Part shown: piece by piece, positions 1 to 64,000 of the stretch | Position numbering within the stretch: position 1 is the first letter of the stretch | Layout: each line of letters starts with the position of its first letter | NCBI GenBank assembly: GCA_964600575.1 | Contig: CAZRJH010000001.1 | Location: 223,683 to 287,682 of the forward strand | Length of the DNA: 64,000 nt | From: an uncultured Gammaproteobacteria bacterium | GTDB lineage: Bacteria; Patescibacteriota; Microgenomatia; UBA8517 | Direction of reading: 5' to 3' | Position numbers and translations under genes: made by a program | The notes under the pieces: model-generated | What the model saw: the letters and a program-made list of their open reading frames with translations, nothing else | Database searches by the model: none | What the model was told of the DNA's origin: nothing

Positions 1-5
1 TAGTT

Positions 6-779
6 ATGCTTAGCGGAATGCCCGCTCATTTAACCTATGAAGATATCGTATTAAACAATCCGACAAACGATAAACGAGTTTTTACTAATGGAAGAATCGG
101 ACAATCGGAAGCGGATTTTTACGAAGGCCATCTCCTTATTGAGCATGAGTTAGAAAAAGGAATTGTTTTATTAAGAGATGCTTTTGAGGAAGCAAGCAAT
201 AACCCGTTATCACCTGTAGTTGCCGAGGCTTTAAATCAAAGTCAAAACTCCTTAAAGTTTTTAGTTGAATATACGGGCAGAATCGGAAGAGATATGTCGA
301 TTGAGGATTTTAAATATTTTAGAGCCTACTTACAGTCCCACCCCAGAAACGGACTTTCGGGGCCAAGCGGCCAGTTTACTGCCAGGGTTCCCTTAACGGA
401 GGTGCTTTTGGTTGGAGACAGATTGGGGTCGGGACACTCGGACTATTTTGACAAATATAGACAATACTTCCCTGTAGACGGTATGAAGCAGATAGATAAT
501 TATTTCCAAAGATCGGTTAACGAAGGCAGTCTTTTAACTAAGCTGCAAAAAGCCGGCAACCCTGAACTAAATAAGTTAATTCTTGCTAACTTAAAACTAA
601 TCATGCAATTTAGAAATGCTCATATGAAGGCGACCAAAAGACAGCTTTTAGACGGAATAACCGGCCCTGTTAGAGGTACAAGCGGAGTATCTGATATCGA
701 GGTTTTTTTGCGCGGAAGAATAGATAAATTTCAAACAATTATAGATAGTTCATTTTCGAACCATTTACAAAATGAGTAA
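6..779 (+). CDS. Tryptophan 2,3-dioxygenase (TDO)-like heme dioxygenase family protein, 5'-partial at window edge
   Basis: Motifs align to the TDO family: HLTYEDIV ~ RLTYGGYL; FRAYLQSHPRNGLSGPSGQFTAR ~ FRDVLGPSSGFQSLQYR; QFRNAHMKATKRQLLDGITGPVRGTSGVS ~ [23 protein letters not shown] (proximal His context). The N-terminus is about 30 aa short, consistent with truncation by the window start. Confidence 0.55.
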   Translation: MLSGMPAHLTYEDIVLNNPTNDKRVFTNGRIGQSEADFYEGHLLIEHELEKGIVLLRDAFEEASNNPLSPVVAEALNQSQNSLKFLVEYTGRIGRDMSIEDFKYFRAYLQSHPRNGLSGPSGQFTARVPLTEVLLVGDRLGSGHSDYFDKYRQYFPVDGMKQIDNYFQRSVNEGSLLTKLQKAGNPELNKLILANLKLIMQFRNAHMKATKRQLLDGITGPVRGTSGVSDIEVFLRGRIDKFQTIIDSSFSNHLQNE

Positions 780-1524
780 AGAAAACGACAATGTCGGTCA
801 TGGCGAATTCGAAGTAAAAGCTTTTGCCGTTGATTACGAGGTTATTGCTGATACTTTTATAGATACAAAGGGAGCTGCCGCTTCACTCGTAAAGATGCTG
901 CCAAAAAACTCAACTGTTTTTGAGTTGGGTTTAGGAACGGGTTATTTTGCACAATTTCTTTACAACGAAGGTTTAAATGTTTCCGGAATCGAACCTTCCA
1001 AAACAATGGCTTCCGAACTAAAACAGAGACATCCTTATATAACAATTGCCGCAGAGTTAGCTTTAGAGAATTACGATTTTGATACAAAGCACGAAGCCAT
1101 AGTCTCTCATAGTTCGATTTTCCTCTTTACGGCACCTCACGAGGATCCGGCCTTATTTACGGACCAAGATCTGATATTTCAATCCTTCCTGGTGGATGAG
1201 GATAAAAACATAGAAAATCTTCAAAAAGTCCTATCAGCCTTAACCGATAAAGGAAAACTTTTTATAAATATACAAACAAACGCAAAACCGTCGACGGTTA
1301 TTAACGAACATTTAACATTTAAAATGCTTGAATGTGATTACAATTTTTCTTCAAAAAGAGTTTCCAAACTGTTTGCTTTGGTAGCAGATGGAGAAACAAA
1401 GCTCATGGGTCCGGATGTCTCTTACGTTTTACGATGGCATGATTTTTCCGGTTTAATAAACGGCTTTGGTTATAAAACAGAGGTCTCAGAAGATAAAAAG
1501 TGGGTAATAATATCTCGTATTTGA
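772..1524 (+). CDS. Class I SAM-dependent methyltransferase
   Basis: Glycine-rich SAM motif ELGLGTGYFAQFL followed by an acidic residue pattern; about 250 aa; start overlaps the upstream stop (operon coupling). Confidence 0.6.
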   Translation: MSKENDNVGHGEFEVKAFAVDYEVIADTFIDTKGAAASLVKMLPKNSTVFELGLGTGYFAQFLYNEGLNVSGIEPSKTMASELKQRHPYITIAAELALENYDFDTKHEAIVSHSSIFLFTAPHEDPALFTDQDLIFQSFLVDEDKNIENLQKVLSALTDKGKLFINIQTNAKPSTVINEHLTFKMLECDYNFSSKRVSKLFALVADGETKLMGPDVSYVLRWHDFSGLINGFGYKTEVSEDKKWVIISRI

Positions 1525-1560
1525 CTTTCTGCCAAAAGCTAAATATACTCTTTTAAGTTA

Positions 1561-1780
1561 AAAGCACTTGAGGTGAGGGAATGGACTCACCGAGCTGACC
1601 TGTGAATCATCGAAAGAAAGTAGCAGGCTCCGGAGGACACCGTAACAAGTCAAGACTAATGTCGCTAAGGCGGAGTTAGTTACAAAGGTCCGACGAGTGA
1701 TTGTCGGACAAACAAAAGGTGGCACAGCGAGAGATCTCGCCCTTATTACCGAATTTTCGGTTGTGGAGGCGAGTTTTTTT
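1561..1780 (+). promoter_or_regulatory. T-box-like riboswitch leader: hairpin with UGG in the loop, conserved core, antiterminator with UGGCACA bulge, intrinsic terminator
   Basis: Hairpin GGUGAG-GGAAUGGA-CUCACC (1571-1592) places UGG followed by A in the loop, like an ultrashort stem I. A core containing ACCGUAA and GUCGCUAAGGCGGAG is shared with the second leader at about 9079-9118. A stem GUCCGAC/GUCGGAC lies at 1688-1709. The T-box-like sequence is AAAAGGUGGCACAGCGAG (1714-1731). It can form the antiterminator AAGG / UGGCACA bulge / GCGAG-AGAU-CUCGC / CCUU. The competing terminator CUCGCC...GGCGAG + U7 lies at 1735-1780. Confidence 0.55.
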
Positions 1781-1791
1781 GTATCTAAATA

Positions 1792-3281
1792 TGCATAAAG
1801 AAAGAATAAACGGTCAGGCAAAAGATGTTGCAGTCATAAGACTCAAAGGATTTCCTTATCAACAGGAAATGTTTGGTGTGAGGATAGACTGTTCCGAAAT
1901 CTTGGAAGATCTTACTGCTAATTCAGCCTACGAAGAACGGCTATCCAGAAACATAGCACTTAACGAAGAAAACCTTAAACCTCTATTTGAAAGCGGCTAC
2001 TATGGAATAGACGCAAAGATTAAAAAAGCGGAACCGTTAACTTACCCCGAGGCTTTTAGTTTAATGACTTTTGTGTCTATGGGCGTAAACAAGTTGGTAT
2101 ACAACCAGCTCCAGCCACGCATTTATTCGGGAATGCCAGAAGAAACAAGGCAAATGCTGAGTACTCCCGAAAGAATCTTCGATCAATCGATAGCACTTTT
2201 GTCGGCAATGTCTGCTAAAGAGGCTTTTGTGGGGCTTACCCCGGAGGAGATTGCAGGACTTACGGCAGCAGCTCTCGAAATAGATACGATTGTAAGAATT
2301 CCGGCTTCAAAAAGTGTTTTAGGGATAGGCGGAATGGGCGGAGATAGAGGCTATAAACGAAACGGCGACAACTCGAAACTGTTTAGTTTGTCAACGATGG
2401 GAGCAATCGTTGCTTCCAATTTTGGATATGTCCATAAACACCACTCGTATCCAAACACATCTAAAGTTGCAGGACAAAGTGCAATAGAAGCATTCGGTGC
2501 CATGTCTAATCAATCCACCCCTGAACAGTTTGTTGTTTTGCAGGAAAGTACTCAGTTGATAATGACTAGTTGCCATACCACAAGATTAATCCACACACTT
2601 TCACATAGACTAAAGGGGGAAACAATTAACCACATAGTTGGACCTCTGGCTATACCTGTAGACAAAAACACCGAAGTAAACGCATTTATAGGAGCCAACG
2701 ATAATGTACACCCTGAAACAATTATCGATTCATTAATTGTGATGCAAAAACACGGAGTTCAACGTTACGGCAACAGCGTATCTTTTTGCGGACTCAATAC
2801 AAACACTATTCCTGCAGAAATATTAAATCCTGACACTTACTACAAAAGTAAAGCAGCTAAATCACTTGTTGCAATAGACGAGGTTGCACCCCCGCCTTAC
2901 AAAACTCTGGCAGCTTTTATGGTTAGCGGAATAAATTTGGGAACTTTCGTAATCGAATCCTCTGATTTTATGGAGGATTCGGAACTCGCCGAAGTTCATT
3001 TGGAAAAATTACTTATTCCAAACACAACCGAAGCAATTATGAAAACCAACCAGGAGGCGTTAACTGGGGCCGATAAATCAAAATCCTATTACCTTGCTAT
3101 GACAGCTGCTTTGGGACTGTTTACTAAAGAATATGCTTCTAAACCCGGAGCTTTTGACCGAAAGTCACGAAAAGTTAACAGAGGATATTTAAGACATGCT
3201 TTTAAAAGATCTTTGGAGGCAATTTACTCCGGACAGGCATACAATAAACTTGTAGATTACGCCGAAGCCTCCAGAAAATAA
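1792..3281 (+). CDS. Glycosyl-transferase family 3 (TrpD / nucleoside-phosphorylase fold) protein with long N-terminal extension
   Basis: LGIGGMGGDRGYKRNGDNSKLFSLSTMGAIVASNFGYVHKHH matches the TrpD GTGGDG..NISTA...KHGN signature. The protein is about 497 aa from Met 1792, against about 340 for canonical TrpD. The ORF-track start at 1701 would read through the terminator, so the downstream ATG is preferred. Confidence 0.55.
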
Positions 3282-3289
3282 TTAAATAT

Positions 3290-3985
3290 ATGATATCTGT
3301 TTACTCTACATTTGCCAGTGATACGTTGCTTAAAGACGGATCAAAAACCGTGCTTAACGGAGGACCGTTATATTTTATCGAGGAAGTTTTTAAAACTAGC
3401 GGAGTTTCCTATGAGTCACATTATGGCAAAAGTGCGTCGGTTGAGATAAAAATTAGCCGAGGAACGGAAATCGGGAAAATAACTAAAAAACCGGAGTATT
3501 TAGAAATCAACCCCCTCGACTCGGCCGATATTGTCTTGATATCTACAATCTTTGACGAGTGGAAATTGGACAACGCCGCGAGTTTAAAAGGAAAAATCAT
3601 TCTTGACTTACAAGGTTATGTAAGAAATCCTGATATTTTTGGCGGTAAAAAAAATCTTGAACTCCAAGACCAAGTATTAAAAAATATATTTTGCCTAAAA
3701 GCCACCAAACAGGAACTCGGCTACTTAGGTGAGTCACAAGTCGAAGATCAAAAAAAGCGGGTATTAATAGTCACCGACGGAGGAAATGAAATAGTGGTCT
3801 TTGAATCAGGCAAAAAAAGTTATTTTAAAGTAAACAAAACAGAGAATTTTAAAGACACAATAGGCGCAGGAGACACTTTTTTGGCAAATGTGGCACTAGG
3901 GCTAGACAGCAAAAGCGAAGTTGATGAGACAATTAGAGTTGCAATAGACAAAACTTTGGATTTTTTAAAGTCAAAAACCGAATAA
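3290..3985 (+). CDS. PfkB/ribokinase-family carbohydrate kinase (short form)
   Basis: C-terminal DTIGAGDTFLA anion-hole/ATP motif typical of the ribokinase/PfkB family; 231 aa is short for the family. Confidence 0.5.
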   Translation: MISVYSTFASDTLLKDGSKTVLNGGPLYFIEEVFKTSGVSYESHYGKSASVEIKISRGTEIGKITKKPEYLEINPLDSADIVLISTIFDEWKLDNAASLKGKIILDLQGYVRNPDIFGGKKNLELQDQVLKNIFCLKATKQELGYLGESQVEDQKKRVLIVTDGGNEIVVFESGKKSYFKVNKTENFKDTIGAGDTFLANVALGLDSKSEVDETIRVAIDKTLDFLKSKTE

Positions 3986-3989
3986 ACAA

Positions 3990-4811
3990 ATGAAAGAGCA
4001 ATCAAAATTTTTAAAACCGATAGACAATATAGTGCTCAGCGATTTAGACAATACTCTGGTAGAAGGAGGCATCCATTTTAACCCGGAGTTGGTTGTCCCT
4101 GCAGTGACCAAAGCAAAACAAAACGGATTTGTTGTAGGACTTAGCTCCGATACTCCCTACGAAGCTCTAGAGGTATGGAGAGATAGATTTTCCATGAACG
4201 GACCGATAATTGCAGAGAAGGGCCTTGTTGTCGGCTTAGAAAGCGGGCTCATATACAACAAATCAGATTCCGAAGCGTTTTTTAAAACCAGAAACTTAAT
4301 TGCCGAACAGTTTAAGATGCTTGGATTTGTAGTTTGGGAGGGAAATCCGGTTGAGGCATTAAGGTCTAATTTGCTAATCGGAGAACCGAATGACAGAGTT
4401 CTTTTAGTGAATAGCTTAAGAAAATGTAGCCTAGGTTTGTTTTTTAGGAAAAACGACCGAAGCGGAAGAATGACAATAGATGACCCTACAACTAATTTTG
4501 CAGTGGAAAATTCAAGGCAGTTTTATCCCGATTTTGATCTGGACGAAGATTTAAACACAAAACACGGTCTAGTCTTGGTTGCCAGAAAAGGTACAAATAA
4601 AAGAAGCGGAACAAAAATTTTGATGGATAATCTAAAATTGGAAGAAATAGGTATGGTTGGAGACTCAGACGGGGATTTTTTGGGCAAAGATATCGCAAAA
4701 CATTACGCAGTTGAAAACGCTTCGGATTCTTTTAAGTCTAAAACTGTTTATGTATCGGACAAACCACTTGCCTCCGGAGTTGCCGATATATTAGAAAAAA
4801 TTATTGAGTAA
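3990..4811 (+). CDS. HAD-superfamily (Cof/IIB-type) phosphatase
   Basis: Motif I LSDLDNTLV near the N-terminus and motif IV GDSDGDF near the C-terminus. Confidence 0.6.
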   Translation: MKEQSKFLKPIDNIVLSDLDNTLVEGGIHFNPELVVPAVTKAKQNGFVVGLSSDTPYEALEVWRDRFSMNGPIIAEKGLVVGLESGLIYNKSDSEAFFKTRNLIAEQFKMLGFVVWEGNPVEALRSNLLIGEPNDRVLLVNSLRKCSLGLFFRKNDRSGRMTIDDPTTNFAVENSRQFYPDFDLDEDLNTKHGLVLVARKGTNKRSGTKILMDNLKLEEIGMVGDSDGDFLGKDIAKHYAVENASDSFKSKTVYVSDKPLASGVADILEKIIE

Positions 4812-4826
4812 AATAAAACTAATTTT

Positions 4827-5663
4827 ATGAACAAATTAAATGAAATCTTGGGAACAGCTAAGCCTCTTTTGGGAATGATTCATTTTCCGCCCCTGATAGG
4901 GCACAAGGACTTTCCTGGATTTGACTATATTGCTACAAAAATGCTTTCCGAAGCAAAGATTCTTGAAGACTCGGGATATGATGCCATTATTATCGAAAAT
5001 AACTACGACACTCCTCATACGGAAAAAATAACACCTATGTCTGCTGCCATGTTCGGGGCTCTTGCTAAAATACTCGAAAACAAAATAAATATTCCGTTTG
5101 GCGTTGATATTCTTTGGAACGACTTTGAAACTTCGCTTTCTGTGTGTGCGTCTTCTAAAGCTAAATTTTTTAGAGTGCCAGCATTTGTAGACAGTGTTAA
5201 AACAGATTATGGAGTAATGGAGGCGAGAGCGGACGCCATTTCCGAACTCAGAAAAAGGTTAAACCTAGAAAACATAGGCTTATTTGCGGATATTCAGGTT
5301 AAACATTCGGAGATGCTCGACAAAAATAAAAGTTTATCGACATCCGTAAAAGAAGCAAAAGAAAAAAGCGCCGATGCCGTAATTGTAACGGGAAAGTGGA
5401 CAGGAGATGCCCCCAAAATCGAAGACTTAAAAGAAGTTAAAACTGCAGTCGGGGATTTCCCTATTTTAATAGGCAGCGGTTCGACCATAGAAAACTTAAA
5501 ATTGTTATCAATGTACGCAGACGGAGTAATTGTAGGAACCTTTATTAAAGACGGAGAAAATCAGGATAAAGAAAAAGAAATAAACCTAAAACCTTTTGAG
5601 GCAACGATATCAAAGGAAAAAGCTTCCGACTTCGCAAAAGAGTTTAAATCACTATTTAAATAG
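4827..5663 (+). CDS. BtpA/SgcQ-family TIM-barrel protein
   Basis: N-terminal LLGMIHFPPLIGH and overall length/pattern resemble the BtpA family (PF03437). Confidence 0.45.
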   Translation: MNKLNEILGTAKPLLGMIHFPPLIGHKDFPGFDYIATKMLSEAKILEDSGYDAIIIENNYDTPHTEKITPMSAAMFGALAKILENKINIPFGVDILWNDFETSLSVCASSKAKFFRVPAFVDSVKTDYGVMEARADAISELRKRLNLENIGLFADIQVKHSEMLDKNKSLSTSVKEAKEKSADAVIVTGKWTGDAPKIEDLKEVKTAVGDFPILIGSGSTIENLKLLSMYADGVIVGTFIKDGENQDKEKEINLKPFEATISKEKASDFAKEFKSLFK

Positions 5664-5680
5664 TTTCTTCTCTCTTGCCT

Positions 5681-5709
5681 TTGACGTAAACGTTCATAAA
5701 GCCTAAAAT
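5681..5709 (+). promoter_or_regulatory. Sigma70-like promoter for tyrS (TTGACG-17-TAAAAT), likely a leaderless transcript
   Basis: TTGACG at 5681-5686, a 17-nt spacer, TAAAAT at 5704-5709; the ATG at 5716 sits where the TSS is expected and no SD is present. Confidence 0.45.
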
Positions 5710-5715
5710 CAGCAT

Positions 5716-6864
5716 ATGCAAATTAACGAAGTTCTAGAAAGGGGTGTCTCCCAAATTCTCCCTGACAAAAAGGGATTAGAGGACCTGTTGTCCAAAAAGA
5801 AAATAAAACTTTATCAGGGTTTTGATCCTTCGGCCCCCTCACTTCATTTGGGAAACTTTGTGGGACTAATGAAGCTTAGACAGTTCCAAAAACTAGGACA
5901 TGAGGTTATCTTTTTGGTGGGGGACTTTACGGGAATGATAGGCGACCCGACAGATAAACTTGCCACAAGAAAGAAATTAACAAGGCAAGAGGTTGCAGAA
6001 AACGCAAAAGCTTGGAGATCCCAAGCATCAAAAGTTCTTGATTTCGAAGGTGATAACCCCGCTAAGATTATTTTTAATTCCGAATGGAGCGACAAAATAA
6101 CTTTTAAAGATCTTATAGAAATAACTTCCAATCTTACAGTTCAACAAATGATTGAAAGGGATATGTTCCAGGAACGCCTTAAACAAAAAGCCCCGATTTA
6201 TTTGCATGAATTTTTATATCCCGTTGCCCAAGGGTACGATTCTGTTGCAATGGATGTTGATCTAGAAATCGGCGGAAACGACCAGCTTTTTAATATGATG
6301 GCTGGTAGAACTTTAATGAAAGCCATTAAAGGCAAAGAAAAATATGTTCTTACAACCAAGCTGCTCGTCGACAAAGAAGGTAAAAAAGTAGGTAAAACCA
6401 CGGGCAATGCGCTTTTTATGGATTCCACTCCTTCTGATTTTTACGCAGGAATATTATCTTTCCCCGATGAAGTAATACTTTTAGGATACGAGCTTTTAAC
6501 GGAGCTATCTGTAAGCGGTTTAGAGGAGAAAGTCAAAGAAAATCCTATGAAGGAAAAGAAAAATCTAGCTTTCGAAGTTGTCAGATTTTTATGGGGAGAG
6601 TCAAAAGCACAAGAAGCACAGGAAAAATTCGAAAAAACTTTCCAAGAGAGATCTCCCGAGTTTAATATCAAAGTAGATTCGGGTAGTCCGCTTGTTCAAA
6701 CAATTATTCCTTTCACATCCCTTGCGAGTGCCAGCGATGCTAAAAGACTACTTAAACAAAATGCCGTAGAAGTTAACGGTAAAAAAACTACTGACGGGTC
6801 GTATGTAGTGCAATCCGGTGACGAAATAAAAGTAGGCAGCAGGACGTTTTTAAAGGTCAAATGA
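5716..6864 (+). CDS. tyrS: Tyrosyl-tRNA synthetase
   Basis: Class I aaRS: DPSAPSLHLGN (HIGH variant), KVGKT (KMSKS variant) and a C-terminal S4-like domain (LLKQNAVEVNGKK). Confidence 0.8.
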   Translation: MQINEVLERGVSQILPDKKGLEDLLSKKKIKLYQGFDPSAPSLHLGNFVGLMKLRQFQKLGHEVIFLVGDFTGMIGDPTDKLATRKKLTRQEVAENAKAWRSQASKVLDFEGDNPAKIIFNSEWSDKITFKDLIEITSNLTVQQMIERDMFQERLKQKAPIYLHEFLYPVAQGYDSVAMDVDLEIGGNDQLFNMMAGRTLMKAIKGKEKYVLTTKLLVDKEGKKVGKTTGNALFMDSTPSDFYAGILSFPDEVILLGYELLTELSVSGLEEKVKENPMKEKKNLAFEVVRFLWGESKAQEAQEKFEKTFQERSPEFNIKVDSGSPLVQTIIPFTSLASASDAKRLLKQNAVEVNGKKTTDGSYVVQSGDEIKVGSRTFLKVK

Positions 6865-6971
6865 TATCATCTAAAGGTAAAAAAATATTCAAAATCATAA
6901 TAATAGTTGCAACCATTGCTCTACTGCTTAGTGCAATTCTTCCTTTTGTTGCTTATATCTAAGACTGCCGA

Positions 6972-8972
6972 ATGGATCTATCATCTCCAATAACCGATCT
7001 ACCAAAAGTAGGGCCCATATTATCCAAAAAGTTGGAAAAGCTGGGAATCAGGAAAATTAACGACCTTTTTTATCATGTCCCCTCCCGTTATCTTGATTAT
7101 TCTCAAGTAACCACTATTAACGGATTAAGGGTGGGCGAAGTTGTTACAATTCACGCAAAAATAGTTTCTATTGCAAATATTTTTTCCAAAAAGGGAAGGC
7201 GAATGCAAATAGGAAGTGTTGAGGATTCAACGGGCAAAGTTATGGTTGTTTGGTTTAATCAACCCTTTTTGGTTAAGATGCTTTACCCGGGACGGCTTGT
7301 TTCGTTGTCGGGGAAAGTAGGATTTTTTAACAGAAAGATTTGTTTAACTTCACCCGATTACGAAATTATGGAAGAAGAGGAGGGTGAGACTTTTCATACG
7401 GGTAAACTTGTGCCCGTTTACCCCGAAACTGCAGGACTTTCTTCCAAGTGGCTAAGGACATTAGTTAGAGTAGCCTACGGGAACGAAGGAGTTCAAATTA
7501 ACGACTTTTTGCCTAGGGATATTCTAGAAAGAGAAAACTTGGTAGGTATAAAAGAAGCTTTTTCCCTTGTACATTTTCCGAAAAAAGAGGGGGATGCGAT
7601 AGTAGGACGCGAAAGGCTGGGTTTTAACGAGCTGTTAAATCTTCAGCTTAAAAGTGAATATAGAAAAATAAACTGGAAACAAAACAAAGTTAAATACAAG
7701 CTTAAAATCGACGGGTCTGCACTTAACGAATTTATTAAAAGTCTTCCTTTTGAACTTACCGACTCACAAGGTAAAGCTATCGAAGAAATTATGGAAGACA
7801 TGGAAAAGCCGGTTCCCATGAATAGGCTTTTGGAAGGAGATGTAGGGAGCGGAAAGACAGTTGTTGCTGCCGCGGGTGCTTTCGCAGCATTCACTAACGG
7901 TTATCAATCCTTAATAATGGCCCCTACACAAATTCTTGCTAATCAACATTACGAAACGCTCAAAAAAATATTCGAGCCTTTTAATCTGCGAATTTCTTTG
8001 GTTACCTCTGCTAGTAAAAAGATTGAGCTGGGAAGAAGCGACATTTTTGTTGGAACACACTCTTTGATACACAGCAAGATCAGTTTAGACAAGGTTGCTT
8101 TTGTGGTAATAGATGAACAACATCGCTTTGGCGTAGAACAACGGGCTCATTTAGCTAAAAGGTCGGGTACGCCACATGCATTAACTATGACAGCAACACC
8201 GATTCCCAGAACGGTCGCACTTACAACTTACGGAGATTTAAGTTTGTCAGTCCTTAAAGAAAGCCCTAAAGGCCGCCAGATTGTTACTACTTGGGTTGTG
8301 TCCGAAGAAAAACGGAAAAACGCTTATGCCTGGATAGAAAAACAAATAAAAGAAACGGACTCTCAAGCATTTGTTGTTTGTCCTTTGATAGAAGATTCCG
8401 AATCCGAAACAATGACGGACATAAAGTCTGTTACTTCCGAATACGAAAAACTAAAAAAGATTTTTCCAAAAAGAAAGCTTGGACTACTTCACGGCAGAAT
8501 GAAGGCTAAAGAAAAAGACTTGATTCTTTCAGAATTTAAAAGCAAAAAAATGGACATTTTAGTTGCCACACCTGTTGTGGAGGTTGGTATCGACATACCA
8601 AACGCAACAATAATGGTTATAGAAGCTGCAGAAAGGTTTGGTTTGGCCCAATTGCATCAGCTAAGGGGACGTGTGGGTAGAAGCAGCAAAAAATCTTATT
8701 GTCTACTGTTTAGCAATATTAAATACTCCAAAAGGCTCAAGGCTATGGAAAAAACACACTCGGGATTCGAACTTGCCGAAATTGATTTAGAGTTAAGGGG
8801 ACCCGGAGAAATTTTTGGAACACTTCAATCCGGATTTTCCGAACTTAAAATAGCCGCATGGAACGATCACAAACTAATTAAACGGATTAAAGACTTGGCA
8901 GACGAGATAGTCAAAAACTCCAAAAAATTTCCGGAAATTACTAGAATGTTTAACGAAACTTCATTGATCTAG
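6972..8972 (+). CDS. recG: ATP-dependent DNA helicase RecG
   Basis: N-terminal wedge/OB region, Walker A GDVGSGKT, DEQHRFGV (DEQH box) and helicase C motifs (QLHQLRGRVGR). Confidence 0.85.
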   Translation: MDLSSPITDLPKVGPILSKKLEKLGIRKINDLFYHVPSRYLDYSQVTTINGLRVGEVVTIHAKIVSIANIFSKKGRRMQIGSVEDSTGKVMVVWFNQPFLVKMLYPGRLVSLSGKVGFFNRKICLTSPDYEIMEEEEGETFHTGKLVPVYPETAGLSSKWLRTLVRVAYGNEGVQINDFLPRDILERENLVGIKEAFSLVHFPKKEGDAIVGRERLGFNELLNLQLKSEYRKINWKQNKVKYKLKIDGSALNEFIKSLPFELTDSQGKAIEEIMEDMEKPVPMNRLLEGDVGSGKTVVAAAGAFAAFTNGYQSLIMAPTQILANQHYETLKKIFEPFNLRISLVTSASKKIELGRSDIFVGTHSLIHSKISLDKVAFVVIDEQHRFGVEQRAHLAKRSGTPHALTMTATPIPRTVALTTYGDLSLSVLKESPKGRQIVTTWVVSEEKRKNAYAWIEKQIKETDSQAFVVCPLIEDSESETMTDIKSVTSEYEKLKKIFPKRKLGLLHGRMKAKEKDLILSEFKSKKMDILVATPVVEVGIDIPNATIMVIEAAERFGLAQLHQLRGRVGRSSKKSYCLLFSNIKYSKRLKAMEKTHSGFELAEIDLELRGPGEIFGTLQSGFSELKIAAWNDHKLIKRIKDLADEIVKNSKKFPEITRMFNETSLI

Positions 8973-9019
8973 TTGACAAAGTATTTTATAAGTATTATTA
9001 TAGGTTTACATTTTAATAA

Positions 9020-9275
9020 ATGCGTTACTAGCAGGTTCGCGCCCTGCAAGCAGCAGTCAAAAATGACTGACGGAAGCTAACCGTAAAAACAAGCTAGAGT
9101 TTGTCGCTAAGCGGAGAACTCAAATAAAGAGGATTACCTCGAATTTGATTCCGGCCACAAAGCCGGTTTTTTTTGATTTAGGGGTAGTCGAAAAAGGGTG
9201 GTACAGTCCTACCAAGGGCCCCTTTGGGTACCGATTTTATTTTAATCGGCATCCGAAGGGGCTTTTTTTGTGCCC
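9020..9275 (+). promoter_or_regulatory. Second T-box-like riboswitch leader (UGGUACA bulge), paralogous to the 1561-1780 element
   Basis: ACCGUAA (9079-9085) and GUCGCUAAGCGGAG (9104-9117) are shared with the first leader. Hairpin CCGGCC..GGCCGG + U8 lies at 9153-9177. The T-box-like sequence is AAAAAGGGUGGUACAGUCC (9190-9208). It can form the antiterminator AAGGG / UGGUACA / GUCCU-ACCA-AGGGC / CCCUU. A long terminator hairpin (9218-9262) + U7 follows, and a strong SD (GGAGG) directly precedes the ATG at 9296. Confidence 0.55.
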
Positions 9276-9295
9276 AAATAGAGGAGGTGAGAAAT

Positions 9296-9826
9296 ATGAA
9301 TAAAGAAAACATTTATAAAACGGAAGGTGACGGAAGCAATTATCAGGTTTCTTTGATTGCGTCCGTTATATCTAAGCTAACAAAAGAATCAGGAACGATG
9401 CTCCCCAAAGAGCCGGGTGTAATTAAAGAGCTCTTGGAGCAAAGTGTTACCGTTGTCGCTTGGAGTGACGGTAGAGACCCGAAACCGATAGGTTTTGCAG
9501 CTGTTACTTTTAGCTGGGGTGGGTGGAAAGAGATTGGAGGTCTTGTTGTTGACAAAGAATATAGACAGCAAGGGCTTGGGCATTCTTTAGTGGCAGAGAT
9601 TATCAAAGCTGCACAGGAAAACTACCCAGATTCCAACTTATTTGCACTCTGTAACGAGAAGAGTCTAAAACTTTTTTTGGATAACGGTGCAAAAATAATA
9701 ACGGAACCCGACATGTTGCCCGCAGAAGTTTTTGGTGAGTGTATAAGCTGTCCAATGTTTAGCGATACAAAAGCCAAAGGAAAACTTTGTTGCGACATTC
9801 CTGTAATAATTAAGTCGGTAGTCTAA
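9296..9826 (+). CDS. GNAT-family N-acetyltransferase
   Basis: GNAT motif A region GGLVVDKEYRQQGLGHSLV. Start chosen at MNKEN (9296), preceded by GAGGAGGTGA; the longer ORF-track start at 9224 would span the terminator. Confidence 0.55.
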   Translation: MNKENIYKTEGDGSNYQVSLIASVISKLTKESGTMLPKEPGVIKELLEQSVTVVAWSDGRDPKPIGFAAVTFSWGGWKEIGGLVVDKEYRQQGLGHSLVAEIIKAAQENYPDSNLFALCNEKSLKLFLDNGAKIITEPDMLPAEVFGECISCPMFSDTKAKGKLCCDIPVIIKSVV

Positions 9827-9833
9827 AAAACCA

Positions 9834-10934
9834 ATGGAAATACTCAAAAAGTTAATCCAGATAAATTCAGTATCCGGGCAGGAGCAGGAGATTCAGATTT
9901 ATATCAAAAATTTCCTGCATTCGCTCGGATTAATACCCATTGTTTATGGTGGTAATATTTTTGTGCAAATAAAAGGGCAGGATGGTGACAAATGCTTAAT
10001 TTTTAACGCGCACACAGATACCGTTGCCTCGGGTGAGACTGTGTCTTGGCTTAAGCATCCAACAAATGCATATGAGCATGACGGGAAAATATACGGCCTA
10101 GGCTCTTCGGACAACAAAGCTTCTGTTGCCGCACTTTTGAATTTATGCCGGTTTTTTAGCAAAGAAAAACCTGAGTGTGATTTAATATTTACTTTTACAA
10201 TTAAAGAAGAGGTCGATGGTTCCGGAACAAAGAATTTGGTTGCAAAGTTTGGTGGTTCCTGGCTTAAAAACCACAAGATTATTAGTGCAATAGTAATGGA
10301 ACCCACGGCTTCCGAATATTTTTGCACAGGTCATACTGGAAACATGTTTTTAAAAGTGACAACTAGGGGTAAATCCGGTCACGGGAGTGTGCCGATATCC
10401 ACAAATGAACACGCAGTTTTAAAAATGTACAAAGTTATAAAAAAACTTTTAAAACTTGGCGAAAAATGGGGCTTAGAATATGTGGATTTAAAAATAGGAA
10501 AACCTACTATAGCTGTGGCAACCTCGGTTAAGGCGGGGGACCTTACCTCACCCAACAAGTTTCCTGACAAGTGTGAGGCAACTTTTGATGTTAGAACTAC
10601 TCCCAAAATGCACAAAATGTCTTTTAAAATGCTATCGGAATCAATCAAAGGTCTGGGAGATTTGGAGTATGTCACCGAACCTGTGGAGGGAGCTTCAACC
10701 GACATAAATTCAAAAATCGTTCAGCTTTTTTTGAATCAGAAAATCAAAATTAAAAAATTCAAAGGATCATCGGACTTGCCGTTTTTTACAAATATAGGCA
10801 TTCCGGGAATTATTTTTGGTCCGGGAGAACCACAAACAATGCACAAACCAAACGAATATTGCAAAATCAAAAACATTAAAAAGGCGGAATCCATTTTGAA
10901 GCAGATAATTGTCCGTTTCGGGGGGTATAATTAG
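9834..10934 (+). CDS. M20-family metallopeptidase (ArgE/DapE-like deacylase)
   Basis: NAHTDTV and GSSDNKASVAA metal-binding motifs of acetylornithine deacetylase / succinyl-DAP desuccinylase family. Confidence 0.65.
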   Translation: MEILKKLIQINSVSGQEQEIQIYIKNFLHSLGLIPIVYGGNIFVQIKGQDGDKCLIFNAHTDTVASGETVSWLKHPTNAYEHDGKIYGLGSSDNKASVAALLNLCRFFSKEKPECDLIFTFTIKEEVDGSGTKNLVAKFGGSWLKNHKIISAIVMEPTASEYFCTGHTGNMFLKVTTRGKSGHGSVPISTNEHAVLKMYKVIKKLLKLGEKWGLEYVDLKIGKPTIAVATSVKAGDLTSPNKFPDKCEATFDVRTTPKMHKMSFKMLSESIKGLGDLEYVTEPVEGASTDINSKIVQLFLNQKIKIKKFKGSSDLPFFTNIGIPGIIFGPGEPQTMHKPNEYCKIKNIKKAESILKQIIVRFGGYN

Positions 10935-10936
10935 CC

Positions 10937-11560
10937 ATGAAGATTTTCTTAGTAAGGCACGGCGAAACTACGGGCAATGTACAAGATTTCTATCAGACCG
11001 CAGAAACGCCGTTAACCAAAAAGGGGATTGCGCAGGCAAATTTAGTGGCAAAAAGGTTTGTTGGAGTACCAATTGATCTTATTTATTCAAGTTCCCATAT
11101 TCGCGCTATGAATACTGCTCAAATCATTTCTGATGCAATCGGCGTAAGAGTGGAAATGTCTCAAGACCTTATAGAAATCACCAGGCCTAAAGAGGTTAGA
11201 GGGAGAGCAGGTAACGACCCAGTGGCAGAAAAAATAATGTCTCAGGTTAAAAATAACTTTGGCGATAAGTCTTGGAAATATTCGGACGAAGAAAATTTTT
11301 TCGACTTAAACGATAGGGCTGACCGTATTCTTGGCCATCTAGAAAAATTTCATCAAAAGGAAGCAGTAATCTGCGTGTCCCATGGGACTTTTATAAGGTT
11401 TATTGTTTCCAAAGCCATTTTTGGCCAAGGACTTACGCCGGAAATTTTTACTAAAATGAGGTACGGCCTCGGGTCAAATAACACGGGTGTAACCATATTG
11501 GAGAAAAACAAATACGGAGAACTAAAGCTTGAAGCCTGGAACGACACGAGCCATCTTTAA
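10937..11560 (+). CDS. Histidine phosphatase (phosphoglycerate-mutase-like) family protein
   Basis: N-terminal RHGETTGN catalytic RHG motif. Confidence 0.65.
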   Translation: MKIFLVRHGETTGNVQDFYQTAETPLTKKGIAQANLVAKRFVGVPIDLIYSSSHIRAMNTAQIISDAIGVRVEMSQDLIEITRPKEVRGRAGNDPVAEKIMSQVKNNFGDKSWKYSDEENFFDLNDRADRILGHLEKFHQKEAVICVSHGTFIRFIVSKAIFGQGLTPEIFTKMRYGLGSNNTGVTILEKNKYGELKLEAWNDTSHL

Positions 11561-11570
11561 GACAAGCAAA

Positions 11571-11707
11571 CCTTGCCTCTCGCCAAGCCTCGTGGTAAGC
11601 CAACTTGCGGCTTCGCCCAAAGCAACCTTGCCTCTCGCCAAGCCTCGTGGTAAGCCAACTTGCGGCTTCGCCCAAAGCAACCTTGCCTCTCGCCAAGCCT
11701 CGTGGTA
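11571..11707. repeat. 55-bp direct tandem repeat, about 2.5 copies, GC-rich, abutting the rpmF start
   Basis: Unit CCTTGCCTCTCGCCAAGCCTCGTGGTAAGCCAACTTGCGGCTTCGCCCAAAGCAA begins at 11571, 11626 and 11681 (third copy truncated). A 55-bp period does not preserve reading frame. Confidence 0.85.
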
Positions 11708-11718
11708 GAATTAAGCCT

Positions 11719-11877
11719 ATGGTACCGCTTCCAAAGAGAAAACATACAAGATCACGTTCTAACATAAGACGCGCAGGTCAACCCAAGCTTAAACTTGGGA
11801 ACCTAACAAAGTGCAGTAACTGCGGCAAGCTTAGAGAATCTCACAGGGCCTGTCCTTACTGCGGTTTCTACAAATAA
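11719..11877 (+). CDS. rpmF: 50S ribosomal protein L32
   Basis: MVPLPKRKHTRSRSNIRRAG plus the C-terminal zinc ribbon CSNCGKLRESHRACPYCGFY. Confidence 0.8.
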   Translation: MVPLPKRKHTRSRSNIRRAGQPKLKLGNLTKCSNCGKLRESHRACPYCGFYK

Positions 11878-11942
11878 ATTTTACAAATTTAGGTGCTTTT
11901 TCTTCTTGCCACATACACATAGTCTATTTATACTAACTTGAT

Positions 11943-12305
11943 ATGAAAACTTCGACCGATCCGAGGCACATAAGAAGGCGGGAGACCGTGAAAGCACTTT
12001 TTGCAGATACATTTGTGGCTCAGCCCGAATACTCGGAAATGGCCAAAAAAATAATTGAGGCCAAAGACGTGTTGGACTCAAAAATTCAAAAGGCGGCGCC
12101 CGCATGGCCGATTGATAAACTAAATAGAATTGATTTGGCAGTGCTCAGGCTGGCCGTATATGAGCTGGAAAACGAAGACACACCGCCAAAAGTAGTCATA
12201 GACGAAGCAGTCGAGCTTGCAAAAGAATTTGGCAGCGAGTCGTCTTCCTCTTTTGTAAACGGAGTTTTGGGCACAATTTACCAAGAAAAAGAAAAGTCAG
12301 AATAA
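11943..12305 (+). CDS. nusB: Transcription antitermination factor NusB
   Basis: [15 protein letters not shown]...[30 protein letters not shown] matches the NusB family. Confidence 0.75.
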
Positions 12306-12306
12306 A

Positions 12307-12549
12307 ATGGATACCGAAATTGCAAAAATCAAAGAAAAAATAAGAAAAGAGCTTGCCGATTACTTGGGAACCGATCCCGAAGATATAGACGACGAGTCCG
12401 TTTTAACGGAAGATCTTCATATGCAACCAACCGACTTAACCGATTTTGCCGAGATTCTTTCCTCTGCTGGTTACGACATTTCTAAGTTGGACTTCACCGA
12501 AATTGAAACTTTTTCAGAGCTTGTGGATGCAGTTATGGCAAGAGAGTGA
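12307..12549 (+). CDS. Acyl-carrier-protein-like small acidic protein lacking the phosphopantetheine Ser
   Basis: 80 aa acidic helical protein. EDLHMQPTDLTDF aligns to the ACP DLGADSLDTVEL, but Ser is replaced (Pro/Thr). Located immediately upstream of rnc, as acpP often is. Confidence 0.4.
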   Translation: MDTEIAKIKEKIRKELADYLGTDPEDIDDESVLTEDLHMQPTDLTDFAEILSSAGYDISKLDFTEIETFSELVDAVMARE

Positions 12550-12550
12550 T

Positions 12551-13225
12551 ATGACAGACGTTAAAAAGTTAAAAGAAAGCTTCAAAAACAAAGATTTGTT
12601 CGATCTTGCCCTTACTCATAGGTCGTGGGTTAACGAACATAAAGGAAAAAGAACCCACAACGAGCGGTTAGAGTTTTTGGGAGATGCCGTCTTGGAATTT
12701 GTTGTCTCCAAAGAAATCTATTCCGCCTTTCCCGACAAAGAAGAGGGATATCTTACAGCTTTGCGCGCAAACCTGGTAAACACTGTTTCTTTGTCCGAAA
12801 TAGCCAAAACTCTTAATCTTGGAGAGCTTCTTTTCTTGTCAAAAGGGGAAGAAGAAAGCGGCGGAAGAACAAACCCTTCGCTTTTGGCGGATACAGTTGA
12901 GGCAATAATAGGAGCAATATTTTTGGATTCAGGGGTAGATACGGCAGAAGAGTTCATAAGAGAGAACTTGCTTTTGGATTTGGAAAAGCGGGCAAAATCG
13001 CCGCTTAAAGACCCTAAATCTGTACTCCAGGAGTTTGTACAAGCACAAAGCTTAGCGGCACCCAAGTATGTGGTTTCCAAAGAAACAGGCCCGGATCACA
13101 ACAAGATTTTTGTAATGGAAGTCTGGGTAGACGGTAAAGTTTGGGGGGTGGGAGAAGGCAAGAGCAAAAGCTTGGCCGAGCAGGAAGCAGCCTCAAAAGC
13201 CATATCCGCCAACATTAAATCTTAG
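12551..13225 (+). CDS. rnc: Ribonuclease III
   Basis: ERLEFLGDAVL signature plus a C-terminal dsRBD. Start moved to the internal MTDVKK (12551), just after the upstream stop. Confidence 0.8.
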   Translation: MTDVKKLKESFKNKDLFDLALTHRSWVNEHKGKRTHNERLEFLGDAVLEFVVSKEIYSAFPDKEEGYLTALRANLVNTVSLSEIAKTLNLGELLFLSKGEEESGGRTNPSLLADTVEAIIGAIFLDSGVDTAEEFIRENLLLDLEKRAKSPLKDPKSVLQEFVQAQSLAAPKYVVSKETGPDHNKIFVMEVWVDGKVWGVGEGKSKSLAEQEAASKAISANIKS

Positions 13226-13267
13226 CTACTGGCAGACACCTCAAAAATATAGTAAAATACGCACAAT

Positions 13268-13486
13268 ATGATAGCAATTCGCTTGGCAAGGCTTGGCCGC
13301 AAAAAAGGACCTTTTTACAGGGTTGTTGTCATTGATTCAAGAAAAAAGGTTAACGGTGAGTTTTTAGAGATACTCGGTTTTTGGAATCCGGCAAAAAACA
13401 CCAAAAAGATAGACTCCGAAAAAGTTCAAGGTTGGGTTGCAAAAGGAGCCCAAATCAGCGCAACTGTTAAAAAGCTTTTAGAATAA
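13268..13486 (+). CDS. rpsP: 30S ribosomal protein S16
   Basis: MIAIRLARLGRKKGPFYRVVV matches the S16 N-terminus. Confidence 0.8.
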   Translation: MIAIRLARLGRKKGPFYRVVVIDSRKKVNGEFLEILGFWNPAKNTKKIDSEKVQGWVAKGAQISATVKKLLE

Positions 13487-13487
13487 T

Positions 13488-13715
13488 ATGATAGATTTAC
13501 TAAACTTCATGCTAAAGGGTCTCTTGGGAGAAGAGGAATTTTCCGTTACCGAATCCGAAGCAGAAGGTAGAACTCTTTACTCCATAAAGACCAAACCCGA
13601 AAACATTGGACTGGTAATTGGAAAGGGTGGCAGAACAATTCATTCATTGAGGAATCTTCTTAAGGTTAGAGCAACCCTCGAGAAAAAAGCCGTCGGCCTA
13701 GAGATTACAGAGTAA
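13488..13715 (+). CDS. KH-domain RNA-binding protein (YlqC/UPF0109-like)
   Basis: GLVIGKGGRTIHSLR KH GXXG motif; conserved position after rpsP. Confidence 0.7.
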   Translation: MIDLLNFMLKGLLGEEEFSVTESEAEGRTLYSIKTKPENIGLVIGKGGRTIHSLRNLLKVRATLEKKAVGLEITE

Positions 13716-13769
13716 CAACTAAAGGTCATTCTCCTCGCAAATCCGATATCTTAATTCAAAAAATTTTTG

Positions 13770-14444
13770 TTATGGTAAAAACGGATCTTCTTTGCCTGCG
13801 GTATCAGTAGCAGTTATGGTGGAGAAATCAGGCATTTCTAAATTATTTATCATTTCCAAAAGGGTAGACTCTGCGCTCGTAAGTTCTGCAACTTTTTCCG
13901 TAAGGGCCGGGAGCTTGGTAGGAAGCGCCGACCAATAAGATTTAACGCTAATTGTAGACCTAGCAGTTCCGCCGGTTTCGTTTAATTTTATTTTATCGAC
14001 AACGGTTATAGGAGCAAGAGTTTGTATGTCAAGTATTGTTTGAATCACCTGACCTCTTCCCCCTGTAATGTCGAAAGTTATATCAACTCTTTGCAAACCA
14101 GAAGAATCGGCAACCTCGGCCCCGCTTTTAATATTTCCTATTGTAACCCCGTTTTCTGTTCCCAAACTCCTAAGTTGTGACAATAGCACAACGGACGGGT
14201 TTGCTTCGGGAAAAGCAATTGTCGCGTTTTGTGCCCCCAATACAATGTTTTCCGGAACTCGTTGTAATGTTGATAATTTCTGATTTAAAGCAGTTTGGTC
14301 GGTTTGAGCTTTTTTAATGTTTGTCCTAAGTCCGGAAATCTTACCGTAACCAAAAGACCAAACAAAATAAGTTAACATTATTACACCTACCAAAGGGCCA
14401 AAAGCCATTAGTTGCATTTTTGTACCTTCGTTTAAACCTTTCAT
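13770..14444 (-). CDS. pilO: Type IV pilus assembly protein PilO-like
   Basis: N-terminal TM, coiled coil, position after pilN; PilO-like length. Confidence 0.5.
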   Translation of the reverse strand: MKGLNEGTKMQLMAFGPLVGVIMLTYFVWSFGYGKISGLRTNIKKAQTDQTALNQKLSTLQRVPENIVLGAQNATIAFPEANPSVVLLSQLRSLGTENGVTIGNIKSGAEVADSSGLQRVDITFDITGGRGQVIQTILDIQTLAPITVVDKIKLNETGGTARSTISVKSYWSALPTKLPALTEKVAELTSAESTLLEMINNLEMPDFSTITATDTAGKEDPFLP

Positions 14445-14453
14445 TTTAATAAT

Positions 14454-14981
14454 CTACAATAAGTGAACTGTTACAAGATAACCGCTAGACGGGTTATAAC
14501 CAAACGACGACAAGATTGAAGATTTATAAACTTTATTCTCAGAAATACTTCTTAGGAAATTTGTTAAATCTTCGTTATTTCTAAAAAGAATGGAAACATC
14601 CGTTTTCTGTGTATCTACTTCAAGTTCTGTTAAAGAGGAGTTGCCCACAAGTTCGCTTATAAACGGATCTATTTTTATCATATTTTTGGTGGAGTCCGGA
14701 AGATTCTTGACAGTTTGTATCTTTGCTAATCTATCTTTAAGTAAAACTAACTGCTGCTCGCTGCTTTCTTGTGCTGTAATTTGACCCTTAAGTTTGGTGT
14801 TGGCTGCATTAAGGTCTTGAAACTGTAGGCTGCTAATTACAAAAAATACGCCCAAGCCAAAACCAACTACTAAAAATATACCCAAGAAAATTACATTAAG
14901 CATTCTAGCCAATTTCATTAACTGAGCAATTGGACCACTAATGGTTGCTTCCGGAGGCAGTAAATTTATTTTAATAGCCAT
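14454..14981 (-). CDS. pilN: Type IV pilus assembly protein PilN
   Basis: INLLP motif at the N-terminus followed by a TM helix; lies between pilM and pilO. Confidence 0.6.
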   Translation of the reverse strand: MAIKINLLPPEATISGPIAQLMKLARMLNVIFLGIFLVVGFGLGVFFVISSLQFQDLNAANTKLKGQITAQESSEQQLVLLKDRLAKIQTVKNLPDSTKNMIKIDPFISELVGNSSLTELEVDTQKTDVSILFRNNEDLTNFLRSISENKVYKSSILSSFGYNPSSGYLVTVHLL

Positions 14982-14985
14982 ATTG

Positions 14986-15996
14986 TTATTCCCTCATGGC
15001 CAAACCTGACGCTACAGAATACAGAGGTGCATAAGGGGCCAGTCTTTGAGATGTCTCGGCATCAACCGAAATTTTGGAAAAAGGATTTGCGACTAATACT
15101 TCGAGGCCCATTAAGCTACTTAACGACGAAATCATTTGCGGCATTCCACTGCTTCCACCCGATAAAATAACTGCGGTGGGTGCGTCTCCCTTTTCCTCAG
15201 TTTGATAAAAATTAATTGCTTTTTTGACTTCATCAACAACCATCCTAAGGACCGGTTCGAGTGCAACCTTGATTTTTCCTTCCAATTGTTTAACTTCTAA
15301 CCCGTAAGTTTTTTTGTATTCCTCTGCCTGGACAGGGGATATTCCAAGTCCTTGAGAAACTGCTCTTGTAAAAGCTTCTCCCGCGATAGGAATTGATCTG
15401 GAGAAAGATAAAAGTCCATTTTTGGCTATAGCTATATCAGTTGAATTTGCTCCTAAGTCCAAAAGTAGAACTGTTTTATCTACAGGTGCAAGTGATCTGG
15501 TTAGGGCAATCAGTTCGGTCTCAACCGCCATTGTGTTAAGGCCAGCAGCGGAAACGACTTTCATATATTTATCAATAACGACTCTGGGGGCTGCAACCAG
15601 AAGCACAATGACTTCCGGTGGAGTTGATGTCTCATTGCGAGATAAAATACTGTGCTGAATAATAGCCTCGTTTACTGGAATAGGTATATATTGTTCCGAT
15701 TCCCATTTAACAGCGCTGGCAATTTCTGCGTCAGTTAATAACGGAAATTTTATTGTTCTGGTAAAAACAAGCTGCTCTGGCAGAGCTATGACAACCTCTT
15801 TTGATGAGACTCCGGCTTCGCTGTGAAGCTTTTTAACAACTTCGCCCAAATTAGCAAATTCTTTGTCGTCGGCCATCTTTTCCACAGACTGCCCTGCATA
15901 CCCGACAATACCCGAAGCTGCCAAGGTAAAGGCCTCTCCTTCTTTTTGAAGTTCAACTATTTTTATTGTCTTTGATCCTATATCTATTCCTACCAT
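14986..15996 (-). CDS. pilM: Type IV pilus assembly ATPase-fold protein PilM
   Basis: MVGIDIGSKTIKIVEL actin-like N-terminus and LDLGANSTDIA phosphate-2-like motif. Confidence 0.75.
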   Translation of the reverse strand: MVGIDIGSKTIKIVELQKEGEAFTLAASGIVGYAGQSVEKMADDKEFANLGEVVKKLHSEAGVSSKEVVIALPEQLVFTRTIKFPLLTDAEIASAVKWESEQYIPIPVNEAIIQHSILSRNETSTPPEVIVLLVAAPRVVIDKYMKVVSAAGLNTMAVETELIALTRSLAPVDKTVLLLDLGANSTDIAIAKNGLLSFSRSIPIAGEAFTRAVSQGLGISPVQAEEYKKTYGLEVKQLEGKIKVALEPVLRMVVDEVKKAINFYQTEEKGDAPTAVILSGGSSGMPQMISSLSSLMGLEVLVANPFSKISVDAETSQRLAPYAPLYSVASGLAMRE

Positions 15997-16096
15997 ATGT
16001 ATTTACCCGGCCAACCATACGGCTAGAAGGGCAGTTAATAAATACTAACAATTTTTTACAACCGTGTCACAAGTAATTTAGATTTTACTAAATAAA

Positions 16097-16996
16097 TTAT
16101 TTACTAACACCAGACGGGCTATAAATCGCAAACTCGAAATCACTGGGTATTTCTGACCAACTCTGGAATACGTTCAATCTTCTTTGGCTTTGTCCCGCAA
16201 CACCACTAGAATCAACAGCCAGGCCCTGTGTTGGCAATAATGCACCGCCCGCATAGGCCACATTAAAACCGACATTATGATTTTGATCTGTGTTGTAAAA
16301 CATTCTGACTCTGGCATAATTAAGCCCTCCTTGGGTGTTGTATATACCCGCAGCTATTCCTAAAGTCGACAAATCTATGGTCTTTTGGAACGCAAAGACT
16401 TCACCGTTTATGGTGCAAGTTCCGGGATCTGGGCTAGAGAAGTTGTTTGTGGCAATTCTAGATAAATTAGGATCAAAAGCGGCTCTAGCAATTGTAGCGG
16501 TTGCAGGATTTCCGGGTGTAGTCTCGTAAACCACAGTAACCTCAACTGCGGGAGTGGATGCTAGCACCGAACTGGTACCGCTTTTACCCCAACACACCTG
16601 AAGATATCTTCCTGTGAAACAAGGGTGTTGGGCGTCGCAGACTACTGAGCCGGAACTATCGTGATCCATAAACCAAATAGTTGATGTTTCACCCGGAGAA
16701 AGATTAACGGGATAAACCAACGACTGTTGGCCTGAGGCAAAGTTTGTAACAGTGCTTGTAAAGTTAGCATTGCCGATCTGGCTTGTGCCACCAGTACCCA
16801 ATATTAAAGCCTGTTCGACTCCTGCTTCTGCTGCAGAAAACGCCCGGATTGCGTCTTCTGATCTAGAAGAAACGGCGACATCGGTTACACTCCTTGCCAA
16901 GACGAAAAGAACCAAAGTAAGAACTACGGCTAACGACAGTAGAACCAAAACCAAGGCTTGGCCGCTGCTATTTTTATTATCCTCAAAAAAACCCAT
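16097..16996 (-). CDS. PilX-like pilus assembly protein (PilX_N domain), membrane anchored
   Basis: SGQALVLVLLSLAVVLTLVLFVLARS...AIRAFSAAEAGVEQAL resembles PilX_N (..ALVVALLVL..TLLG..A...S......AF.AAEAG). First gene of the pilM-N-O operon. Confidence 0.5.
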   Translation of the reverse strand: MGFFEDNKNSSGQALVLVLLSLAVVLTLVLFVLARSVTDVAVSSRSEDAIRAFSAAEAGVEQALILGTGGTSQIGNANFTSTVTNFASGQQSLVYPVNLSPGETSTIWFMDHDSSGSVVCDAQHPCFTGRYLQVCWGKSGTSSVLASTPAVEVTVVYETTPGNPATATIARAAFDPNLSRIATNNFSSPDPGTCTINGEVFAFQKTIDLSTLGIAAGIYNTQGGLNYARVRMFYNTDQNHNVGFNVAYAGGALLPTQGLAVDSSGVAGQSQRRLNVFQSWSEIPSDFEFAIYSPSGVSK

Positions 16997-17016
16997 TAAC
17001 TAATTAAACATCAAAG

Positions 17017-17640
17017 TTAGAACAACTTCAACATAAATTTCAAAATAAGAAATATTGTCTTAATTGCTATTTCCAAATCCAGGAAAAAATTGGCCTTTTC
17101 CAAATACTCACCGTCGAGTTTCATCCATTTTTGAAAGGACATGTCGTGAGATCCATTTGTTACCCATTCACTTGTAATACCGGGTTTGGCAATATGTCTT
17201 TTAAAATCGGTTTGGCTTAGTCTATCGGCTTCGTTCAGCGGCAATGGCCTGGGGCCGACAATGCTCATCTCTCCTTTTAAAACATTTATCAACTGAGGCA
17301 ATTCATCTAGGCCTATTTTGGATAATATTTTTCCTACCCCTGTAAACCTCGGGTCGTCGGTGATTTTAAATACAGGGCCGCCCACTTCGTTTAACTTTTT
17401 TAAGGACTTTTTTCTTGATTCCGCTTCCATAATCATAGACCTAAATTTATATATTAAAAAAGTTTTACCTTTGTAACCGGTTCTTTTTTGTTTAAAAATA
17501 ATGGGAGGTCCCTGAGAGAAAAATAAAACCAAGCATATTACCGCAAAAACAGGGATGGCAAACAATAGGCCAAAAAATGCCACTACTAGATCAAAAATTC
17601 TTTTACTGGGTGACTCTAGATAAACGGAATATTTGTTCAT
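17017..17640 (-). CDS. Undecaprenyl-phosphate sugar-phosphate transferase (bacterial sugar transferase, WbaP/PglC-type initiating enzyme)
   Basis: KRIFDLVVA..., PQLINVLKGEMSIVGPRP signature; single N-terminal TM; about 200 aa small PGT form. Confidence 0.8.
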   Translation of the reverse strand: MNKYSVYLESPSKRIFDLVVAFFGLLFAIPVFAVICLVLFFSQGPPIIFKQKRTGYKGKTFLIYKFRSMIMEAESRKKSLKKLNEVGGPVFKITDDPRFTGVGKILSKIGLDELPQLINVLKGEMSIVGPRPLPLNEADRLSQTDFKRHIAKPGITSEWVTNGSHDMSFQKWMKLDGEYLEKANFFLDLEIAIKTIFLILKFMLKLF

Positions 17641-19325
17641 TATTTAGTTATCAAATATCTTCCCATTACCAAAAAATCTATCGGGTTGTCGTAAAAATCG
17701 TATAACGCCTGTTCCGGTTTCTCTACAATGGGCTCGCCGTCAACATTATAGCTAGTATTGAGCACACACGGAATTCCTGTTTTGTTGTAAAAAGATTTTA
17801 TGACCTTATAGTACAACCCGTCTGTCGGATTTACAGTTTGCACTCGACAAGTTTTATCTTTGTGTACGACGGCGCTTATTAAATCTATTTTTTCAGATTT
17901 TGTTGGTAAGCAATAGTTCATAAAAGAGAAATTTGTATCGCTTTTGGGAACTTCGAAAAGAAAATTAATTTTATTTTCTAAAACCGAGGCGGCAAAAGGT
18001 CGAAAGGGCTCTCTTTTTTTTATAAGATTTACCTTGTTTTTCATCTCACGATTTTTCGGATTTGCAATTATGGACCTTGACCCGAGGGCCCTTGGTCCAA
18101 ATTCCATCCTACCTTCAAACCAGCCGACGATTTTGTCTTTAATCAACAAATCCGACACTCGTTCCGACAATTCGGTATCACTTTTAAACTTAACAAATTT
18201 TACTTCCTTAATTTTTAGAAGCGTTTCGATATACTCGTCAGAATAGAAATTGCCTAGTTTTAATGATTTCAAAGTTTTTCTTTTCGGATTTTTACCTGTC
18301 AACATATAAACAAAAAGTGCCGCCCCGATTGCACAGCCGCTGTCAACTGTAGCACCGGGATTGAAAACATTTTTAAATTTAGTTTTTTCAAAAATTTTGC
18401 CGTTGGCCAATGAATTTAAAGCAACCCCTCCACCTAACGATAAATTCTTGGATAAAGTTGAGTCATAGAGTTTGTTTAAAACCGAAAAATATATATCTTC
18501 TGTTACCTGCTGTATGCTTGCCGATATATCTTTGTGCCTTTTGCTTATTTTTCCACCGTAGACGCGCGGTTTGCCGAGAAGTTTTTCGAACTCTTTAGTC
18601 CACATCTTGTGAGATCTGTCGTATGAAAAGTATTTTTTATTTACAACAAAATTCCCGTCACCCTGAACATTAATCATTTTAAAAATTTGTTCTTTATATA
18701 TGGGACTGCCGTAAGCGGAAAGACCCATCATTTTGTACTCATCATTGTTAACTTTAAATCCTAAATACGAAGTGAAGGTGGAATAAACAAGCCCTAATGA
18801 GTTGGGGAAATTTAGACTCACTATTTTTTTAAGTTTGTTGCCCGACCCCTTCCACAAAACAGTTGATTCGTATTCACCAACGCCGTCAATTGTTAAAACA
18901 GCCGATTCTTTGTATGGAGACAAAAAATAAGAAAAGGCCGCGTGAGAGGTATGATGCGGCACAAAAAATATTTTGCCTTTAAAACCGGTTTTTTTTCTAA
19001 TTGTTTTTTCGACTTGAATCTTTTCACCAAGTGCGTCTTGAATGGTGTTTAAAAAATACTTAAAGGAAAAAGGAAATGTTTCAACATAAGTCGTGAGTAT
19101 CCTCTCTAGCTTAAGAACTGGTTTTTCGTAATATGCGATCGCATCCAAATCGCCAATAGCTATCCGAGAAAATTCTAGACACTTGTTAATTGCTTGCTCG
19201 GGAAAACCGTTGTCATGTTTAATTCTGGTGAATCGTTCTTCTTCGAAAGCACAAACAACCGATCCGTTCTCTATTATGGCGGCTGCGCTGTCGTGGTAAT
19301 AACTAGATAAACCTAATATTTTCAT
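17640..19325 (-). CDS. Carbamoyltransferase (NodU/CmcH family)
   Basis: MKILGLSSYYHDSAAAIIENGSVVCAFEEERFTRIKHD N-terminal ASKHA-like domain and a YrdC-like C-terminal half; 561 aa. Confidence 0.75.
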   Translation of the reverse strand: MKILGLSSYYHDSAAAIIENGSVVCAFEEERFTRIKHDNGFPEQAINKCLEFSRIAIGDLDAIAYYEKPVLKLERILTTYVETFPFSFKYFLNTIQDALGEKIQVEKTIRKKTGFKGKIFFVPHHTSHAAFSYFLSPYKESAVLTIDGVGEYESTVLWKGSGNKLKKIVSLNFPNSLGLVYSTFTSYLGFKVNNDEYKMMGLSAYGSPIYKEQIFKMINVQGDGNFVVNKKYFSYDRSHKMWTKEFEKLLGKPRVYGGKISKRHKDISASIQQVTEDIYFSVLNKLYDSTLSKNLSLGGGVALNSLANGKIFEKTKFKNVFNPGATVDSGCAIGAALFVYMLTGKNPKRKTLKSLKLGNFYSDEYIETLLKIKEVKFVKFKSDTELSERVSDLLIKDKIVGWFEGRMEFGPRALGSRSIIANPKNREMKNKVNLIKKREPFRPFAASVLENKINFLFEVPKSDTNFSFMNYCLPTKSEKIDLISAVVHKDKTCRVQTVNPTDGLYYKVIKSFYNKTGIPCVLNTSYNVDGEPIVEKPEQALYDFYDNPIDFLVMGRYLITK

Positions 19326-19326
19326 A

Positions 19327-19602
19327 TTAAAAAGGTGACTCTAGGTCTTTTTTGTTAAACAACGAATCGGGAACAATCCAAAAGTTGTTAGCCTTATTAT
19401 CTTTTTTAGAAAAATATTTAAAAAACTTGGCAAAGCCCACTCCAAGAACATAAACAGGAATTAAAATGGTTTTAAGAATAAATATGTTAATTTTTTTAAT
19501 CATTAAATGAGAGGGTAGAGAAATATTGGAACAGGGGAAAATTGAACAAAAACAACCAACAAAGAAACAATAATTAAAAATATAAAAAGCGGAATTAACC
19601 AA
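19327..19602 (-). CDS. Small hydrophobic membrane protein, function unknown
   Basis: 91 aa, two predicted TM segments, tightly packed in the operon. Confidence 0.3.
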   Translation of the reverse strand: MVNSAFYIFNYCFFVGCFCSIFPCSNISLPSHLMIKKINIFILKTILIPVYVLGVGFAKFFKYFSKKDNKANNFWIVPDSLFNKKDLESPF

Positions 19603-19638
19603 ATTTTTTTAGTTTTGGTTATTAGAATATAAATTTGC

Positions 19639-20643
19639 CTAAGGGTCTCCATAAGTTTTCATCAAATATGAACCAATTGAGTTCACCACCAAATTGTCAA
19701 AATCTCTTGTTGGGTGAAGTTTGTCGGTTGTGTCTTTTTGCTCATAAGCTTCTGGGCCACCATATGGAAGGGATTCTTCAACCATATCTACATATGGAAT
19801 GCTTCTGTTATTCAACAGTACTTTAATAGTATTTAATTCGCCTGTCCACTGTGATTTACCGAAAATGGGATATATAACAAAAAGAAGATCAGTTTTATTT
19901 TGTGAAGAAATGTGCTCAAGTGTATCAAGCGACTTGTTCATGGAGGCAAGTTTTGAATTCCAAACTTCTGTGCTAGGCCCAGCGTTCTCAAATTTTTTAT
20001 CTAATAATATATTCTTAAAAAGCAAAACCCGATAGATACTTGATTTTTCAAACATGAACTTGTTCAACTTAATACTAGGTTCTTCGGGCGATGACATAAA
20101 AGTTAATTTTCCATCCAAATTAAGAACAACCGGCGAAAAATCGAAGTCGTTTAGTGTAAACTGTATAATTAGGAGATCTGGATTCAACTTTGTTAAATGA
20201 TCTTGAAATAGGCTTACTTCTTGTTTAGTGTTATATGACTCCACGCCAATCTTAACTACTTGAACTTTTTTTTCTTTAAATATGCCCATAGAAATGATAT
20301 TGTCCTCCAAAGGCTTACCTATATTGGCCCGGTTTGTATTGGAGTCTCCCAAAATCATTATTTTAAATGTGTCATCGTCTTCATCTCCCAAAACTTTTGA
20401 GTCATTTTGTTCCTCCAATATTTCGGGGAAAGAACAGTTTCCCCAAACAGGCTCAAAACCCAAGTCAGACGAGGGTTTAAAACAGTTTTCATTGTTAAAG
20501 TTGTCATCAAAACTACGCCAATCTTTTATTGAATTTTCTAGGATCTTTGGCTCGATATATGTGCTGGAAAACATGTCAGAGAATACCAAAGCCAACGAGA
20601 GGAAAACAAAAAAAAGGGTCGCAGAAGTTATTTTGCTTTTCAT
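19639..20643 (-). CDS. Secreted SGNH/GDSL-type hydrolase-like protein
   Basis: Signal-peptide-like N-terminus; FKIMILGDSNTN GDS(N) motif block I. Confidence 0.5.
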   Translation of the reverse strand: MKSKITSATLFFVFLSLALVFSDMFSSTYIEPKILENSIKDWRSFDDNFNNENCFKPSSDLGFEPVWGNCSFPEILEEQNDSKVLGDEDDDTFKIMILGDSNTNRANIGKPLEDNIISMGIFKEKKVQVVKIGVESYNTKQEVSLFQDHLTKLNPDLLIIQFTLNDFDFSPVVLNLDGKLTFMSSPEEPSIKLNKFMFEKSSIYRVLLFKNILLDKKFENAGPSTEVWNSKLASMNKSLDTLEHISSQNKTDLLFVIYPIFGKSQWTGELNTIKVLLNNRSIPYVDMVEESLPYGGPEAYEQKDTTDKLHPTRDFDNLVVNSIGSYLMKTYGDP

Positions 20644-21305
20644 TTTTTGACAGCAACCAAGGACTTAACAAACAAACCATATTTTTCTTTGTAAATTTTT
20701 GCTTCAGGAAAAAGGGTTTCCATATCAGAATAACTCAATAAGTTCCAATCGCTATGTATATGCCTAATGCCCAACCAGTTGATTATCTTTCCAATAAGTA
20801 TTTGGATATTTCTAGGTAAAAAAATAAATAGCACAGGCATTAGCGTATGACTTTCAACTAGAAAGTATTTATTAGGCGTCTGAACAAAAAAACTTTTACC
20901 AACCCTTGCTATCTCTTTAGCAAAAGCTTGTTGTACAACAAAAGCTTTTCTTTTAAAAACTTTGTTACTCATGCCTAAAATTGCCTTTTTGTTTCCGGTT
21001 ACATGTTCTATTACCGAATTGCATAGTACTATATCAAAAGACTTGTCTTTAAAAGGTAGTTTAAAGTCTGCATTAATTATCTTTGTTTTGAAATCATGTT
21101 GCTTATTGGCAATATCAAGTAATTCAATATCATAATCTGCAACAACAATATTTTTTCTGTTAAGTTTGTCTGGGAATTTTTTTATAATTTCGTTTATATA
21201 GCTCCCATCACCTCCGCCAAGATCCAAAACAGTCTGTGTTTTTCGGGGTTTAATGCTTTTAACAAAAAGTCGAGCCCTACTGTTTCTAAAACTATTCAGT
21301 TTCAT
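20640..21305 (-). CDS. Class I SAM-dependent methyltransferase
   Basis: VLDLGGGDGSY SAM-binding motif. Confidence 0.6.
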   Translation of the reverse strand: MKLNSFRNSRARLFVKSIKPRKTQTVLDLGGGDGSYINEIIKKFPDKLNRKNIVVADYDIELLDIANKQHDFKTKIINADFKLPFKDKSFDIVLCNSVIEHVTGNKKAILGMSNKVFKRKAFVVQQAFAKEIARVGKSFFVQTPNKYFLVESHTLMPVLFIFLPRNIQILIGKIINWLGIRHIHSDWNLLSYSDMETLFPEAKIYKEKYGLFVKSLVAVKK

Positions 21306-21354
21306 TTATTTAAGCAACATTATATCTAGAAGATAACGAAATTTCATGGTATAA

Positions 21355-22143
21355 GTGAATGCAAAAATGAAGGTTAAATTTAAAACTGATTACGCAAAAC
21401 GTTTTGCAGAAATTCTACTCGCACTTACAGAAAAAGAAAGTAAGATTAGATACGCCAGAACATTTTTTGGTAAAGGCTGGGTATTGCTTTTTCCTGTTAT
21501 TCAAATGCTAGTAATGGGTTTTATTTTTTCTTTCTTTATTAAGTTACCAAATTATTTTCAATTCTTGTTTGGAGGGCTTTGTATTTGGAATTTTTTTTCA
21601 ATTTCCATAACACGATCTTGCGTTAGTTTGGTCTCAGAGAGAATGTTGGTTCAAAAATCAAAGTTTCCAGTTGAAACGGTACCACTTTCGGTTGTTCTTT
21701 CAAATCTGGAGAACCTCATAATATCCGCAGTGTTGTTCATACTCTATTTGTTAATTACTAACAGCCTCGAGAGTGTCGATATCGCACTTCTATCTTACTC
21801 TCTAATAATGCTTATACTGCTAACGTCTGGTATTTCACTTCTGGTTTCGGTAATAAACGTATTTAGAAGAGACGTAAATTTCATAATACAATCCTTAATT
21901 CCTTTATTGTTTTATGCCACACCTATTTTATATAGACTTGACGACATTCCCGAAAAATTTCGCTTCGTTTTAATGCTAAATCCTATGAGCAGTATTGTAG
22001 TGGGATTCAGGTCTGCTTTCATGAGTCAGGAAACAACTCCATTTAATATGGTTGTTATTAACATTTTTACAGTGACGTTTATTTTTATATTGGGAATCAT
22101 GGTTTTCAAAATCAACAAAAACAAAATACCAGACTATTTATAA
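21355..22143 (+). CDS. ABC-2 type polysaccharide/teichoic-acid exporter permease (Wzm/TagG-like)
   Basis: Six TM topology; ABC-2 family N-terminal pattern (RYARTFFGKGWVLLFPVIQML); followed by the ATPase. Confidence 0.7.
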   Translation: MNAKMKVKFKTDYAKRFAEILLALTEKESKIRYARTFFGKGWVLLFPVIQMLVMGFIFSFFIKLPNYFQFLFGGLCIWNFFSISITRSCVSLVSERMLVQKSKFPVETVPLSVVLSNLENLIISAVLFILYLLITNSLESVDIALLSYSLIMLILLTSGISLLVSVINVFRRDVNFIIQSLIPLLFYATPILYRLDDIPEKFRFVLMLNPMSSIVVGFRSAFMSQETTPFNMVVINIFTVTFIFILGIMVFKINKNKIPDYL

Positions 22144-22144
22144 A

Positions 22145-22885
22145 ATGGAAGATTCAAGGGAACTTATAAAATTAACAAACGTAACCAAAGATTTTTATAT
22201 AAAAAGAGGCACCTTTTTCGCCGTAAAGTCTCCAAAGAGAGTTACCGCGGTAAAAAATATTAATTTAACTATTTCAAAAGGCGAACGAATAGGAATAGTG
22301 GGGGCAAATGGTTCAGGAAAAACAACTCTTTTAAAAATTATCTCTGGAATAACAACACCGACAAAAGGAGTAGTGCAAGCAATAGGCAAGATAGTATCAA
22401 TAATGAAAATTGAGGCTGGTTTTAATCAAGATCTCAACGGGTATGAAAATCTAAAACTTAACGGCTTGTTGACCGGAATGTCCGGCAAGGAAATTGAGAG
22501 AAAGACTAAAAAAATAATTAAATTTTCCGAGTTGGAAAAGCATATGGACTCACCACTTTATACTTATTCAGATGGGATGCGCTTTAGGCTTGCTTTGGCT
22601 ATCGCGTTTGCAAGTGAGTGCGACCTGCTTTTGATAGACGAGGTGATAGTCTCAGGAGATATAAATTTTCAAGAAAAGACAATAGACACTATAAACAGCA
22701 TTCAAAAAAAGGGAGGGGCAGCTACAGTTATTACTTCACACATACCTTCCTTTGTTTGGGCATTTTCTAATGTTTTTTATGAAATGCAAAACGGAGAAAT
22801 CAAAAAAATTTCTTACAAAAAAATGGAGAGCGAGGTTAAGAGAGTAGATGCAACTTGGAGAAAAAAGATCTTAACAAAAATATGA
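22145..22885 (+). CDS. ABC transporter ATP-binding protein (Wzt/TagH-like, no C-terminal carbohydrate-binding domain)
   Basis: Walker A GANGSGKTTLLK, signature YSDGMRFRLALA, Walker B LLLIDE. Confidence 0.8.
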   Translation: MEDSRELIKLTNVTKDFYIKRGTFFAVKSPKRVTAVKNINLTISKGERIGIVGANGSGKTTLLKIISGITTPTKGVVQAIGKIVSIMKIEAGFNQDLNGYENLKLNGLLTGMSGKEIERKTKKIIKFSELEKHMDSPLYTYSDGMRFRLALAIAFASECDLLLIDEVIVSGDINFQEKTIDTINSIQKKGGAATVITSHIPSFVWAFSNVFYEMQNGEIKKISYKKMESEVKRVDATWRKKILTKI

Positions 22886-23574
22886 AAAAAATACTAAACG
22901 ATTTGGGACTCACAACTTTGCTTAGAATATTAACATTCAGAAGTTTTGATATAAACATTTTCAATAAACAGTTTTCCAAGTTATTAATCGACGTTTATGA
23001 CGGATATTGGGGACATTCAGTTTCAAGAAAAAACGGAGATTTAGGGTTTGGGTTTTTTCATTTTGGACTCATAGCAGCACACAAACCAAAAAGAGTTTTA
23101 TGCGTCGGTTCTCAAAAAGGGTTTATACCCGTTATTTGTGCATTGGCTTGTAAAAGCAACAATAAAGGTCATGTAGATTTTGTTGATGCCGGATTTGATG
23201 AAGGTCACCCAAAAGCCTGGAGTGGCATAGGTTTTTGGAGAAAAGTAAATCTGAATAAGCATTTTGCCAAGGCGGGAGCAGAAAACTGGATAACCACTCA
23301 TGTTTTGACAACAGAGGATTTTGCCAAAAAAAATAAAAGAAGATATGACTATATTTATATTGACGGGGATCATTCCTATGAAGGAGTAAAAAGAGATTAT
23401 AAAATTTTCTGGCCACTACTAAACAAAGGTGGATTTATGGCGTTTCACGATGTTCTAGCAGAAGGGTCGTTTAGATCTAAATATAATTTTGGTGTATGGA
23501 AGTTGTGGAAAGAAATAAAGAATGAAAAAATTTATTTTAGTCGTTTGCCGGGACTGGGAATACTGCAAAAATGA
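22882..23574 (+). CDS. Class I SAM-dependent methyltransferase (Methyltransf_24/TylF-CmcI-like)
   Basis: YDYIYIDGDHSYEGVKRDY motif typical of CmcI/TylF-like O-methyltransferases; ATG overlaps the upstream TGA (ATGA). Confidence 0.5.
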   Translation: MKKILNDLGLTTLLRILTFRSFDINIFNKQFSKLLIDVYDGYWGHSVSRKNGDLGFGFFHFGLIAAHKPKRVLCVGSQKGFIPVICALACKSNNKGHVDFVDAGFDEGHPKAWSGIGFWRKVNLNKHFAKAGAENWITTHVLTTEDFAKKNKRRYDYIYIDGDHSYEGVKRDYKIFWPLLNKGGFMAFHDVLAEGSFRSKYNFGVWKLWKEIKNEKIYFSRLPGLGILQK

Positions 23575-24758
23575 AATTTCCTGAGAATGCTTCTAATAAA
23601 ATAAAGATGTTTTTGGAGTTTAGTAAAATCAAGTCTTCTTTCTCAAGACAGCACTCTGTGAACATGCTCTCCTTGCTAACCCCAAACATAGATAGAAATG
23701 CTCTCTACGCTCACAAACAACTAATAAAGTTTAACCCCGATAATCACGGAATGTGGGTTAATCAATCCGAAAGGACCAATAAACACAACTCCCAAAGGCT
23801 AGAGTCTGAAGTAATTCAAATGACACTTGGTCTAATGGGTTGCCCAAGCAGTAAATTTACCGGTTACTTGGGCAGCGGGGGCACAGAATCAAATATCTAT
23901 TTGGCATGGGTAGGCAGGAACTATTTAAACAAAAAATTCCCGGGAGGAAATCTTTCGCTGCTAAAAACCGACTTAACACACCACTCAATAGACAAAGCCT
24001 GCAACATTCTCTCGCTCACAAGTCATACCCTAAAACTAAACGAAAAATCGTGGTCTATTGACTTAAACGAGTTTTCAAAAACTATACAAAAATTGTCACA
24101 AACTGGTTACAAAAAGTTTTTACTACCTTTGACTTTGGGTTACACCCTAACAGGAACATCAGATGATGTGGAGGCAATATGCAAGGAGCTAAAAACCCTT
24201 CAAAAAAAGTTAAAAATAAAATTCTATGTTTGGATTGACGCCTCCTTCAACGGTCTGCCATCTGCAGTTAGAACCAACAATTTTAACCCTTTCAAAAATC
24301 CTGAGGTAAAAGGATTGCTTATGGACTTTCATAAAACAGGTTTTGTTTCACTTACAGCTGGCATGATTCTGTTAAGACGCGGTTTCGAAAAAAATGTCGA
24401 GACAAAAAGTATATATCTCGATTTCAAAGATTTCACCTTATCGGGTTCTAGAACAGGCATACGAGCGGCAGAATGTTGGTATACCATTAAGAGTCTAGGG
24501 CGGAAAGGTTACCTGGACAAATACAAACAAATTATCAACAGCAGAAACAAAATAATAAATTTTTTGGAAAATGAAAGTGACTTAAAAATTATATATAATG
24601 ACCAAAGCTTGCATTGCGGTGTTATTCTTAAAAGCAACAAAAGCAAAAAAAGCTTTTATGAAAAAAAATACGGTTTGAAATTTAAGAACACAAAGTTATT
24701 GTTTACAAAAGGAAAATTAAATTTTTTAATAAGCCGATGTTTTTTTATAAATAAATGA
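23571..24758 (+). CDS. PLP-dependent group II decarboxylase-like enzyme
   Basis: GYLGSGGTESNIYLA (S.GGTESN motif) and DFHKTG (PLP-lysine D.HK motif). Confidence 0.55.
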   Translation: MKFPENASNKIKMFLEFSKIKSSFSRQHSVNMLSLLTPNIDRNALYAHKQLIKFNPDNHGMWVNQSERTNKHNSQRLESEVIQMTLGLMGCPSSKFTGYLGSGGTESNIYLAWVGRNYLNKKFPGGNLSLLKTDLTHHSIDKACNILSLTSHTLKLNEKSWSIDLNEFSKTIQKLSQTGYKKFLLPLTLGYTLTGTSDDVEAICKELKTLQKKLKIKFYVWIDASFNGLPSAVRTNNFNPFKNPEVKGLLMDFHKTGFVSLTAGMILLRRGFEKNVETKSIYLDFKDFTLSGSRTGIRAAECWYTIKSLGRKGYLDKYKQIINSRNKIINFLENESDLKIIYNDQSLHCGVILKSNKSKKSFYEKKYGLKFKNTKLLFTKGKLNFLISRCFFINK

Positions 24759-25864
24759 AAACAAATATCCATATCCAAGAATTTACTTTTGACGATGTTC
24801 TTCTTGTTCCAGGAAAGTCAAAATTTGAACTCGCAGAAGAGAACACTATCGAAATTTCTTCATACCTAACTAATAAAATACGCATAAAAAATCCTGTGGT
24901 TTCCGCCAATATGGCGACAGTTACCGAAACGGATATGGCAATCACAATGGCGGATTTGGGTGGGGTTGGAATAATACACCAGTTTATGGATTACGAAAGA
25001 CAACTTAAAGAAGTCAAAAAAGCAAAATCAAGGTCGGAAATAGTCGGTGCGGCAGTTTTTAGTTATGGAAACAAAATTTTAGAACACTCGCTTAACCTAA
25101 AAAGATCTGGCTGCGACGTTCTTGTTGTAGATAGTGCAAACGCACATAACAAACAAGCAATGGATCTTATCTATCAAATTAAAAAAAGGGTCAAAATTCC
25201 ATTAATTGCAGGCAATGTCGCAACAGCAGAAGCAGTTAAAGACTTAGTTAAAATCGGAGTAGACGGAGTAAAAGTCGGTATAGGTCCTGGTTCACATTGT
25301 ACGACAAGGTTAGTAACAGGTTTTGGAAGGCCTCAATTATCAACAATCAAAGATTGTGTTTCGGTAGGTAAAAAATACGGCATTCCCATAATGGCAGACG
25401 GCGGAATCAGAACTCCAGGCGATGCCGTTAAAGCAATAGCTTTTGGTGCAAGCACAGTCATGATTGGCGGTATGTTTGCGGGAACCAAACAAAGTCCCGG
25501 AGATTTGATAAAAAAGAACGGAGCCCTATACAAAATGTCCTGGGGCAACTGCACCAACGAGGCTTATAAGTGGACTTTTTCAAAAGAAAACATCAAGTCT
25601 CAAATTAAAAAAATCATTAAAACCTACTTGTATTCACAAAGGGAGGATTTGTCTTCAAGTTTTTTGGAGGAGGGTGTATCTGGTTTAATAGAATACAAAG
25701 GCGACGTAGAAAAAATATTTTTAGAAATAGCTGGCGGGATAAGGCGCGGCTTATGGTACGGTGGTGCCAAGGATATAAAAGAGTTTCAAAAGAAAATAAA
25801 GTATGTTTTAATCACAAACTCTACACTCCAGGAAAATAAAGCCAGAATTGCAAATGACTTCTAA
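24755..25864 (+). CDS. IMP dehydrogenase / GMP reductase family protein without CBS domains
   Basis: [10 protein letters not shown]-terminus; catalytic loop [11 protein letters not shown] (IMPDH signature GIGPGSICTT); 369 aa leaves no room for a CBS pair. Confidence 0.65.
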
Positions 25865-26765
25865 AATATTAATAGACACGGACCCGGGTTTCGACGACTC
25901 GATCGCTCTGCTTTTAGCGCTTTCTTCCTGCGAAAATAGAGTGTTTGGAGCAGTATCGGTTTTTGGCAATCATTATTCTAGGCTAACTTATTCTAATTTG
26001 TCGTATGTTGTAGAAATTGCAAAAAGTCTTGGAGGGGATAACCCATTGATTGCTAAAGGTGTAGACAGACCGTTGATTAAAAAATATTCACCATTTTACA
26101 AAATCCACGGCAAAGTAGGTTTAGGCGCGAGCCAACTCGAATATACTAAACATAAAACAATTGTAGACTTCGAGAATGTTTATAAGAATTTTTTAAACAA
26201 AAACATTCCTAACAAAAAAATACTTATGCTTGGACCATTAACAAATCTTGCAAAATACCTTGAAAAATATCCCGAAATGATAAACAAACTTCCGGAAACT
26301 GTTGTAATGGGCGGTTCGTTTTTTACAAAAGGGAACTACTCCGAGTCGATTGAGGCAAATTTCGGACACGACCCAGAGGCAGTATCAGCGGTTTGGGGTT
26401 CCGCTATTAAAAATGTGGTAATTGTTCCACTTGATGTTACCGAAAAGTTTGTGTTTGATCCTGCAGAACTTATCAATATCAAATCTAAAAAATTGAAAAA
26501 TTTCATTAAGATTTCAGGGGAGACATACTTTTCTTATTATAAAAATAACAAAAATGAACCAAAAGTTCCTATCCATGACGCTTTAGCATATATTTACACA
26601 CAGAAACCGGAATATTTCGAGGTATCATACGTGGGCACGAGAATTAAAAAAGATGGACAAATTGTCCTCGACAAAGATTCGAGTAGAAAATGTTTCGTAG
26701 TTTGCAGCTTTAACAAATCAAAGGTATACAACTACTTTTTCAAGCATATGAATTTTTATACTTAA
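25848..26765 (+). CDS. Inosine-uridine-preferring nucleoside hydrolase family protein
   Basis: N-terminal IDTDPGFDDSIALLLAL (DXDXXXDD calcium/ribose-binding motif). Confidence 0.75.
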   Translation: MQMTSKILIDTDPGFDDSIALLLALSSCENRVFGAVSVFGNHYSRLTYSNLSYVVEIAKSLGGDNPLIAKGVDRPLIKKYSPFYKIHGKVGLGASQLEYTKHKTIVDFENVYKNFLNKNIPNKKILMLGPLTNLAKYLEKYPEMINKLPETVVMGGSFFTKGNYSESIEANFGHDPEAVSAVWGSAIKNVVIVPLDVTEKFVFDPAELINIKSKKLKNFIKISGETYFSYYKNNKNEPKVPIHDALAYIYTQKPEYFEVSYVGTRIKKDGQIVLDKDSSRKCFVVCSFNKSKVYNYFFKHMNFYT

Positions 26766-26774
26766 GTTTATTTA

Positions 26775-27554
26775 ATGGATAAATTAACAAAATTAGTTGC
26801 AGAGAAAACAATTGAGCAAAAGTGTGCTTACATATCGGCAGAATTCGTTGAAGACTTACACATCAAGGTCCGCGGTAAGTATGTTAGATTTCATAAAATT
26901 CTCTGGGATTATTTACCAGAATCGAGCACTAAGGTTTTAACAGAAACGGCAAAAGCCGTTTCAAAATTAGCAATTTCTTCAAATGCGGAGATAATTTTAG
27001 GCATAGAAGCATCCGGAATAGCTGTGGCGTCAGTAGCCAGTGTTATATCTGGTAGAAAATTCGGGTTTATAAGAAAGAAGAGTAAAACTTACGGTTTGCA
27101 AAGAATCATCGAAGGTGAGTTTTCAGAAAATAAAAGAGCCATCATCGTCGATAATTTTTACTTTTCAGGTGGAACTCTAAAATCAGCAATTAATAAAGCA
27201 AGGGCAGTAGGGCTAAAAGTCATTCTTGCAGTATGTGTTGACGGATTCACGGAACTAGCAAATCCCAGAATGATTAACGGAGTGCCTGTCAAAATACTTA
27301 TAAACAACAAGGAGAAGGTTAAATATTTACTAAAGAAAAAATACTTTCCTAAAAATCTGACACCTTATATAGCTGATTATATTGAAAATCCGCTTCTTTA
27401 CATTGAAAATTCCGAAACTTATATAAACTTTACCAACGAAATTAAGAAACATAAAAACAATCAGGTTGTTATTGAAACCAAAAACAGAAGCCATCTTAAT
27501 AATTTTTACAAAAAAATATTGAAGTTCCTGAATGCCCTAAAAATACCCATTTAG
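26775..27554 (+). CDS. Type I phosphoribosyltransferase (orotate-PRTase-like)
   Basis: FGFIRKKSKTYGLQRIIEG resembles the OPRT RKE.K.HG...IEG block; PRPP-binding loop AIIVDNFYFSGGT. Confidence 0.55.
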   Translation: MDKLTKLVAEKTIEQKCAYISAEFVEDLHIKVRGKYVRFHKILWDYLPESSTKVLTETAKAVSKLAISSNAEIILGIEASGIAVASVASVISGRKFGFIRKKSKTYGLQRIIEGEFSENKRAIIVDNFYFSGGTLKSAINKARAVGLKVILAVCVDGFTELANPRMINGVPVKILINNKEKVKYLLKKKYFPKNLTPYIADYIENPLLYIENSETYINFTNEIKKHKNNQVVIETKNRSHLNNFYKKILKFLNALKIPI

Positions 27555-28110
27555 AAGACTTATTTAAATTTCCAGCTGCTCGAGTTGGTCCTTTGAGACC
27601 ATCATGGTTCATCTTTATATTTTTACAGTCATGAATGCACAATATTCCTCCAAAAACAAGTTTTTTTGTCCAGTGCCTTAAGTCGGAATCAATCGCCAAG
27701 TCTGTGTGATCCCCGTCAATAAACAAAAAACCAATTTTGCGTTTGAACTTCTTTTGTGCTTCAAAAGATTTTTTGGGAATTATCTTGATTTTATTGGCTA
27801 AATTAAATCTTTTAAAAAGCTTTCGACAATAATTAAGATTTTCCTTAATGTTATTAATGTTTAAATATTTAAGATGTTCTAAAAGATAGGGTTTCGAGAT
27901 TGCATCCCTTTGGAGATTAAAAGGGTCTACGGTATAAAGCTTAGAGCTAAAATTCAAACTTGACATAGCCGACGCAATTACAACAGCGGACCCGCCGCGC
28001 CACGTACCTATCTCGACCACATCCAATTTTCTATTGGCGTTGTTTAAATATTTAACTAAGGCAAAAATTTCTCTTTGTGTAATTAATCCTTCTGGTGATG
28101 GGAATTTCAA
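27496..28110 (-). CDS. Class I SAM-dependent O-methyltransferase-like (Methyltransf_24)
   Basis: VVEIGTWRGGSA SAM motif and FIDGDH motif. Confidence 0.55.
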   Translation of the reverse strand: MKFPSPEGLITQREIFALVKYLNNANRKLDVVEIGTWRGGSAVVIASAMSSLNFSSKLYTVDPFNLQRDAISKPYLLEHLKYLNINNIKENLNYCRKLFKRFNLANKIKIIPKKSFEAQKKFKRKIGFLFIDGDHTDLAIDSDLRHWTKKLVFGGILCIHDCKNIKMNHDGLKGPTRAAGNLNKSSKWVFLGHSGTSIFFCKNY

Positions 28111-28230
28111 AATGTAAGTATCTAAAGATTTTGCGGTATCAAAAAAAATTTGTTAAATATAATGTAAAAAAAGTCGGGAAGTTCAAATATGTAGTTGCCT
28201 TTAAGTTTAAATAAAATATTTGCAACAAGT

Positions 28231-29724
28231 TTAATCATTTGAAGTAATAAATTTATAAATCTGTCTTAAGTAAGAGACGGAATAATTTTCGTTGATATTT
28301 TTAGACCACAAATGTTCAATTTTATTGAAATCGTCCGTGATCGTATGACCTTTGCTCACAAACAATTTAAAACTTGGGTCATCGGTTTCGTGATAAATCG
28401 ATGAAGATATCTCCTTGTTTATTTTTGAAACAATATTCAAATTGTCGGTAGCTAAAAAAATCACATAGGACGGATGCATTTCAGGTGTAAGACTAAGGAA
28501 ATACACTTTGTTAAATGTTTTTCTTAAAGTGTGCCCAACAGAGTTAACCAAATCGTCACTCCCGTCCGATTTGCCAATAATATGTGTAATAAATATGCCT
28601 CCAGTATTTAACTTTGACTTAACAACTGTGTTGAACTCGTGTGAATAAACATGGGCGACAGGTGATATGTTGGTTAAAAGGTCATTGTATATAATGTCAT
28701 ATTTAGTCTCCACTTTTCTCAAGTACAACCTTGCTTCTTGATTGATAAAGGAGTTTTTTTCATCATTCCATCTACCATTAACAACTTTTATCATTTCCAA
28801 AGTTTTGGGGTTAATGTCTACCAAATCATATGAGACATCGTTATCGCTCCAATAGTCTGTGTATGTGCCCAGCCCTGCTCCCAAAATAAGCATTTTGGGG
28901 TTGTCTAGCGACTTTGCAGCATAATATATGAATTTTTGATAACTAACTATTTTATTTTCTTTGTCAAAACACCCTTGCTGGTTTGAGTCGATCAAAAGAC
29001 AATATATCCCGAAGCTGTTGGTAGATATATTTATAATTTCATATTTGGCATCAAAGTTTGTGTATGAATATATTATTCTCGGATCTTTTGTTTTGTTTTG
29101 AGTTAGCACTTGGCCTGTCAAAATAACAAACACCAAAGCAACATAGCCAGGGAAAAATCGATAGTTCAAAAGTAAACCCGTTAGCACAAGAAGCATCGCA
29201 GCCAATAAAAATATGGCAGTTAGCGACAAGTGTGGGATCAACAAGTAGGAGGATATCAACGCCCCAACAAGTGACCCCAAAGTTCCCAGGGCATAGACAA
29301 CCCCAATTAATTTCTCAGTCGATTTTTTATCAAGAAACAACAATCTGGTTAAAAATGAAGTAGTAACACCCATAGAAACAAAGGCCAAAGAAAATAACAA
29401 AGAAGAAGCAACCAAAGGGGCAGAACTTAAAGAAAATTTGTCGGAAAAATTTAATATTTGATTACGTAAGCTAAACGGAAGTATTGTCATGATTGCTGAA
29501 ATTAACAAATTCATCTGTAAATGGTTAATTTCTAGATTTTTAAAAATTTTTGATCCAAGTAAATATCCAAACGAAAGAAATCCCAAAGTTACACTAATTA
29601 ATGCAGTCCAAACATATATCGTTGAGGCGTAGTAGGGAGCTATTACTCTTGATCCAACTACCTCCACAACCAAAGAAACAAGTCCGTTTAAGAAAGAGAC
29701 AAAAAGCAACAAGTTACTGTTCAT
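28231..29724 (-). CDS. Polytopic membrane protein fused to a spermidine-synthase-like (aminopropyl/methyltransferase fold) domain
   Basis: About 220 aa N-terminal multi-TM region, then MLILGAGLGTYTDYW...DLVDINPK, typical of the spermidine-synthase-like Rossmann domain. Confidence 0.5.
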   Translation of the reverse strand: MNSNLLLFVSFLNGLVSLVVEVVGSRVIAPYYASTIYVWTALISVTLGFLSFGYLLGSKIFKNLEINHLQMNLLISAIMTILPFSLRNQILNFSDKFSLSSAPLVASSLLFSLAFVSMGVTTSFLTRLLFLDKKSTEKLIGVVYALGTLGSLVGALISSYLLIPHLSLTAIFLLAAMLLVLTGLLLNYRFFPGYVALVFVILTGQVLTQNKTKDPRIIYSYTNFDAKYEIINISTNSFGIYCLLIDSNQQGCFDKENKIVSYQKFIYYAAKSLDNPKMLILGAGLGTYTDYWSDNDVSYDLVDINPKTLEMIKVVNGRWNDEKNSFINQEARLYLRKVETKYDIIYNDLLTNISPVAHVYSHEFNTVVKSKLNTGGIFITHIIGKSDGSDDLVNSVGHTLRKTFNKVYFLSLTPEMHPSYVIFLATDNLNIVSKINKEISSSIYHETDDPSFKLFVSKGHTITDDFNKIEHLWSKNINENYSVSYLRQIYKFITSND

Positions 29725-30398
29725 TTTATTTTGTAAAGCAATTTGCGGATAAATCTAAATTTGAGGTATTTAGGCAATTCTAATACTGTTGCGGATCTTG
29801 TATTACCAGAAATAGCGCTACCTACACCATGTGTGTCCATGCCTAGCTTTTTTGCTGGAATAATATCCATATTGTCAAAGTCACCGACCATAAGAATTTC
29901 TTTGGGTTTCAGGTTAGAAAACTGCAAAACACCCCTAAACATCTTAAGATTTGGCTTGAGTGTTTTTTCACTATCCGAAGAAAAGACCTTTTCAAAAAAT
30001 CTAAGTTTTCCTGGCTTCTCTACAAAACCCAAACGATCTAAAACCTTGAAGGTGTTTTCTTGAGTAGAGTTTGTCAAGACAAAGTGTCGATACTTTTTAA
30101 GTTTACTAAACAAACTCAACAACTCTGGACTACGTTTAGCAAATAAATGGCGCTTAATTTTCTTCTCCATTTCCAGAACTATATCAAGTTCGTTTTTTTT
30201 GGTAATCAAAAAAGCAGTCTTAATCCAATTGTTGTTGGCAGATACTTTTTCGAAACGCTTTTTTGCATAAACCAAACCATCGCCTGTGTATTTAGAACAG
30301 ATGGAAATTAAAACTTTTTTAATTGATGAGGCAGTTTTTTCGCTATAAAAAAGTGTCCCATCCAGATCCCATACTATAGCTTTGATTTTGGAGTTCAT
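29721..30398 (-). CDS. HAD-superfamily hydrolase
   Basis: Motif I AIVWDLDGTLF; motif IV GDFDNMD. Confidence 0.6.
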   Translation of the reverse strand: MNSKIKAIVWDLDGTLFYSEKTASSIKKVLISICSKYTGDGLVYAKKRFEKVSANNNWIKTAFLITKKNELDIVLEMEKKIKRHLFAKRSPELLSLFSKLKKYRHFVLTNSTQENTFKVLDRLGFVEKPGKLRFFEKVFSSDSEKTLKPNLKMFRGVLQFSNLKPKEILMVGDFDNMDIIPAKKLGMDTHGVGSAISGNTRSATVLELPKYLKFRFIRKLLYKIK

Positions 30399-30399
30399 T

Positions 30400-30897
30400 T
30401 TAAGTTCTTCCGTATAATTTAGGTATAAAATTTTGGAGTGATTTTCTCGTTCTTTTGGAAACGTAGTTAGACATAAGTATAGATGATGCTAGTGAATGCA
30501 GGTTCTGTAGCTTGGCATCAACAATATTTTTGTCATAAACAAAGTCTGCAATTAGACTCAAGTTACTAAATTCTTTTATATATCCAAGTTTGTAAGTCTG
30601 GAGGTAAATATCCGGTCCGGTTCTGGAGATATAGTTAAGTAAGATGTTTTTTTGTTTATTTGTCTTACGAGATAAATAAACAACTTGAATGATATTTAAT
30701 TTATAAAAAAATATTTCCAGTATATACAAAGCTTCGGATAGTATTGGAACAAAAAGAATAGGAGAGTGTCTAATTTTGATTAAGCGAAGCTTTGGATTAA
30801 CCATAGATATTTTTAGACCTGATAAAAAGATCTTCTCTGACAAAATTATATGGATTGACTTTAATGTTGGTGTTAGATGAGTGCGTATTGTATGCAT
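30400..30897 (-). CDS. Hypothetical protein
   Basis: ORF only; its 5' end overlaps the 3' end of the upstream GT2 ORF by about 100 nt in another frame. Confidence 0.25.
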   Translation of the reverse strand: MHTIRTHLTPTLKSIHIILSEKIFLSGLKISMVNPKLRLIKIRHSPILFVPILSEALYILEIFFYKLNIIQVVYLSRKTNKQKNILLNYISRTGPDIYLQTYKLGYIKEFSNLSLIADFVYDKNIVDAKLQNLHSLASSILMSNYVSKRTRKSLQNFIPKLYGRT

Positions 30898-31570
30898 ACA
30901 ACTTTCGATTTATATATTTATAATTATCACCGTACATTTTTATTAAGGGTAAATACGTACACAAGTCAAAGCAATACCTAAACCATTTTGTAGAATTTTC
31001 CATAAAATTTGTTTTAGGAATACTATTGAATGAATCAAACCTAAAAGTCATCGGGTGAAATACACGAAAAGGCTCTCTTAAAAAGTTTCCGTTCTTGATG
31101 GATGATTTTTTATATCGAGTGTTTAGTAATAGATATTTATCATCTTCAGACTTATTGATATATTCATATCCGTTCCATATAACACAACTACCATAAGTGA
31201 ACTTTAATTCATGGCCTGAGTACTCCTGTGCAAGATAAGAAAGTGCACCCTTGTCTACCAGCCAATCGTCGGCATCTACAACCACTACAACAGAGTTGCG
31301 TCTTCTAACATATTTGTGCAACATGTCGTAGGCATTAAATACGGAATACAAACGGTCTTTTCTAAAAACGCATTCGTGCTTTTTAAGTCTTTCTTTTATA
31401 TAGTTGATTTCACTTCTGCTATAATCCGAGGCGTCGTCTACATACAAAATTTTAAAATTTTGGTAGGTTTGATTAAGTACAGAGTGAACACTTTTGTCAA
31501 AATATTCAAATGAATTCCAAGATCTCATCAGTATATAAAAAAACGTTTCTGGGGAAGTTGGTTTCAACAT
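30797..31570 (-). CDS. Family 2 glycosyltransferase (GT-A fold)
   Basis: FYILMRSWNSFEYFDKSVHSVLNQTYQNFKILYVDDASD (GT2 N-terminal Rossmann with the DXD-like VDDAS). Confidence 0.6.
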   Translation of the reverse strand: MLKPTSPETFFYILMRSWNSFEYFDKSVHSVLNQTYQNFKILYVDDASDYSRSEINYIKERLKKHECVFRKDRLYSVFNAYDMLHKYVRRRNSVVVVVDADDWLVDKGALSYLAQEYSGHELKFTYGSCVIWNGYEYINKSEDDKYLLLNTRYKKSSIKNGNFLREPFRVFHPMTFRFDSFNSIPKTNFMENSTKWFRYCFDLCTYLPLIKMYGDNYKYINRKLYAYNTHSSNTNIKVNPYNFVREDLFIRSKNIYG

Positions 31571-33045
31571 ATTTTAATTTAGACGATGCTTTTTTCGCCA
31601 TTATAACACTCACGTTTTGCTTTATTGCCTTATCAACTATATTTGGCACATCACTAAAACTAGCAACAATACTACTCATGGCCACAGGGATAATCTTATA
31701 CATAAAATATCAGAATCTTTATAGAAGTTTTTTCCTTATAGCTTTATTCTCTCTACCAATTATCAATCCTGGTAAATACTACGAACAGGAGTTGTTGGGA
31801 ATATCCCAGATAACAAACATTTTGGCTTTTGACTCGGGTAGATATGTAAGTTACGGTATAAACTTAACTTCAATATTCTTATCAATTTGTTTGGTTTTGG
31901 TGTTTGCGGAATATTTCAAATCCAAAAATAAAAAGGGGGTAATAAAGCACCTAATTGAAAAAAATACATATTTAGTAATAGCTGCATTTGGCTTCCTAAT
32001 TTCAGGGTTAGGCACAAGCATTGTTTTTTCACCTTTTGTGAGTCTTTCATCTGTATGGACAATACAATACTCACAAATTTTCCTTGTAGGTTTTCTTTTT
32101 TATTTTTTTTGGAGATCTCATCCAAACAACTCTAAACTGTTTTACTCAACAATCTCAGTAATGATTATTCTCCAGACACTTATATCAATCGGTCAATTTA
32201 TTAAACAATCAACTTTGGGGCTACCGATAGAGGTTTACTTGGACAAGCAATTTTATTACGGTGCAGACGAGATAAGCAGCCTCGCAAGAGTTGTTGGCAC
32301 TTTTTATTATCCCAACGGGTATGCATTCATAGCCAACTTAATTATTTGTTTTTTGTTACCGAAAGCGTTCAAAAAAAACAGCTTATACACATTGGCTGTT
32401 TTAGCTGGATATTTATCCATTGCATTGACCCAAAGTAGGTCAAACTGGATATCGGCTTTTGCTATTTTTGTGGTTTACTACAATGTTTATCTTAAAAATT
32501 ATAAAAACATATTGAAATTTGTAAACAAAAGAGCATTTTTATACCTAACCCTAATAATTGTAGCCGCGCTGTCTTTCGTGGTTACACCAAGATTACTGAT
32601 ATCCGCCAACTTTTATAACGAAAACGGGGGGTGGGAATTAAGAAGTAAGATGTTTACTGAAGGGTGGGAGGCTTTTTACAATTCACCATGGTTTGGTTTT
32701 GGCGCAGGAACAAATGAAACAGTACTAAATTCTTATTTCCCAGATGGAGTTACTTCAGTATTTCCATTGCCTGTTCTCCTTGCCCCCCTACAGATGCTTT
32801 TGGAATTTGGCCTTATCGGTTGTTTATTTTTTATAATTCCTGCCTACATTGTGTTGCGTAGAATCTTTAACAAACTGGCAAAGGGGCTTTCTTTGGTGTC
32901 CGACAATTTGGTCTTTACATATATTTGTGCAAATGTAGTTATATTAGTTCATTACTTTTTCCAGAATCACTATGGCGCAATGGAGTTCACTTTTTTGGGT
33001 CTTGTATTAGGGTCCGGGTTGATTGCATCAGACATTGAAAGCTGA
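31510..33045 (+). CDS. Polytopic membrane protein, Wzy/O-antigen polymerase-ligase-like
   Basis: At least 10 predicted TM helices with a periplasmic loop containing LTQSRSNW; location in the glycan island. Confidence 0.4.
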   Translation: MNSKISSVYKKTFLGKLVSTYFNLDDAFFAIITLTFCFIALSTIFGTSLKLATILLMATGIILYIKYQNLYRSFFLIALFSLPIINPGKYYEQELLGISQITNILAFDSGRYVSYGINLTSIFLSICLVLVFAEYFKSKNKKGVIKHLIEKNTYLVIAAFGFLISGLGTSIVFSPFVSLSSVWTIQYSQIFLVGFLFYFFWRSHPNNSKLFYSTISVMIILQTLISIGQFIKQSTLGLPIEVYLDKQFYYGADEISSLARVVGTFYYPNGYAFIANLIICFLLPKAFKKNSLYTLAVLAGYLSIALTQSRSNWISAFAIFVVYYNVYLKNYKNILKFVNKRAFLYLTLIIVAALSFVVTPRLLISANFYNENGGWELRSKMFTEGWEAFYNSPWFGFGAGTNETVLNSYFPDGVTSVFPLPVLLAPLQMLLEFGLIGCLFFIIPAYIVLRRIFNKLAKGLSLVSDNLVFTYICANVVILVHYFFQNHYGAMEFTFLGLVLGSGLIASDIES

Positions 33046-33057
33046 TATAAAGACCGT

Positions 33058-33891
33058 ATGGAAAAATATAAAAAAATTTCAAAAAATATAACCTGGTTCG
33101 ACAAAATCGCAGTTTTGGTTTTCTTAACTATTGTTCTTGGAGTTTTTGGTTTTTTTTACAGAAAGAGCCAGTATGTTGATATAAAAATTAGGGTTACCGA
33201 CAAAGATGTATTGTACGCATGGAACAATCCCCAAAATTGGTTTGCAAACAGATTTGTAGTTGGAGACTCAGAAAAAGATTTATTAGGTAATGACATAGCA
33301 AAAATTACAAACGTTGAATCGTACAATATTGATAATTACACGAAAGCTGTATATCTAAACATTAATATAAAAGCCACTTATGACCCCAGGACGCGTCAAT
33401 ACAGTGCCAGAGGCAAAAAACTGTCTTTTGGGACACCTGTGAAATTTAGTATGAATGGAGTTTCTTTCGACGGCCTGGTAGTAGACCCTCCACATTCTAG
33501 TCAGGACACAAACACATCCTTTGTAATCTCAGAGGTGTTTATCAGGGGAATACAAAGCGACTCCGCAGGAAAAACTTTTGTTGAACCCGAAGTCTTATCC
33601 CAAATAAAACAAGGGGACGTTATAGAAAGCAGTAGTGGAGTAAAATTTGCAGAAGTCTTGAATGTTAAATTAACAAGCGCTGAACATGTGACTCAAGATT
33701 CAAACGGTCGTTTATATCTCAGGTATGATCCTCTGTACAAAGACGCACGGGTTTTAGTCAGATTCAAAGTTAAGTCAGTAGGAAATGAAAAATATATTTT
33801 TAACGACTACCCTTTAAGAATAGGTAGTAAACCCGCATTAACATTTAAAGACAAGTTTATTGTGGGGGAAATAGTTAAAATCAATAACTAG
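33058..33891 (+). CDS. Membrane-anchored hypothetical protein
   Basis: Single N-terminal TM then a soluble domain; no recognisable motif. Confidence 0.3.
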   Translation: MEKYKKISKNITWFDKIAVLVFLTIVLGVFGFFYRKSQYVDIKIRVTDKDVLYAWNNPQNWFANRFVVGDSEKDLLGNDIAKITNVESYNIDNYTKAVYLNINIKATYDPRTRQYSARGKKLSFGTPVKFSMNGVSFDGLVVDPPHSSQDTNTSFVISEVFIRGIQSDSAGKTFVEPEVLSQIKQGDVIESSSGVKFAEVLNVKLTSAEHVTQDSNGRLYLRYDPLYKDARVLVRFKVKSVGNEKYIFNDYPLRIGSKPALTFKDKFIVGEIVKINN

Positions 33892-34963
33892 ACTTATATA
33901 CTTGTCGGTAAATTTCTAGAGTATGTCTAGCGCAATCTCTCCAGGAAAATTTTTTAGAATTTTCCTTACCCTTGACTCCAAGGGCTCGACCCTTTTTTCT
34001 ATCTTTTATAAGAAGTTGCATTGCAGACTTGATCTGCAAAACTGAGTAGGGATCGACCAGAATTGAAGCACCCCTAGACACCTCTGAACAAGCTCCAAAG
34101 TTAGATGTTATAACAGGCGTACCTCGTGCCATGGCCTCCACGATTGGTAGGCCAAAACCTTCGTATATCGAGGGATATACTAATGCTATAGACTTGTCGT
34201 ACAAATCAACCAATCCCATATCATTTAGTCTTGAATAAACCAGTACTCGTTTCTCCAAACCATATTCCTTGATTAACTTGGTTATTCTTTTTTTGTTATC
34301 TTTCCTGGAAATAACAATCGCCAGTTTTATACTTTTGACAGCATTGGGTAGTTGAGCATAAGCTTGAAAGATTCTCCTTGTGTTCTTGCGTTCGTTAAAA
34401 TCAGCAAATGCCAAAAACAAATTCCGCTCGGAGCTGGTCTGCCTTTTATTTTTTAAAAAAACATCATCAACCCCCTCCAACACAACATCCACCTGTTTGT
34501 TTTTTGCACTCAACTCTTTTTTCATAGCCAAAGTCGGCACAATCAACCTTTTGGAATTGTTTGTCGTAAAAAAAGATGTAACCTCGCTTACTATACGGTT
34601 TAAAATAAATTTGCCAGCTATCGGATACGTATATCCCAACTTAACATCATGAACTGTGCTAATTACGGGGATTTTATTTAAAAAAATATCTCCAAATGGG
34701 GTCAAAAAATGGAAAAGATCCAATTGTTTTTTCATTGCGAAAAAACTTAAAAAAAATTGCCTGTTTAAAAAGGGTGCCACCTTGGGGGTCAAAACCAGTT
34801 TAAAGTTTTTTTGATTTGGTATGGAAATCTTGGTGTTACTAAAAAGCAAATACTCATTTTTTTTATCCAAGCGAGCTAAATTTTTAATCAAGTTTCTGGA
34901 ATACCTTCTGTTTCCGCACTCAAAAGGAATGGCCATACTAGAAGCATCGATTCCTATTTTCAT
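33881..34963 (-). CDS. GT4-family (GT-B) glycosyltransferase
   Basis: EGFGLPIVEAMARGTPVITSN (E-X7-E motif region of retaining GT4). Confidence 0.75.
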   Translation of the reverse strand: MKIGIDASSMAIPFECGNRRYSRNLIKNLARLDKKNEYLLFSNTKISIPNQKNFKLVLTPKVAPFLNRQFFLSFFAMKKQLDLFHFLTPFGDIFLNKIPVISTVHDVKLGYTYPIAGKFILNRIVSEVTSFFTTNNSKRLIVPTLAMKKELSAKNKQVDVVLEGVDDVFLKNKRQTSSERNLFLAFADFNERKNTRRIFQAYAQLPNAVKSIKLAIVISRKDNKKRITKLIKEYGLEKRVLVYSRLNDMGLVDLYDKSIALVYPSIYEGFGLPIVEAMARGTPVITSNFGACSEVSRGASILVDPYSVLQIKSAMQLLIKDRKKGRALGVKGKENSKKFSWRDCARHTLEIYRQVYKSSY

Positions 34964-34986
34964 TTAAGTAAATTGATTCTACAATC

Positions 34987-36231
34987 TTGTCGCGATATTC
35001 CAACACCCAAATGAAAATATTATTGGTAAACAATATGCACTCGGAGTCGGGCGGCACTGAAACATATTATTTTAATATCTCAAAACTACTGAAGAGTCAT
35101 AATCATCAAATTGGTTTTTTTTCTACATTTGATAAAAAAAATAAAAAGACAAAAGACTATATTAAAACTGTCAAATACCCAGAGTTAAACAACATAAACT
35201 CAAAGAATTGGTTAAATATATTCCTAAATTCTCTTTATTCAGTTAGGAACAAATTTGAATTTTCAAACACACTGGATGAATTTAAACCGGACATAATTCA
35301 TTTTCAAAATATTTATATGGCAATATCTCCCTCCATCCTCCATGAAGCTAAAAAACGAAACATACCTTCGGTTATGACAGTTCATGATTACAATTTGATT
35401 ACACCAAACAATATTTTTTTTCATAATGGAGCGGTTTGCTGGGTGCCTTTGCAAAAGGGTTATCTACACATTATTTTCCACAAATGTGTACGAGGGTCTT
35501 TTTTTGGAACTTTTCTAATCACAACCATCCTAAAAATTCACCGTGTCTCAAAAATATATCAAAAAAATATTGATTTTTTTATTTTCCCTTCAACTTTTTC
35601 AAAACACCTTTTTGAGAAATCCGGACTAAAAACATTAGACAATCTGGTATTAAACAATTTTGCTTTTAAAACCAAATACAAAAAAGGTAACCCCGGAAAA
35701 TATGTTTTATATTTTGGACAAATTGCCGAGCATAAAGGAGTGGAAAGCATACTTGAGGCCGCTTTTCGACTTCCACAGATAAATTTTGTAGTAGTAGGCG
35801 AGGGGCCCCTGACGGAAAAAATAAAGGATGCCGTAAAGAGAATGCATTTGATCAATGTAAAGGCATTCAAATTTAGGACCAAAAAAGACTTAGCAAAAAT
35901 TATAAGAATGTCCATGTTTACAGTGGTACCTTCGATATGGCCGGAAAATCAACCTTATTCAATTATCGAATCATTTTCGTTTGGAAAACCAGTCGTAGCT
36001 TCTAACATCGGAGGAATCAATGAAATAGTGAACAATACAAACGGAATATTGGTAACACCAAACAACATTGAAGAGCTAACACATGCCATTCAACGTTTAT
36101 GGTTAGACAAAAATCTAAGAGGACAGTTGGGAGAAAAAGCAAAAAAAGATTTTCTATTAAAATATTCGGATACTCTTCATTACACAAGATTAATGTCAGT
36201 CTATAAAAAATTAATAAATGAAAAGAAATAA
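34987..36231 (+). CDS. GT4-family glycosyltransferase
   Basis: ENQPYSIIESFSFGKPVVASNIGGINEIV. Confidence 0.75.
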   Translation: MSRYSNTQMKILLVNNMHSESGGTETYYFNISKLLKSHNHQIGFFSTFDKKNKKTKDYIKTVKYPELNNINSKNWLNIFLNSLYSVRNKFEFSNTLDEFKPDIIHFQNIYMAISPSILHEAKKRNIPSVMTVHDYNLITPNNIFFHNGAVCWVPLQKGYLHIIFHKCVRGSFFGTFLITTILKIHRVSKIYQKNIDFFIFPSTFSKHLFEKSGLKTLDNLVLNNFAFKTKYKKGNPGKYVLYFGQIAEHKGVESILEAAFRLPQINFVVVGEGPLTEKIKDAVKRMHLINVKAFKFRTKKDLAKIIRMSMFTVVPSIWPENQPYSIIESFSFGKPVVASNIGGINEIVNNTNGILVTPNNIEELTHAIQRLWLDKNLRGQLGEKAKKDFLLKYSDTLHYTRLMSVYKKLINEKK

Positions 36232-37306
36232 GATTGCAGTTATTCATGACATTTTAATCGACTATGGAGGAGCCGAACGAGCTTTGGAGTCTTTTTTAAG
36301 AGATTTCAAAAATTGCGATCTTTATACTTTTTATTTTGATTCAAAAAGTAAGACTATGAGAAGAGTAGTTGGCAAAATAAGGGTGCGAAGTTCACTTTTT
36401 CAATTCGTTCCAATAAAACATTTGGGTAGATTTGTCTCTTTTTTGAAACCCTTTGCCTGGCTATATTTTTATTTACTTAGAATTCCCGATTATCAAACAA
36501 TTGTTTCTTTCTCAAGCTCCTACAATGCCAAACTTGTAAGAAAACGGGGTGCGCAACGTCATGTTTCTTATATTTTTACACCTCCAAAATATCTTTACAA
36601 AGAAACTAACGATCTTGTATTTATAAAAAAATTTCCATTTAACTTGATACTGAAACCAATTTTTGCAGTTCTTCGTTTAATTGATAAAAACTCTGTTCAA
36701 AATATCGACTTATTGATAGCAATATCCAACACTGTAAAAAGGCGTATTAAAAAGTACTACGACCGAAATTCGGACATTATATATCCGCCAGTAAATATTC
36801 AAAAACCGACATACAAAATCAAGAAAGGGAACCACTATCTGTTTTTATCCAGACTCGTAAAACAAAAGGGGTTAGATTTAATAACAGAACTTGCGAGTAA
36901 ATACGACATCAAAATCAAAATAGCCGGCGCCGGTTACATGCAAAAAAAATTGCCTTTTAATAAAAACATAGAATATTTGGGTTTTGTGCCCGAAAACGAA
37001 ATTTCAGACACCTATGCAAAGGCCAGAGCAACAATATACTGCGCCAAAGACGAAGACTTTGGCCTCGTGCCAGTCGAAAGTATGTATTGCGGAACACCGG
37101 TCGTCGCCTTTAAAAGCGGGGGGGTAGAGGAAACAGTAGTAAATAAAAAAAGCGGTATTTTTTTTGAAAGCTTTAGCGTCATTTCACTCTACAAAGCAAT
37201 TAAAAAACTTGAGAGAATAAACTTTAGAAGCAATTCTGTTAAACGTTATGCCGAAAAGTACAAAAACAAATATTTTCTCCGGAAGTTTAAAAAAGTACTT
37301 GGGTAG
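36218..37306 (+). CDS. GT4-family glycosyltransferase
   Basis: EDFGLVPVESMYCGTPVVAFKSGGVEETV. Confidence 0.75.
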   Translation: MKRNKIAVIHDILIDYGGAERALESFLRDFKNCDLYTFYFDSKSKTMRRVVGKIRVRSSLFQFVPIKHLGRFVSFLKPFAWLYFYLLRIPDYQTIVSFSSSYNAKLVRKRGAQRHVSYIFTPPKYLYKETNDLVFIKKFPFNLILKPIFAVLRLIDKNSVQNIDLLIAISNTVKRRIKKYYDRNSDIIYPPVNIQKPTYKIKKGNHYLFLSRLVKQKGLDLITELASKYDIKIKIAGAGYMQKKLPFNKNIEYLGFVPENEISDTYAKARATIYCAKDEDFGLVPVESMYCGTPVVAFKSGGVEETVVNKKSGIFFESFSVISLYKAIKKLERINFRSNSVKRYAEKYKNKYFLRKFKKVLG

Positions 37307-38417
37307 AATAGTAAATTTTTTAAAAGATTACAAACACATATTTGTAATCTTTGCGCTTACCAGGATTATTTACACTATAATCGGTATATATTCCGTACCC
37401 AGGGAAGACGCTTTCAGAATACATCCCATAGAAGAGAAGCGTTACACAACCATAAAATATCTTAATTTTTGGGCTAAGTGGGATACTGCATACTACTTGG
37501 AGATAGCCAAACAAGGTTACGACAAAACGACCCACCCCAACGGTAAAGCAAATTACGCTTTTTTCCCACTTTATCCGATTACCATAAATTTGTTTAAAGG
37601 TCTTTTTTTTGGAAAAGAATTTATTGCGGCTTTTTTTGTATCCAATCTGTGTTATTTAATAGCCTGTGTTTATTTGTACAAACTTGCCTCATTGGACACA
37701 GACAAATTTGTGGCACAGCGTATAACAAAATATACATTTTTAATTCCTGCCGCTTTTTTGTTTTCGGCTCCGCTTTCCGAAAGTTTGTTTTTAATGCTAA
37801 TTGTTTTAAGTTTCTACTATGCCAGAAAGGATCAGTGGCTAAATTCAAGTATACTCGGACTTCTGGGATCGTTAACGCGTCCGATAGGCGTTGTTTTGTT
37901 TTTACCTCTTGTAACAGAGCTCCTTGATTCAAAGCTGGAAATTGTGAAGAAAATTAAAAGTTTTCTTTATTTATGTATTGTTCCGATGGGAATTTTCATT
38001 TTCGGGTTTTACGTAAGGTCACTAACGGGAGATTTCTTTGCTTTTATGAAAGTTCAGTATGCCTGGGACAGAGCAATGATCAATCCGTTCTTTTTATTGG
38101 CGATGCTTTATGTGGTAAACACGCCTTATACAATTTTTGTCCTTTATTATTCTTTGTCTATATCCACAATGTTTGCAATATATTTTAAAAAATTAAGACC
38201 TTCTTATTGGATACTAGCAATATTAATGTTTTTTATACCCCTATCAACAGGGCCTCAAAGTATCGTTAGATTGTCACTTCCCATTTTCCCGTTGTATTTT
38301 ATACTTGCAGATATGACCAAAGACCCAGAAGTTGATAACGTCTTAACCGTTACTTTAGCGATTCTTCAAGGCGCCCTGTTTGTTGCTTGGATAGCAGGTT
38401 CCACCATTGTTGTTTGA
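37248..38417 (+). CDS. Polytopic membrane protein, GT-C-like (mannosyltransferase/DUF2029-like)
   Basis: About 10 TM helices, conserved D/E-containing first loops; no soluble domain. Confidence 0.35.
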   Translation: MPKSTKTNIFSGSLKKYLGRIVNFLKDYKHIFVIFALTRIIYTIIGIYSVPREDAFRIHPIEEKRYTTIKYLNFWAKWDTAYYLEIAKQGYDKTTHPNGKANYAFFPLYPITINLFKGLFFGKEFIAAFFVSNLCYLIACVYLYKLASLDTDKFVAQRITKYTFLIPAAFLFSAPLSESLFLMLIVLSFYYARKDQWLNSSILGLLGSLTRPIGVVLFLPLVTELLDSKLEIVKKIKSFLYLCIVPMGIFIFGFYVRSLTGDFFAFMKVQYAWDRAMINPFFLLAMLYVVNTPYTIFVLYYSLSISTMFAIYFKKLRPSYWILAILMFFIPLSTGPQSIVRLSLPIFPLYFILADMTKDPEVDNVLTVTLAILQGALFVAWIAGSTIVV

Positions 38418-39594
38418 AAAAATGAAGATAGCCATTTATTACCCTTGGGTTTACTCAAAAAGCGGGGTTGAAAAAACCATACTTGCTATGGTTTCGGACA
38501 AAAGAAATCAATACACGATTTTCACAAATCATTACGATAAACAATCAACTTTTGAAGAATTTTCTGATTTAGAAGTTGTGGAACTGGATAAAGTTTCTGT
38601 AAAAAGAGATTTGTTAAACGTACTTAAGGCGGCTTTTACAATAGCAAAACAAAAAATTGATCTGAACGACTATGATTTATTATTGGTAAACAGTGAAGGC
38701 CTTGGTGATTTAATTCTTCTAAAGAACAGCTATAAACCTGTAATTTGCTTTTGCCATACTCCATTAAGGCCGGTTTTCGACTTGTATTACAAAACAAGAA
38801 TTTTGGAAACATATAACACTTCTAAAAAAATATTATTTTATTTTTTTTCAAAAATTTTTACGAAGATTGATCGTCTACTTTGGAAAAAATACGACCGCAT
38901 TATTTTTAACAGCAAAGAAAGTTTTAACCGTGCAATACGAGGTGGCCTAGTCAGCAAATCTTCTACAAAATGGAGCATACTGAATCCTCCGTCCATGTCT
39001 GATAATAAAAACATATCAAAAACTTTTAACAATTACTTTCTTTTGCCGGGAAGGATCATGTGGACAAAAAATATTGAGTTAGCAATTAACGGTTTTGTTA
39101 ATTTCAAAAAAGATAGCGCAGGAAAAAAGAATTACAAACTTATAATTGCAGGCCACCTAGACGCCAAAAGTCAACAATACTTAGAGAACCTTAAAAAACT
39201 TACTAAAACCAGAAACGACATTCAGTTTGTTATCGATCCCGACCAAAAAGAACTAGACCTGCTATATCTAAAAAGCATGTGTGTTGTCTCCAGTGCTTTT
39301 AACGAAGATTGGGGCTTAACCCTTTTGGAAGCCAATGCTTTCGGCAAGGGGGTAATTGCAATTGACCGAGGCGGTCCTAAAGAGTCACAAATTAATCAAG
39401 AAACTGCAATTTTAATAAAAGAAAGCACAAAGGCAATGTCGGAAGCTTTTTCAAAGATGGCAAAAGTTAAGTATGCAAAAAAACTAGGCAGAAACGCTTT
39501 CCAGTTATCAAAAAAATATAATAAAAAATATTTTATTGACAAACTTAACAAACAATTTCAGTTAGTTTCGGATTCACGAAAATTGCCCAGATGA
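38407..39594 (+). CDS. GT4-family glycosyltransferase
   Basis: EDWGLTLLEANAFGKGVIAIDRGGPKE. Confidence 0.7.
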   Translation: MLFEKMKIAIYYPWVYSKSGVEKTILAMVSDKRNQYTIFTNHYDKQSTFEEFSDLEVVELDKVSVKRDLLNVLKAAFTIAKQKIDLNDYDLLLVNSEGLGDLILLKNSYKPVICFCHTPLRPVFDLYYKTRILETYNTSKKILFYFFSKIFTKIDRLLWKKYDRIIFNSKESFNRAIRGGLVSKSSTKWSILNPPSMSDNKNISKTFNNYFLLPGRIMWTKNIELAINGFVNFKKDSAGKKNYKLIIAGHLDAKSQQYLENLKKLTKTRNDIQFVIDPDQKELDLLYLKSMCVVSSAFNEDWGLTLLEANAFGKGVIAIDRGGPKESQINQETAILIKESTKAMSEAFSKMAKVKYAKKLGRNAFQLSKKYNKKYFIDKLNKQFQLVSDSRKLPR

Positions 39595-40256
39595 AATTCA
39601 TTAACTGCTTTTTCCAGTGAACCTACTTTAGGGTATAGTCCATACATTTCGTATCTCTCAAGATAGTCTTTGCAAAAATCACCATTTTCTTTGATTATTG
39701 AGCAATCGTTTAGAACTTTTCTAAAACTTGAAACGTCATTCATGGCAATATATTCGGAGGCAAGTTCTACATAAAGGAAACTCATCGCGGGCGTTAATCT
39801 AATCGATTCCTTTATGCAAGAGATTGCATGTTCAAAGTACCCTGCTCTAAAAAAAATTAGAGACATTTTGTACTTAATGTTTGCCAACACCTCGGGATAG
39901 GGTTTATCCACAGCAATAAGTATGACGGGGGTGATTTTACTTTTAATATCACTTTTTGTTCCCATGCTAACGTTCTTTAAATTCAAGCTTGAGGTACCCC
40001 CCTCAAAAATTGTAGGAAAATACTTTTTATTTTCCCTAATGTATAAATTTGAAGATAAATCTATTAACTTAAGAGTAAGGTCAAGATTGTCTTTTTTAAT
40101 AAAATACGATGAAGCTTGTAGTAAATATTGGGAAAGTTTAAATTTGTCGCTATTATATAGGTAACCAACTTCAGATATTAACAAAAGTATAATGAAAAAC
40201 AAACTAAATAAAATAATATTTATTTTTGAGAAGTATTTGTTTTTGGTGTTAGGCAT
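39558..40256 (-). CDS. Membrane-anchored hypothetical protein (helical-repeat-like)
   Basis: N-terminal TM; no enzyme motif; convergent overlap with the 3' end of the upstream GT4 gene. Confidence 0.3.
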   Translation of the reverse strand: MPNTKNKYFSKINIILFSLFFIILLLISEVGYLYNSDKFKLSQYLLQASSYFIKKDNLDLTLKLIDLSSNLYIRENKKYFPTIFEGGTSSLNLKNVSMGTKSDIKSKITPVILIAVDKPYPEVLANIKYKMSLIFFRAGYFEHAISCIKESIRLTPAMSFLYVELASEYIAMNDVSSFRKVLNDCSIIKENGDFCKDYLERYEMYGLYPKVGSLEKAVNEFHLGNFRESETN

Positions 40257-42336
40257 GTTAAATCATTTAAAAAAACCGAGTAAATTCCAAAAAATAATCT
40301 TAACAGTAATTTTAGGATTATTTTTAACTATTTACTTCACTTTTCCGCTCATAGCAAACCTCCGGACCAGCTATCCAAAAAATTCAGATTTTTATCTTAA
40401 TGCATGGACTTATTGGTATACCGCCAAAAGTGTAGTGGACGGATCTATTTTAAATACCCAACAATTTTATAATACCGACCACCTTTATCCGTTCCCCGGG
40501 ACATTAGCACAACAAGACTTTATGCTGCTTCCGTCTGTATTGCTATATTTACCGATTTTCACACTCACCAAAGACCACATATTAAGCACAAACGTCTTAA
40601 TATTTATGACTTATTTTTTGAATTTTGCTTCCTCTTTTTATTTTATCAAAAAAATAACAAGGGAAACTTTAACCGGCTTGTTTGGAGCAATGGTATTCTC
40701 GTTCTCTCCAAGCGTGATTAATCTCTGGGGCGGGCATTTGGAATACCTTTCCCGTTTTATAATTCCTCCGTTAACTTACTTTTTTTTGAGTTATTTAAAA
40801 ACACCAAAAATATTAACCGGTTTTGCTTTTTTTGCCTGTTACACGGCTTTATGGTTTACATCAATAGTGCTAGCTTTGCTAACAACGGTTTTGTTCCTTG
40901 TTGCCGGAATAATTTATTTTTTTTATAAACTTTTTTCGGCAAACAAACACAAAAGCAAATTAAAACTAGTTTGTTTTGCTTTAACAAGCATTATTTTTTT
41001 ACCTCTAATTTGGAGGTTTTTTAATTTTTATATTGATTATTCTAAAAAAGAAAATTTTACAAGGCACGAAAACGAGATTCGACAATACACAGTGAGCCCG
41101 CTGGACTTCGTGATACCGTTTCCAAACAATATTCTTTTTGGATTTTTGGCCAAATCTACAGAAAACTTAAGAAACAAGAACACCGGTCACGAATTCAATT
41201 ATCAGGAGCACACCATGAGTTTTGGATATCTTCCTCTAGTCTTCTTGGTTGTATCCGCTATTTTTTTTACCAAAACCAGGCGTAAAACCAATAAAAAGTT
41301 AGTTGCAATTATTGCTCTTGTTTGTTTAATTTTAGCTTTTGGACCGAAAATCTATATTAATAACACCGAAGTAAAGCTTCCGTATTACTATATAAGTCAG
41401 GCGTTTCCTCCACTCCAAGCCATACGCACTCCAACCAGAATAAAATATATAGGTTTGTATTTTGTTGCAATTTTGGCATCTTACGGTTTAAGTTATCTAG
41501 GCAAAAAGTCAGGTAAATATAGGAGAATTATATTTGTATCGAGTCTTTTGGTTCTAACCCTGGAGTACAAAACACAATTTACAATAAACAAACCCGAGTA
41601 TAAAAGGATAGATTACGATATTTACAAAAAAAAGGTTTTATTTTTACCAATCAAGGACGACTTCGAAAAGCTAAACAATGCATCTTACTCAATCTACAAC
41701 ATTGTCCACAACATAACTACCGTAAACGGATCTACGGGATCAGAATATCAAATTAACGGTTTTTTTCCTTTTGTTTACAATCTAAAAACTTATTCTTTTA
41801 ATGAATATTGGTTTGAACTTCTAAGTTCGATCGGCGTTGATTTCGTAATAGTCAGTAAGACCGAAAACAATTTTGTAGACATCCAGACAAGTATGGCTAA
41901 AGTTGGGGAGTTAACACTTAAAAGCTTGAAAATTTATGAGGACGAAAATTGGTTAATTTTGGATGTAAAAAAGTTTTACAAGCAGGGAGTTGTTTGCCTG
42001 GACCCTTCAGTTAACAACCTCGGGATAAAATTCAATCTTATGTCTGATCCCTTATCAAATAAACATCTGCTTATTTATAGCGGAATCAACAACAGAGACT
42101 GCAATTTAACATTTTTAAATCAAAACAGGTATGTTTCTATGCAGTACAAGCCGTCTTTTCAAAAAACAAATAACAAAACTTACAAAAACTACCTAATTAT
42201 GCCTGTCTACCTTCAAGCAGGCGGGGAATATTCGAACGAGATTCTGCTGGAAAATCCAAACAATGAACAAATAAATGAAGTCGAGATTGATTTAAACGGA
42301 AGTATATTTATAGTTAAAAACTCAAAAGATTATTAG
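40192..42336 (+). CDS. Large polytopic membrane protein, putative GT-C / YfhO-like glycosyltransferase
   Basis: About 13 N-terminal TM helices followed by a roughly 300 aa extracytoplasmic C-terminal domain; 714 aa. Confidence 0.35.
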   Translation: MKNKLNKIIFIFEKYLFLVLGMLNHLKKPSKFQKIILTVILGLFLTIYFTFPLIANLRTSYPKNSDFYLNAWTYWYTAKSVVDGSILNTQQFYNTDHLYPFPGTLAQQDFMLLPSVLLYLPIFTLTKDHILSTNVLIFMTYFLNFASSFYFIKKITRETLTGLFGAMVFSFSPSVINLWGGHLEYLSRFIIPPLTYFFLSYLKTPKILTGFAFFACYTALWFTSIVLALLTTVLFLVAGIIYFFYKLFSANKHKSKLKLVCFALTSIIFLPLIWRFFNFYIDYSKKENFTRHENEIRQYTVSPLDFVIPFPNNILFGFLAKSTENLRNKNTGHEFNYQEHTMSFGYLPLVFLVVSAIFFTKTRRKTNKKLVAIIALVCLILAFGPKIYINNTEVKLPYYYISQAFPPLQAIRTPTRIKYIGLYFVAILASYGLSYLGKKSGKYRRIIFVSSLLVLTLEYKTQFTINKPEYKRIDYDIYKKKVLFLPIKDDFEKLNNASYSIYNIVHNITTVNGSTGSEYQINGFFPFVYNLKTYSFNEYWFELLSSIGVDFVIVSKTENNFVDIQTSMAKVGELTLKSLKIYEDENWLILDVKKFYKQGVVCLDPSVNNLGIKFNLMSDPLSNKHLLIYSGINNRDCNLTFLNQNRYVSMQYKPSFQKTNNKTYKNYLIMPVYLQAGGEYSNEILLENPNNEQINEVEIDLNGSIFIVKNSKDY

Positions 42337-42365
42337 TTTAATTTATTTAATGTAGTATTTAATAA

Positions 42366-43430
42366 ATGTTCAGTATCGAAAAAAAACTTACACACAGCTT
42401 GTTCGACCACTTTGCTTTTCTTGTCGTGACCGTCTTAATTAATCTCGGTTCGCTCGGGGTATTTACGGCAATTTTTCTTTATTTGGGTATTGTTTTGGCA
42501 TGCTTGCTCGTTGGGTTTAAATTAGTAATTCAAAAAAATATATATTTACCTCGTCACTATGTAATTTACCTTGTATTTATAGGCATACTGGCTATACACA
42601 CCTCAAAGTTCAGCGGAGATTTTTATTACTTTTGGATTTACGCTTCAGGTGCTGTTTTTTGGCTTTTGGCCGCAAATTTTAAAAATGTTTTAGAAGAACA
42701 CTTTTACTATCTGATTTACACGCTCGGCTTATTAATGGCAACTTTATTTATAACAACTTCCATTAACCCCATATCAACACCCAATTTGGCAACTCTTTTT
42801 GCCCCTGCAACTTCCGCCGTAAAACACAGCAATATAGGCGATTTATGGTCAATAATAATTGTTGCCTCTGTAATCTATTTTCATAAAAGAAATAAGGTAA
42901 TCGGTTTGATATTTATCGCCGTTGGTTTACTTTTTATTGCGACATCCTTTTCAAGATCTGCTGTTGTAGCATCTGTTATTGGAGTCGGGTTTGTAATTTT
43001 GAAAACCAGATGGGTCCTGTTTAAGAAGATATTTCCGCTTTTTTTGGCTGTATTTGCTGTTATTTTTATCACCATCAGTCTCTCTAAATCTGTCTTGTTT
43101 TCGCGGCCTTACTTTGCAGAAGCACTATCAGCACTTTTCAACCGTCCGCTTGGAACGGGTTTAGGTAATTTTAGCCTTATAAGTACTTCTTCTAATTTTG
43201 CCCACAGTATTTTTCTTGAAGTTGTGTCTGCGCTTGGAGTGTTTTCGATACCTTTTATAGTCTGGTTAGGTTTTATGGTAAAAGACATTTTGGTTGCAAG
43301 TGGGGAGGATATAGGCTATTCCGCGGTGGAACTTACAATACTTGCAATATTTATGTTTACGCCCAACTATATTATATTTGGCCTTGTTTGGCTTTGGTTT
43401 TTGACAATCGGACTAAAAAGAGAAGACTAA
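42366..43430 (+). CDS. O-antigen-ligase-like (Wzy_C) membrane protein, paralog 1
   Basis: Polytopic; loop FSRSAVVASVIG and SRPYFAEA shared with the paralog at 43989. Confidence 0.5.
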   Translation: MFSIEKKLTHSLFDHFAFLVVTVLINLGSLGVFTAIFLYLGIVLACLLVGFKLVIQKNIYLPRHYVIYLVFIGILAIHTSKFSGDFYYFWIYASGAVFWLLAANFKNVLEEHFYYLIYTLGLLMATLFITTSINPISTPNLATLFAPATSAVKHSNIGDLWSIIIVASVIYFHKRNKVIGLIFIAVGLLFIATSFSRSAVVASVIGVGFVILKTRWVLFKKIFPLFLAVFAVIFITISLSKSVLFSRPYFAEALSALFNRPLGTGLGNFSLISTSSNFAHSIFLEVVSALGVFSIPFIVWLGFMVKDILVASGEDIGYSAVELTILAIFMFTPNYIIFGLVWLWFLTIGLKRED

Positions 43431-43449
43431 ACTTGAATTTGTTTCAAGA

Positions 43450-43914
43450 TCAATTTCTTTCCAAAGAAATACCTAGAGAATTAATCGTTATAACCACCGG
43501 CATTGTTACCCAAAAACTTCCTTGCGGTAATGTTCCGCCAAAAGCCTCATACTCATCTTTCTTAAAATGCACTCTGGTTAAACTCCCGTCCTCGTTTTTT
43601 ATTCCAATTACATAAACATACTTTTCTCCGTCTATTACTCTTTGTTCCAAATCTGCCGAGACAAAAGTGCCGTAAATTTTAGTCTCTTGTCTAGAAGCTA
43701 TGTTTGAAGTTGTATAGTCGTAAATTTTTTCTATACTGGTCTTATCAACAAGTTTTATCTTCCTTTCCGAAGCAACCACAACCTCCTCAACCTTTACTTT
43801 ATCCTTTCTTATAATGTAAACGGTAAGGAAAAATCCGCCTACACACAGTATCAAAGCAACAAGGACAACAATAATAACCCGCAAATACTTTTCTGAGCCA
43901 TTATCAGAATCCAT
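43450..43914 (-). CDS. Membrane-anchored hypothetical protein
   Basis: N-terminal TM (LRVIIVVLVALILCVGGFFLTVYII) plus a small soluble domain. Confidence 0.35.
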   Translation of the reverse strand: MDSDNGSEKYLRVIIVVLVALILCVGGFFLTVYIIRKDKVKVEEVVVASERKIKLVDKTSIEKIYDYTTSNIASRQETKIYGTFVSADLEQRVIDGEKYVYVIGIKNEDGSLTRVHFKKDEYEAFGGTLPQGSFWVTMPVVITINSLGISLERN

Positions 43915-43988
43915 AATTTATAATAAACCAAAGTTCTACATAAAACAAAACGTTAGTTTAAAAACAAAATGTTATAATTTGCAAAACT

Positions 43989-45077
43989 GTGGCAATTGAA
44001 TATATTGCAAAAATCTTAGACAAAAAAATAATTTCTTACTTTTTTTTGTTTTTTCTTTCACTAAATTTAATCTTAGCTTCAATTGGGGGCAGTATGACAA
44101 CTCCACTTTTTTTGTCGTTTATTATTAACTTGTTTTTTTGGGGAGTTTTGTTAACGGGTGATCATCCAATAACTTTCCCAAGGTATTTTAAGTTATATGT
44201 TCTTTTTTTGGCCATAGGCCTTTTGCACTACATTTTTTTTAAGGGAAATATAAAGTTGTATATGATTCTTGTTTCCGGAGCGATATATTGGATTACCGCC
44301 TACAATTTTAAAAGTCAGATTTCTAAATTATTACCATTTGTTTTACAGGTCTTGTCTGTCGTGATTGTAATATTTTTTTTGGTAAATATCGGTAAGGATC
44401 TAAGATTCGACGTAACAGAGAACCTGTTTCATCCAACTGCAACCTCTAAACATAACCACATCGGTGATCTTTTTGCTCTGACACTGGTGTCAAATATAAA
44501 ACATGTATCTGCAGGTTTTAGATTTAGCAACATAGTTTTTATAGTTGTTTCCTTGATATTTATGGCGATTTCTTATTCAAGATCTGCTGTTGTTTCACTT
44601 CTTATCTCTATTGCTTACTTGTTTTCGACATCAAAAAACAAGCAAAAAATTTCGTTATTTTTAAAAATACTTTTTGTAGTGGGAGTATCCCTGGTTGTTT
44701 ATTTTGGTCTTCAGAAAACGACTATTTTTTCAAGACCGTATTTTGCCGAATCTTTTTGGTTACTTTTAAAAAATCCGTTTGGCATCGGTTTTGGCAATTT
44801 TCCCTTGTATAACCACAATATCCAAGTGGTTCATAGCATTATTATGGAGATAATAGTAGGCTATGGTTTGTTTTCTATTGTTTGGATTTATTGGTTTTAC
44901 ATCTCCTTAACTCAAGTTCTGAAATCCGATAACAATAAGGTGCTAAGTGCAGTATATTTAGGCATTATTACAAACTTGGCTTTTGACCGCACATATCTCA
45001 TACCTACTTTTGTATGGCTCTTGTTCGTTATTTTAGGAGTACTTGAGCAGGATACCGGGGCAGACGTATATTTATGA
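43989..45077 (+). CDS. O-antigen-ligase-like (Wzy_C) membrane protein, paralog 2
   Basis: YSRSAVVSLLISIAY, SRPYFAESF motifs paralogous to 42366..43430. Confidence 0.5.
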   Translation: MAIEYIAKILDKKIISYFFLFFLSLNLILASIGGSMTTPLFLSFIINLFFWGVLLTGDHPITFPRYFKLYVLFLAIGLLHYIFFKGNIKLYMILVSGAIYWITAYNFKSQISKLLPFVLQVLSVVIVIFFLVNIGKDLRFDVTENLFHPTATSKHNHIGDLFALTLVSNIKHVSAGFRFSNIVFIVVSLIFMAISYSRSAVVSLLISIAYLFSTSKNKQKISLFLKILFVVGVSLVVYFGLQKTTIFSRPYFAESFWLLLKNPFGIGFGNFPLYNHNIQVVHSIIMEIIVGYGLFSIVWIYWFYISLTQVLKSDNNKVLSAVYLGIITNLAFDRTYLIPTFVWLLFVILGVLEQDTGADVYL

Positions 45078-45083
45078 TGAATA

Positions 45084-45112
45084 TTGACATTTATTTTTAT
45101 TAGTCCTATAAT
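45084..45112 (+). promoter_or_regulatory. Consensus sigma70 promoter TTGACA-17-TATAAT, ATG 7 nt downstream (leaderless candidate)
   Basis: TTGACA at 45084-45089, a 17-nt spacer, TATAAT at 45107-45112; CDS ATG at 45119. Confidence 0.55.
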
Positions 45113-45118
45113 ATAGCC

Positions 45119-46627
45119 ATGTTTACAGAACGAAAACTACCACTGTGGGCACGATTGACTTCGGGATTTGTTATCGGAGCACTTCTTTCAGGTTGTATGG
45201 GAAAAACCTTTGGAACAGTTACCCCAACGGCAGAGTCAGCTTCACCTACACCTATGAGTGAACCTTACTGCGACTCGCACATGCTTACAATCGAGCCGCC
45301 TATGGATTTAGACGCCATCAACCCTTATGTGCTACCCATAATTTCCGAAAATCTAATGGGTCCTAGCGGAGTTGGTAGAATCACAGGTTTGAGCAGAGTT
45401 ACAAACCCTTCCCCCGACTACGTCTCCAATGTCAAAAAATCAGCACAAGACAAAAATCTCCCTTTGGATGCAGCTAAGGCAACGGTTGTCGAGTTCGGGA
45501 TGGAAGGAGACTCTAACAAATCTTGTGCACCCTTAACTATGATTTTAGGAGAAGAAAAATCAGACGGAACCCAACCTGCTTATTTAGGTTTTGCCACGGA
45601 ACAAATTGACTCTGATCAAAACGGCACCCCTGATTTGGATGTGCTCGTGCCTTCGTTCGACGGCAATATTGATACTTTTTTACCGCTCGGACAAGTAGAT
45701 GCCAATCCGGGAGACAGCGTTGTTCATGTAGGCACAATCGACCAACTGGACCCCAACTCAATAAGTCCAATTTTTGAAATAGACCAGGAAAGCGGTAAAG
45801 TTACATTCTATCCGCCTTTTTACCAGGGTGAAGGCTCCGGATCAGAAGCGGGAGTACAGGTAGAATCTGCAGCTAATTTTGTTAATGTCTCTTATAAGAC
45901 AGAGGGTGCAAATCCTACTAATATCTTAACACCAACCCCGTCCGCACCTGTCACAGAAGTAACCGTAGCTCCTCCTGCTACGGAAACACCCGAAGCCAGC
46001 CAATTCCAAGTTTGTTCAGCAGAAAATTATGCAAATTGTGCCATACCATCCCAAGATTTGTTTAACGGTAATTACTTAAACTGGCTTAAAACTTTACAAG
46101 TTGAACAATTTGACCCTGCGAAAGTTGAACAACTTCAATGTTTCGGAAACAGTCAAGAAATAACATTTGTAGGTAGTCCAAGTAAAAATAATTTTGCAAA
46201 TCCTGATACTGCAATGGTAAAGCGAGGCTTTACATTTGGGGTAGTAACTTTACAGCCGGGGGAAGTGGGTTACGATTTTCCGCAAACCAGGACCTTCCTG
46301 ATTTTACCCGCTTTTTCTTACTCAAAGAGTTTAAATACGGGAGTTTGGAACCTTTTTGCATACAGAATAGACGGTCTGGCTCCCGAAAAAGTAGTTGAAT
46401 TTGCTAGCGGTTGGGCAAAATCCGGCAATCTTATGGTTATGTCAAGCCAATATGAGTCGGGGACGGGTACAGAAGTTGGTAATCCTTACCACAGAAATCC
46501 TTTGGTTGTTAACACATTCAACCTTTATCCCGATATGCAGACCAAACTAGACAATTTTGGTGAAAATTGTGACCCTGGCTACATTAGTGACCCGGGAATA
46601 ATTCTTGAAACAAGTTACACACGCTAA
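45119..46627 (+). CDS. Putative lipoprotein / secreted surface protein
   Basis: Signal peptide with lipobox-like LLSGC; Thr/Pro-rich linker (TPTPSAPVTEVTVAPPATETPE). Confidence 0.5.
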   Translation: MFTERKLPLWARLTSGFVIGALLSGCMGKTFGTVTPTAESASPTPMSEPYCDSHMLTIEPPMDLDAINPYVLPIISENLMGPSGVGRITGLSRVTNPSPDYVSNVKKSAQDKNLPLDAAKATVVEFGMEGDSNKSCAPLTMILGEEKSDGTQPAYLGFATEQIDSDQNGTPDLDVLVPSFDGNIDTFLPLGQVDANPGDSVVHVGTIDQLDPNSISPIFEIDQESGKVTFYPPFYQGEGSGSEAGVQVESAANFVNVSYKTEGANPTNILTPTPSAPVTEVTVAPPATETPEASQFQVCSAENYANCAIPSQDLFNGNYLNWLKTLQVEQFDPAKVEQLQCFGNSQEITFVGSPSKNNFANPDTAMVKRGFTFGVVTLQPGEVGYDFPQTRTFLILPAFSYSKSLNTGVWNLFAYRIDGLAPEKVVEFASGWAKSGNLMVMSSQYESGTGTEVGNPYHRNPLVVNTFNLYPDMQTKLDNFGENCDPGYISDPGIILETSYTR

Positions 46628-46664
46628 CCTCAACAGTTGCTCCATTAAAAAGAGTGTGATTTAA

Positions 46665-47201
46665 TTGATTTGGATGAAGCTACATTATCGTAAGTTAGGC
46701 ATTGTCTTTATAATGCTGTCAATTATTTTTTATATTCTGTACGTATTTTTAGGAGTGGAGAAAATTCAACAACCCTTCATGTACACAAACAAGCTCGAAT
46801 CTCAGATTAAGGAAAATTCGATTAGACAACTAAGAGATCATCCCAACTTAAATTTTTATAACGGTATATTTGCCCAAAAAATATTTTTTAACGACAAATT
46901 ATACGGTTTATGGATTGTTAACTTTAACGGTTTAAAGTACCACAAAGTTTCAGCATCAACAAAGTTTTCTTATTTCAGTTTATGTAAAGATCAAAGATGG
47001 ATGAACCCCCAACAGCGCCTTTCAAAAAATGATAATATAAATTATAAGGACTGGTTGAAAATGATAAGACAAGGCGATTATATTCAGGTGATTACAGATA
47101 AAGAAAACAATGCCGTCACTACGGAGATAATAGGCTATGATTGGTGGGCTTTTTCCAGCAAAATACCAGTCAACTATTTTCAAACAAGATGTCAAAACTA
47201 A
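46665..47201 (+). CDS. Membrane-anchored hypothetical protein
   Basis: N-terminal TM then a soluble domain; no motif. Confidence 0.3.
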   Translation: MIWMKLHYRKLGIVFIMLSIIFYILYVFLGVEKIQQPFMYTNKLESQIKENSIRQLRDHPNLNFYNGIFAQKIFFNDKLYGLWIVNFNGLKYHKVSASTKFSYFSLCKDQRWMNPQQRLSKNDNINYKDWLKMIRQGDYIQVITDKENNAVTTEIIGYDWWAFSSKIPVNYFQTRCQN

Positions 47202-48982
47202 TTAAAATTTTACTAACAGTATTTGGTCTTTTTGTATTCTTCGGTATCTCGGCTAAATTAAATCCCGTAAACGCGCAATGTGTATGCGCCAACTGGGAAT
47301 ATCATCCGTACACATGCACAGTAGACGAAAAAGATGCTTCGGGTAATGTAATAGGTTCCACAACGGGTTGGTGCTCATATGCAATTTGTACGGACAACAA
47401 TTCTTACAACGGCTGTACATCTCCTCAATGTGATCCTGGCACGTACCCTTGTAACCGTGCTAGTGATGGGTATTGCTGCCCTCAAAACGAACCACAACCA
47501 ACAACAAACCCGGGATGTACTTCCAACTGCTGTAGCGGCTGTAGTTGTACCAATAGTTGCACAGGAAACCCAGCAACATGTGACCAAACAGCACCCACCA
47601 ATTTAAGTACAACAAGACTGTCATCTACCAGTGTTCTATTGCAGTGGACGCCTGGAAACCCAGGAGGCTCAAATCCATATCAAGCCCTTTATGTAAGCAC
47701 CAACCCAGACCCGCAAACGGGTTGCGCAGGAACTTCGGGAGGTACAAGTGTCTGTCCTGTAAAACAGGATAGCAGTACTACTGCAATGGCATCTACTCAG
47801 TCGTCATATACAGTTAACAATCTTTCCGCAAATACTGTCTATTACTGGACTGTCATGAACATCCAAGATGCAAACTGTGCGTCTTACTCCACCTCCTCTT
47901 CACCATACGTATCTTCTTGTAGTGTTACGCCTTCAAGTGTAACCATTAACCACGGTTCTACTCAGCTAATTACATCAAGTCTTACATCCGGAACCGGAAT
48001 CACACAGGTTACATTTACAAGCAACGATACTTCTAAAGTTACGGTTAGCCCTGGTAGCGACGCAAGTTACTCCTATCAAACAACTGCTACGGGTGTTGCA
48101 CCCACCTCCTCAGCAGTAACGATTACCGAGAATGTTTATGTAACAGGTGGCACGATAGGGTGTACAAATAACATAACAGTAAATGTTTTGGCCGCTTCTC
48201 CTTGGTGGCAGGTAAAAGACGCAGATGTTGCGAGTACCGGGACTTTAAACAGCGCAGTTCCAACCGGAGATTATTTTAGTCTAGCCGGTGCAGGAGGATA
48301 TCCAGGAATCCCTTCTTACATTGTATCTACAAGCCTGGATAATCTTAATGTTTCTCAGCTGGGGTGGCTTGTTCAATCAGATAACCCGACGGCAAGGCAA
48401 TACGATTACAGTTTCTTTAACAATCAGGTACCCGCCGATGCTGTAATAACAACCCTATCAAGTAATGTTTTAGACCAGGCTACCATTAATGCAAATGTAA
48501 CACCTTCTTACGGATATTATTGGTATAGATATGACGGATCAACAAGCGGTTTAGACTTAACAATCAACTCCGACTTAGTTTTGGGAACCAGAAAGGTAGT
48601 AGTATTAGCCGAATCATCCAGTGTGAATATTAGTGCTTTGGTAAACTTTACAAAAGGAAGCGGTTTTTTCCTTATTGTTGCAGGCAAGGACACCTCTGGA
48701 TCCAAAGGTGATATTGTCATAGACCCGGCCTTAGGCGGAAATGCTTTTGACTTAGAGGGAATTTATGTGGCTTCGGGGTCGTTTCAAACAGGCGCATCAA
48801 CGCTACCATTAAGAGTTCGCGGTTCTGTTGTGGGTTACGACTCAGTATTGTTACAACGAGACTTAAGCGGTTTAAATCTAGCCACGCCAGCAGAATATTT
48901 TGAATACGCTCCCGATTTATCTCTCTTGTTCCCCTCTGTTCTGGGTGCCCGAAAGATAACCTGGAAAGAAGTTGCTCCATAA
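47189..48982 (+). CDS. Secreted Cys-rich surface protein with fibronectin-III-like/Ig-like regions
   Basis: Signal peptide MSKLIKILLTVFGLFVFFGISA, then a block of more than 25 Cys (CVCANWEY...CCSGCSC), FN3-like LSTTRLSSTSVLLQWTPGNPGG...YYWTV, and Ser/Thr-rich Big-like segments. Confidence 0.5.
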   Translation: MSKLIKILLTVFGLFVFFGISAKLNPVNAQCVCANWEYHPYTCTVDEKDASGNVIGSTTGWCSYAICTDNNSYNGCTSPQCDPGTYPCNRASDGYCCPQNEPQPTTNPGCTSNCCSGCSCTNSCTGNPATCDQTAPTNLSTTRLSSTSVLLQWTPGNPGGSNPYQALYVSTNPDPQTGCAGTSGGTSVCPVKQDSSTTAMASTQSSYTVNNLSANTVYYWTVMNIQDANCASYSTSSSPYVSSCSVTPSSVTINHGSTQLITSSLTSGTGITQVTFTSNDTSKVTVSPGSDASYSYQTTATGVAPTSSAVTITENVYVTGGTIGCTNNITVNVLAASPWWQVKDADVASTGTLNSAVPTGDYFSLAGAGGYPGIPSYIVSTSLDNLNVSQLGWLVQSDNPTARQYDYSFFNNQVPADAVITTLSSNVLDQATINANVTPSYGYYWYRYDGSTSGLDLTINSDLVLGTRKVVVLAESSSVNISALVNFTKGSGFFLIVAGKDTSGSKGDIVIDPALGGNAFDLEGIYVASGSFQTGASTLPLRVRGSVVGYDSVLLQRDLSGLNLATPAEYFEYAPDLSLLFPSVLGARKITWKEVAP

Positions 48983-49066
48983 AACACTTCTATATATGAC
49001 ACCTCCTTACATCCATGTAACGGAGAGTGACATACCAGGCGTTCAATTCATCCGCCACATCAAGAC

Positions 49067-49094
49067 GTGACATGTTCTTGAATGCTGGTATAAT
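49067..49094 (+). promoter_or_regulatory. Candidate promoter with extended -10 (TGgTATAAT) upstream of relA/spoT
   Basis: GTGACA (49067-49072), a 16-nt spacer, TGGTATAAT (49086-49094). Confidence 0.35.
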
Positions 49095-49106
49095 CCTTTA
49101 ATCATT

Positions 49107-50969
49107 ATGAAATCGGAAATTTCTTCCGTTCACGAAAACCCTGATCAAAATTTGAATTTTGAGGACTATGTAAGAAAAACCCCCTTAGTACTAAAGGCGT
49201 TCCAGATTGGATCCCGTGCTCACGAAGGTCAGTTTAGAAAAGAAGGGGCTCCTTATTTTACTCACTGCATAGAGGTCGCAAAAATAATATATGAAGAGTG
49301 GGGGATCAAAAACTCGCCGGAAAAAGTTGCAGCCGCCCTGCTACACGACACTGTTGAAGACACAGAACTTACGATTGACCATATAGAAGCTGAGTTTGGC
49401 GCAGAAGTTGCATACCTCGTAGAAGGGGTCTCCAAATTCAGGTCCGACAAATCCCTTAACGGAAAATCCGCAGATAAAGAAACAGTTAGAAAAATTTTTG
49501 ACAAAACGCTTATTAATCCTTGGGTTGCAGTCTTAAAACTAGCCGACAGACTCCACAACATGAGAACACTTAACTTTATGCCTCCGGAAAAGCGTGTTGC
49601 CAAAGCGGCGGAAACATTGGGTTACGCAAAACTTGCAGAATCGCTTGGCATGTGGAAAGTTATGATCGAGCTCGAAGACCTCTCGCTAAAGTTTGCTAAT
49701 CCGCAAGAATACGAAAAGTTTTCCAAAATACTGTCATCCGATCCGCGTACTAACGAACTTTTTGTCGGCTATATGGTATCCAAACTTGACTCGATTGTAA
49801 GATCGTTGGGAATCGCAGCCGTAGTGGAAACCCAAGTAAACGGAGTTGCTAGGCTTAGACATAAAATGATCAGGGAGCATAGATTTTCCAAAATTAACGA
49901 TGCTATTAGTTTTAGAATAATAACAGACGACAGCCAATCTATACAAAACGCGGAAAATGAAAGCTTGGTAATACTTGGTGCTTTGTGGGCAAACTTTGGA
50001 GATATGGAAGATTCTTCCAGATTTGATAACTTTTTATATAAACCCAGGGATAACGGTTACAGCGCAATCCAACTCACACTCGACTATCCTTTTTCCTCTG
50101 GAAAGCGGTCTGTAGAAATTGCTGTTTCGACATCGAGTAGGGAAGAGCTGAATAACCATGGGGTATTAAGCTTAATCCGTAATTTTAATACCGATATTAG
50201 CGCCTACGCATTAAAACTTATATTTACTCCAACAGGAGAGGTAAAATTTCTAAGACCAGAGGCAACAGGATTGGATTTTGCCTACTCAATAGAAAAACAC
50301 ATGGGAGCCCAAGCTACTGGAATATTTATAGACGGCACCGAATTTCCAATATCCACGATAATCCCTAACGCATCGACTGTAGAAATAATTGTAGGGCCAC
50401 CAAGGGCGGTTCCAGACCCCGAAGCGGTTAATTATGTACTTCCGCCAGCCCGAAAAATAATAGAGGATCAAAAATCAGAGTTCGAGGATCAAAAAACAAT
50501 AGCAAAAGGAAAAGATATGATTAAGGAGGTTTTAGCAAAACGAGGCCTTTTTGACCTGTTCGACTTAATCAGGTTTCCAAAACACTCAGATAAAGTTACT
50601 AGGATGCTTAGATATTTGGGTGCCAAAAGATATGTCAGTAATCTTTATAGAATGATCGGGCTCGGGCAACTTGGAGTGGAAGATTTGGATAAAGCTATGG
50701 ATGAATTTCATCTAACAAAAGAGGAGTTAAAACTTAATTCTATACTTTTAGAAGGGGAGGATGTAAAAGATTTACTGGGTTTTATAGGAAAGGTGGTTGG
50801 TAGGTACGGCGGCAATATAAAACCAATGATAAATGAACCGTTCGAACAAAACGGAAGGGATTTGTTTAAAGCGACACTAATTGTAGAAGGCCTTCCTGGA
50901 ACAAAAACTAAAAATCTAAGGCAAGCTTTTCTAAAAAACAACGCAATTAAAAAAGTAACTATAGTCTAG
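49107..50969 (+). CDS. Bifunctional (p)ppGpp synthetase/hydrolase RelA/SpoT homolog
   Basis: HD domain (HCIEVA...AALLHDTVEDT), synthetase region (NGYSAIQLTL ~ GY.SLH), TGS/ACT-like C-terminus; 620 aa. Confidence 0.75.
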   Translation: MKSEISSVHENPDQNLNFEDYVRKTPLVLKAFQIGSRAHEGQFRKEGAPYFTHCIEVAKIIYEEWGIKNSPEKVAAALLHDTVEDTELTIDHIEAEFGAEVAYLVEGVSKFRSDKSLNGKSADKETVRKIFDKTLINPWVAVLKLADRLHNMRTLNFMPPEKRVAKAAETLGYAKLAESLGMWKVMIELEDLSLKFANPQEYEKFSKILSSDPRTNELFVGYMVSKLDSIVRSLGIAAVVETQVNGVARLRHKMIREHRFSKINDAISFRIITDDSQSIQNAENESLVILGALWANFGDMEDSSRFDNFLYKPRDNGYSAIQLTLDYPFSSGKRSVEIAVSTSSREELNNHGVLSLIRNFNTDISAYALKLIFTPTGEVKFLRPEATGLDFAYSIEKHMGAQATGIFIDGTEFPISTIIPNASTVEIIVGPPRAVPDPEAVNYVLPPARKIIEDQKSEFEDQKTIAKGKDMIKEVLAKRGLFDLFDLIRFPKHSDKVTRMLRYLGAKRYVSNLYRMIGLGQLGVEDLDKAMDEFHLTKEELKLNSILLEGEDVKDLLGFIGKVVGRYGGNIKPMINEPFEQNGRDLFKATLIVEGLPGTKTKNLRQAFLKNNAIKKVTIV

Positions 50970-51475
50970 TAATTGCGAAGGTAAATTGTATTTGTTGTCG
51001 AAAAAGAAGATGTAGCACCTGTTACAGTACTTTTATCCTCGGCGGTTACTATAACGCTCACAGACGAGGGATTATTGGAGGTCCCAGGGGTACAAGAAAA
51101 AGAACAGGCTGTTAGCTTAATTGTGTCATTGGTGAGCCTCCCGGAACCAGATGCGATATATCCGTCAGCACCGGCAATGTTCACACACGAAAATGTAGTT
51201 GTCTTCCCTGTAGAATCGCTATAGGAAAATATGTCAGGATCGCTAAGCGGGCATGCGGTAATAGAATCTGCATTTCTAATCTGACGTTCTATAACTGTCA
51301 TGGCAAAATCAACATTCTCCCTAACTTTCACCAAAGACTCAGTCTTTTTTGATCCTTGTATAGTCAAAAGTACGGACCTTGTTACAACAACTCCTAGTAT
51401 AGAAAAAATAGTAATAACGACCAGGATTTCCAAAAGCGACAAACCGGACTGTTTATTTTTCATCTTTGCCTCCAA
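50966..51475 (-). CDS. Prepilin-type N-terminal domain protein (minor pilin/pseudopilin)
   Basis: QSGLSLLEILVVITIFSILGVVV class III signal-like segment. Confidence 0.55.
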   Translation of the reverse strand: MEAKMKNKQSGLSLLEILVVITIFSILGVVVTRSVLLTIQGSKKTESLVKVRENVDFAMTVIERQIRNADSITACPLSDPDIFSYSDSTGKTTTFSCVNIAGADGYIASGSGRLTNDTIKLTACSFSCTPGTSNNPSSVSVIVTAEDKSTVTGATSSFSTTNTIYLRNY

Positions 51476-51900
51476 TCAGTATAATTCGTAGAGTTGACTA
51501 TTTCATGCCAACCTTGAGAGTCATTCCATTTTATAGTGACAGTTGCGGTTACAACAGTTTTTCCGGAAACCACTCCCAAAGAAAAGTCCAACTGTCGTAC
51601 AAACTGCGTGCCTACTACATAGTTAGTATCAGCACATGCACCGCTAATACTCCAAGAAAGAGACATCAAACAGTACGAAGGTGTTTGCGCATTTGATAAA
51701 AACAAAGATATATCTTTGTCTCTTTCAGATCTCAGCCATTCCATTGTTTGTTGCGACAACAACGATCCTTGCGTACCGTTTTTTGAAAAAACCGCGTTTC
51801 TAATGGAATTGGTAACCATAGAAACCAAAGCAATTACAATTAACGCACTAATTGCTAACGCTATAATCACTTCGAACAAAGACTGGCCTTTTTGCATCAT
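51460..51900 (-). CDS. Prepilin-type N-terminal domain protein (minor pilin)
   Basis: MMQKGQSLFEVIIALAISALIVIALV. Confidence 0.55.
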   Translation of the reverse strand: MMQKGQSLFEVIIALAISALIVIALVSMVTNSIRNAVFSKNGTQGSLLSQQTMEWLRSERDKDISLFLSNAQTPSYCLMSLSWSISGACADTNYVVGTQFVRQLDFSLGVVSGKTVVTATVTIKWNDSQGWHEIVNSTNYTDWRQR

Positions 51901-52442
51901 CTAACTTCTCCTCCAGAGGTTACATAAACAGAAAAAGTCGCATTTGTACCCGTTTGTGTTGCTCTAATTTCTACAGTCTGACCGGACTCTATATTATTTC
52001 CCTCTCCCAAAACTTTAAAAGTAATGGGGTTAACAGAAGGTATAGTCAAAGTTATACCTTCCGGCAAAGTAACGCTTTTAGTGACAACTTCTGTTTGTAC
52101 TCCGACTTTGCTACATTTTGCAAAAACATCGTACTGATCAGACGAAACCACTCTAAATCCGTAGTGATCTAGAACGTATGTATTGTCACAAGCACTTACT
52201 TGCGGTTTAATTCCGCTTAGTGCGTTGGTCTGTGTAAGTCTGACATCTCCCTGGACTTGTTTAGAAAAACTAGACAAAGCTTGTCTTCTTGTAAAATCAC
52301 GATAACTAACAAATCCGTAGCCAAATAGTGTACTAACAATGGTTATACCAACCAAAAGTTCAATGAGAGTGAACGCACGTTCACGAACAGAAGTAGGATT
52401 CATGAGTCTAAAGCCGATATTATTGCGTTGTTTGTTAATCAT
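51897..52442 (-). CDS. Type IV pilin-like protein
   Basis: ...NIGFRLMNPTSVRERAFTLIELLVGITIV: G/A-FTLIEL cleavage motif preceded by an extended leader. Confidence 0.6.
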   Translation of the reverse strand: MINKQRNNIGFRLMNPTSVRERAFTLIELLVGITIVSTLFGYGFVSYRDFTRRQALSSFSKQVQGDVRLTQTNALSGIKPQVSACDNTYVLDHYGFRVVSSDQYDVFAKCSKVGVQTEVVTKSVTLPEGITLTIPSVNPITFKVLGEGNNIESGQTVEIRATQTGTNATFSVYVTSGGEVR

Positions 52443-52945
52443 GGATTAACTACTTTGTAGTTGCAAGAAGCCCCCCCGCAAGAGGAAATTCCGCCGCAGC
52501 TTACAGTGGAACCGCTTGACTGCTCCAAAGCGGCACAAATTTCATAGGCGGCACCCGACGAATCATAAACATAGTAATTATTGGGGGATATGGGGTCTGA
52601 AGGAACTTGATTGATGTAAGTATTAGTAGAGGAACAAGAAGTAGTGCTATCGTCACCCGTTAGGGAACTTCCAAAAACCGAGGATGCGTTGCCCGAACCG
52701 GATGGATAAACATCACAATCTGCTCTGTATATTTCTATCCCGCTTCTAATCTGTTCTAAATCTGTTTTCCGTTTTGCGTCACGAGAAGATTCACGGGCAC
52801 CCTGTAAACCAAAAATCGAAAGACCAACTAAGATTCCGATTATAGAGATAACCACCAAAAGCTCAATGAGAGTAAAACCGGAGGTTTTGCTCACAGAAGT
52901 TTGATTCATGAGTTTAAGGCCATGCGATTCGCGATTATTTATCAT
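52439..52945 (-). CDS. Type IV pilin paralog (extended leader)
   Basis: MINNRESHGLKLMNQTSVSKTSGFTLIELLVVISIIGIL...RDAKRKTDLEQI. The ATG overlaps the upstream TAA (TAATG) when the start is placed at 52945; the longer ORF-track start (53017) overlaps the upstream gene. Confidence 0.65.
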   Translation of the reverse strand: MINNRESHGLKLMNQTSVSKTSGFTLIELLVVISIIGILVGLSIFGLQGARESSRDAKRKTDLEQIRSGIEIYRADCDVYPSGSGNASSVFGSSLTGDDSTTSCSSTNTYINQVPSDPISPNNYYVYDSSGAAYEICAALEQSSGSTVSCGGISSCGGASCNYKVVNP

Positions 52946-53460
52946 TATAGTGGGCAATTTCCGGCGGCAATTGTAAGACTTCCTTGCAACACAGTTCCCG
53001 ACTTGCCGTTTGAACACAAAAGGAAATATCCGGTAACATTTTCCAACTTAGCCCACAAAACATAACTTGTGGAGGTTGCGGCACCGGTAGAGGCAGCCCC
53101 ATCCGACTGATATTTATATACATAAGTATTGTCATTCACATTTTTTGCATCTTCGGGGCAGGTGGTCATACCAATATCTGCGCAAAGGGTTGTGGATGCG
53201 GTTGCACCGGACCCGTCTGGTCGAGAGGGGAAAAGACTCCCGTTTTGATTGGCAAACGATTCAACCGCAGTCTGATATTGTTTTAGGTCCGATTTTCTGG
53301 CTGTATCCCTTGCCTGCCTTTGTGAGGAAGTGAAAGAAACCATGGCCAATGCGGCCAAAATTCCAATAATTGAAATAACTACCAAAAGCTCGATGAGAGT
53401 AAAACCGAAGGTTTTGCTCACAGAAGTTTGATTCATTAATGTAAAACCTTTATTCTTCAT
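52945..53460 (-). CDS. Type IV pilin paralog (extended leader)
   Basis: MKNKGFTLMNQTSVSKTFGFTLIELLVVISIIGILAALA...RDTARKSDLKQY. Confidence 0.65.
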   Translation of the reverse strand: MKNKGFTLMNQTSVSKTFGFTLIELLVVISIIGILAALAMVSFTSSQRQARDTARKSDLKQYQTAVESFANQNGSLFPSRPDGSGATASTTLCADIGMTTCPEDAKNVNDNTYVYKYQSDGAASTGAATSTSYVLWAKLENVTGYFLLCSNGKSGTVLQGSLTIAAGNCPL

Positions 53461-53993
53461 ATTTGTATTTGGAATTGCCACTGCGTCGGGCACCAACTTG
53501 AGTCACTTGTGGTTACTCCGGTTGTATCACTTTCATTTTCCAAACAAGCCGAAAGCGTAAAAGTATCCTGACTGGCTCCTCGCTCATATTTATAAACCTG
53601 GGTATTTATTGGGTCTTCGGGAAGTTTCGGCATATAAGTGGTTGTGCCGACAGTCCAAGGATCACCCCAATTACAAAGAGTTGCACCCAAGCCTCCACAG
53701 CCCATTATTTCTCCCGCAGCCGAATTTGCGGGATATATGCTTAGATCGTTGAAGTACAAGCGCAAAGCGGTTGATAAGTTCTTTAAGTCGGATTTTCTTG
53801 CGGCGTCTCTAGCCCTACCTCTGGCTGTGTTCATATTGGCAACAACAAGCGTTGCTAAAACACCTATTATGGAAACAACTACCAAAAGTTCAATGAGGGT
53901 AAAACCGAAGGTCTTGCTCTCAGAAGTTCGATTCATGAGTGTAAAGCCAAAGGATTTGCGTTTTAAAGTTTTATTCATGGCAGATTTATTCAT
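53457..53993 (-). CDS. Type IV pilin paralog (extended leader)
   Basis: ...KRKSFGFTLMNRTSESKTFGFTLIELLVVVSIIGVLATL...RDAARKSDLKNL. Confidence 0.65.
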   Translation of the reverse strand: MNKSAMNKTLKRKSFGFTLMNRTSESKTFGFTLIELLVVVSIIGVLATLVVANMNTARGRARDAARKSDLKNLSTALRLYFNDLSIYPANSAAGEIMGCGGLGATLCNWGDPWTVGTTTYMPKLPEDPINTQVYKYERGASQDTFTLSACLENESDTTGVTTSDSSWCPTQWQFQIQI

Positions 53994-54004
53994 TGTAAAT
54001 GTTT

Positions 54005-54595
54005 TTATTCTGTTGGTGTAGTGTTTGGACTATATATTGAGAAATTACAGGTTTTTCCGCCGCCACAACTTATCGAAAGTGGGGAATTCTCACAATCCCC
54101 GCCGACACATCCAGGGTCCTCTGTGTTTTCTATAAATGCAAACAACTGATACTTTTGATTTAATGGCGGATCAACGACTCTATAGTAGTAATCAAAGCCT
54201 TCCGTCGGGTCTTTAGGAACTACTTTAAAGTAAACTGTCTTGCCGTCTGTAAAACTGCCCGCTCCCCAGGAACAGGGTGATCCGCTATTCGTACCCGGGT
54301 CGTAAGGACATGCGTCTAATATTCCAGCTGCACTGTCCGGATATTTTTGGAAGTCCGAGTAAAAAAGCTCAAGCGAGTTTGATATTTGTTTGAGGTCGGA
54401 TTTTCTTTGAGCATCCCGACCTCTTGCTTGTGAACTTCTAAAAGAAACAAGTCCGACGGTAACAAGAACCGAAAGAATCGCCATAACCACCATAAGTTCG
54501 ATGAGAGTAAAACCGAAGGTTTTGCTCACAGAAGTTGGATTCATGAGAGTGAAGCCTTTTTTAAATATCGAGTTCGGTTTAACTACTTGTTTCAT
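54005..54595 (-). CDS. Type IV pilin paralog (extended leader)
   Basis: ...FKKGFTLMNPTSVSKTFGFTLIELMVVMAILSVL...RDAQRKSDLKQI. Confidence 0.65.
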   Translation of the reverse strand: MKQVVKPNSIFKKGFTLMNPTSVSKTFGFTLIELMVVMAILSVLVTVGLVSFRSSQARGRDAQRKSDLKQISNSLELFYSDFQKYPDSAAGILDACPYDPGTNSGSPCSWGAGSFTDGKTVYFKVVPKDPTEGFDYYYRVVDPPLNQKYQLFAFIENTEDPGCVGGDCENSPLSISCGGGKTCNFSIYSPNTTPTE

Positions 54596-55173
54596 TTGGC
54601 AGATTGTTTAGACTCCTCATCACATTGTTGCAGGGTTTTGGTTAATACGCAAGCATAATGACGCCCCAAGTTGCAAACTTTAGAACCGCAATTTAAATTT
54701 TTAGATAATATTTTTTTATCGTATTCAACATCATCTTTGGACTCAAGCGAAGAAAAAAGTTGATAACGAGATCCGTCGGAAGAATAAAAATAAGTAACAC
54801 CATCTTTTGCGTGTGGGTCATTTGGTAAGATTTGGGCGTAAACCTTAGTGCTACCGGGAGTTAAATCATAGAACTTATCTTTACCCCATTCGCAGGGAAT
54901 CAAATCAACCACCAATCTTCCGTTTTTGTCTAGCGTTACTTTGTCATCGGGTCTTTTGCAAGCCAATATTTTTCCGTCTGCGGTAGATTTTGGAAACTCT
55001 CCAAAGTCTCCCACATATGTAGAAAGCGCTGTTTGAACAATGGCCATATCATCCTTACGGTTTTGGTCCCGTCCCCGCATCAAACTTTTTATAAAATTAG
55101 GAGCCGAAATACCCACGAGCACAGCAAATATAATTATTAAAGCAGTCGTTTCTTCTTTGGAAAACTTCTTCAT
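54592..55173 (-). CDS. Pilin-like protein with degenerate N-terminus (no G/FTLIE)
   Basis: TM then RGRDQNRKDDMAIVQTAL...FGEFP matches the post-helix region of neighbouring pilins, but the leader/cleavage motif (EETTALIIIFAVLV) lacks Gly-1/Glu5. Confidence 0.45.
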   Translation of the reverse strand: MKKFSKEETTALIIIFAVLVGISAPNFIKSLMRGRDQNRKDDMAIVQTALSTYVGDFGEFPKSTADGKILACKRPDDKVTLDKNGRLVVDLIPCEWGKDKFYDLTPGSTKVYAQILPNDPHAKDGVTYFYSSDGSRYQLFSSLESKDDVEYDKKILSKNLNCGSKVCNLGRHYACVLTKTLQQCDEESKQSAK

Positions 55174-55782
55174 TTATTGCCAGGGTTTACATTCCGTTTG
55201 AATACTACACTGGCCAAAACATGTTGAACTTTGGAAGTTGGGATCACACTCGGGACCAGGACGAGTTTCGTCCCAGAGAATGGGAACACAAACTCCGCTT
55301 CTACAGCCATAGAAACCGCCAGTCTGCTGAAGCTGACAGTTGGGGGCATTAGGGGATGATGTGTAATAATTAAAAGCGCTATCGGGTCCGCAATTAGCCA
55401 TAACAGCTGAGTCTGATGTCGAAACATTTGTAAAAATTCTATACCACCTGGCACAGGAACTTGAAACATCGTAGTCGTAATAATACGAAGCTTTAGTTAC
55501 AGGATCACATGGAAGTTTTTCTATGTAAGGAGAGAGTCCGTTTCCGGGGTCGCAAGCCATAAGACTGGGCGGGGGATAACAGTTGTGATCTTTTTCGTAC
55601 TCTTCTATGGATATTTTTATCCGCTCCAAATCTCCTTTGCGTTTTGCGTCGTTGGCTCTAAATATCTGAGATCTAAAGTATGTCAAAAATATAACAATCA
55701 AGACGGCAACAAGAAGTATAACCAGTATAACTTCAACCAAAGTTAAACCTTTATTTTTGCGACTTTTCGTAAGTTTACGCAT
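55174..55782 (-). CDS. Type IV pilin-like protein, Cys-rich C-terminal domain
   Basis: KNKGLTLVEVILVILLVAVLIV...RANDAKRKGDLERI; about 9 Cys in the C-terminal half. Confidence 0.6.
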   Translation of the reverse strand: MRKLTKSRKNKGLTLVEVILVILLVAVLIVIFLTYFRSQIFRANDAKRKGDLERIKISIEEYEKDHNCYPPPSLMACDPGNGLSPYIEKLPCDPVTKASYYYDYDVSSSCARWYRIFTNVSTSDSAVMANCGPDSAFNYYTSSPNAPNCQLQQTGGFYGCRSGVCVPILWDETRPGPECDPNFQSSTCFGQCSIQTECKPWQ

Positions 55783-55787
55783 ATTCG

Positions 55788-56636
55788 TTATCTAGCCACA
55801 AACAAATAATTATAAATCGGATTACCCCATATATATGTTGCCACAAGTCCGGCAATCAGAAAAGGCCCGAACGCAATTTTATCTTTAAGTTTAGAAGTTT
55901 TTAAAAGCACTAAAATAATACCAACAAAAGCTCCGGACAAAAAAGAAATAAAAAACCATATAAAAACCAGTTTGAATCCCAAAAACAATCCGCCCAAAAC
56001 TGCAAATTTGACATCGCCAAGTCCCATTCCCCGTCCGCGTGTAATCAGATTGATCAAAAGTAGAAAAAGCGCAGCAACAAAGCCCGCCAGCAATGCTTGA
56101 TATATACGAACATTATCTACAAGAATTAATTTTAAGAGGATGGCGGCAATTCCAGAAAAAACCAATGTGTCAGGAATTATTTGATGTTCCAGATCGATCA
56201 CAAATATCAAAATTAAAACAGATGCTAAAAAGAGCATAAATACAAGCGACAACGGATCGTTTACAAAGGTTGCCAAGAAATAAAAAACTAAACAAGTGGA
56301 AAGTTCTATCAAAAAATACCTGGGGGATATTGTTTTTTTACAACTTCTACATTTTCCTCCCAAAATCAAATAGGAAATCAAGGGTATATTGTCATACCAA
56401 TTAATTTGATGTTTGCAATTAGGGCAAAAACTTCTTCCTTTTACAACAGATATATCTCTAGGCAGCCTATACGAAAATGCTGCAAAAAAAGAACCAAACA
56501 TAAGTCCTAAGACAGATATGAATAATTGTAGAGGTTCCACTTTACTCCGGGATACAGACGTAGCAGAGGTTTGCTGTCCAGTTATCGCTTGCGGATGTGC
56601 ACGAGTTGGTTGTTGCCACTGTTCCGTTAGCAGCAA
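55788..56636 (-). CDS. pilD: Prepilin peptidase (A24 family) PilD
   Basis: SFCPNCKHQINWYDNIPLISYLILGGKCRSCKK zinc-finger loop plus polytopic TM with conserved Asp regions. The annotated 5' end overlaps the upstream pilin gene, so the true start is probably internal or non-ATG. Confidence 0.75.
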   Translation of the reverse strand: MLLTEQWQQPTRAHPQAITGQQTSATSVSRSKVEPLQLFISVLGLMFGSFFAAFSYRLPRDISVVKGRSFCPNCKHQINWYDNIPLISYLILGGKCRSCKKTISPRYFLIELSTCLVFYFLATFVNDPLSLVFMLFLASVLILIFVIDLEHQIIPDTLVFSGIAAILLKLILVDNVRIYQALLAGFVAALFLLLINLITRGRGMGLGDVKFAVLGGLFLGFKLVFIWFFISFLSGAFVGIILVLLKTSKLKDKIAFGPFLIAGLVATYIWGNPIYNYLFVAR

Positions 56637-57186
56637 ATCCTAAAGAGTGAACTTTTGTGGCGGTTATTGCTTTGTCGCGTGTTGATTTGGACAAAGGAAT
56701 GTAGCAGGCATATACGCTTGCGGAAGATCCGGAAGCTTTACCAACCTGGATTTGTTTGTCGGCGGTTGCTCCCGAAACCCAATCACGTCCCAAAAATTCT
56801 GTCTTGAGTTCGTCGTTAGTAATAAGTAGTCCGGCTGTGGCACAACTTGCTCCGCACAATCCTACAGCTTCGGTGCCGGCGGCCTGGAAACCAAAAGCAG
56901 CTTCGGAACTTGCGGTACAGCCTGCAGCTGCACAACCCTCCCATGGGAATTTGCTGTGAGATGCAAAATATCTTTCGATTGCCGAGATCATTTGTCCGCC
57001 GTCTGCATTAAACCTGGCGTCTCTGGCTCTATTTGCCTGTTCGATAGGATTAATAGCGGCGATAACTATCAAAGCGATTGCACCAAGAAGTCCAATAACG
57101 ATAAGAAGCTCTACTAATGTAAAACCTTGGGCAAGTGTTTTTCTCATACGATAATTAAGTATCAACTCTATAAAATATCTTGTCAA
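56542..57186 (-). CDS. Type IV pilin (PilA-like; first pilin after pilC)
   Basis: MRKTLAQGFTLVELLIVIGLLGAIALIVIAAINPIEQANRARDARFNAD; probable start at the internal MRKTLA. Confidence 0.65.
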   Translation of the reverse strand: MTRYFIELILNYRMRKTLAQGFTLVELLIVIGLLGAIALIVIAAINPIEQANRARDARFNADGGQMISAIERYFASHSKFPWEGCAAAGCTASSEAAFGFQAAGTEAVGLCGASCATAGLLITNDELKTEFLGRDWVSGATADKQIQVGKASGSSASVYACYIPLSKSTRDKAITATKVHSLGFAANGTVATTNSCTSASDNWTANLCYVCIPE

Positions 57187-57194
57187 GTAGTTAC

Positions 57195-58400
57195 TTAAAA
57201 CTGGCTTGTAAGATTGTATATCGGCAATATTACGGCAATAACCAAAAATCCTACACCCAACCCCAAAAGCACCATAACCAATGGCTCAATTGCCGCCGTT
57301 AACCCCTTCACTTTTTCATCCGATTCTACTTCGAATATATGGCTTATTTTTTGTAAGACTTCGTCCATTTTTCCCGTTTCCTCACCAACGGCAATCATCT
57401 GCGATAAAAGGAAAGGAAATGCCTCCGGATGCCTTGAGAAAGAAAACGCGATAGGGAACCCTTTTTCCACTTGTTTTGCTGCATCTTTTAACGCATCGGA
57501 GATCAAGCTGTTTGCAACAACTTCCGCTGTAATATTTAAAGCCTCTAAAATTGGAACACCGGATCCCACCATTAAAGACATTGTTCTTGTTAGCTCGGTC
57601 ATAATTACCTGGCGCTGAAGGTCGCCAAAAACCGGAATTTTAAAAATCCATTCGTCGGTTTGCCTACGACCCTGTGCAGTCTTCCTGTATAAACTAAACA
57701 TATAAACACCGATCCCAAATGCTCCCACAACCAAAAACCAGTAATTAACCATAAAAGAAGAAATCCCTATAAGAATCCTAGTGGGCAAGGGGAGTGTTGC
57801 CCCAAATTCCGAGTAAAGCGAGGTAAGTCTCGGGATAACAAAAATCATCATGATAAAGGAGACAATAACCATACCCACAACTATTATTGCAGGGTAAATC
57901 AAAGCACCTTTTACTTTTCCGTTGAATTCCTGCTGCTTTTCTAAAGTATCAGCCAAACGGGACAAAACTGTGTCCATGACTCCTCCAACCTCACCCGATT
58001 TAACTAAAGCAATATATGTTCTGGAGAAAATTTTATTATGTTTTTCCATAGAAGCAGAAAGTGATTCTCCCGCCTCCACATCTGCCAAAATCTGAGCGAC
58101 TATTGTTTGCATCGGACCCTTGGATTGCGACCTTAAAACCAAAAGAGCTTCGGTTATTGGAAGTCCGGCGTTAATCATGGTAGAAAGCTGTCTTGTAAAA
58201 GTTGCAACATCCTGGGTTGTAATTCTTTCTCTTAGTCTTTTAAAAATGGACAAGGGATTGTCCATTTTTGGTGAAATAGAAATTACATAGAACCCTTTAT
58301 TTCTTATAAGTTTTGCCGCTTCCGAAGTATTAGCCGCTTCAACCTCACCAGTTGTGAGTTTTCCGTTTTTATCTTTTGCTTTGTAGTTAAATCTATTCAT
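57195..58400 (-). CDS. pilC: Type IV pilus platform protein PilC (GspF family)
   Basis: Two GspF repeats, three TM segments, about 400 aa; lies between pilT and the pilin. Confidence 0.8.
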   Translation of the reverse strand: MNRFNYKAKDKNGKLTTGEVEAANTSEAAKLIRNKGFYVISISPKMDNPLSIFKRLRERITTQDVATFTRQLSTMINAGLPITEALLVLRSQSKGPMQTIVAQILADVEAGESLSASMEKHNKIFSRTYIALVKSGEVGGVMDTVLSRLADTLEKQQEFNGKVKGALIYPAIIVVGMVIVSFIMMIFVIPRLTSLYSEFGATLPLPTRILIGISSFMVNYWFLVVGAFGIGVYMFSLYRKTAQGRRQTDEWIFKIPVFGDLQRQVIMTELTRTMSLMVGSGVPILEALNITAEVVANSLISDALKDAAKQVEKGFPIAFSFSRHPEAFPFLLSQMIAVGEETGKMDEVLQKISHIFEVESDEKVKGLTAAIEPLVMVLLGLGVGFLVIAVILPIYNLTSQF

Positions 58401-58415
58401 ATAGTCATATTAAAT

Positions 58416-58439
58416 CAAAATGTCTGCTTGGACATTTTG
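58416..58439. promoter_or_regulatory. Perfect 9-bp inverted repeat (CAAAATGTC-N6-GACATTTTG) in the pilT-pilC intergenic region
   Basis: Seen directly; followed by a second small palindrome GATTGGCAATC. No U-tract on the transcribed (-) strand immediately after it. Confidence 0.4.
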
Positions 58440-58520
58440 ATTGGCAATCATAGAATTTCTATATATCAAATTCAAAACACAAAGTAATTAAACACATAAT
58501 TTTATTTTGAATTTGCTATA

Positions 58521-59597
58521 TCATATCTGGCGGACAAGTCTTGATAGCTCTTCGGGCCTAAGAGACCATGACTGGGCAACGTCCATTGATATGATTCCGC
58601 GTTTTACAAGATCGGCCAAAGATCTTTCGATTGTGCTCATACCGACCTCCTGCGAAGTCTCCAAGATACTTTCTATCTGATGAGTTTTGCCTTCACGGAT
58701 TGATGTTCTTATGGCGGTTGTTCCCAACATTACTTCGTGTGCAATTACACGCTTTCTGTCTATGGTCTGGATTAACCTTTGGGAAAACACTGCCTCTAAA
58801 ACATTGCTCAACTGAAGCCTTACTTGTCCCTGTTGTTCCTGTGGAAAAACATCAACAATTCTATCGATAGTTTGTGCGGCAGAGTTGGTATGAAGTGTCG
58901 CAAACACTAAATGTCCGGTTTCTGCAACGGTTAGCGCGGCCGCAATTGTTTCGTAGTCACGCATTTCGCCTACGAGTACAACATCGGGGTCTTCACGGAG
59001 AACCGACCTAAGTGCTATCTCCCAAGAGTGAGAATCGGTTCTCATTTCTCTTTGAGAAATTATCGACTTATTTGGCTTGAATACAAATTCAATCGGATCT
59101 TCTATGGTAACTATATGTGTCGCACGAGAAATGTTTATTTCGTCAATCATGGCGGCAAGTGTTGTGGATTTACCATGACCCGTAGGGCCCGTAACCAAAA
59201 CAAGTCCTTGTCGCAAATTAGTAAAAGAATGCAAGATGTTAGGCAGCCCAAGAGTATCAATGGGGGGAATAGTTAAAGGAATCTGTCTAAATGCGGCGGC
59301 TAAATTATTTTTTGCAGTGTAAGCATTTACTCTAAATCTGGCTTTATCCGAAAAAGCTATAGAAAAATCTATTTCTTTGTTTACATTCAATCTTTCCAAC
59401 TGCTCACTGGATAAACTTTGCTTTAAAAGATCCGATATAATTTCGGAGCTTAAAAGTCCCATATTCGTAAGGGGAGTAAGCTCTCCCTCTACTCTAAGGG
59501 TGGGGTACGTTCCGGCAATCAAATGCAAATCTGATGCCTTTGAATCTATAACCAACTGTAAGTATTGTTTGATATCCATTTTATTCTTGTGCAACAC
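58521..59597 (-). CDS. pilT: Twitching-motility/retraction ATPase PilT
   Basis: 358 aa; Walker A GPTGHGKSTT, Asp/His boxes, ASDLHL N-terminal motif. Confidence 0.8.
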   Translation of the reverse strand: MLHKNKMDIKQYLQLVIDSKASDLHLIAGTYPTLRVEGELTPLTNMGLLSSEIISDLLKQSLSSEQLERLNVNKEIDFSIAFSDKARFRVNAYTAKNNLAAAFRQIPLTIPPIDTLGLPNILHSFTNLRQGLVLVTGPTGHGKSTTLAAMIDEINISRATHIVTIEDPIEFVFKPNKSIISQREMRTDSHSWEIALRSVLREDPDVVLVGEMRDYETIAAALTVAETGHLVFATLHTNSAAQTIDRIVDVFPQEQQGQVRLQLSNVLEAVFSQRLIQTIDRKRVIAHEVMLGTTAIRTSIREGKTHQIESILETSQEVGMSTIERSLADLVKRGIISMDVAQSWSLRPEELSRLVRQI

Positions 59598-61302
59598 GAA
59601 GGATTTCCTCCACAGACGTAACTCCTTCTACAACTTTCATATAACCGTCTTGCTTTAATGTAATCATACCTTCTTCTTTAGCTGCCTTGTCAATATCGGA
59701 TGCCGATGCCCGTTCCAAAATAAGCTTACCAATTCTTTCGGTAACAGGTAACACCTCAAAAATACCGACACGTCCGTAGTAACCGGAATTGCCACAGTCG
59801 GCATCCCCTTTACCTTTGTAAAATTGAGGAGGCCCTTTGGGTTGCCAAAGAGTTCCAAGCTCTTGTTTTATTTCTGCCATTACAGTTTCATCAGCCGGGT
59901 AGGCCTCTTTACAGTCGTCGTGAATTTTACGGACAACTCTTTGGGCAACAATACAAGTCATGGAGGACGCCAAGAGGTAGGGTTCTGCTCCCATATCTAA
60001 AAGACGGGGGAGTGCTCCCGCCGCGTCGTTTGTGTGCAAAGTAGAAAACACCAAATGACCTGTTAGTGCGGCTTGAACAGCCAGATCGGCGGTTTCCCTG
60101 TCTCTTATCTCTCCTACCAAAATAACATTAGGGTCCTGACGCAAAAAAGATTTAAGTCCTTCGGCAAAAGTTAATCCAACCGCAGGGTTTATTTGCACCT
60201 GGTTTACTCCCGCCATTTTATATTCGACGGGGTCTTCCAAAGTAACAATATTTATCTTGGGAGTATTAAGGGCAGATATAACAGAATATAAAGTGGTGGT
60301 TTTACCCGAACCTGTGGGCCCGCAGATCAAAATAATTCCATGAGGCCTAAGAATAGAATCCTGTAAGTTTTTAAGACCCCTACCTCTTAAACCAAGATCG
60401 GAAAGAGTAGGTACTCCGCCTGACTTTTTAAGAAGACGCATAACAATCTTTTCTCCCCAAGTTGTAGGCAGGGAACTTATACGCAAATCGACTTCTTCTT
60501 CGCTACCCTTAAAGTTAAAGCGTCCGTCTTGGGGGATTCTCTTTTCGTCTATCTTCATTCCGCTAAGAATTTTTATTCTCGAAATCAAAGAGTCGTGTAG
60601 CGCTTTTGGAATAGTAAGCTTTTCCTGCAAAATTCCGTCTATACGATAACGTACACGGGTAGTTTTTTCCTGCGGTTCTATATGAACATCGGAAGCACGC
60701 GATTTAATAGCAAAGTCCAAAATCTGCGAAACTATCTCCGCTATTTTTTCCTCTCTTATAAATCCGCCTTTTCCCGCCTCTACCGACCTTTGATCTGGAA
60801 CAGTGCTTAGGGGGTTAACATCTTTTAGTGCCGCATTAACTTCGCGAGTAAGTGTTGTCGTATACCTGGTTCTGATAAAGTCGATAATTTTATCCTCTTC
60901 GGAAGCGTAAGGTTTAATACGATACCCCGTCTTTTGCTCTATAAACTCAATTGCAGAAAGATCCAGTGGATCCGCCATTGCAAGACCCAATACTTTTTCT
61001 TTTTTGTCCAAATCTACGGGAAAAACTTTAAAACGCTCTGCAACTTCGGACGCCAAGGCGGCGAGTGCATCTGGAACAACCGGGATGTTTGCCAGATCTA
61101 TATAGGCAATGTTATAAAGTTGGGCTTTTGCCTGAACAATCTTTGCGACACTAACCATATTTCCTCTTCTCAATATGTCTTCTTGAGTGTTTCCGCTTTG
61201 AACTTCGGCAAGTTTTACTTGTTCCGCACGGGCTTTATCAAGAGCCCCCAAACTAACAAGAACATCGGCAAGTGTTTGATTAGAATTATCAGAAGTAGGC
61301 AT
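59581..61302 (-). CDS. pilB: Type IV pilus assembly ATPase PilB (GspE family)
   Basis: 573 aa; N-terminal GSPII-like domain, Walker A GPTGSGKTTT, Walker B/His box, tetracysteine-like CxxC region. Confidence 0.8.
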   Translation of the reverse strand: MPTSDNSNQTLADVLVSLGALDKARAEQVKLAEVQSGNTQEDILRRGNMVSVAKIVQAKAQLYNIAYIDLANIPVVPDALAALASEVAERFKVFPVDLDKKEKVLGLAMADPLDLSAIEFIEQKTGYRIKPYASEEDKIIDFIRTRYTTTLTREVNAALKDVNPLSTVPDQRSVEAGKGGFIREEKIAEIVSQILDFAIKSRASDVHIEPQEKTTRVRYRIDGILQEKLTIPKALHDSLISRIKILSGMKIDEKRIPQDGRFNFKGSEEEVDLRISSLPTTWGEKIVMRLLKKSGGVPTLSDLGLRGRGLKNLQDSILRPHGIILICGPTGSGKTTTLYSVISALNTPKINIVTLEDPVEYKMAGVNQVQINPAVGLTFAEGLKSFLRQDPNVILVGEIRDRETADLAVQAALTGHLVFSTLHTNDAAGALPRLLDMGAEPYLLASSMTCIVAQRVVRKIHDDCKEAYPADETVMAEIKQELGTLWQPKGPPQFYKGKGDADCGNSGYYGRVGIFEVLPVTERIGKLILERASASDIDKAAKEEGMITLKQDGYMKVVEGVTSVEEILRVAQE

Positions 61303-61367
61303 TAAGAAACATTGTGCACGATTTAAAAACTAATATCAAGCCAAATTGGCGGATATGAGTTATTATA

Positions 61368-61991
61368 TTGGCTATGCATGCGTTTTTGCTGGTGGGGGAT
61401 AATATCGAACCGATTCTTAAAAAAATAAACGCAAAACCGGTTGAATTTCCTATACTTAAAATAGACGAAGTCCGCGCACTCAATAAAGAACTTAGCCTTT
61501 ATTACAACGAACCTACTGCAATAATTTGCAGGAATATCGATATTGCTCAGGAAGAAGCGGTAAATGCCTTTCTTAAAAATCTTGAAGAACCTCAAAAAAA
61601 TATTTATTTTATTTTGACAACTTCGGGAATAAGAAAAGTCTTACCCACAATTGTTTCCCGCTGCCAAATAGTTTGGGACAAAATACAAAAGTTAGACGAG
61701 AAACTATTAAAGACGGGTCAAAAATTTTTGGATAAATCGCCAGGTGATAAATTCAACTACATCGATAAAATCAAAGAACGCCAGGACGGGTTAGATCTCG
61801 CAGAGTCTTTAATACACATTCTTCATTCTCAAACACAGGAGTCGGGTATTAGCTACAAAAACGCAGCAATTTGCATGAAAGCTGCGCTTGACGCATTTGT
61901 AAATATCAAAGCCAACGGCAATACAAATTTACAACTTTCTAACTTATCTATAATTTTAAATTCGAACCCATTGAAAAGCTCGAAAAATTAA
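61368..61991 (+). CDS. holB: DNA polymerase III delta-prime-like clamp-loader subunit (short)
   Basis: HAFLLVGDN..., LEEP motif, SRCQ sensor motif; only 207 aa. Confidence 0.5.
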   Translation: MAMHAFLLVGDNIEPILKKINAKPVEFPILKIDEVRALNKELSLYYNEPTAIICRNIDIAQEEAVNAFLKNLEEPQKNIYFILTTSGIRKVLPTIVSRCQIVWDKIQKLDEKLLKTGQKFLDKSPGDKFNYIDKIKERQDGLDLAESLIHILHSQTQESGISYKNAAICMKAALDAFVNIKANGNTNLQLSNLSIILNSNPLKSSKN

Positions 61992-61996
61992 GATAG

Positions 61997-63958
<1,962 letters not shown>

Positions 63959-64000
63959 TACAAATTTCGAGCGAAGTACCCGCCAGGGTGCCAAATTGGC

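Follow-up and report, generated by a model that had tools for sequence, protein, structure and literature searches.

A T-box leader of variant design, lacking distal stem I, ahead of a TrpD-like gene in a genome fragment of CPR/Patescibacteria type

We analyzed a 64-kb stretch of DNA (the window, which stands for the whole stretch), in which a short leader region precedes a gene for a TrpD-like protein and a second leader of similar design is located about 7 kb downstream. The features of the locus are listed below by position and strand.

1521..1549, + strand: promoter-like site TTGACT-17-TATACT (10 of 12 consensus matches; pattern match only)
1558-1780, + strand: T-box leader (Rfam RF00230 match and manual reading)
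1791..3281, + strand: gene of the TrpD-like protein, 496 aa, the proposed first controlled gene
3290-3985, + strand: PfkB-like kinase gene (profile searches)
3990-4811, + strand: HAD-IIB phosphatase gene (profile searches)
4827-5663, + strand: BtpA-family TIM-barrel protein gene (profile searches)
5716-6864: tyrosyl-tRNA synthetase (TyrRS) gene (TIGR00234, 336 bits)
8973-9001: strong promoter-like site 5' of the second T-box (pattern match)
9016-9275, + strand: second T-box with a short stem I (covariance model R1, described below, and RF00230)

The leader begins slightly upstream of position 1561, where the preliminary description of this DNA had placed its onset. Judging from the promoter-like site, the transcript probably starts a few bases 5' of the T-box, just past 1521-1549. 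The TrpD-like, PfkB-like, HAD and BtpA genes (1791-5663) probably form one operon; the TyrRS gene may stand outside it, since a promoter-like site of its own precedes it at 5681-5709.

Using the Rfam profile of the T-box family (RF00230), we scanned the 371-nt region 1480-1850 and obtained one strong match on the plus strand, at 1558-1747 (51.2 bits, E-value 1.7e-10), the alignment of which spans the full model (positions 1-219). The family membership claimed in the preliminary description is therefore highly significant by E-value, but the score stays under the gathering score of 93 bits. The shortfall is largely explained by the deletion of distal stem I, where 73 consensus nucleotides are reduced to 7 nt, and by the insertion of a 27-nt hairpin after the F-box. 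Scores under the cut-off were also obtained for the relatives described below (42.7 bits for the leader of locus L024) and for the second T-box of the window (34.1 bits). Whole-window Rfam scans, at the gathering threshold and at E <= 0.1, were both blank. By our own scaling to the 64-kb window its E-value would be ~3e-8, which would pass the latter threshold, and thus we attribute the blank scan at E <= 0.1 to the speed filters. The T-boxes of the window surface only in short-region Rfam scans; because whole-window scans drop them, T-boxes of this reduced design escape annotation. The fold of the leader is better than that of all 200 dinucleotide-shuffled sequences (z = -4.2).

The TrpD-like protein has more than 180 homologues. 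They come almost exclusively from CPR/Patescibacteria, and those of named origin belong to Collier-, Gottesman-, Blackburn-, Woese- and Roizmanbacteria and Saccharibacteria, in agreement with the CPR-like setting that had been proposed. We sampled 67 loci around these homologues, 24 of them in species-representative genomes and 43 in metagenomes. A motif search revealed GGUGGNA 5' of the homologue in many of these loci, along with a short hairpin bearing UGG. Twelve close leaders were aligned by MAFFT without regard to structure, and the structure derived from Rfam was then imposed on this alignment (A3). The covariance model R1 was built from A3 and run on the window and all 67 loci; because the window sequence was among its seeds, the score that it gives the window cannot count as independent. 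The search yielded 39 credible related leaders. About 30 related leaders are located upstream of TrpD-like homologues in CPR/Patescibacteria contigs; the proteins encoded downstream of these leaders are 32-64% identical to that of the window.

In the model-fitted alignment (A4), paired cells make up 93.5%, and changes on both sides occur in 38 of the 42 pairs; none of 500 shuffles was as good, and controls with a slid structure reached 30-44%. In the structure-blind A3 alignment the paired fraction is nearly the same (93.2% of cells), with compensatory changes in 27 of 47 pairs. Compensatory pairing thus backs all helices of the leader, including the IIA/B pseudoknot. The sub-threshold Rfam score, the truncated stem I and the blank whole-window scans would also be expected of a decayed or chance T-box-like sequence, in which case the hairpin and U7 would simply separate the methyltransferase gene from the next operon as a constitutive terminator or attenuator. 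We regard this explanation as very improbable because of the covariation: all modules are kept with compensatory changes in the ~30 leaders, even though the downstream proteins have diverged to the identities given above. The E-value of the Rfam match and the second copy of the reduced design in the same window, with a different specifier, also speak against it.

The anatomy of the leader, from 5' to 3', is as follows.

1564..1595, + strand: stem I, ultrashort (Rfam alignment, covariation)
1582..1585, + strand: specifier UGG (Trp codon) and purine A1585, on the 3' side of the stem I terminal loop
1599..1627, + strand: stem II (Rfam alignment; 4 of 4 basal pairs compensatory in both A4 and A3)
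1631..1651, + strand: stem IIA/B pseudoknot and F-box (covariation)
1654..1681, + strand: extra hairpin (27-nt insertion, outside the Rfam T-box consensus)
1684..1711, + strand: stem III with purine flanks (Rfam alignment; 7 of 7 pairs compensatory in both A4 and A3)
1716..1744, + strand: antiterminator (Rfam alignment; -8.4 kcal/mol)
1731..1780, + strand: intrinsic terminator (long interrupted hairpin, -20.6 kcal/mol)

Stem I opens with the pairs G1564-C1595 and C1565-G1594, followed by a K-turn-like tandem GA (1570-1571 and 1592-1593). At the sequence level, GC/ACUU/GA...GA/GC (1564-1571, 1592-1595) falls on the K-turn positions of the model; the 3'-side GA is replaced by AA in a few relatives. 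Above it lies a 6-bp hairpin, GGUGAG at 1572-1577 with CUCACC at 1586-1591, which is closed by an 8-nt terminal loop, GGAAUGGA (1578-1585). Compensatory changes were detected in all 6 of its pairs in A4 and in 4 of 6 in A3. This is the upstream hairpin with UGG followed by A in its terminal loop that had been described before (UGG at 1582-1584, then A1585). The distal part of stem I, with the AG bulge and distal loop that constitute the tRNA-elbow platform (IDTM), is absent. Most relatives have a similarly short stem I, and only in L024 is it somewhat longer.

The basal helix of stem II is formed by CCUG (1599-1602) and CAGG (1624-1627) and encloses S-turn-type sequences, UGAA at 1603-1606 and AGUAG at 1619-1623, with the apical part UC-GAAA-GA. 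The pseudoknot that follows consists of IIA, CGG 1631-1633 with CCG 1640-1642, which is invariant among the related leaders, and IIB, GAC 1636-1638 with GUC 1649-1651. The window's own IIB helix has 3 bp and is shifted by one column; 4 of 5 IIB pairs have compensatory changes in A3. In leaders of subtype B, the IIB pairing could not be made out by eye. The F-box is CCGUAA, at 1640-1645. Therefore, both the S-turn stem II and the IIA/B pseudoknot with its F-box are present. The extra hairpin consists of an outer helix (GACUAA/UUAGUU), an inner conserved motif UGUCG...CGGAG and a variable apical loop. Its outer helix is compensatory in 5 of 5 pairs (A4) and 4 of 6 pairs (A3), and the UGUCG/CGGAG motif recurs in both subtypes of the leader and in the second T-box of the window. 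This hairpin may compensate for the loss of the elbow-docking distal stem I.

Stem III pairs GUCCGAC (1688-1694) with GUCGGAC (1703-1709) and is flanked by AAAGG (1684-1688) and AA (1710-1711), in agreement with the motif RRRxG-stem III-AA given in PMC7583486. The T-box sequence AAAAGGUGGCACAGCGAG (1714-1731), both antiterminator helices and the 7-nt bulge named in the preliminary description were located at 1714-1744. Helix A1 joins AAGG 1716-1719 to CCUU 1741-1744 and is invariant or changed on one side only in the relatives; the bulge is UGGCACA (1720-1726); helix A2 joins GCGAG 1727-1731 to CUCGC 1736-1740 around the loop AGAU, with pairs that are compensatory in A4. The complete discriminator domain (stem III with its flanks, A1, bulge and A2) is thus recognizable, with two deviations: the bulge reads UGGCACA against the consensus UGGNACC, and in A2 the pair beside the bulge is G-C instead of the G-U of the Rfam consensus. 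The terminal G-U wobble of A2 is described as a steric sensor (PMC7583486).

The 3' strand of the antiterminator is shared with the terminator, in which CUCGCC (1736-1741) pairs with GGCGAG (1768-1773) ahead of U7 (1774-1780), exactly as had been seen in the sequence. The two structures are mutually exclusive, and folding of both conformers gave -20.6 kcal/mol for the terminator against -8.4 kcal/mol for the antiterminator. This is the usual T-box asymmetry, by which the antiterminator would need the tRNA to win. The leader terminator escaped a simple terminator scan of the window because of its long, interrupted stem. Downstream of essentially all related leaders there is likewise a hairpin that takes in the 3' half of the antiterminator and closes with a U-run, and the platform for transcription termination is thus conserved.

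We considered that the same RNA might act on translation, or on both levels, by sequestering the ribosome-binding site as in the short-stem-I T-boxes of Actinobacteria. So far a short stem I has been tied to translational T-boxes (PMC7583486, PMC11297988), and the start codon ATG 1791 sits merely 10 nt 3' of the U-tract. However, the alternative hairpin is followed by U7 like a classic intrinsic terminator, a hairpin with a U-run is kept in the relatives, and inspection of the sequence ahead of ATG 1791 revealed no obvious Shine-Dalgarno sequence in or beside the hairpin that could be sequestered; the leader thus has no Shine-Dalgarno-sequestering platform of the kind that operates without a terminator. 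In addition, the gene directly after the leader in loci L016 and L044 is a tRNA gene, which is not translated. Control of translation is accordingly judged improbable, and we favor transcriptional attenuation.

The identity of the tRNA was examined using the specifier loop and the tRNA genes of related loci. UGG followed by a purine, on the 3' side of the stem I loop, is invariant in the ~30 leaders upstream of TrpD-like genes; the loops themselves vary (AAUGGG, AAUGGA, GUUGGAA, GAUGGAG, UUUGGAG, GUUGGGG), and the stem below them covaries. There is no tRNA gene within the 64-kb window. In seven distinct loci, ARAGORN found tRNA-Trp(CCA) genes at most 3 kb from the homologue (L001, L004 with two copies, L016, L023, which is the same as L039, L024 and L044), the anticodon CCA of which is complementary to UGG. 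Their discriminator bases, read by hand from the locus sequences, compare with position 4 of the antiterminator bulge as follows.

L001: tRNA-Trp G73, bulge UGGC, pair G-C
L023/L039: tRNA-Trp G73, bulge UGGC, pair G-C
L024: tRNA-Trp G73, bulge UGGC, pair G-C
L044: tRNA-Trp G73, bulge UGGC, pair G-C
L004, both copies: tRNA-Trp G73, bulge UGGU, G-U wobble
L016: tRNA-Trp A73, bulge UGGU, pair A-U

In the relatives, the N of UGGN therefore faces the discriminator as G73-C four times, G73-U once and A73-U once. The gene order in L016 is leader, tRNA-Trp, an ORF without assignment, TrpRS (TIGR00233, 197 bits, above the cut-off of 176.75), TrpD-like and BtpA. In sum, the loop presents UGG-A in a family whose TrpD-like loci carry tRNA-Trp CCA genes, TrpRS and a protein of anthranilate phosphoribosyltransferase (AnPRT) fold.

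Two other frames of the loop GGAAUGGA, GGA (Gly) and AUG (Met), could in principle be read by another tRNA, and GGA is indeed followed by A in the loops of subtype B (..UUGGAA). However, AUG is not conserved, being UUG in many relatives, subtype A has no unpaired purine after GGA/GGG, and the gene context listed above (tRNA-Trp genes, TrpRS, the AnPRT-fold protein) is specific for Trp. Bacterial tRNA-Gly and elongator tRNA-Met are not known to have G73, so that C or U at bulge position 4 suits tRNA-Trp better. A leader reading Gly or Met is thus highly unlikely, and tRNA-Trp is retained as the probable cognate tRNA. The same C/U split at the N of UGGN, with G73, is found in the Trp T-boxes of TBDB (PMC7778990).

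The second T-box of the window was matched by R1 at 9016-9224 on the plus strand (44.2 bits) and by RF00230 (34.1 bits, E-value 3.9e-6). It follows the same reduced design as the leader at 1558, including the extra UGUCG/CGGAG hairpin, and its terminator ends at about 9270. Its stem I loop is UUCGCGC and its bulge UGGU. The triplet is UGG upstream of the TrpD-like genes, whereas the other T-box of the window has UUCGCGC in this loop; the triplet thus tracks the regulated genes, as a specifier would. The genes that follow the second T-box encode a GNAT acetyltransferase (GGAGG, then ATG 9297), an M20 peptidase and a histidine phosphatase. With filters off, R1 detected no further T-box in the window beyond those at 1558 and 9016; a match on the minus strand at 21659-21817 (12.5 bits), inside an ORF, was taken as noise. 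The preliminary description included neither this second T-box nor, for the leader at 1558, the K-turn, stem II, the pseudoknot, stem III and the extra hairpin.

The TrpD-like protein is only distantly related to TrpD (AnPRT) at the sequence level, scoring 28.9 bits with PF00591 and 40.7 bits with TIGR01245, far under the cut-off of 199 of the latter; a search of PDB sequences returned an AnPRT (E-value 2e-5). The TrpD-like character that had been noted was borne out by its predicted structure. The AlphaFold model (AF2, pLDDT 88.8) has the fold of solved AnPRTs, and the best 50 PDB matches in the fold comparison are all AnPRTs (target TM ~0.8, 15-19% identity). The family consensus contains GGMGGDKG and KHHSYPNTSKVAGQSA, which align by eye with what we take to be the TrpD motifs GTGGD and KHGNR..SS..G. 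Differences from TrpD include, besides the low identity, about 165 additional residues and a gene neighborhood that almost always comprises a BtpA-family gene and not trp genes. In most related loci the BtpA gene comes immediately after the TrpD-like gene, the PfkB and HAD genes are present in few of them, and some homologues of the TrpD-like protein carry a fused HAD domain. The TrpD-like protein and BtpA would represent a module induced by Trp starvation around a phosphoribosyltransferase-like enzyme.

Other candidates for tryptophan-related genes in the window were rejected. The class I synthetase at 5716-6864 is not a TrpRS, as its TIGR00234 score of 336 bits identifies it as TyrRS, and a search for the PLP motif of TrpB in the six frames of the window found none. 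The ORF at 6-779, which by eye resembles TDO/IDO, has no Pfam, NCBIfam or PDB sequence match; a full-length homologue of this ORF gave a faint IDO match (E-value 0.038).

Taken together, the leader is very probably a Trp-responsive T-box attenuator of reduced type that acts by tRNA-Trp-dependent transcription antitermination. The support consists of the structural features shared with T-boxes, the covariation, the conservation of the specifier, the discriminators of the relatives and the Trp-related gene context. According to the proposed mechanism, the nascent leader would fold into the K-turn, the 6-bp stem I displaying UGG-A, the S-turn stem II and the IIA/B pseudoknot, and these elements would jointly clamp the anticodon CCA of tRNA-Trp. 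If the tRNA is uncharged, its 3'-GCCA end would pair with the UGGC of the bulge and, together with stem III, stabilize the otherwise weak antiterminator (-8.4 kcal/mol); with the antiterminator held, RNA polymerase would read into the TrpD-like, PfkB-like, HAD and BtpA genes. With charged tRNA, or with none, the terminator and its U7, as the more stable fold (-20.6 kcal/mol), would be expected to form, and transcription would stop at about position 1780.

A broader interpretation, to which we give somewhat less than even chances, is that the leader belongs to a widespread and undescribed subclass of T-boxes in CPR/Patescibacteria that combines termination without the elbow platform, a new hairpin, a Trp module and control of its own ligand. 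Termination would then work without the elbow platform that is thought necessary for transcriptional T-boxes, and the hairpin NNNNN-UGUCG-loop-CGGAG-NNNNN may stand in for the elbow contact. The AnPRT-fold protein and BtpA would constitute an unrecognised module for tryptophan supply or related to tRNA-Trp, in organisms that are thought to be without amino-acid biosynthesis. In some lineages the leader lies directly ahead of a tRNA-Trp gene, so that the riboswitch would control the production of its own ligand. In a partial literature collection, we found no paper linking a T-box or riboswitch to CPR/Patescibacteria, which hints that the variant may be undescribed so far.

T-boxes are usually regarded as belonging to Firmicutes and a small number of other phyla, and the short form found here recurs across many CPR lineages. 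Since the related leaders score at levels that annotation pipelines discard, T-box regulation in CPR is probably under-counted. A short stem I, which has been tied to slow translational control, is here coupled to a terminator. This raises a question of design, namely how, without docking of the elbow, a tRNA could be captured in time for a transcriptional decision, and whether the extra hairpin helps. For T-box specialists, the surprise lies in this combination of short stem I and terminator, in the extra hairpin and in the tRNA-Trp genes right behind the terminators of relatives. For CPR biology, the leader offers a regulatory handle on a conserved pair of genes: the riboswitch links the uncharacterised TrpD-like and BtpA proteins to tryptophan or tRNA-Trp, which opens their biochemistry to direct tests in organisms that are otherwise taken for auxotrophs.

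We file the leader as a T-box by structure and predicted function, in a variant form without the distal stem I platform. With the canonical transcriptional T-boxes (RF00230), including the Trp T-boxes of Firmicutes, it shares the K-turn, the specifier with its purine, the S-turn stem II, the IIA/B pseudoknot with the F-box, stem III, the antiterminator with the UGGN bulge and the competing intrinsic terminator. As in canonical Trp T-boxes, the specifier is UGG, and the C at position N fits their C/U pattern (PMC7778990). A long stem I for docking of the tRNA elbow is described as a general feature and requirement of transcriptional T-boxes (PMC7583486, PMC11297988). In contrast, the leader has no distal stem I and thus no interdigitated T-loop platform for the elbow, its specifier is placed in a terminal loop instead of an internal loop, and an additional conserved hairpin is inserted between IIA/B and stem III. 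The hosts of this type are CPR/Patescibacteria, and its target genes include no recognisable trp operon, synthetase or transporter.

A short or ultrashort stem I is a trait of translational T-boxes, mostly those of actinobacterial ileS, in which stem II and IIA/B compensate for the reduction (PMC7583486, PMC11297988). Ultrashort examples are known from the ileS leaders of Mycobacterium and Nocardia (PDB 6UFG; Sherwood et al. 2015, cited in PMC7583486). These T-boxes are described as having, like the leader at 1558, a short stem I without the elbow platform, a reliance on the K-turn, S-turn and IIA/B, and the same discriminator domain; they sequester the Shine-Dalgarno sequence, respond mostly to tRNA-Ile and are located upstream of ileS. 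The resemblance to them that had been pointed out earlier therefore holds for the short stem I without an elbow platform but not for the mode of action, as Shine-Dalgarno sequestration is replaced by a terminator: the leader differs from the actinobacterial T-boxes by the terminator with U7, the UGG specifier, the TrpD-like operon and the extra hairpin.

In two related loci, L016 and L044, a tRNA-Trp gene lies directly behind the terminator of a Trp T-box leader and precedes the protein genes.
L016, 622-995: Trp T-box leader and tRNA-Trp gene
L044, 2082-2425: Trp T-box leader and tRNA-Trp gene

The distance from the terminator U-tract to the start of the tRNA is 3 nt in L016 and 7 nt in L044, and the L016 tRNA-Trp has A73 and G37. 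Given this position immediately 3' of the terminator, the riboswitch would control transcription of its own ligand, or a separate promoter may be located within the leader in these two loci. To our knowledge, no T-box ahead of a tRNA gene has been described, and a literature search for such an arrangement, judged by titles and abstracts, returned nothing apparently relevant.

More generally, tRNA-Trp genes are strikingly often found within 3 kb of the TrpD-like/BtpA gene pair in the homologous loci.
L001, 6611: tRNA-Trp gene
L004, 136 and 250: tRNA-Trp genes, two tandem copies
L016, 923: tRNA-Trp gene
L023, 5336: tRNA-Trp gene
L024, 5133: tRNA-Trp gene
L039, 4836: tRNA-Trp gene
L044, 2352: tRNA-Trp gene

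This proximity suggests that the pair is functionally tied to tRNA-Trp beyond common regulation. About one quarter of the TrpD-like homologues listed (P0038, P0040, P0042, P0043, P0045 and others) are fusion proteins of ~700 aa that combine the TrpD-like part with a HAD phosphatase domain (PF00702/PF13242), mirroring the stand-alone HAD gene of the window operon; these fusions point to a phosphorylated intermediate.

Two genes in the window are located upstream of the Trp leader.
6-779: ORF, found in full length as the 378-aa protein P0122 (L068, 1079-2215)
772-1524: SAM methyltransferase, overlapping the end of the ORF

The ORF has an M20 peptidase gene upstream, and its family is very rare, comprising 3 clusters out of 5.8 billion. 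Neither the ORF nor P0122 has a significant family match, the sole faint one being to indoleamine 2,3-dioxygenase (E 0.038); the gene may be Trp-related.

Some MAG records with the CPR-type gene and leader (L001-L003, L007, L010, L018 and L020) are titled 'uncultured Pseudomonadales' or 'Gammaproteobacteria'. These titles are probably placeholders or wrong taxonomy, because the gene content and the relatives of the homologue look patescibacterial.

A second T-box with a short stem I was identified in the window (RF00230, the Rfam T-box model, 34.1 bits, E 3.9e-6; R1, our model of 12 close leaders, 44.2 bits).
8973-9001: promoter-like site
9016-9275, + strand: second T-box, its terminator ending at ~9270
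9297: ATG of a GNAT acetyltransferase gene
9834-10934: M20 peptidase
10937-11560: histidine phosphatase

Its stem I, GCAGG-UUCGCGC-CCUGC, leaves the specifier ambiguous between GCG (Ala) and CGC (Arg); its bulge reads UGGU. Both window T-boxes (1558-1780 and 9016-9275) are missed at standard thresholds; across positions 1-64000, no Rfam family reached its gathering score and no tRNA gene was found.

Stem III of subtype B leaders (window 9150-9174; L008, L010-L012, L018, L022, L023, L033, L043 and L044) is a long helix tipped by a GC-rich hairpin with a run of 6-8 U directly behind it, as in CCGGC-CACAAA-GCCGG plus U8. This tip may act as a terminator or pause site, or may have a structural role alone.

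An additional conserved hairpin separates the IIA/B pseudoknot from stem III and is retained regardless of the specifier (1654-1681 and 9096-9123 in the window; corresponding sites in L001-L062). Its outer helix shows covariation, the inner motif UGUCG...CGGAG (pairs U-G, G-A, U-G, then C-G and G-C) is nearly invariant, and the apical loop differs in size between leaders (4 to ~40 nt). This hairpin distinguishes these leaders from the Rfam T-box consensus, where it is missing.

Follow-up and report, generated by a model that had tools for sequence, protein, structure and literature searches.

T-boxes are the textbook case of an RNA switch that senses another RNA. Transcriptional T-boxes are said to need a Stem I platform to speed tRNA binding (PMC7583486), and ultrashort T-boxes have been described as translational, "all" of them regulating ileS and responding to tRNA-Ile (bioRxiv 10.1101/2023.02.28.530422). 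The line taken in current reviews is that transcriptional T-boxes need a long, platform-bearing Stem I, and that ultrashort forms are restricted to the translational ileS leaders found in Actinobacteria. A literature search, with most subscription journals outside its coverage, found no papers describing T-boxes in CPR/Patescibacteria. The leader described here lies at 9015-9269 of the window, i.e., the whole 64,000-nucleotide stretch of DNA that was analyzed, and extends from a decoding module to the U-run of a terminator (all features below are on the + strand). Together with more than 60 relatives it breaks that line, as these leaders combine an ultrashort Stem I carrying the specifier in its terminal loop with terminators, four specificities and a different phylum. 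From comparative sequence analysis we put at roughly 0.8 the probability that 9015-9269 is a tRNA-Arg-responsive T-box attenuator with its own promoter, controlling an operon of GNAT, M20 and histidine-phosphatase-family genes in a Microgenomates-type CPR bacterium.

A sequence-only reading of this DNA had called 9020-9275 a T-box-like leader, and the comparison with RF00230 that it proposed supports this. In a permissive cmscan (451-nt search) RF00230 matches the Arg-type leader at 9016-9226 with 34.1 bits (E = 5e-6), in an alignment that spans all 219 model positions. A second copy, which the same reading had placed at 1561-1780 and described as sharing its architecture, is indeed paralogous; it lies at 1557-1780 and matches the model at 1558-1747 with 51.2 bits (E = 1.8e-10, permissive cmscan). 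Both scores are far below the gathering score of 93 bits and the matches are visible only in permissive scans of small regions: a default gathering-threshold Rfam scan of the whole 64-kb window gave no match, a permissive scan of the same length missed both T-boxes because its filters discarded them, and a gathering-threshold scan of 20 class loci reported none. Class models R1 and R2 score 131.8 and 118.3 bits, respectively, against 9015-9132, and the leader fold is more stable than 200 of 200 shuffles (z = -5.5). The decoding-module helices have 91.7% of cells paired in the protein-anchored set (61.5% in shuffles), with changes on both sides in 23 of 27 pairs, and their covariation of 0.705, compared with 0.03-0.13 in slid controls, was repeated on 45 metagenome sequences. 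The argument that two copies in one window indicate a real RNA family also proved sound, since a covariance model made from both copies and their orthologues brings in more than 60 members, which covary strongly. The leader is assigned to the T-boxes because of the RF00230 alignment, the presence of a T-box sequence, of a bulge of 7 nt and of a terminator that excludes the antiterminator, and the covariation of A1/A2, decoding module and pseudoknot. Each sequence feature that had been listed for 9020-9275 was found where it had been placed, and the region is confirmed, at the level of sequence, as a genuine T-box leader behind its own sigma-70 promoter.

This predicted promoter (8973-9001; TTGACA-17 nt-TATTAT) matches 11 of 12 consensus positions and lies downstream of the recG stop (8972) and ahead of the leader, an arrangement also seen in the close relative L006. 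The regulated operon, including its Shine-Dalgarno sequence, covers 9283-11560 and holds three genes, encoding a GNAT acetyltransferase (9296-9826), a deacylase assigned to the ArgE/DapE family of M20 enzymes (9834-10934) and a histidine-phosphatase-family protein (10937-11560). The GNAT weakly resembles N-acetylglutamate synthase, and no relative of it was found in the PDB. A strong GGAGG just before the ATG had been pointed out and is present at 9283-9287, 14 nt beyond the terminator U-run and not sequestered, with the ATG at 9296. The proposed regulation of the GNAT and M20 pair by the leader is likewise supported.

Stem I (9022-9051), placed by the Rfam alignment and helix covariation, is ultrashort. 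Its base is 2 bp long (GC/GC); above it come an internal loop resembling a degenerate K-turn, a helix of 5 bp (9031-9035/9043-9047) and a 7-nt terminal loop, UUCGCGC (9036-9042), and all five helix pairs covary, both in the protein-anchored set and in the metagenome sequences. The loop replaces 76 RF00230 model positions, as it does in all class members; the long Stem I with S-turn specifier loop, AG bulge and distal elbow-docking platform is absent. At the base of the stem the Arg-type leader has CUA/AA (UA/AA compared with the GA/GA of a K-turn), and L008, L004 and the Trp-type leader at 1557-1780 have UGA/GA.

The terminal loop follows an anticodon-loop-like pattern, N-U-NNN-R-N, and its predicted specifier codon is CGC (Arg) at 9038-9040, followed by the purine G9041. 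Conservation among orthologues and a frame calibrated on His leaders support this choice. The His loops read G-U-CAC-G-A and always occur with UGGG (C73), ahead of tRNA-His(C73)-hisGDC; C73 is specific to tRNA-His. Because these loops calibrate the reading frame independently, the codon is assigned to loop positions 3-5, and hence to CGC. This codon is kept in about 20 orthologous leaders (loops UUCGCGC, GUCGCGA, CUCGCAA, CCGCAG, and UCGCAA) and is found in Stem I loops upstream of GNAT-M20 in Woese-, Beckwith-, Roizmanbacteria and others; the L014 orthologue has AGC in its place (loop CAGCAG). In relatives the regulated genes include argS or argH-like genes: the T-box operon includes argS or is followed by it in L004, L008, L009, L015, and L018, a member with the loop CCGCAG is upstream of an argininosuccinate-lyase-like (argH-like) gene, and many CGC-leader operons run on into argS or begin with an argH-like gene. 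In the window the link is indirect, through the ArgE-like M20 and the GNAT, and the host-genome operon is without argS. UGGU predicts A73, the base carried by two tRNA-Arg genes from a relative in the Roizmanbacteria; no tRNA gene was found within the 64-kb window. From the conserved CGC, the argS and argH-like genes downstream in relatives and the fit of UGGU to the A73 of the relative's tRNA-Arg, the leader most likely reads uncharged tRNA-Arg and would thereby switch on the acetyltransferase/deacylase operon.

Stem II (9054-9069) is placed by the Rfam alignment and covariation and forms a 6-bp hairpin with an AAAA loop, in which five of the six pairs covary. It has no S-turn in the Arg-type leader, whereas the Trp-type leader at 1557-1780 keeps an S-turn-like AGUA/GAA. 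Stem IIA (CGG/CCG), the F-box and pseudoknot IIB follow at 9071-9095, placed in the same way. The motif ACCGUAA, earlier described as F-box-like, is the F-box at 9080-9086 in the Stem IIA/B pseudoknot, in which the loop AGCU (9075-9078) pairs with AGCU at 9092-9095. Complementarity of loop and linker covaries (AGCU/AGCU, GUC/GAC, GAU/AUC, GUUGA/UCAAC), and the mean longest Watson-Crick run is 3.07, compared with 2.23 +/- 0.10 in permuted data, none of 1000 permutations being as high.

Between the pseudoknot and Stem III is an extra, conserved and covarying linker hairpin (9097-9121), which the RF00230 alignments of both window copies place as an insertion. It consists of a 5-bp base (GAGUU/AACUC), a U-G-U/G-A-G internal loop, a CGC/GCG top and a UAA loop, and includes GUCGCUAAGCGGAG at 9103-9116. 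Within the protein-anchored set the internal-loop contacts are U.G in 15/15, G.A in 15/15 and U.G in 14/15, and the basal pairs covary, as they do in 45 metagenome sequences. The core that had been noticed in both window leaders, GUCGCUAAG(G)CGGAG, is the top of this hairpin with its invariant UGU/GAG internal loop, and the 64 kb hold exactly two instances of the pattern GTCGCTAAG(N)CGGAG, one at 1661 and one at 9103 (0.00 expected from shuffles). The accompanying view, that the F-box-like motif and shared core mark merely a diverged T-box, does not hold, as the core is a separate extra hairpin and an insertion in the Rfam model. A compensating contact, tertiary or to the tRNA, is probably made by this UGU/GAG hairpin.

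A purine string, AAGAG (9127-9131), and a long bipartite Stem III (9132-9189; -21.1 kcal/mol) occupy 9127-9189. With AAGAG on its 5' side and GAAAAA on its 3' side, Stem III has the RRRxG and adenine flanks of T-box leaders, in which an RRRxG-Stem III-AA motif has been described (PMC7583486). Its distal part is a terminator-like GC hairpin, CCGGC-CACAAA-GCCGG (-8.0 kcal/mol), followed directly by U8 (9151-9174), whose stems covary in orthologues, including those with the upstream gene on the opposite strand. Such a hairpin and U-run are present in 46 of 62 class leaders, compared with 3.2% of random 80-nt windows, and in 40 of these 46 the distance from their end to the T-box sequence is 22-30 nt (mode 22-24). 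The Stem III 5' strand, UCCACC in many Pro and Arg leaders, was also considered as a mimic of the tRNA 3' end that pairs with the T-box GGUGGU; this idea was dropped because the window leader (CCGGCC) and the Trp leaders (UCCCCG) are without UCCACC.

The antiterminator (9193-9225; -9.7 kcal/mol) has the form that had been proposed. It comprises A1, with a GGG/CCC core extended to AAAGGG/CCCUUU, the bulge UGGUACA (9199-9205), in which N = U pairs with an A73 discriminator, and A2 (GUCCU/AGGGC). The segment AAAAAGGGUGGUACAG lies at 9191-9206 and the T-box sequence AGGGUGGUACA at 9195-9205, in agreement with the consensus used for RF00230 membership, AGGGUGGNACC; the 7-nt bulge separates A1 from A2, as it does in the Rfam alignment. 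Over 34 class leaders A1 and A2 covary, with 95.4% of cells paired and a score of 0.504 compared with 0.201 in shuffles (0/500 as high). The basal pair of A2 is G-C in the Arg-type leader rather than the G.U wobble that is described as the main steric sensor of T-boxes. This pair, the low RF00230 score, the degenerate K-turn and a Stem II without S-turn weigh against the overall reading, as do, for its Arg part, the AGC of L014, the Ala frame open in every loop and the lack of argS in the host-genome operon. The intrinsic terminator (9218-9269) is formed, as also proposed, by a hairpin at 9218-9262 (-29.0 kcal/mol) and U7 at 9263-9269, and it takes up, in its 5' strand, nucleotides that also form the 3' strands of A2 and A1. 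Antiterminator and terminator are mutually exclusive because 9218-9225 is common to both. By the established T-box mechanism, the tRNA-Arg anticodon (ICG or GCG) would pair with CGC, and the 3'-ACCA end of an uncharged tRNA would pair with UGGU and stabilize the antiterminator, so that polymerase reads into the operon; a charged tRNA could not make the second contact, and transcription would end at 9263-9269.

The amino acid that is sensed could be read differently. The sequence-only reading had suggested a Lys/Arg-responsive T-box, of which the Arg part is sustained by CGC and by the argS and argH-like genes of relatives. The Lys part assumes a canonical T-box with specifier AAA in the hairpin AGUC-AAAAAU-GACU (9055-9068). 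This hairpin exists and has an A-rich loop, the ArgE/DapE family of M20 enzymes also includes DapE and LysK of the lysine pathway, and UGGU (A73) fits tRNA-Lys too. However, the RF00230 alignment puts the hairpin at Stem II, the CAAAAU loop is identical in the His leader L037 and across Arg leaders and is thus kept regardless of specificity, some orthologues have a long Stem II without AAA instead, and class leaders are linked to argS and the argH-like gene but to neither lysS nor lysine genes. The AAA specifier was rejected on the first two of these grounds, and a lysine switch has a negligible probability. A reading of the same T-box one base later, with GCG/GCA (Ala) as specifier, draws on the presence of one or other of these synonymous codons in every orthologous loop, including that of L014, which keeps GCA and loses CGC, and UGGU would fit the A73 of tRNA-Ala. 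We give it a small chance, as the His loops set the codon at loop positions 3-5, the base after GCG in UUCGCGC is C and not the conserved purine, argS and argH-like genes but never alaS are downstream of the leaders, and two CGC leaders carry UGGC (G73). G73 is possible for tRNA-Arg and unexpected for tRNA-Ala. The third specifier position also prefers C, which fits and favors CGC (PMC7778990), and we retain Arg as the specificity.

The mode of action has its own alternatives. A translational, class II-like T-box working by Shine-Dalgarno sequestration, as in actinobacterial ileS, would have the ultrashort Stem I with terminal-loop specifier in common with this leader, and in orthologues Stem III and A2 have insertions of the kind usual in translational T-boxes. 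It is nevertheless very improbable, given that the helix competing with the antiterminator has 19 bp, is rich in GC and runs into U7, and that GGAGG is unpaired in the minimum-free-energy fold. A terminator and U-run were seen in every orthologous leader inspected, with the Shine-Dalgarno sequence following outside the terminator, and for this reason the predicted mode is transcriptional. The GC hairpin within Stem III raises a related question. It had been taken for the recG terminator (9153-9177), a reading rejected because it is a conserved distal part of Stem III, because the leader's own promoter, downstream of recG, separates the two, and because it is kept beside opposite-strand upstream genes. 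In a wider version the hairpin and U8 are a true terminator that ends recG or read-through transcripts or releases a ~165-nt decoding-module RNA, the T-box then acting on the escaping fraction as a two-terminator attenuator. A perfect 5-bp GC stem directly followed by U8 is the canonical terminator signature, and its conservation across the class would suit this role. The strong promoter and the opposite-strand neighbors again speak against it, however; the hairpin is short and belongs to a longer Stem III, which matches the T-box discriminator domain in its outer helix and flanking purines, the conserved T-box, antiterminator and second terminator downstream mean that polymerase must pass it regularly, and inspection of 9015-9150 found no alternative pairing able to regulate it. 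This alternative is unlikely, although it merits some weight. Most likely the GC hairpin and U8 act as a programmed, hairpin-stabilized pause, as suggested by their frequency in the class, their near-fixed distance to the T-box, the documented pauses of glyQS and the need ascribed to transcriptional T-boxes for a Stem I platform to speed tRNA binding (PMC7583486). Such a pause would hold polymerase about 20 nt before the T-box and give the tRNA time to bind.

CPR genomes and metagenomes hold more than 60 leaders of the same architecture, with Arg, His, Pro or Trp codons in the Stem I loops that match the UGGN base and the downstream genes. The in-window paralogue (1557-1780) is assigned to the class by its RF00230 match and the class models, and it ends in a terminator and U7. 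UGG (Trp) is present in its Stem I loop, GGAAUGGA, UGGC (G73) in its T-box and GUCGCUAAGGCGGAG in its linker hairpin; the paralogue is upstream of a weakly TrpD-like gene, and metagenome loci with Trp-type loops and UGGC are upstream of trpE and trpB-like genes. Pro loops (CCC/CCU, UGGU) are located upstream of ProB-like kinases, and across the class the UGGN base and discriminator match for His (UGGG/C73) and Trp (UGGC/G73). A metagenome search with the exact GUCGCUAAG loop returned nothing, whereas a degenerate pattern did find members. Model R2 gave no further copies on the remaining CPR M20 loci, where a T-box regular expression found only a differently built Arg T-box in L021, and the leader is therefore confined to a subset of Microgenomates.

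The T-box design to which the leader belongs is stripped down, widespread in ultrasmall (CPR/Patescibacteria) bacteria and missed by standard RNA annotation. A bolder proposal, which we offer tentatively, is that these leaders may form a Microgenomates T-box class, undescribed so far, that attenuates transcription without an elbow platform. It would be defined by an anticodon-arm mimic (5-bp stem, N-U-codon-R-N loop), a Stem III pause hairpin, a UGU/GAG hairpin replacing a tRNA contact and cassettes with the cognate tRNA gene between T-box and biosynthetic genes. The class offers a natural system for asking how the architecture of a riboswitch is shaped by kinetic demands, with pausing and fast capture as the alternatives. 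Genome-reduced CPR bacteria, whose regulation is almost unknown, would use tRNA-charging sensors for the supply genes of Arg, His, Pro, and Trp, and the M20-ArgRS gene pair widespread in CPR and DPANN would be tied to arginine supply. As Rfam annotation misses the class, inventories of CPR riboswitches are underestimates.

Canonical class I T-boxes (RF00230; B. subtilis tyrS, glyQS) have much in common with these leaders. Both have the T-box sequence AGGGUGGNAC, an antiterminator with a 7-nt bulge and UGGN-NCCA pairing, and an intrinsic terminator that competes with it. Both also have Stem II, an F-box within a IIA/B pseudoknot, a purine string on the 5' side of Stem III, a specifier that ends in C and precedes a purine, and control over amino-acid genes. 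They differ in that the class has as its Stem I a 5-bp hairpin whose terminal loop holds the specifier, is without S-turn specifier loop, AG bulge and distal-loop elbow platform, has an extra conserved hairpin between pseudoknot and Stem III and a terminator-like GC hairpin and U-run in Stem III, and scores well below the Rfam gathering threshold. In solved T-box structures an S-turn in Stem II recognizes the codon-anticodon helix, and the Arg-type leader is without it.

Among T-boxes described so far, the class is closest to the ultrashort class II ileS leaders of Actinobacteria (M. tuberculosis, M. smegmatis), which share the short Stem I with terminal-loop specifier and without elbow platform (bioRxiv 10.1101/2023.02.28.530422; PMC7583486), depend likewise on Stem II and pseudoknot IIA/B, and carry Stem III and A2 insertions too. 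Set against published descriptions of these, the class has intrinsic terminators and a Shine-Dalgarno sequence that is not sequestered, its specifiers are Arg, His, Pro, and Trp (here CGC with GNAT/M20, not ileS), its targets are genes of biosynthesis or salvage, argS and even tRNA genes, and it occurs in CPR/Microgenomates with the extra UGU/GAG hairpin. For the proposed pause, the closest parallel is the B. subtilis glyQS leader, in which pause sites serve as a kinetic checkpoint (positions 138, 178, and 207) and a pause before the antiterminator gives time for tRNA binding (PMC13001445). The class hairpin and U-run resemble these in ending shortly before the T-box in most leaders, but here the candidate pause is a conserved, full terminator-like hairpin with U5-8 in Stem III.

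The leader (9015-9269, forward strand) is, judged by sequence comparison, a genuine and arginine-specific T-box. It is separated from recG (ending at 8972) by a near-consensus promoter (TTGACA-17-TATTAT, 8973-9001), and precedes genes for a GNAT acetyltransferase (9296-9826), an M20 deacylase of the ArgE/DapE family (9834-10934) and a histidine-phosphatase-family protein. Homologues of the M20 protein occur in Woesebacteria, Beckwithbacteria, Microgenomates and other Patescibacteria, so the window comes from a CPR bacterium; no tRNA genes were found in it. A sequence-only reading had proposed a T-box leader here, and this is borne out by the core defining features of T-boxes. All the elements it listed are present: ACCGUAA (F-box, 9080-9086), GUCGCUAAGCGGAG (9103-9116), AAAAAGGGUGGUACAG (9191-9206), an antiterminator with the 7-nt bulge UGGUACA, a long terminator (9218-9262, then U7), the Shine-Dalgarno GGAGG (9283-9287) and the ATG of the GNAT gene at 9296. 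Exactly two copies of GTCGCTAAG(N)CGGAG, at 1661 and 9103, occur across the window (0.00 expected), and the leader folds better than 200/200 shuffles (z=-5.5).

An Rfam scan of the window at the curated threshold gave no match. In a permissive region scan the Rfam T-box model RF00230 aligned end to end with both this leader (9016-9226; 34.1 bits, E=5e-6) and its in-window paralogue (1558-1747; 51.2 bits, E=1.8e-10), although both scores fall below the gathering score of 93. In both alignments only a few loop bases stand for 76 model positions of Stem I, and the block with the shared motif is an insertion relative to the model. The only match of a permissive Rfam scan over the whole window, mir-3167 (14518-14575, 30.8 bits, E=0.16; gathering score 86), is almost certainly a chance hairpin.

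Orthologous leaders were sought in fetched loci encoding M20 homologues (related loci carry L numbers). The leader also lies 5′ of GNAT-M20 in the complete Woesebacteria genome CP066686.1, in a second MAG and in close relatives, and R1, a covariance model of its 5′ half, recovered 13 further genome loci plus both window copies. A degenerate DNA pattern of the F-box and an extra hairpin retrieved 80 metagenome loci, of which R2, a second class model, confirmed 49. In the protein-anchored set A4, whose alignment was fitted to the model and so favours the structure, 91.7% of cells are paired (61.5% in shuffles), 23/27 pairs have changes on both sides and the covariation score is 0.705 vs 0.03-0.13 for slid partners. 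The 45 distinct metagenome sequences, with F-box and hairpin-core columns fixed by the search pattern, are 89.7% paired and score 0.500 vs 0.123. A pseudoknot between the IIA loop and the linker covaries (AGCU/AGCU, GUC/GAC, GAU/AUC, GUUGA/UCAAC) and scores 3.07 vs 2.23 ± 0.10 under partner permutation (0/1000 as high). The extra hairpin (9097-9121), whose upper portion is the shared GUCGCUAAG(G)CGGAG, lies between this pseudoknot and Stem III and has a covarying 5-bp base under an invariant symmetric loop, 5′-UGU/5′-GAG (U.G 15/15, G.A 15/15 and U.G 14/15 in the unbiased, protein-anchored set). Antiterminator helices A1 and A2 covary across 34 leaders (95.4% paired, score 0.504 vs 0.201). The claim that the two window copies represent one RNA family thus holds, as a model built from them and orthologues recovers more than 60 members with strong covariation in the helices.

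Every Arg-type leader carries CGC in the terminal loop of a short Stem I: UUCGCGC in the window, L007 and L009, GUCGCGA in L018, L038, L017 and L015, CUCGCAA in L004, CCGCAG in L008 and L012, and UCGCAA in L040. The helix beneath covaries at 5/5 pairs. The specifier had earlier been placed tentatively, as AAA (Lys), in the hairpin at 9055-9068; this hairpin instead corresponds in the alignment to Stem II, a His-specific leader shares its CAAAAU loop, and a long Stem II takes its place in other orthologues.

The Stem I terminal loops of the metagenome loci fall into four groups, concordant with the T-box discriminator position and the downstream genes. Arg leaders (GUCGCGA, CCGCAG) have UGGU (A73) and precede an argininosuccinate-lyase-like gene or GNAT/M20; Pro (CCC/CCU) leaders (GUUUCCCGC, GCAUCCUAC) have UGGU and precede ProB-like amino-acid kinases and an ArgZ-C-terminal-like protein; Trp leaders (AGGGUUGGAA and similar loops) have UGGC (G73) and precede anthranilate synthase I and a TrpB-like PALP enzyme. 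His leaders (GUCACGA) have UGGG (C73); in L037 the order is leader, tRNA-His gene with C73, hisG, hisD and hisC. Since C73 is a hallmark of tRNA-His, these leaders and the L037 his genes calibrate the frame of the 7-nt loops as N-U-[codon]-R-N, which on a 5-bp stem is the anticodon-loop pattern of tRNA (U33, R37). The window loop, U-U-CGC-G-C, is therefore read as Arg, and tRNA-Arg genes of a Roizmanbacteria locus carry A73, fitting UGGU. A shifted frame would make the specifier GCG/GCA (Ala), triplets that all Arg loops do contain, but it is disfavoured: the His calibration, the argS and argH-like gene context and two CGC leaders carrying UGGC all weigh against it.

The second window copy (1557-1780, forward strand) is of Trp type because it combines GGAAUGGA with UGGC, and it lies 5′ of a weakly TrpD-like gene (1791-3281). 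PfkB-like, HAD and BtpA genes follow in this stretch (1557-6864), and tyrS (5716-6864) starts 52 nt past BtpA.

Arg and His loops are one base apart (GUCGCGA in L101, L133 and similar; GUCACGA in L159, L164, L093, L104 and L122), the T-box shifts along with them (UGGU vs UGGG), and M20 or AstE-type deacylases occur under both, which suggests recent specificity switching through point mutation. An orthologous leader 5′ of GNAT-M20 in Levyibacteriota (L014, 5161-5286) has the loop C-AGC-A-G, not C-CGC-A-G; in the calibrated frame this is AGC (Ser), yet the T-box is still UGGU (A73), the only observation that suits the Ala (GCA) frame. The Arg leader of L021 (4600-4870, 5′ of GNAT-M20-argS) does not match the class model; it has a longer, differently built Stem I region with GUCGCUA in a 14-nt loop, and a hairpin with U7 shortly 5′ of its T-box sequence (UGGC). 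L018 carries a second, miniature Arg-type T-box (3933-4080, ~150 nt long) ~800 nt 5′ of the full one and before a different ORF: K-turn, Stem I with GUCGCGA and short Stem II lead directly into T-box sequence, antiterminator and terminator, without IIA/B pseudoknot, linker hairpin or Stem III. Loci from TPA assemblies (L007, L009, L010, L012, L013, L018 and others) combine the leader with Microgenomates-typical genes, and their titles, 'uncultured Gammaproteobacteria bacterium', look wrong.

The genes under control may also bear on arginine. The nearest solved structures to the M20 protein are those of acetylornithine deacetylases, the GNAT bears a weak resemblance to short N-acetylglutamate synthases (under curated cut-offs), and argS follows the T-box-controlled GNAT-M20 genes in L004, L008, L009, L015 and L018. 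Together these likenesses and the argS linkage suggest an operon that boosts arginine supply. The M20 gene (at ~6001) is directly followed by argS in L004, L008, L009, L013, L015, L018, L021, L025, L028, L031, L041, L042 and L043, a conserved pairing suggestive of an enzyme function linked to arginine. The pair is widely conserved in CPR with or without a T-box, many CPR loci having no leader, and occurs in L042, a locus labelled Nanohaloarchaea. Arg-type leaders also precede related proteins of 339-359 aa in L038 (3716-4735) and L133 (359-aa ORF) and a 362-aa protein in L123; the L133 and L123 proteins, the two scanned, had no Pfam match, and this may be an uncharacterised arginine-linked family.

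What is the role of the hairpin and U8 at 9151-9174? The main rival explanation takes it as a genuine first terminator, and it had been read as that of recG. Stem III is long here (9132-9189), with the purine string AAGAG on its 5′ side and A-rich sequence on its 3′ side, like that of the T-box discriminator domain, and the hairpin and U8 are its distal part. Orthologues with the upstream gene on the opposite strand keep a GC hairpin with U5-8, its stem sequences differing but covarying. Such a hairpin and U-run occurs in 46/62 class leaders (Arg 16/23, Trp 13/14, Pro 12/13, His 0/6) vs 3.2% of random 80-nt windows, ending 22-30 nt 5′ of the T-box sequence in 40/46. We propose that it imposes a strong programmed pause just before that sequence emerges, comparable to the pauses documented as kinetic checkpoints in glyQS (PMC13001445).

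Seven related loci have a tRNA gene just past the terminator of a class T-box, on the same strand and with a matching amino acid (His, Trp or Arg), and other genes after it: L037 7165-7559, L104 1559-1914, L117 3581-3917 (-), L137 10379-10753, L161 7350-7673 (-), L127 1313-1655 and L133 13479-13819 (-). The L037 tRNA is tRNA-His(GUG, C73); the two Arg cases have tRNA-Arg(UCU), whose anticodon would not fit the CGC specifier. We are aware of no other tRNA genes controlled by a T-box.

These analyses demonstrate the parts list, the mutual exclusion of antiterminator and terminator, and the concordance of codon, discriminator and gene. By the established T-box mechanism, CGC would pair with the anticodon and UGGU with the ACCA end of uncharged tRNA-Arg, stabilising the antiterminator so that polymerase reads into GNAT-M20; charged tRNA would give no stabilisation, and transcription would stop at 9263-9269. 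At -9.7 kcal/mol the antiterminator falls far short of the terminator in stability (-29.0 kcal/mol), so the default state should be off, as in known T-boxes, and control is probably transcriptional because the Shine-Dalgarno lies outside the terminator.

The window leader appears to work as a T-box, with the core features that define one. No description of T-boxes in CPR was found in the literature searched, the coverage of which is incomplete, and the TBDB class II model was built on Actinobacteria only (PMC7778990). Unlike RF00230 T-boxes, the leader lacks the long Stem I and the Stem II S-turn and scores below the Rfam threshold; at gathering, Rfam reported 0/20 class loci. The canonical model in turn has neither the extra hairpin at 9097-9121 nor a terminator-like GC hairpin and U-run in Stem III. 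According to a review, transcriptional T-boxes generally need a long Stem I platform for fast enough tRNA capture, and ultrashort Stem I is assigned to translational T-boxes (PMC7583486, section 6.2). That platform is absent here; alongside the proposed Stem III pause, the UGU/GAG hairpin may provide a compensating contact. The ultrashort class is described as translational, and 'all' its members regulate ileS and respond to tRNA-Ile (bioRxiv 10.1101/2023.02.28.530422); the Stem I of the window leader matches that class, whereas the expression platform, specificities and phylum of the leader class described here are all different.

Follow-up and report, generated by a model that had tools for sequence, protein, structure and literature searches.

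A low-GC cell-surface glycan locus encoding three O-antigen-ligase-like proteins, flanked by type IV pilus genes, in a probable member of the Patescibacteria

Gene content and organisation of the locus

Genes in the window (the whole 64,000-nucleotide stretch analysed) were called by Pfam and NCBIfam profile searches of its open reading frames (ORFs). A low-GC glycan locus was found at approximately 17.0-49.0 kb, between pilM/N/O-pilX and a pilin array with pilD/C/T/B, with a GC content of 0.32-0.36 over 18-44 kb versus 0.39-0.44 in the flanks. The region is a cell-surface glycoconjugate locus of an ultra-small, uncultured bacterium, probably a member of the Patescibacteria (CPR). The left flank, on the minus strand, encodes a PilO-like protein (13770-14444; Pfam PilO 21.3 bits, E=3.3e-4, narrowly below the cut-off), a presumed PilN assigned by position only (14454-14981), PilM (14986-15996; PilM_2, 171 bits) and a 299-aa PilX_N-like protein with one N-terminal transmembrane (TM) segment (16097-16996; PilX_N, sub-threshold at E=1.7e-3), which is part of the pilus flank and lies outside the glycan island. 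The right flank (50966-61302, minus strand) holds nine pilin-like genes together with PilD (55788-56636, minus strand), PilC, PilT and PilB, recognised through N_methyl, T2SSG, Peptidase_A24, T2SSF and T2SSE matches and a pilin motif scan, and is separated from the island by a RelA/SpoT gene (49107-50969). The type IV pilus loci described on both sides in the initial annotation were therefore recovered, and its statement that pilQ is absent agrees with the lack of a secretin match in any window ORF of at least 90 aa.

The island begins with a small, 207-aa initiating polyprenyl-phosphate glycosyl-1-phosphate transferase (PGT; 17017-17640, minus strand; Bac_transf, 193 bits), whose NCBIfam EPS_sugtrans match is confined to the C-terminal domain. 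Also on the minus strand are a carbamoyltransferase (17640-19325; Carbam_trans_N/C, 262 and 200 bits), a 91-aa ORF beside it (within 17640-21305), a weak GDSL-like protein (19639-20643) and a class I methyltransferase (20640-21305; Methyltransf_11, 44 bits). The GDSL-like protein had been called an SGNH esterase, a call not upheld by its Lipase_GDSL_2 score of 20.8 bits, below the 32.9-bit cut-off. On the plus strand, Wzm (an ABC-2 permease) and Wzt form the glycan exporter (21355-22885; ABC2_membrane 60 bits, ABC_tran 84.5 bits), Wzt being a 246-aa ATPase too short for a C-terminal glycan-binding domain. They are followed by a Methyltransf_24 methyltransferase and a PLP-dependent decarboxylase (22855-24758, plus strand; Pfam), a pair that also adjoins Wzm/Wzt in the Woesebacteria locus L012 and in L033, and by genes for an IMPDH/GMP-reductase-like protein, an inosine-uridine nucleoside hydrolase and a phosphoribosyltransferase (24755-27554, plus strand; IMPDH 360, IU_nuc_hydro 189 and Pribosyltran 28.5 bits), which are kept at the equivalent position in the close relative L033. 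A TylF-like methyltransferase (27496-28110; Pfam), a fused MFS/spermidine-synthase-like membrane protein (28231-29724; NCBIfam NF037959 MFS_SpdSyn, 152 bits), a HAD hydrolase (29721-30398; Pfam) and a GT2 glycosyltransferase (30797-31570; Glycos_transf_2, 55 bits) lie on the minus strand.

Four GT4 glycosyltransferases (Glycos_transf_1, 81-110 bits across the four) were identified at 33881-34963 (minus strand) and at 34987-36231, 36218-37306 and 38407-39594 (plus strand), with GT4b and GT4d belonging to the conserved core module when related loci are compared. Two further plus-strand genes encode polytopic membrane proteins. The first, a GT-C-like protein of 389 aa with approximately 10 TM segments (37248-38417), had a weak match, below the cut-off, to the NCBIfam 'cell surface glycopolymer formation protein' model (E=3.8e-8). 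The second, of 714 aa with a large C-terminal domain (40192-42336), had no Pfam match; its 716-aa counterpart in L033 carries PF19830 (DUF6311), and it is possibly a GT-C-type enzyme. The PGT, carbamoyltransferase, Wzm/Wzt, PLP decarboxylase, four GT4 and one GT2 enzymes listed initially were all present. Of the four methyltransferases counted, three are clear and the fourth is the MFS/spermidine-synthase-like fusion, while the island described as a continuous run of glycan genes also holds the IMPDH/GMP-reductase-like, nucleoside-hydrolase and phosphoribosyltransferase genes. No Wzx/MOP flippase, Wzz/PCP chain-length regulator or LCP domain was matched in window ORFs of at least 90 aa, and no lipid A or LPS-core genes were seen in the window.

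The sole window protein above the Pfam Wzy_C threshold is a canonical O-antigen-ligase-family protein, here termed Wzy_C-long (31510-33045, plus strand; 51.4 bits versus a 31.7-bit cut-off), a third member overlooked when the island was described as holding two Wzy_C proteins. The longest ORF runs into the GT2 gene, so the true start is probably 31678, which gives the 455-aa protein annotated in public assemblies. Directly downstream is a single-pass membrane protein with a DUF4330 domain (33058-33891, plus strand; 33.8 bits), and orthologues of Wzy_C-long always lie directly 5' of a DUF4330 gene (L002, L009, L012, L015, L017, L022, L033 and L034).

The short Wzy_C-like paralogues

Two shorter proteins, paralogue A (42366-43430, plus strand; 354 aa, 12 predicted TM helices) and paralogue B (43989-45077, plus strand; 362 aa), share 30% identity (BLASTP, E=6e-46) and the motifs FSRSAVV and SRPYFAE, confirming them as true paralogues. 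Their reported Wzy_C domain was not detectable from their own sequences, with no Pfam Wzy_C match even at E<=10 and no NCBIfam model matched, but was recovered at the level of family, profile and fold. Both belong to a compact subfamily of 350-390 aa, 47 of whose 55 members match Pfam Wzy_C (best E=5e-10) without matching any other family of glycan enzymes; a weak precomputed Wzy_C match is recorded for the counterpart of paralogue B in L002/L003. The subfamily aligns with the Wzy_C-long family (hhalign probability 96.4%, E=1e-9), and its profile had a single match in the PDB, to WaaL (7TPG, E=7.5e-4), spanning GxGxGxF...HNxxxE. An AF2 model of a compact short enzyme (pLDDT 81, pTM 0.84) likewise returned WaaL 7TPG as the top solved structure (probability 1.0, TM 0.56/0.51), followed by RodA.

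Within the subfamily, H154, R197 and GxGxGxF are invariant and R247, H280 and E285 occur in at least 90% of members, with every family-invariant residue retained in paralogue B. In the hhalign register, R197/R247/H280 correspond to E. coli WaaL R215/R288/H338, residues that are functionally important and conserved in PglL (PMC3643930). The Arg/His conservation in periplasmic loops proposed as a check was found, as the conserved residues all fall in loops predicted outside the membrane. When aligned with individual E. coli WaaL and Wzy sequences, the family gave no significant match (E=0.12 and 0.15). These profile and model comparisons support the assignment of paralogues A and B as divergent members of the O-antigen-ligase-like (Wzy_C, WaaL-fold) superfamily, in which ligases, O-oligosaccharyltransferases (O-OTases) and polymerases are not separable by sequence alone (PMC3643930).

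Conserved partners and candidate acceptors

Comparison of approximately 20 related loci identified Wzm/Wzt, Wzy_C-long, DUF4330, two GT4s, a TPR-like protein, a small single-pass protein, a lipoprotein family and an fn3/Ig surface protein as conserved partners. In Woesebacteria and other Patescibacteria loci the order is Wzm/Wzt, Wzy_C-long, DUF4330, GT4, GT4 (with Wzm/Wzt also upstream of Wzy_C-long in L012, L022, L033 and L034), then TPR-like (minus strand), short Wzy_C, small TM protein, lipoprotein family and fn3/Ig protein. The single-pass TPR-like protein (39558-40256, minus strand; probably 208 aa at 39558-40184; TPR_8, sub-threshold at E=1.2e-3) has a C-terminal domain predicted outside the membrane, and alignment of its family (A5) shows that helical repeats and two Cys are conserved. 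In 13 loci from approximately 10 distinct lineages its divergent gene lies just upstream of that for the short enzyme. In an 899-aa Wzy_C protein from L034, the N-terminal 400 aa matches the short-enzyme profile (97%, E=2e-11) and the C-terminus aligns to the TPR-like family (E=1.9e-4, probability 47%), hinting at a fusion of the two.

Between the paralogues lies a 154-aa single-pass protein (43450-43914, minus strand), a conserved companion whose homologues are directly 3' of a short Wzy_C gene in L002, L004 (two copies), L030, L032 and L022. Directly after paralogue B is a perfect sigma-70 consensus promoter (TTGACA-17-TATAAT; 45084-45112, plus strand), the only one in the window against 0.03 expected by chance. 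It ends 6 nt 5' of the ATG of a predicted 502-aa lipoprotein (45119-46627, plus strand) with an LLSGC lipobox and Thr/Pro/Ala-rich linkers, is also kept upstream of the lipoprotein orthologue in L004, and is predicted to drive strong expression of this gene. Beyond a 178-aa single-pass protein (46665-47201, plus strand) is a 613-aa membrane-anchored surface protein (47141-48982, plus strand; fn3 25.5 bits, weak Big_2 match) comprising a Cys-rich region, fn3, Ig-like and conserved C-terminal domains with 25% Ser+Thr, which AF2 models as tandem beta-sandwich domains. Homologues of the fn3/Ig protein occur downstream of short enzymes in L002, L004, L006, L012, L022, L030 and L032, and lipoprotein-family genes lie between the two in L004, L030, L032, L012 and L022. 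The lipoprotein and the fn3/Ig protein, which adjoin the short enzymes across lineages, are the best candidate glycan acceptors.

Acceptor specificity and proposed pathway

It appears unlikely that the short paralogues are pilin O-OTases of differing specificity, dedicated to the major and minor pilins downstream, as initially proposed. The island does lie between two portions of one type IV pilus gene set, all on the minus strand, and in the nearest relatives (L002, L004, L030 and L032) the conserved surface-protein genes have a pilin array 2-9 kb downstream. In addition, a Wzy_C domain with the same essential His occurs in every known pilin O-OTase (PMC9829042), and pilin glycosylation has been predicted, though not demonstrated, in Saccharibacteria (PMC11623550). 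However, 5.9 kb and four genes, RelA/SpoT among them, separate paralogue B from the closest pilin gene, which is on the opposite strand, and the adjacency that would reflect co-inheritance is confined to the nearest clade, where housekeeping genes (NUDIX, tRNA synthetase, RelA) intervene, NUDIX and tRNA-synthetase genes doing so in both L030 and L032. Eight loci (L012, L022, L006, L015, L021, L014, L009 and L017) retain the enzymes and other partners with no pilin within 10 kb, according to a motif detector that recovers all nine window pilins. The pilin C-termini had been described as Ser/Thr-rich; the pilins are moderately enriched (Ser+Thr fraction 0.15-0.27 versus a window median of 0.134), but none of the nine ends in Ser or Thr. 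Pilin-dedicated TfpO/TfpM enzymes, by contrast, are 420-470 aa, act on a C-terminal Ser/Thr and are encoded directly after their pilin gene (PMC9829042), none of which applies here, and every known O-OTase exceeds the short enzymes by 60-250 aa in length (table 2, PMC9829042). Of the profiles intended to separate PglL/TfpO from Wzy, PglL_A, Wzy_C_2 and O-ag_pol_Wzy were unmatched among the 55 family members. A link to pilins is possible but unsupported, because the enzymes stay beside TPR-like and surface proteins and not pilus genes.

A more credible, though still tentative, alternative is that the WaaL-fold enzymes ligate the exported glycan to a membrane glycolipid, lipoglycan or cell wall. 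In the monoderm-like envelope of a CPR bacterium they would then be functional WaaL analogues, and the product a secondary cell-wall or capsule-like polymer. WaaL itself is the best structural and sequence match, and the classical route to O-polysaccharide likewise pairs export by an ABC transporter with a subsequent ligase step. Moreover, GT-C-like membrane proteins are typical of extracytoplasmic glycopolymer decoration, and those found here, with PMT_2-like proteins in L002 and L034, could together with the three ligase-like enzymes equally serve a non-protein glycopolymer. As no LCP ligase is encoded in the window, any wall polymer would need another anchoring enzyme. The conserved extracytoplasmic TPR-like partner and the secreted-protein neighbours nevertheless better fit protein recognition, and the lack of lipid A and LPS-core genes in the window also counts against this alternative. 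That at least one of the three proteins instead polymerises repeat units outside the membrane (Wzy-type) is very unlikely, even though Pfam Wzy_C also includes some polymerases, several paralogues per locus could mean different linkages, and the initiating enzyme is a PHPT-type PGT, a type more usual in Wzy-dependent pathways, as noted for WsaP (PMC2943079). The Arg/Arg/His set fits the ligase/OTase signature (PMC3643930), O-ag_pol_Wzy and EpsG were unmatched among the 55 members, and the E. coli O16 Wzy alignment covers a non-catalytic segment alone. For the short enzymes, acting as ligases or oligosaccharyltransferases is more probable than acting as polymerases, because this is an undecaprenyl-phosphate, ABC-transporter type locus without Wzx or Wzz, and its Wzm/Wzt is conserved with the module.

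We therefore give roughly even odds (about 0.5) to the reading that the locus encodes extracytoplasmic glycan ligases or O-OTases serving surface proteins, in the manner of an slg cluster; the S-layer/surface-protein option, offered initially as an alternative, is the better fit to the comparative evidence. We infer an undecaprenyl-PP-glycan donor, a transferase rather than polymerase role, and a protein acceptor. The small PGT would start the glycan on undecaprenyl phosphate, the GT4 and GT2 enzymes would lengthen it in the cytoplasm, and tailoring or capping may come from the methyl- and carbamoyl-transferases, before the short Wzm/Wzt transporter carries the lipid-linked chain out. At the outer face of the membrane, the three WaaL-fold enzymes would hand the glycan to acceptors; they are Wzy_C-long (455-511 aa), which is paired with DUF4330, and the 354/362-aa paralogues, which would act with the separate extracytoplasmic TPR-like protein and the small single-pass protein. 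Secreted or surface proteins, foremost the lipoprotein and the fn3/Ig protein, would be the likeliest acceptors; pilins could be extra substrates of such a general system, though no finding singles them out.

The candidate acceptors have no recognised S-layer domain, and the fold search returned generic fn3/Ig matches alone. Among known systems, the closest analogue is the cluster for S-layer glycosylation in Gram-positive bacteria (WsaP, Wzm/Wzt, WsaA-TPR, WsaB). In Geobacillus, slg combines the PGT WsaP, Wzm/Wzt and a methyltransferase cap with a nearby S-layer gene, and sets the 168-aa TPR protein WsaA just ahead of WsaB, a Wzy_C O-OTase; in WsfB and PglL, TPR motifs are fused to the enzyme itself (PMC2943079).

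Gene content of the glycan locus

Domain scans with Pfam and NCBIfam over a six-frame ORF list (all window ORFs of 90 aa or more) placed housekeeping genes at 0-13.2 kb, a minus-strand block of pilO-like, presumed pilN, pilM and PilX_N-like genes at 13.8-17.0 kb, a glycan-gene-rich block at 17.0-49.0 kb, RelA/SpoT at 49.1-51.0 kb and, again on the minus strand, nine pilin-like genes with pilD, pilC, pilT and pilB at 51.0-61.3 kb. No secretin, Wzx/MOP flippase (Polysacc_synt/MOP), Wzz or LCP domain was encoded by ORFs of this size, and the scans thus bear out the initial annotation of the region as a glycan island lying between two pilus loci and lacking a secretin, except that the island does not directly adjoin the pilins, as RelA/SpoT stands between the two. 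GC content is 0.32-0.36 over 18-44 kb versus 0.39-0.44 on either side. The island encodes an initiating PGT of the PHPT type (Bac_transf, 193 bits) and a Wzm/Wzt exporter (ABC2_membrane and ABC_tran matches), which are located in one cluster and are retained in related loci together with the gene module described below.

From the enzyme inventory first proposed for the island, the small Bac_transf PGT, carbamoyltransferase, Wzm/Wzt, methyltransferases, PLP decarboxylase, four GT4s and one GT2 were all recovered, but the GDSL/SGNH match fell below threshold and the fourth “methyltransferase” is instead a protein with fused MFS-like membrane and spermidine-synthase-like domains (28231-29724 (-); NCBIfam MFS_SpdSyn, 152 bits), of which the related locus L033 also has one. 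The inventory had additionally missed genes for an IMPDH/GMP-reductase-like protein, an inosine-uridine nucleoside hydrolase and a phosphoribosyltransferase, which occupy 24755-27554 (+) between the PLP decarboxylase and the methyltransferases and are found in the same place in L033 (3818-6621). These genes may provide a substituent that is not a sugar or that derives from a nucleoside, or they may serve salvage alone. Large polytopic GT-C-like proteins are also encoded in or near the module (40192-42336 (+), 37248-38417 (+) and, in the related locus L002, 11055-12392), the designation resting on DUF6311 in the L033 counterpart, weak PMT_2 matches in L002 and L034 and a weak match to ‘cell surface glycopolymer formation protein’, and suggest extra extracytoplasmic glycosylation steps.

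Read along the minus strand, the pilus genes run in the order pilB-pilT-pilC-pilin-pilD-pilins (50966-61302), followed by approximately 34 kb comprising RelA and the island, and then pilX-like-pilM-pilN-pilO (13770-16996), so that it looks as though a single type IV pilus supercluster has been broken by the low-GC glycan locus. Simple insertion of a mobile island was considered and set aside, as the window contains no tRNA gene and housekeeping genes occupy the pilus-island junction in relatives. Within the pilin array, four to five tandem paralogues (52388-54571 (-)) have in common a 5' segment that is conserved over about 109 nt and in which a second, in-frame ‘GFTLMN’ motif lies upstream of the likely start and ahead of the real ‘GFTLIE’ cleavage motif. 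This segment could be a conserved 5' UTR/RBS region or an unusually long duplicated leader.

Short and long Wzy_C-superfamily proteins

The proteins encoded at 42366-43430 (+) and 43989-45077 (+), referred to here as paralogues A (354 aa) and B (362 aa), are 30% identical over 321 residues (E=6e-46), in agreement with their earlier description as true paralogues with FSRSAVV and SRPYFAE motifs. Their description as Wzy_C proteins could not be reproduced directly, as neither matched Pfam Wzy_C even at E<=10 or any NCBIfam model (E<=0.1), and searches of PDB sequences with A alone, with a 17-sequence profile or with the longer 511-aa protein of the same locus returned noise or nothing. Because direct HMM assignment was empty, family-level tests were used, and at the level of family, profile and fold the Wzy_C assignment held. 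A word-indexed search yielded 16 short-family relatives, while an exhaustive HMMER search with an alignment of relatives yielded approximately 700 cluster representatives at E<=1e-3 (180 at E<=1e-30), nearly all of the best 150 listed matches being 350-390 aa long, partial sequences aside. When 55 diverse members of this family were scanned individually, 47 matched Pfam Wzy_C (PF04932) at E<=0.01 (best E=5e-10) and none matched PglL_A, Wzy_C_2, O-antigen_lig, O-ag_pol_Wzy or EpsG at the same threshold. Alignment of the short family with the family of the longer protein by hhalign gave a probability of 96.4% (E=1.1e-9, 249 columns), and the sole PDB sequence match of the 55-sequence profile was Cupriavidus WaaL (7TPG, E=7.5e-4), over GxGxGxF...HNxxxE. 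The AlphaFold2 model of A (pLDDT 81, pTM 0.84) contains 12 long helices and has WaaL 7TPG as its top solved match (probability 1.00, TM 0.56/0.51), followed by RodA. A and B are compact enzymes with the 12-TM WaaL-like fold, and this compact, unannotated Wzy_C subfamily, together with its duplication, is new.

The conserved residues of the family are arranged as in known WaaL-fold enzymes. H154, R197, G263, G265, G267 and F269 are invariant across the short family, and 90% or more of its members share R247, H280 and E285. All of these residues lie in alternate loops (helices from the model) containing few other Lys or Arg residues, with the short intervening loops rich in Lys/Arg. This distribution points to a putative active site on the extracytoplasmic side, like that of WaaL and O-OTases, and R197, R247 and H280 are conserved Arg/His residues in predicted outer loops, of the kind that the initial annotation had proposed to look for. 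In the hhalign register with E. coli WaaL, an alignment not significant alone (E=0.12), these three residues fall on R215, R288 and H338, which matter for WaaL function and which PglL shares (PMC3643930). The corresponding alignment with E. coli O16 Wzy was not significant either (E=0.15) and covers only a non-catalytic segment, such that only the WaaL residue register is informative for ligase versus polymerase. Sequence alone does not separate ligase, O-OTase and polymerase for A and B; likewise, the literature describes O-OTases as hard to tell from WaaL by sequence (PMC3643930).

The Wzy_C set in the initial annotation had left out a canonical third gene, 31510-33045 (+), which encodes the 511-aa protein used above, the one window protein with a proper Wzy_C score (51.4 bits versus a cut-off of 31.7) and whose true start is probably at 31678. 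This longer Wzy_C gene is followed by one for a DUF4330 protein (33058-33891), and all related loci extending far enough keep the pair. DUF4330 was absent from the searchable literature, and kinship between it and the other single-pass partner, the 154-aa protein of the TM154 family (43450-43914 (-)), received no BLASTP support.

A conserved module and its candidate acceptors

Related loci, drawn from representative genomes, metagenomes and exact-protein look-ups, were annotated against the window proteins and the family HMM. They include Candidatus Woesebacteria RBG_16_42_24, a “Patescibacteria group bacterium” and one Gammaproteobacteria-labelled MAG; the proteins of this MAG share 44-82% identity with their window counterparts. 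The closest public relative, L004 (CAZRGC010000004.1), has its GyrB in a common 90%-identity protein cluster with that of the window and a RelA that is 82% identical. As the gene content of L004 and all other relatives point to Patescibacteria, the title ‘uncultured Gammaproteobacteria bacterium’ is probably wrong, and the host, judged from these sequences, is a probable member of the Patescibacteria (CPR).

Across these loci, a recurrent module starts with (Wzm/Wzt), the long Wzy_C protein (417-545 aa), DUF4330 and two GT4s, continues with a TPR-like protein on the minus strand and the short Wzy_C protein (355-411 aa, often in two or three copies), after which come a small TM154-family single-pass protein and one or two lipoproteins related to the 502-aa lipoprotein of the window, with an fn3/Ig surface protein at the end. 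The GT and tailoring genes between these anchors vary (e.g. PIG-L, WecG and an epimerase in L002; RGP in L034), as expected for surface-glycan diversity. The locus therefore defines a reproducible set of partners, namely the TPR-like, small single-pass and DUF4330 proteins, the lipoprotein family and the fn3/Ig protein.

The TPR-like protein (39558-40256 (-)) is encoded divergently upstream of the short enzyme, and its gene adjoins that of the enzyme in 13 loci representing approximately 10 distinct lineages. It crosses the membrane once and has a positively charged N-terminus, which should put its C-terminal domain, helical and with two conserved Cys, on the outside. Its TPR matches are sub-threshold (E=1.2e-3 in the window protein and faint in relatives). 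An 899-aa protein in L034 (16439-19138) matches the short-enzyme profile over its N-terminal 400 aa (97.3%, E=2e-11) and carries an extension of roughly 500 aa, the last 80 residues of which align weakly with the TPR-like family (E=1.9e-4, probability 47%); this is suggestive, though not strongly so, of what may be a natural fusion of the short enzyme and its TPR-like partner.

Downstream (3') of paralogue B are genes for a predicted 502-aa lipoprotein (45119-46627 (+)) with Thr/Pro/Ala-rich linkers (e.g. PTPSAPVTEVTVAPPATETPEAS), a small single-pass protein, and a membrane-anchored fn3/Ig protein (47141-48982 (+)) that is Cys-rich and 25% Ser+Thr. No S-layer domain was found in these candidate acceptors by Pfam, NCBIfam or fold search, the last returning only generic fn3/Ig matches for the fn3/Ig protein, including S-layer SbsB/SbsC via their Ig-like domains, which are not diagnostic. 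Members of the fn3/Ig family have in common some 270 conserved C-terminal residues (PWWQVKD...WKEVAP), for which the model is partly of low confidence and gave no fold match, and N-terminal modules that are swapped between members (fn3, Big_2 and, once, TSP1 with a Hint-like module). The window has a single perfect sigma-70 promoter (TTGACA-17-TATAAT, 45084-45112 (+)), where chance would predict 0.03, and 6 nt lie between its end and the lipoprotein ATG. It is kept upstream of the L004 orthologue (14313-14341), and L022, L024 and L025 have perfect promoter matches just 3' of their short Wzy_C gene. A promoter so close to the ATG implies a near-leaderless transcript that is probably highly expressed, suggesting that the surface-protein operon is strongly expressed and possibly leaderless.

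Possible function and comparison with known systems

The system belongs to a known type, in which an Und-P/ABC-transporter glycan pathway is combined with Wzy_C-family transferases. From the observed gene content, homology, fold, residue conservation, topology and synteny, we infer a donor, reaction and acceptor as follows, with a probability of about 0.5: an ABC-transporter-dependent pathway like that of S-layer glycan (slg) clusters would make an Und-PP-linked product, which the three WaaL-fold enzymes would transfer, outside the membrane, mainly onto secreted surface proteins, while the TPR-like and small single-pass proteins would serve as acceptor-recognition or scaffolding partners. It is rather doubtful that the acceptor is instead a non-protein one, such as a wall or lipid glycopolymer, although WaaL being the nearest solved relative, the lack of an LCP ligase in the window and the presence of GT-C-like proteins in the locus would all fit such ligation; the locus would then be a surface-polysaccharide cluster of ordinary type, and only its lineage would be unusual. 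Polymerase function is very improbable, given that neither Wzx nor Wzz is encoded in the window and that the exporter is conserved with the module.

The initial annotation favoured OTases dedicated to pilins, and its view of the enzymes as ligase/OTase-like stands, but the pilin specificity does not, and we consider it improbable. Among the related loci, those of the nearest clade (L002, L004, L030 and L032) alone have pilin arrays downstream, and in L030 and L032 the pilins are separated from the surface-protein genes by genes for NUDIX, a hydrolase, a tRNA synthetase and RelA. A relaxed pilin detector, which found 9/9 window pilins with zero false positives among the other window proteins, identified no pilins within 10 kb in eight other loci (the Woesebacteria locus L012, L022, L006, L015, L021, L014, L009 and L017), and adjacency therefore looks like clade-level synteny rather than conserved functional coupling. 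Within the window, 5.9 kb and four genes separate paralogue B from the nearest pilin gene (50966-51475 (-)), which is encoded on the opposite strand. The pilins, which had been described as Ser/Thr-rich at the C-terminus, do have Ser+Thr contents of 0.15-0.27 versus a window median of 0.134, weak evidence in favour of pilin acceptors; however, their C-terminal residues are Y, R, R, P, L, I, E, Q and E, none of them Ser or Thr. In gene position, acceptor residue and protein size, the system departs from TfpO/TfpM, and the PglL_A/B motifs of PglL were likewise not found.

It is possible, though tentative, that Patescibacteria (at least a Microgenomates/Woesebacteria-like clade) carry a conserved general system of protein O-glycosylation, similar to slg, with split OTases of about 350 aa, each a bare 12-TM WaaL core. 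In the same tentative reading, acceptor recognition would fall to a separately encoded module of an extracytoplasmic TPR-like and a small single-pass protein, with the duplicates serving different acceptor classes, e.g. abundant surface lipoproteins/adhesins versus pilins. If true, these would be the smallest known OTases, the CPR glycoproteome, including predicted pilin glycosylation, would become directly testable, and the enzymes would offer minimal OTases for glycoengineering and bioconjugates and bear on acceptor recognition in WaaL-fold enzymes. To our knowledge, nothing is known experimentally of glycoconjugates or protein glycosylation in CPR/Patescibacteria. A study of Saccharibacteria pili reports pilin O-glycosylation as a prediction only, with the underlying processes called unexplored and the enzymes unknown (PMC11623550). 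Our searches found no relevant literature on CPR O-antigen ligases or S-layer glycosylation and no prior description of the system, for which the locus supplies concrete candidates for the enzyme and its acceptors.

Among characterised proteins, WaaL (Cupriavidus metallidurans 7TPG, E. coli) has the same 12-TM GT-C(B)-type fold and is the best solved match, with equivalents of R215/R288/H338 on the outer face and a role downstream of an ABC-transporter pathway. In contrast to WaaL, the window enzymes have an outer loop of about 40 aa rather than a large periplasmic domain and are 50-60 aa shorter, and a monoderm-like organism lacking a secretin would not be expected to have a lipid A-core acceptor. 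TfpO (PilO) and TfpM also belong to the Wzy_C superfamily, have an essential His, are small for OTases and, as here, have pilins in the same region. However, they are 420-470 aa long, are encoded directly downstream of the pilin and modify a C-terminal Ser/Thr (PMC9829042), whereas the window enzymes have 354/362 aa and their genes are not immediately downstream of, and co-oriented with, a pilin gene. PglL (Neisseria) and PglS (Acinetobacter) share the Wzy_C domain and the Arg/Arg/His with a downstream Glu, and can serve many substrates with low-complexity Ala/Pro/Ser/Thr segments, but are 520-600 aa long compared to 350-390 aa for the short family. PglL carries PglL_A (PF15864)/PglL_B motifs flanking Wzy_C, and 21/31 pglL homologues adjoin pilin genes (PMC3643930), which the window enzymes do not.

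By analogy of gene content, the closest counterparts would be the slg clusters of Gram-positive bacteria, as in Geobacillus stearothermophilus NRS 2004/3a and Paenibacillus alvei. Such clusters encode the PGT WsaP/WsfP, Wzm/Wzt and a methyltransferase cap; the gene for WsaA, a TPR protein of 168 aa, immediately precedes that of the Wzy_C O-OTase WsaB, with the S-layer gene close by; WsaB and WsfB are described as predicted OTases, and WsfB and PglL themselves carry TPR motifs (PMC2943079). The window locus resembles them in its monoderm-type envelope, PHPT-family PGT with Wzm/Wzt, methyltransferase(s) and Wzy_C-family putative O-OTases without a TPR of their own. Its TPR-like protein may correspond to the small TPR protein of the slg clusters (upstream in WsaA/WsaB, fused in WsfB), and its candidate acceptors to the target surface protein encoded nearby. 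The window locus differs in lacking rml genes, in having much smaller (354/362 aa) and duplicated enzymes with a third, longer Wzy_C protein accompanied by DUF4330, in its candidate acceptors, which are a lipoprotein and an fn3/Ig protein without a recognised S-layer domain, and in its probable CPR host. The CPR lineage, the split TPR-like partner and the conserved candidate acceptor genes are further new features.
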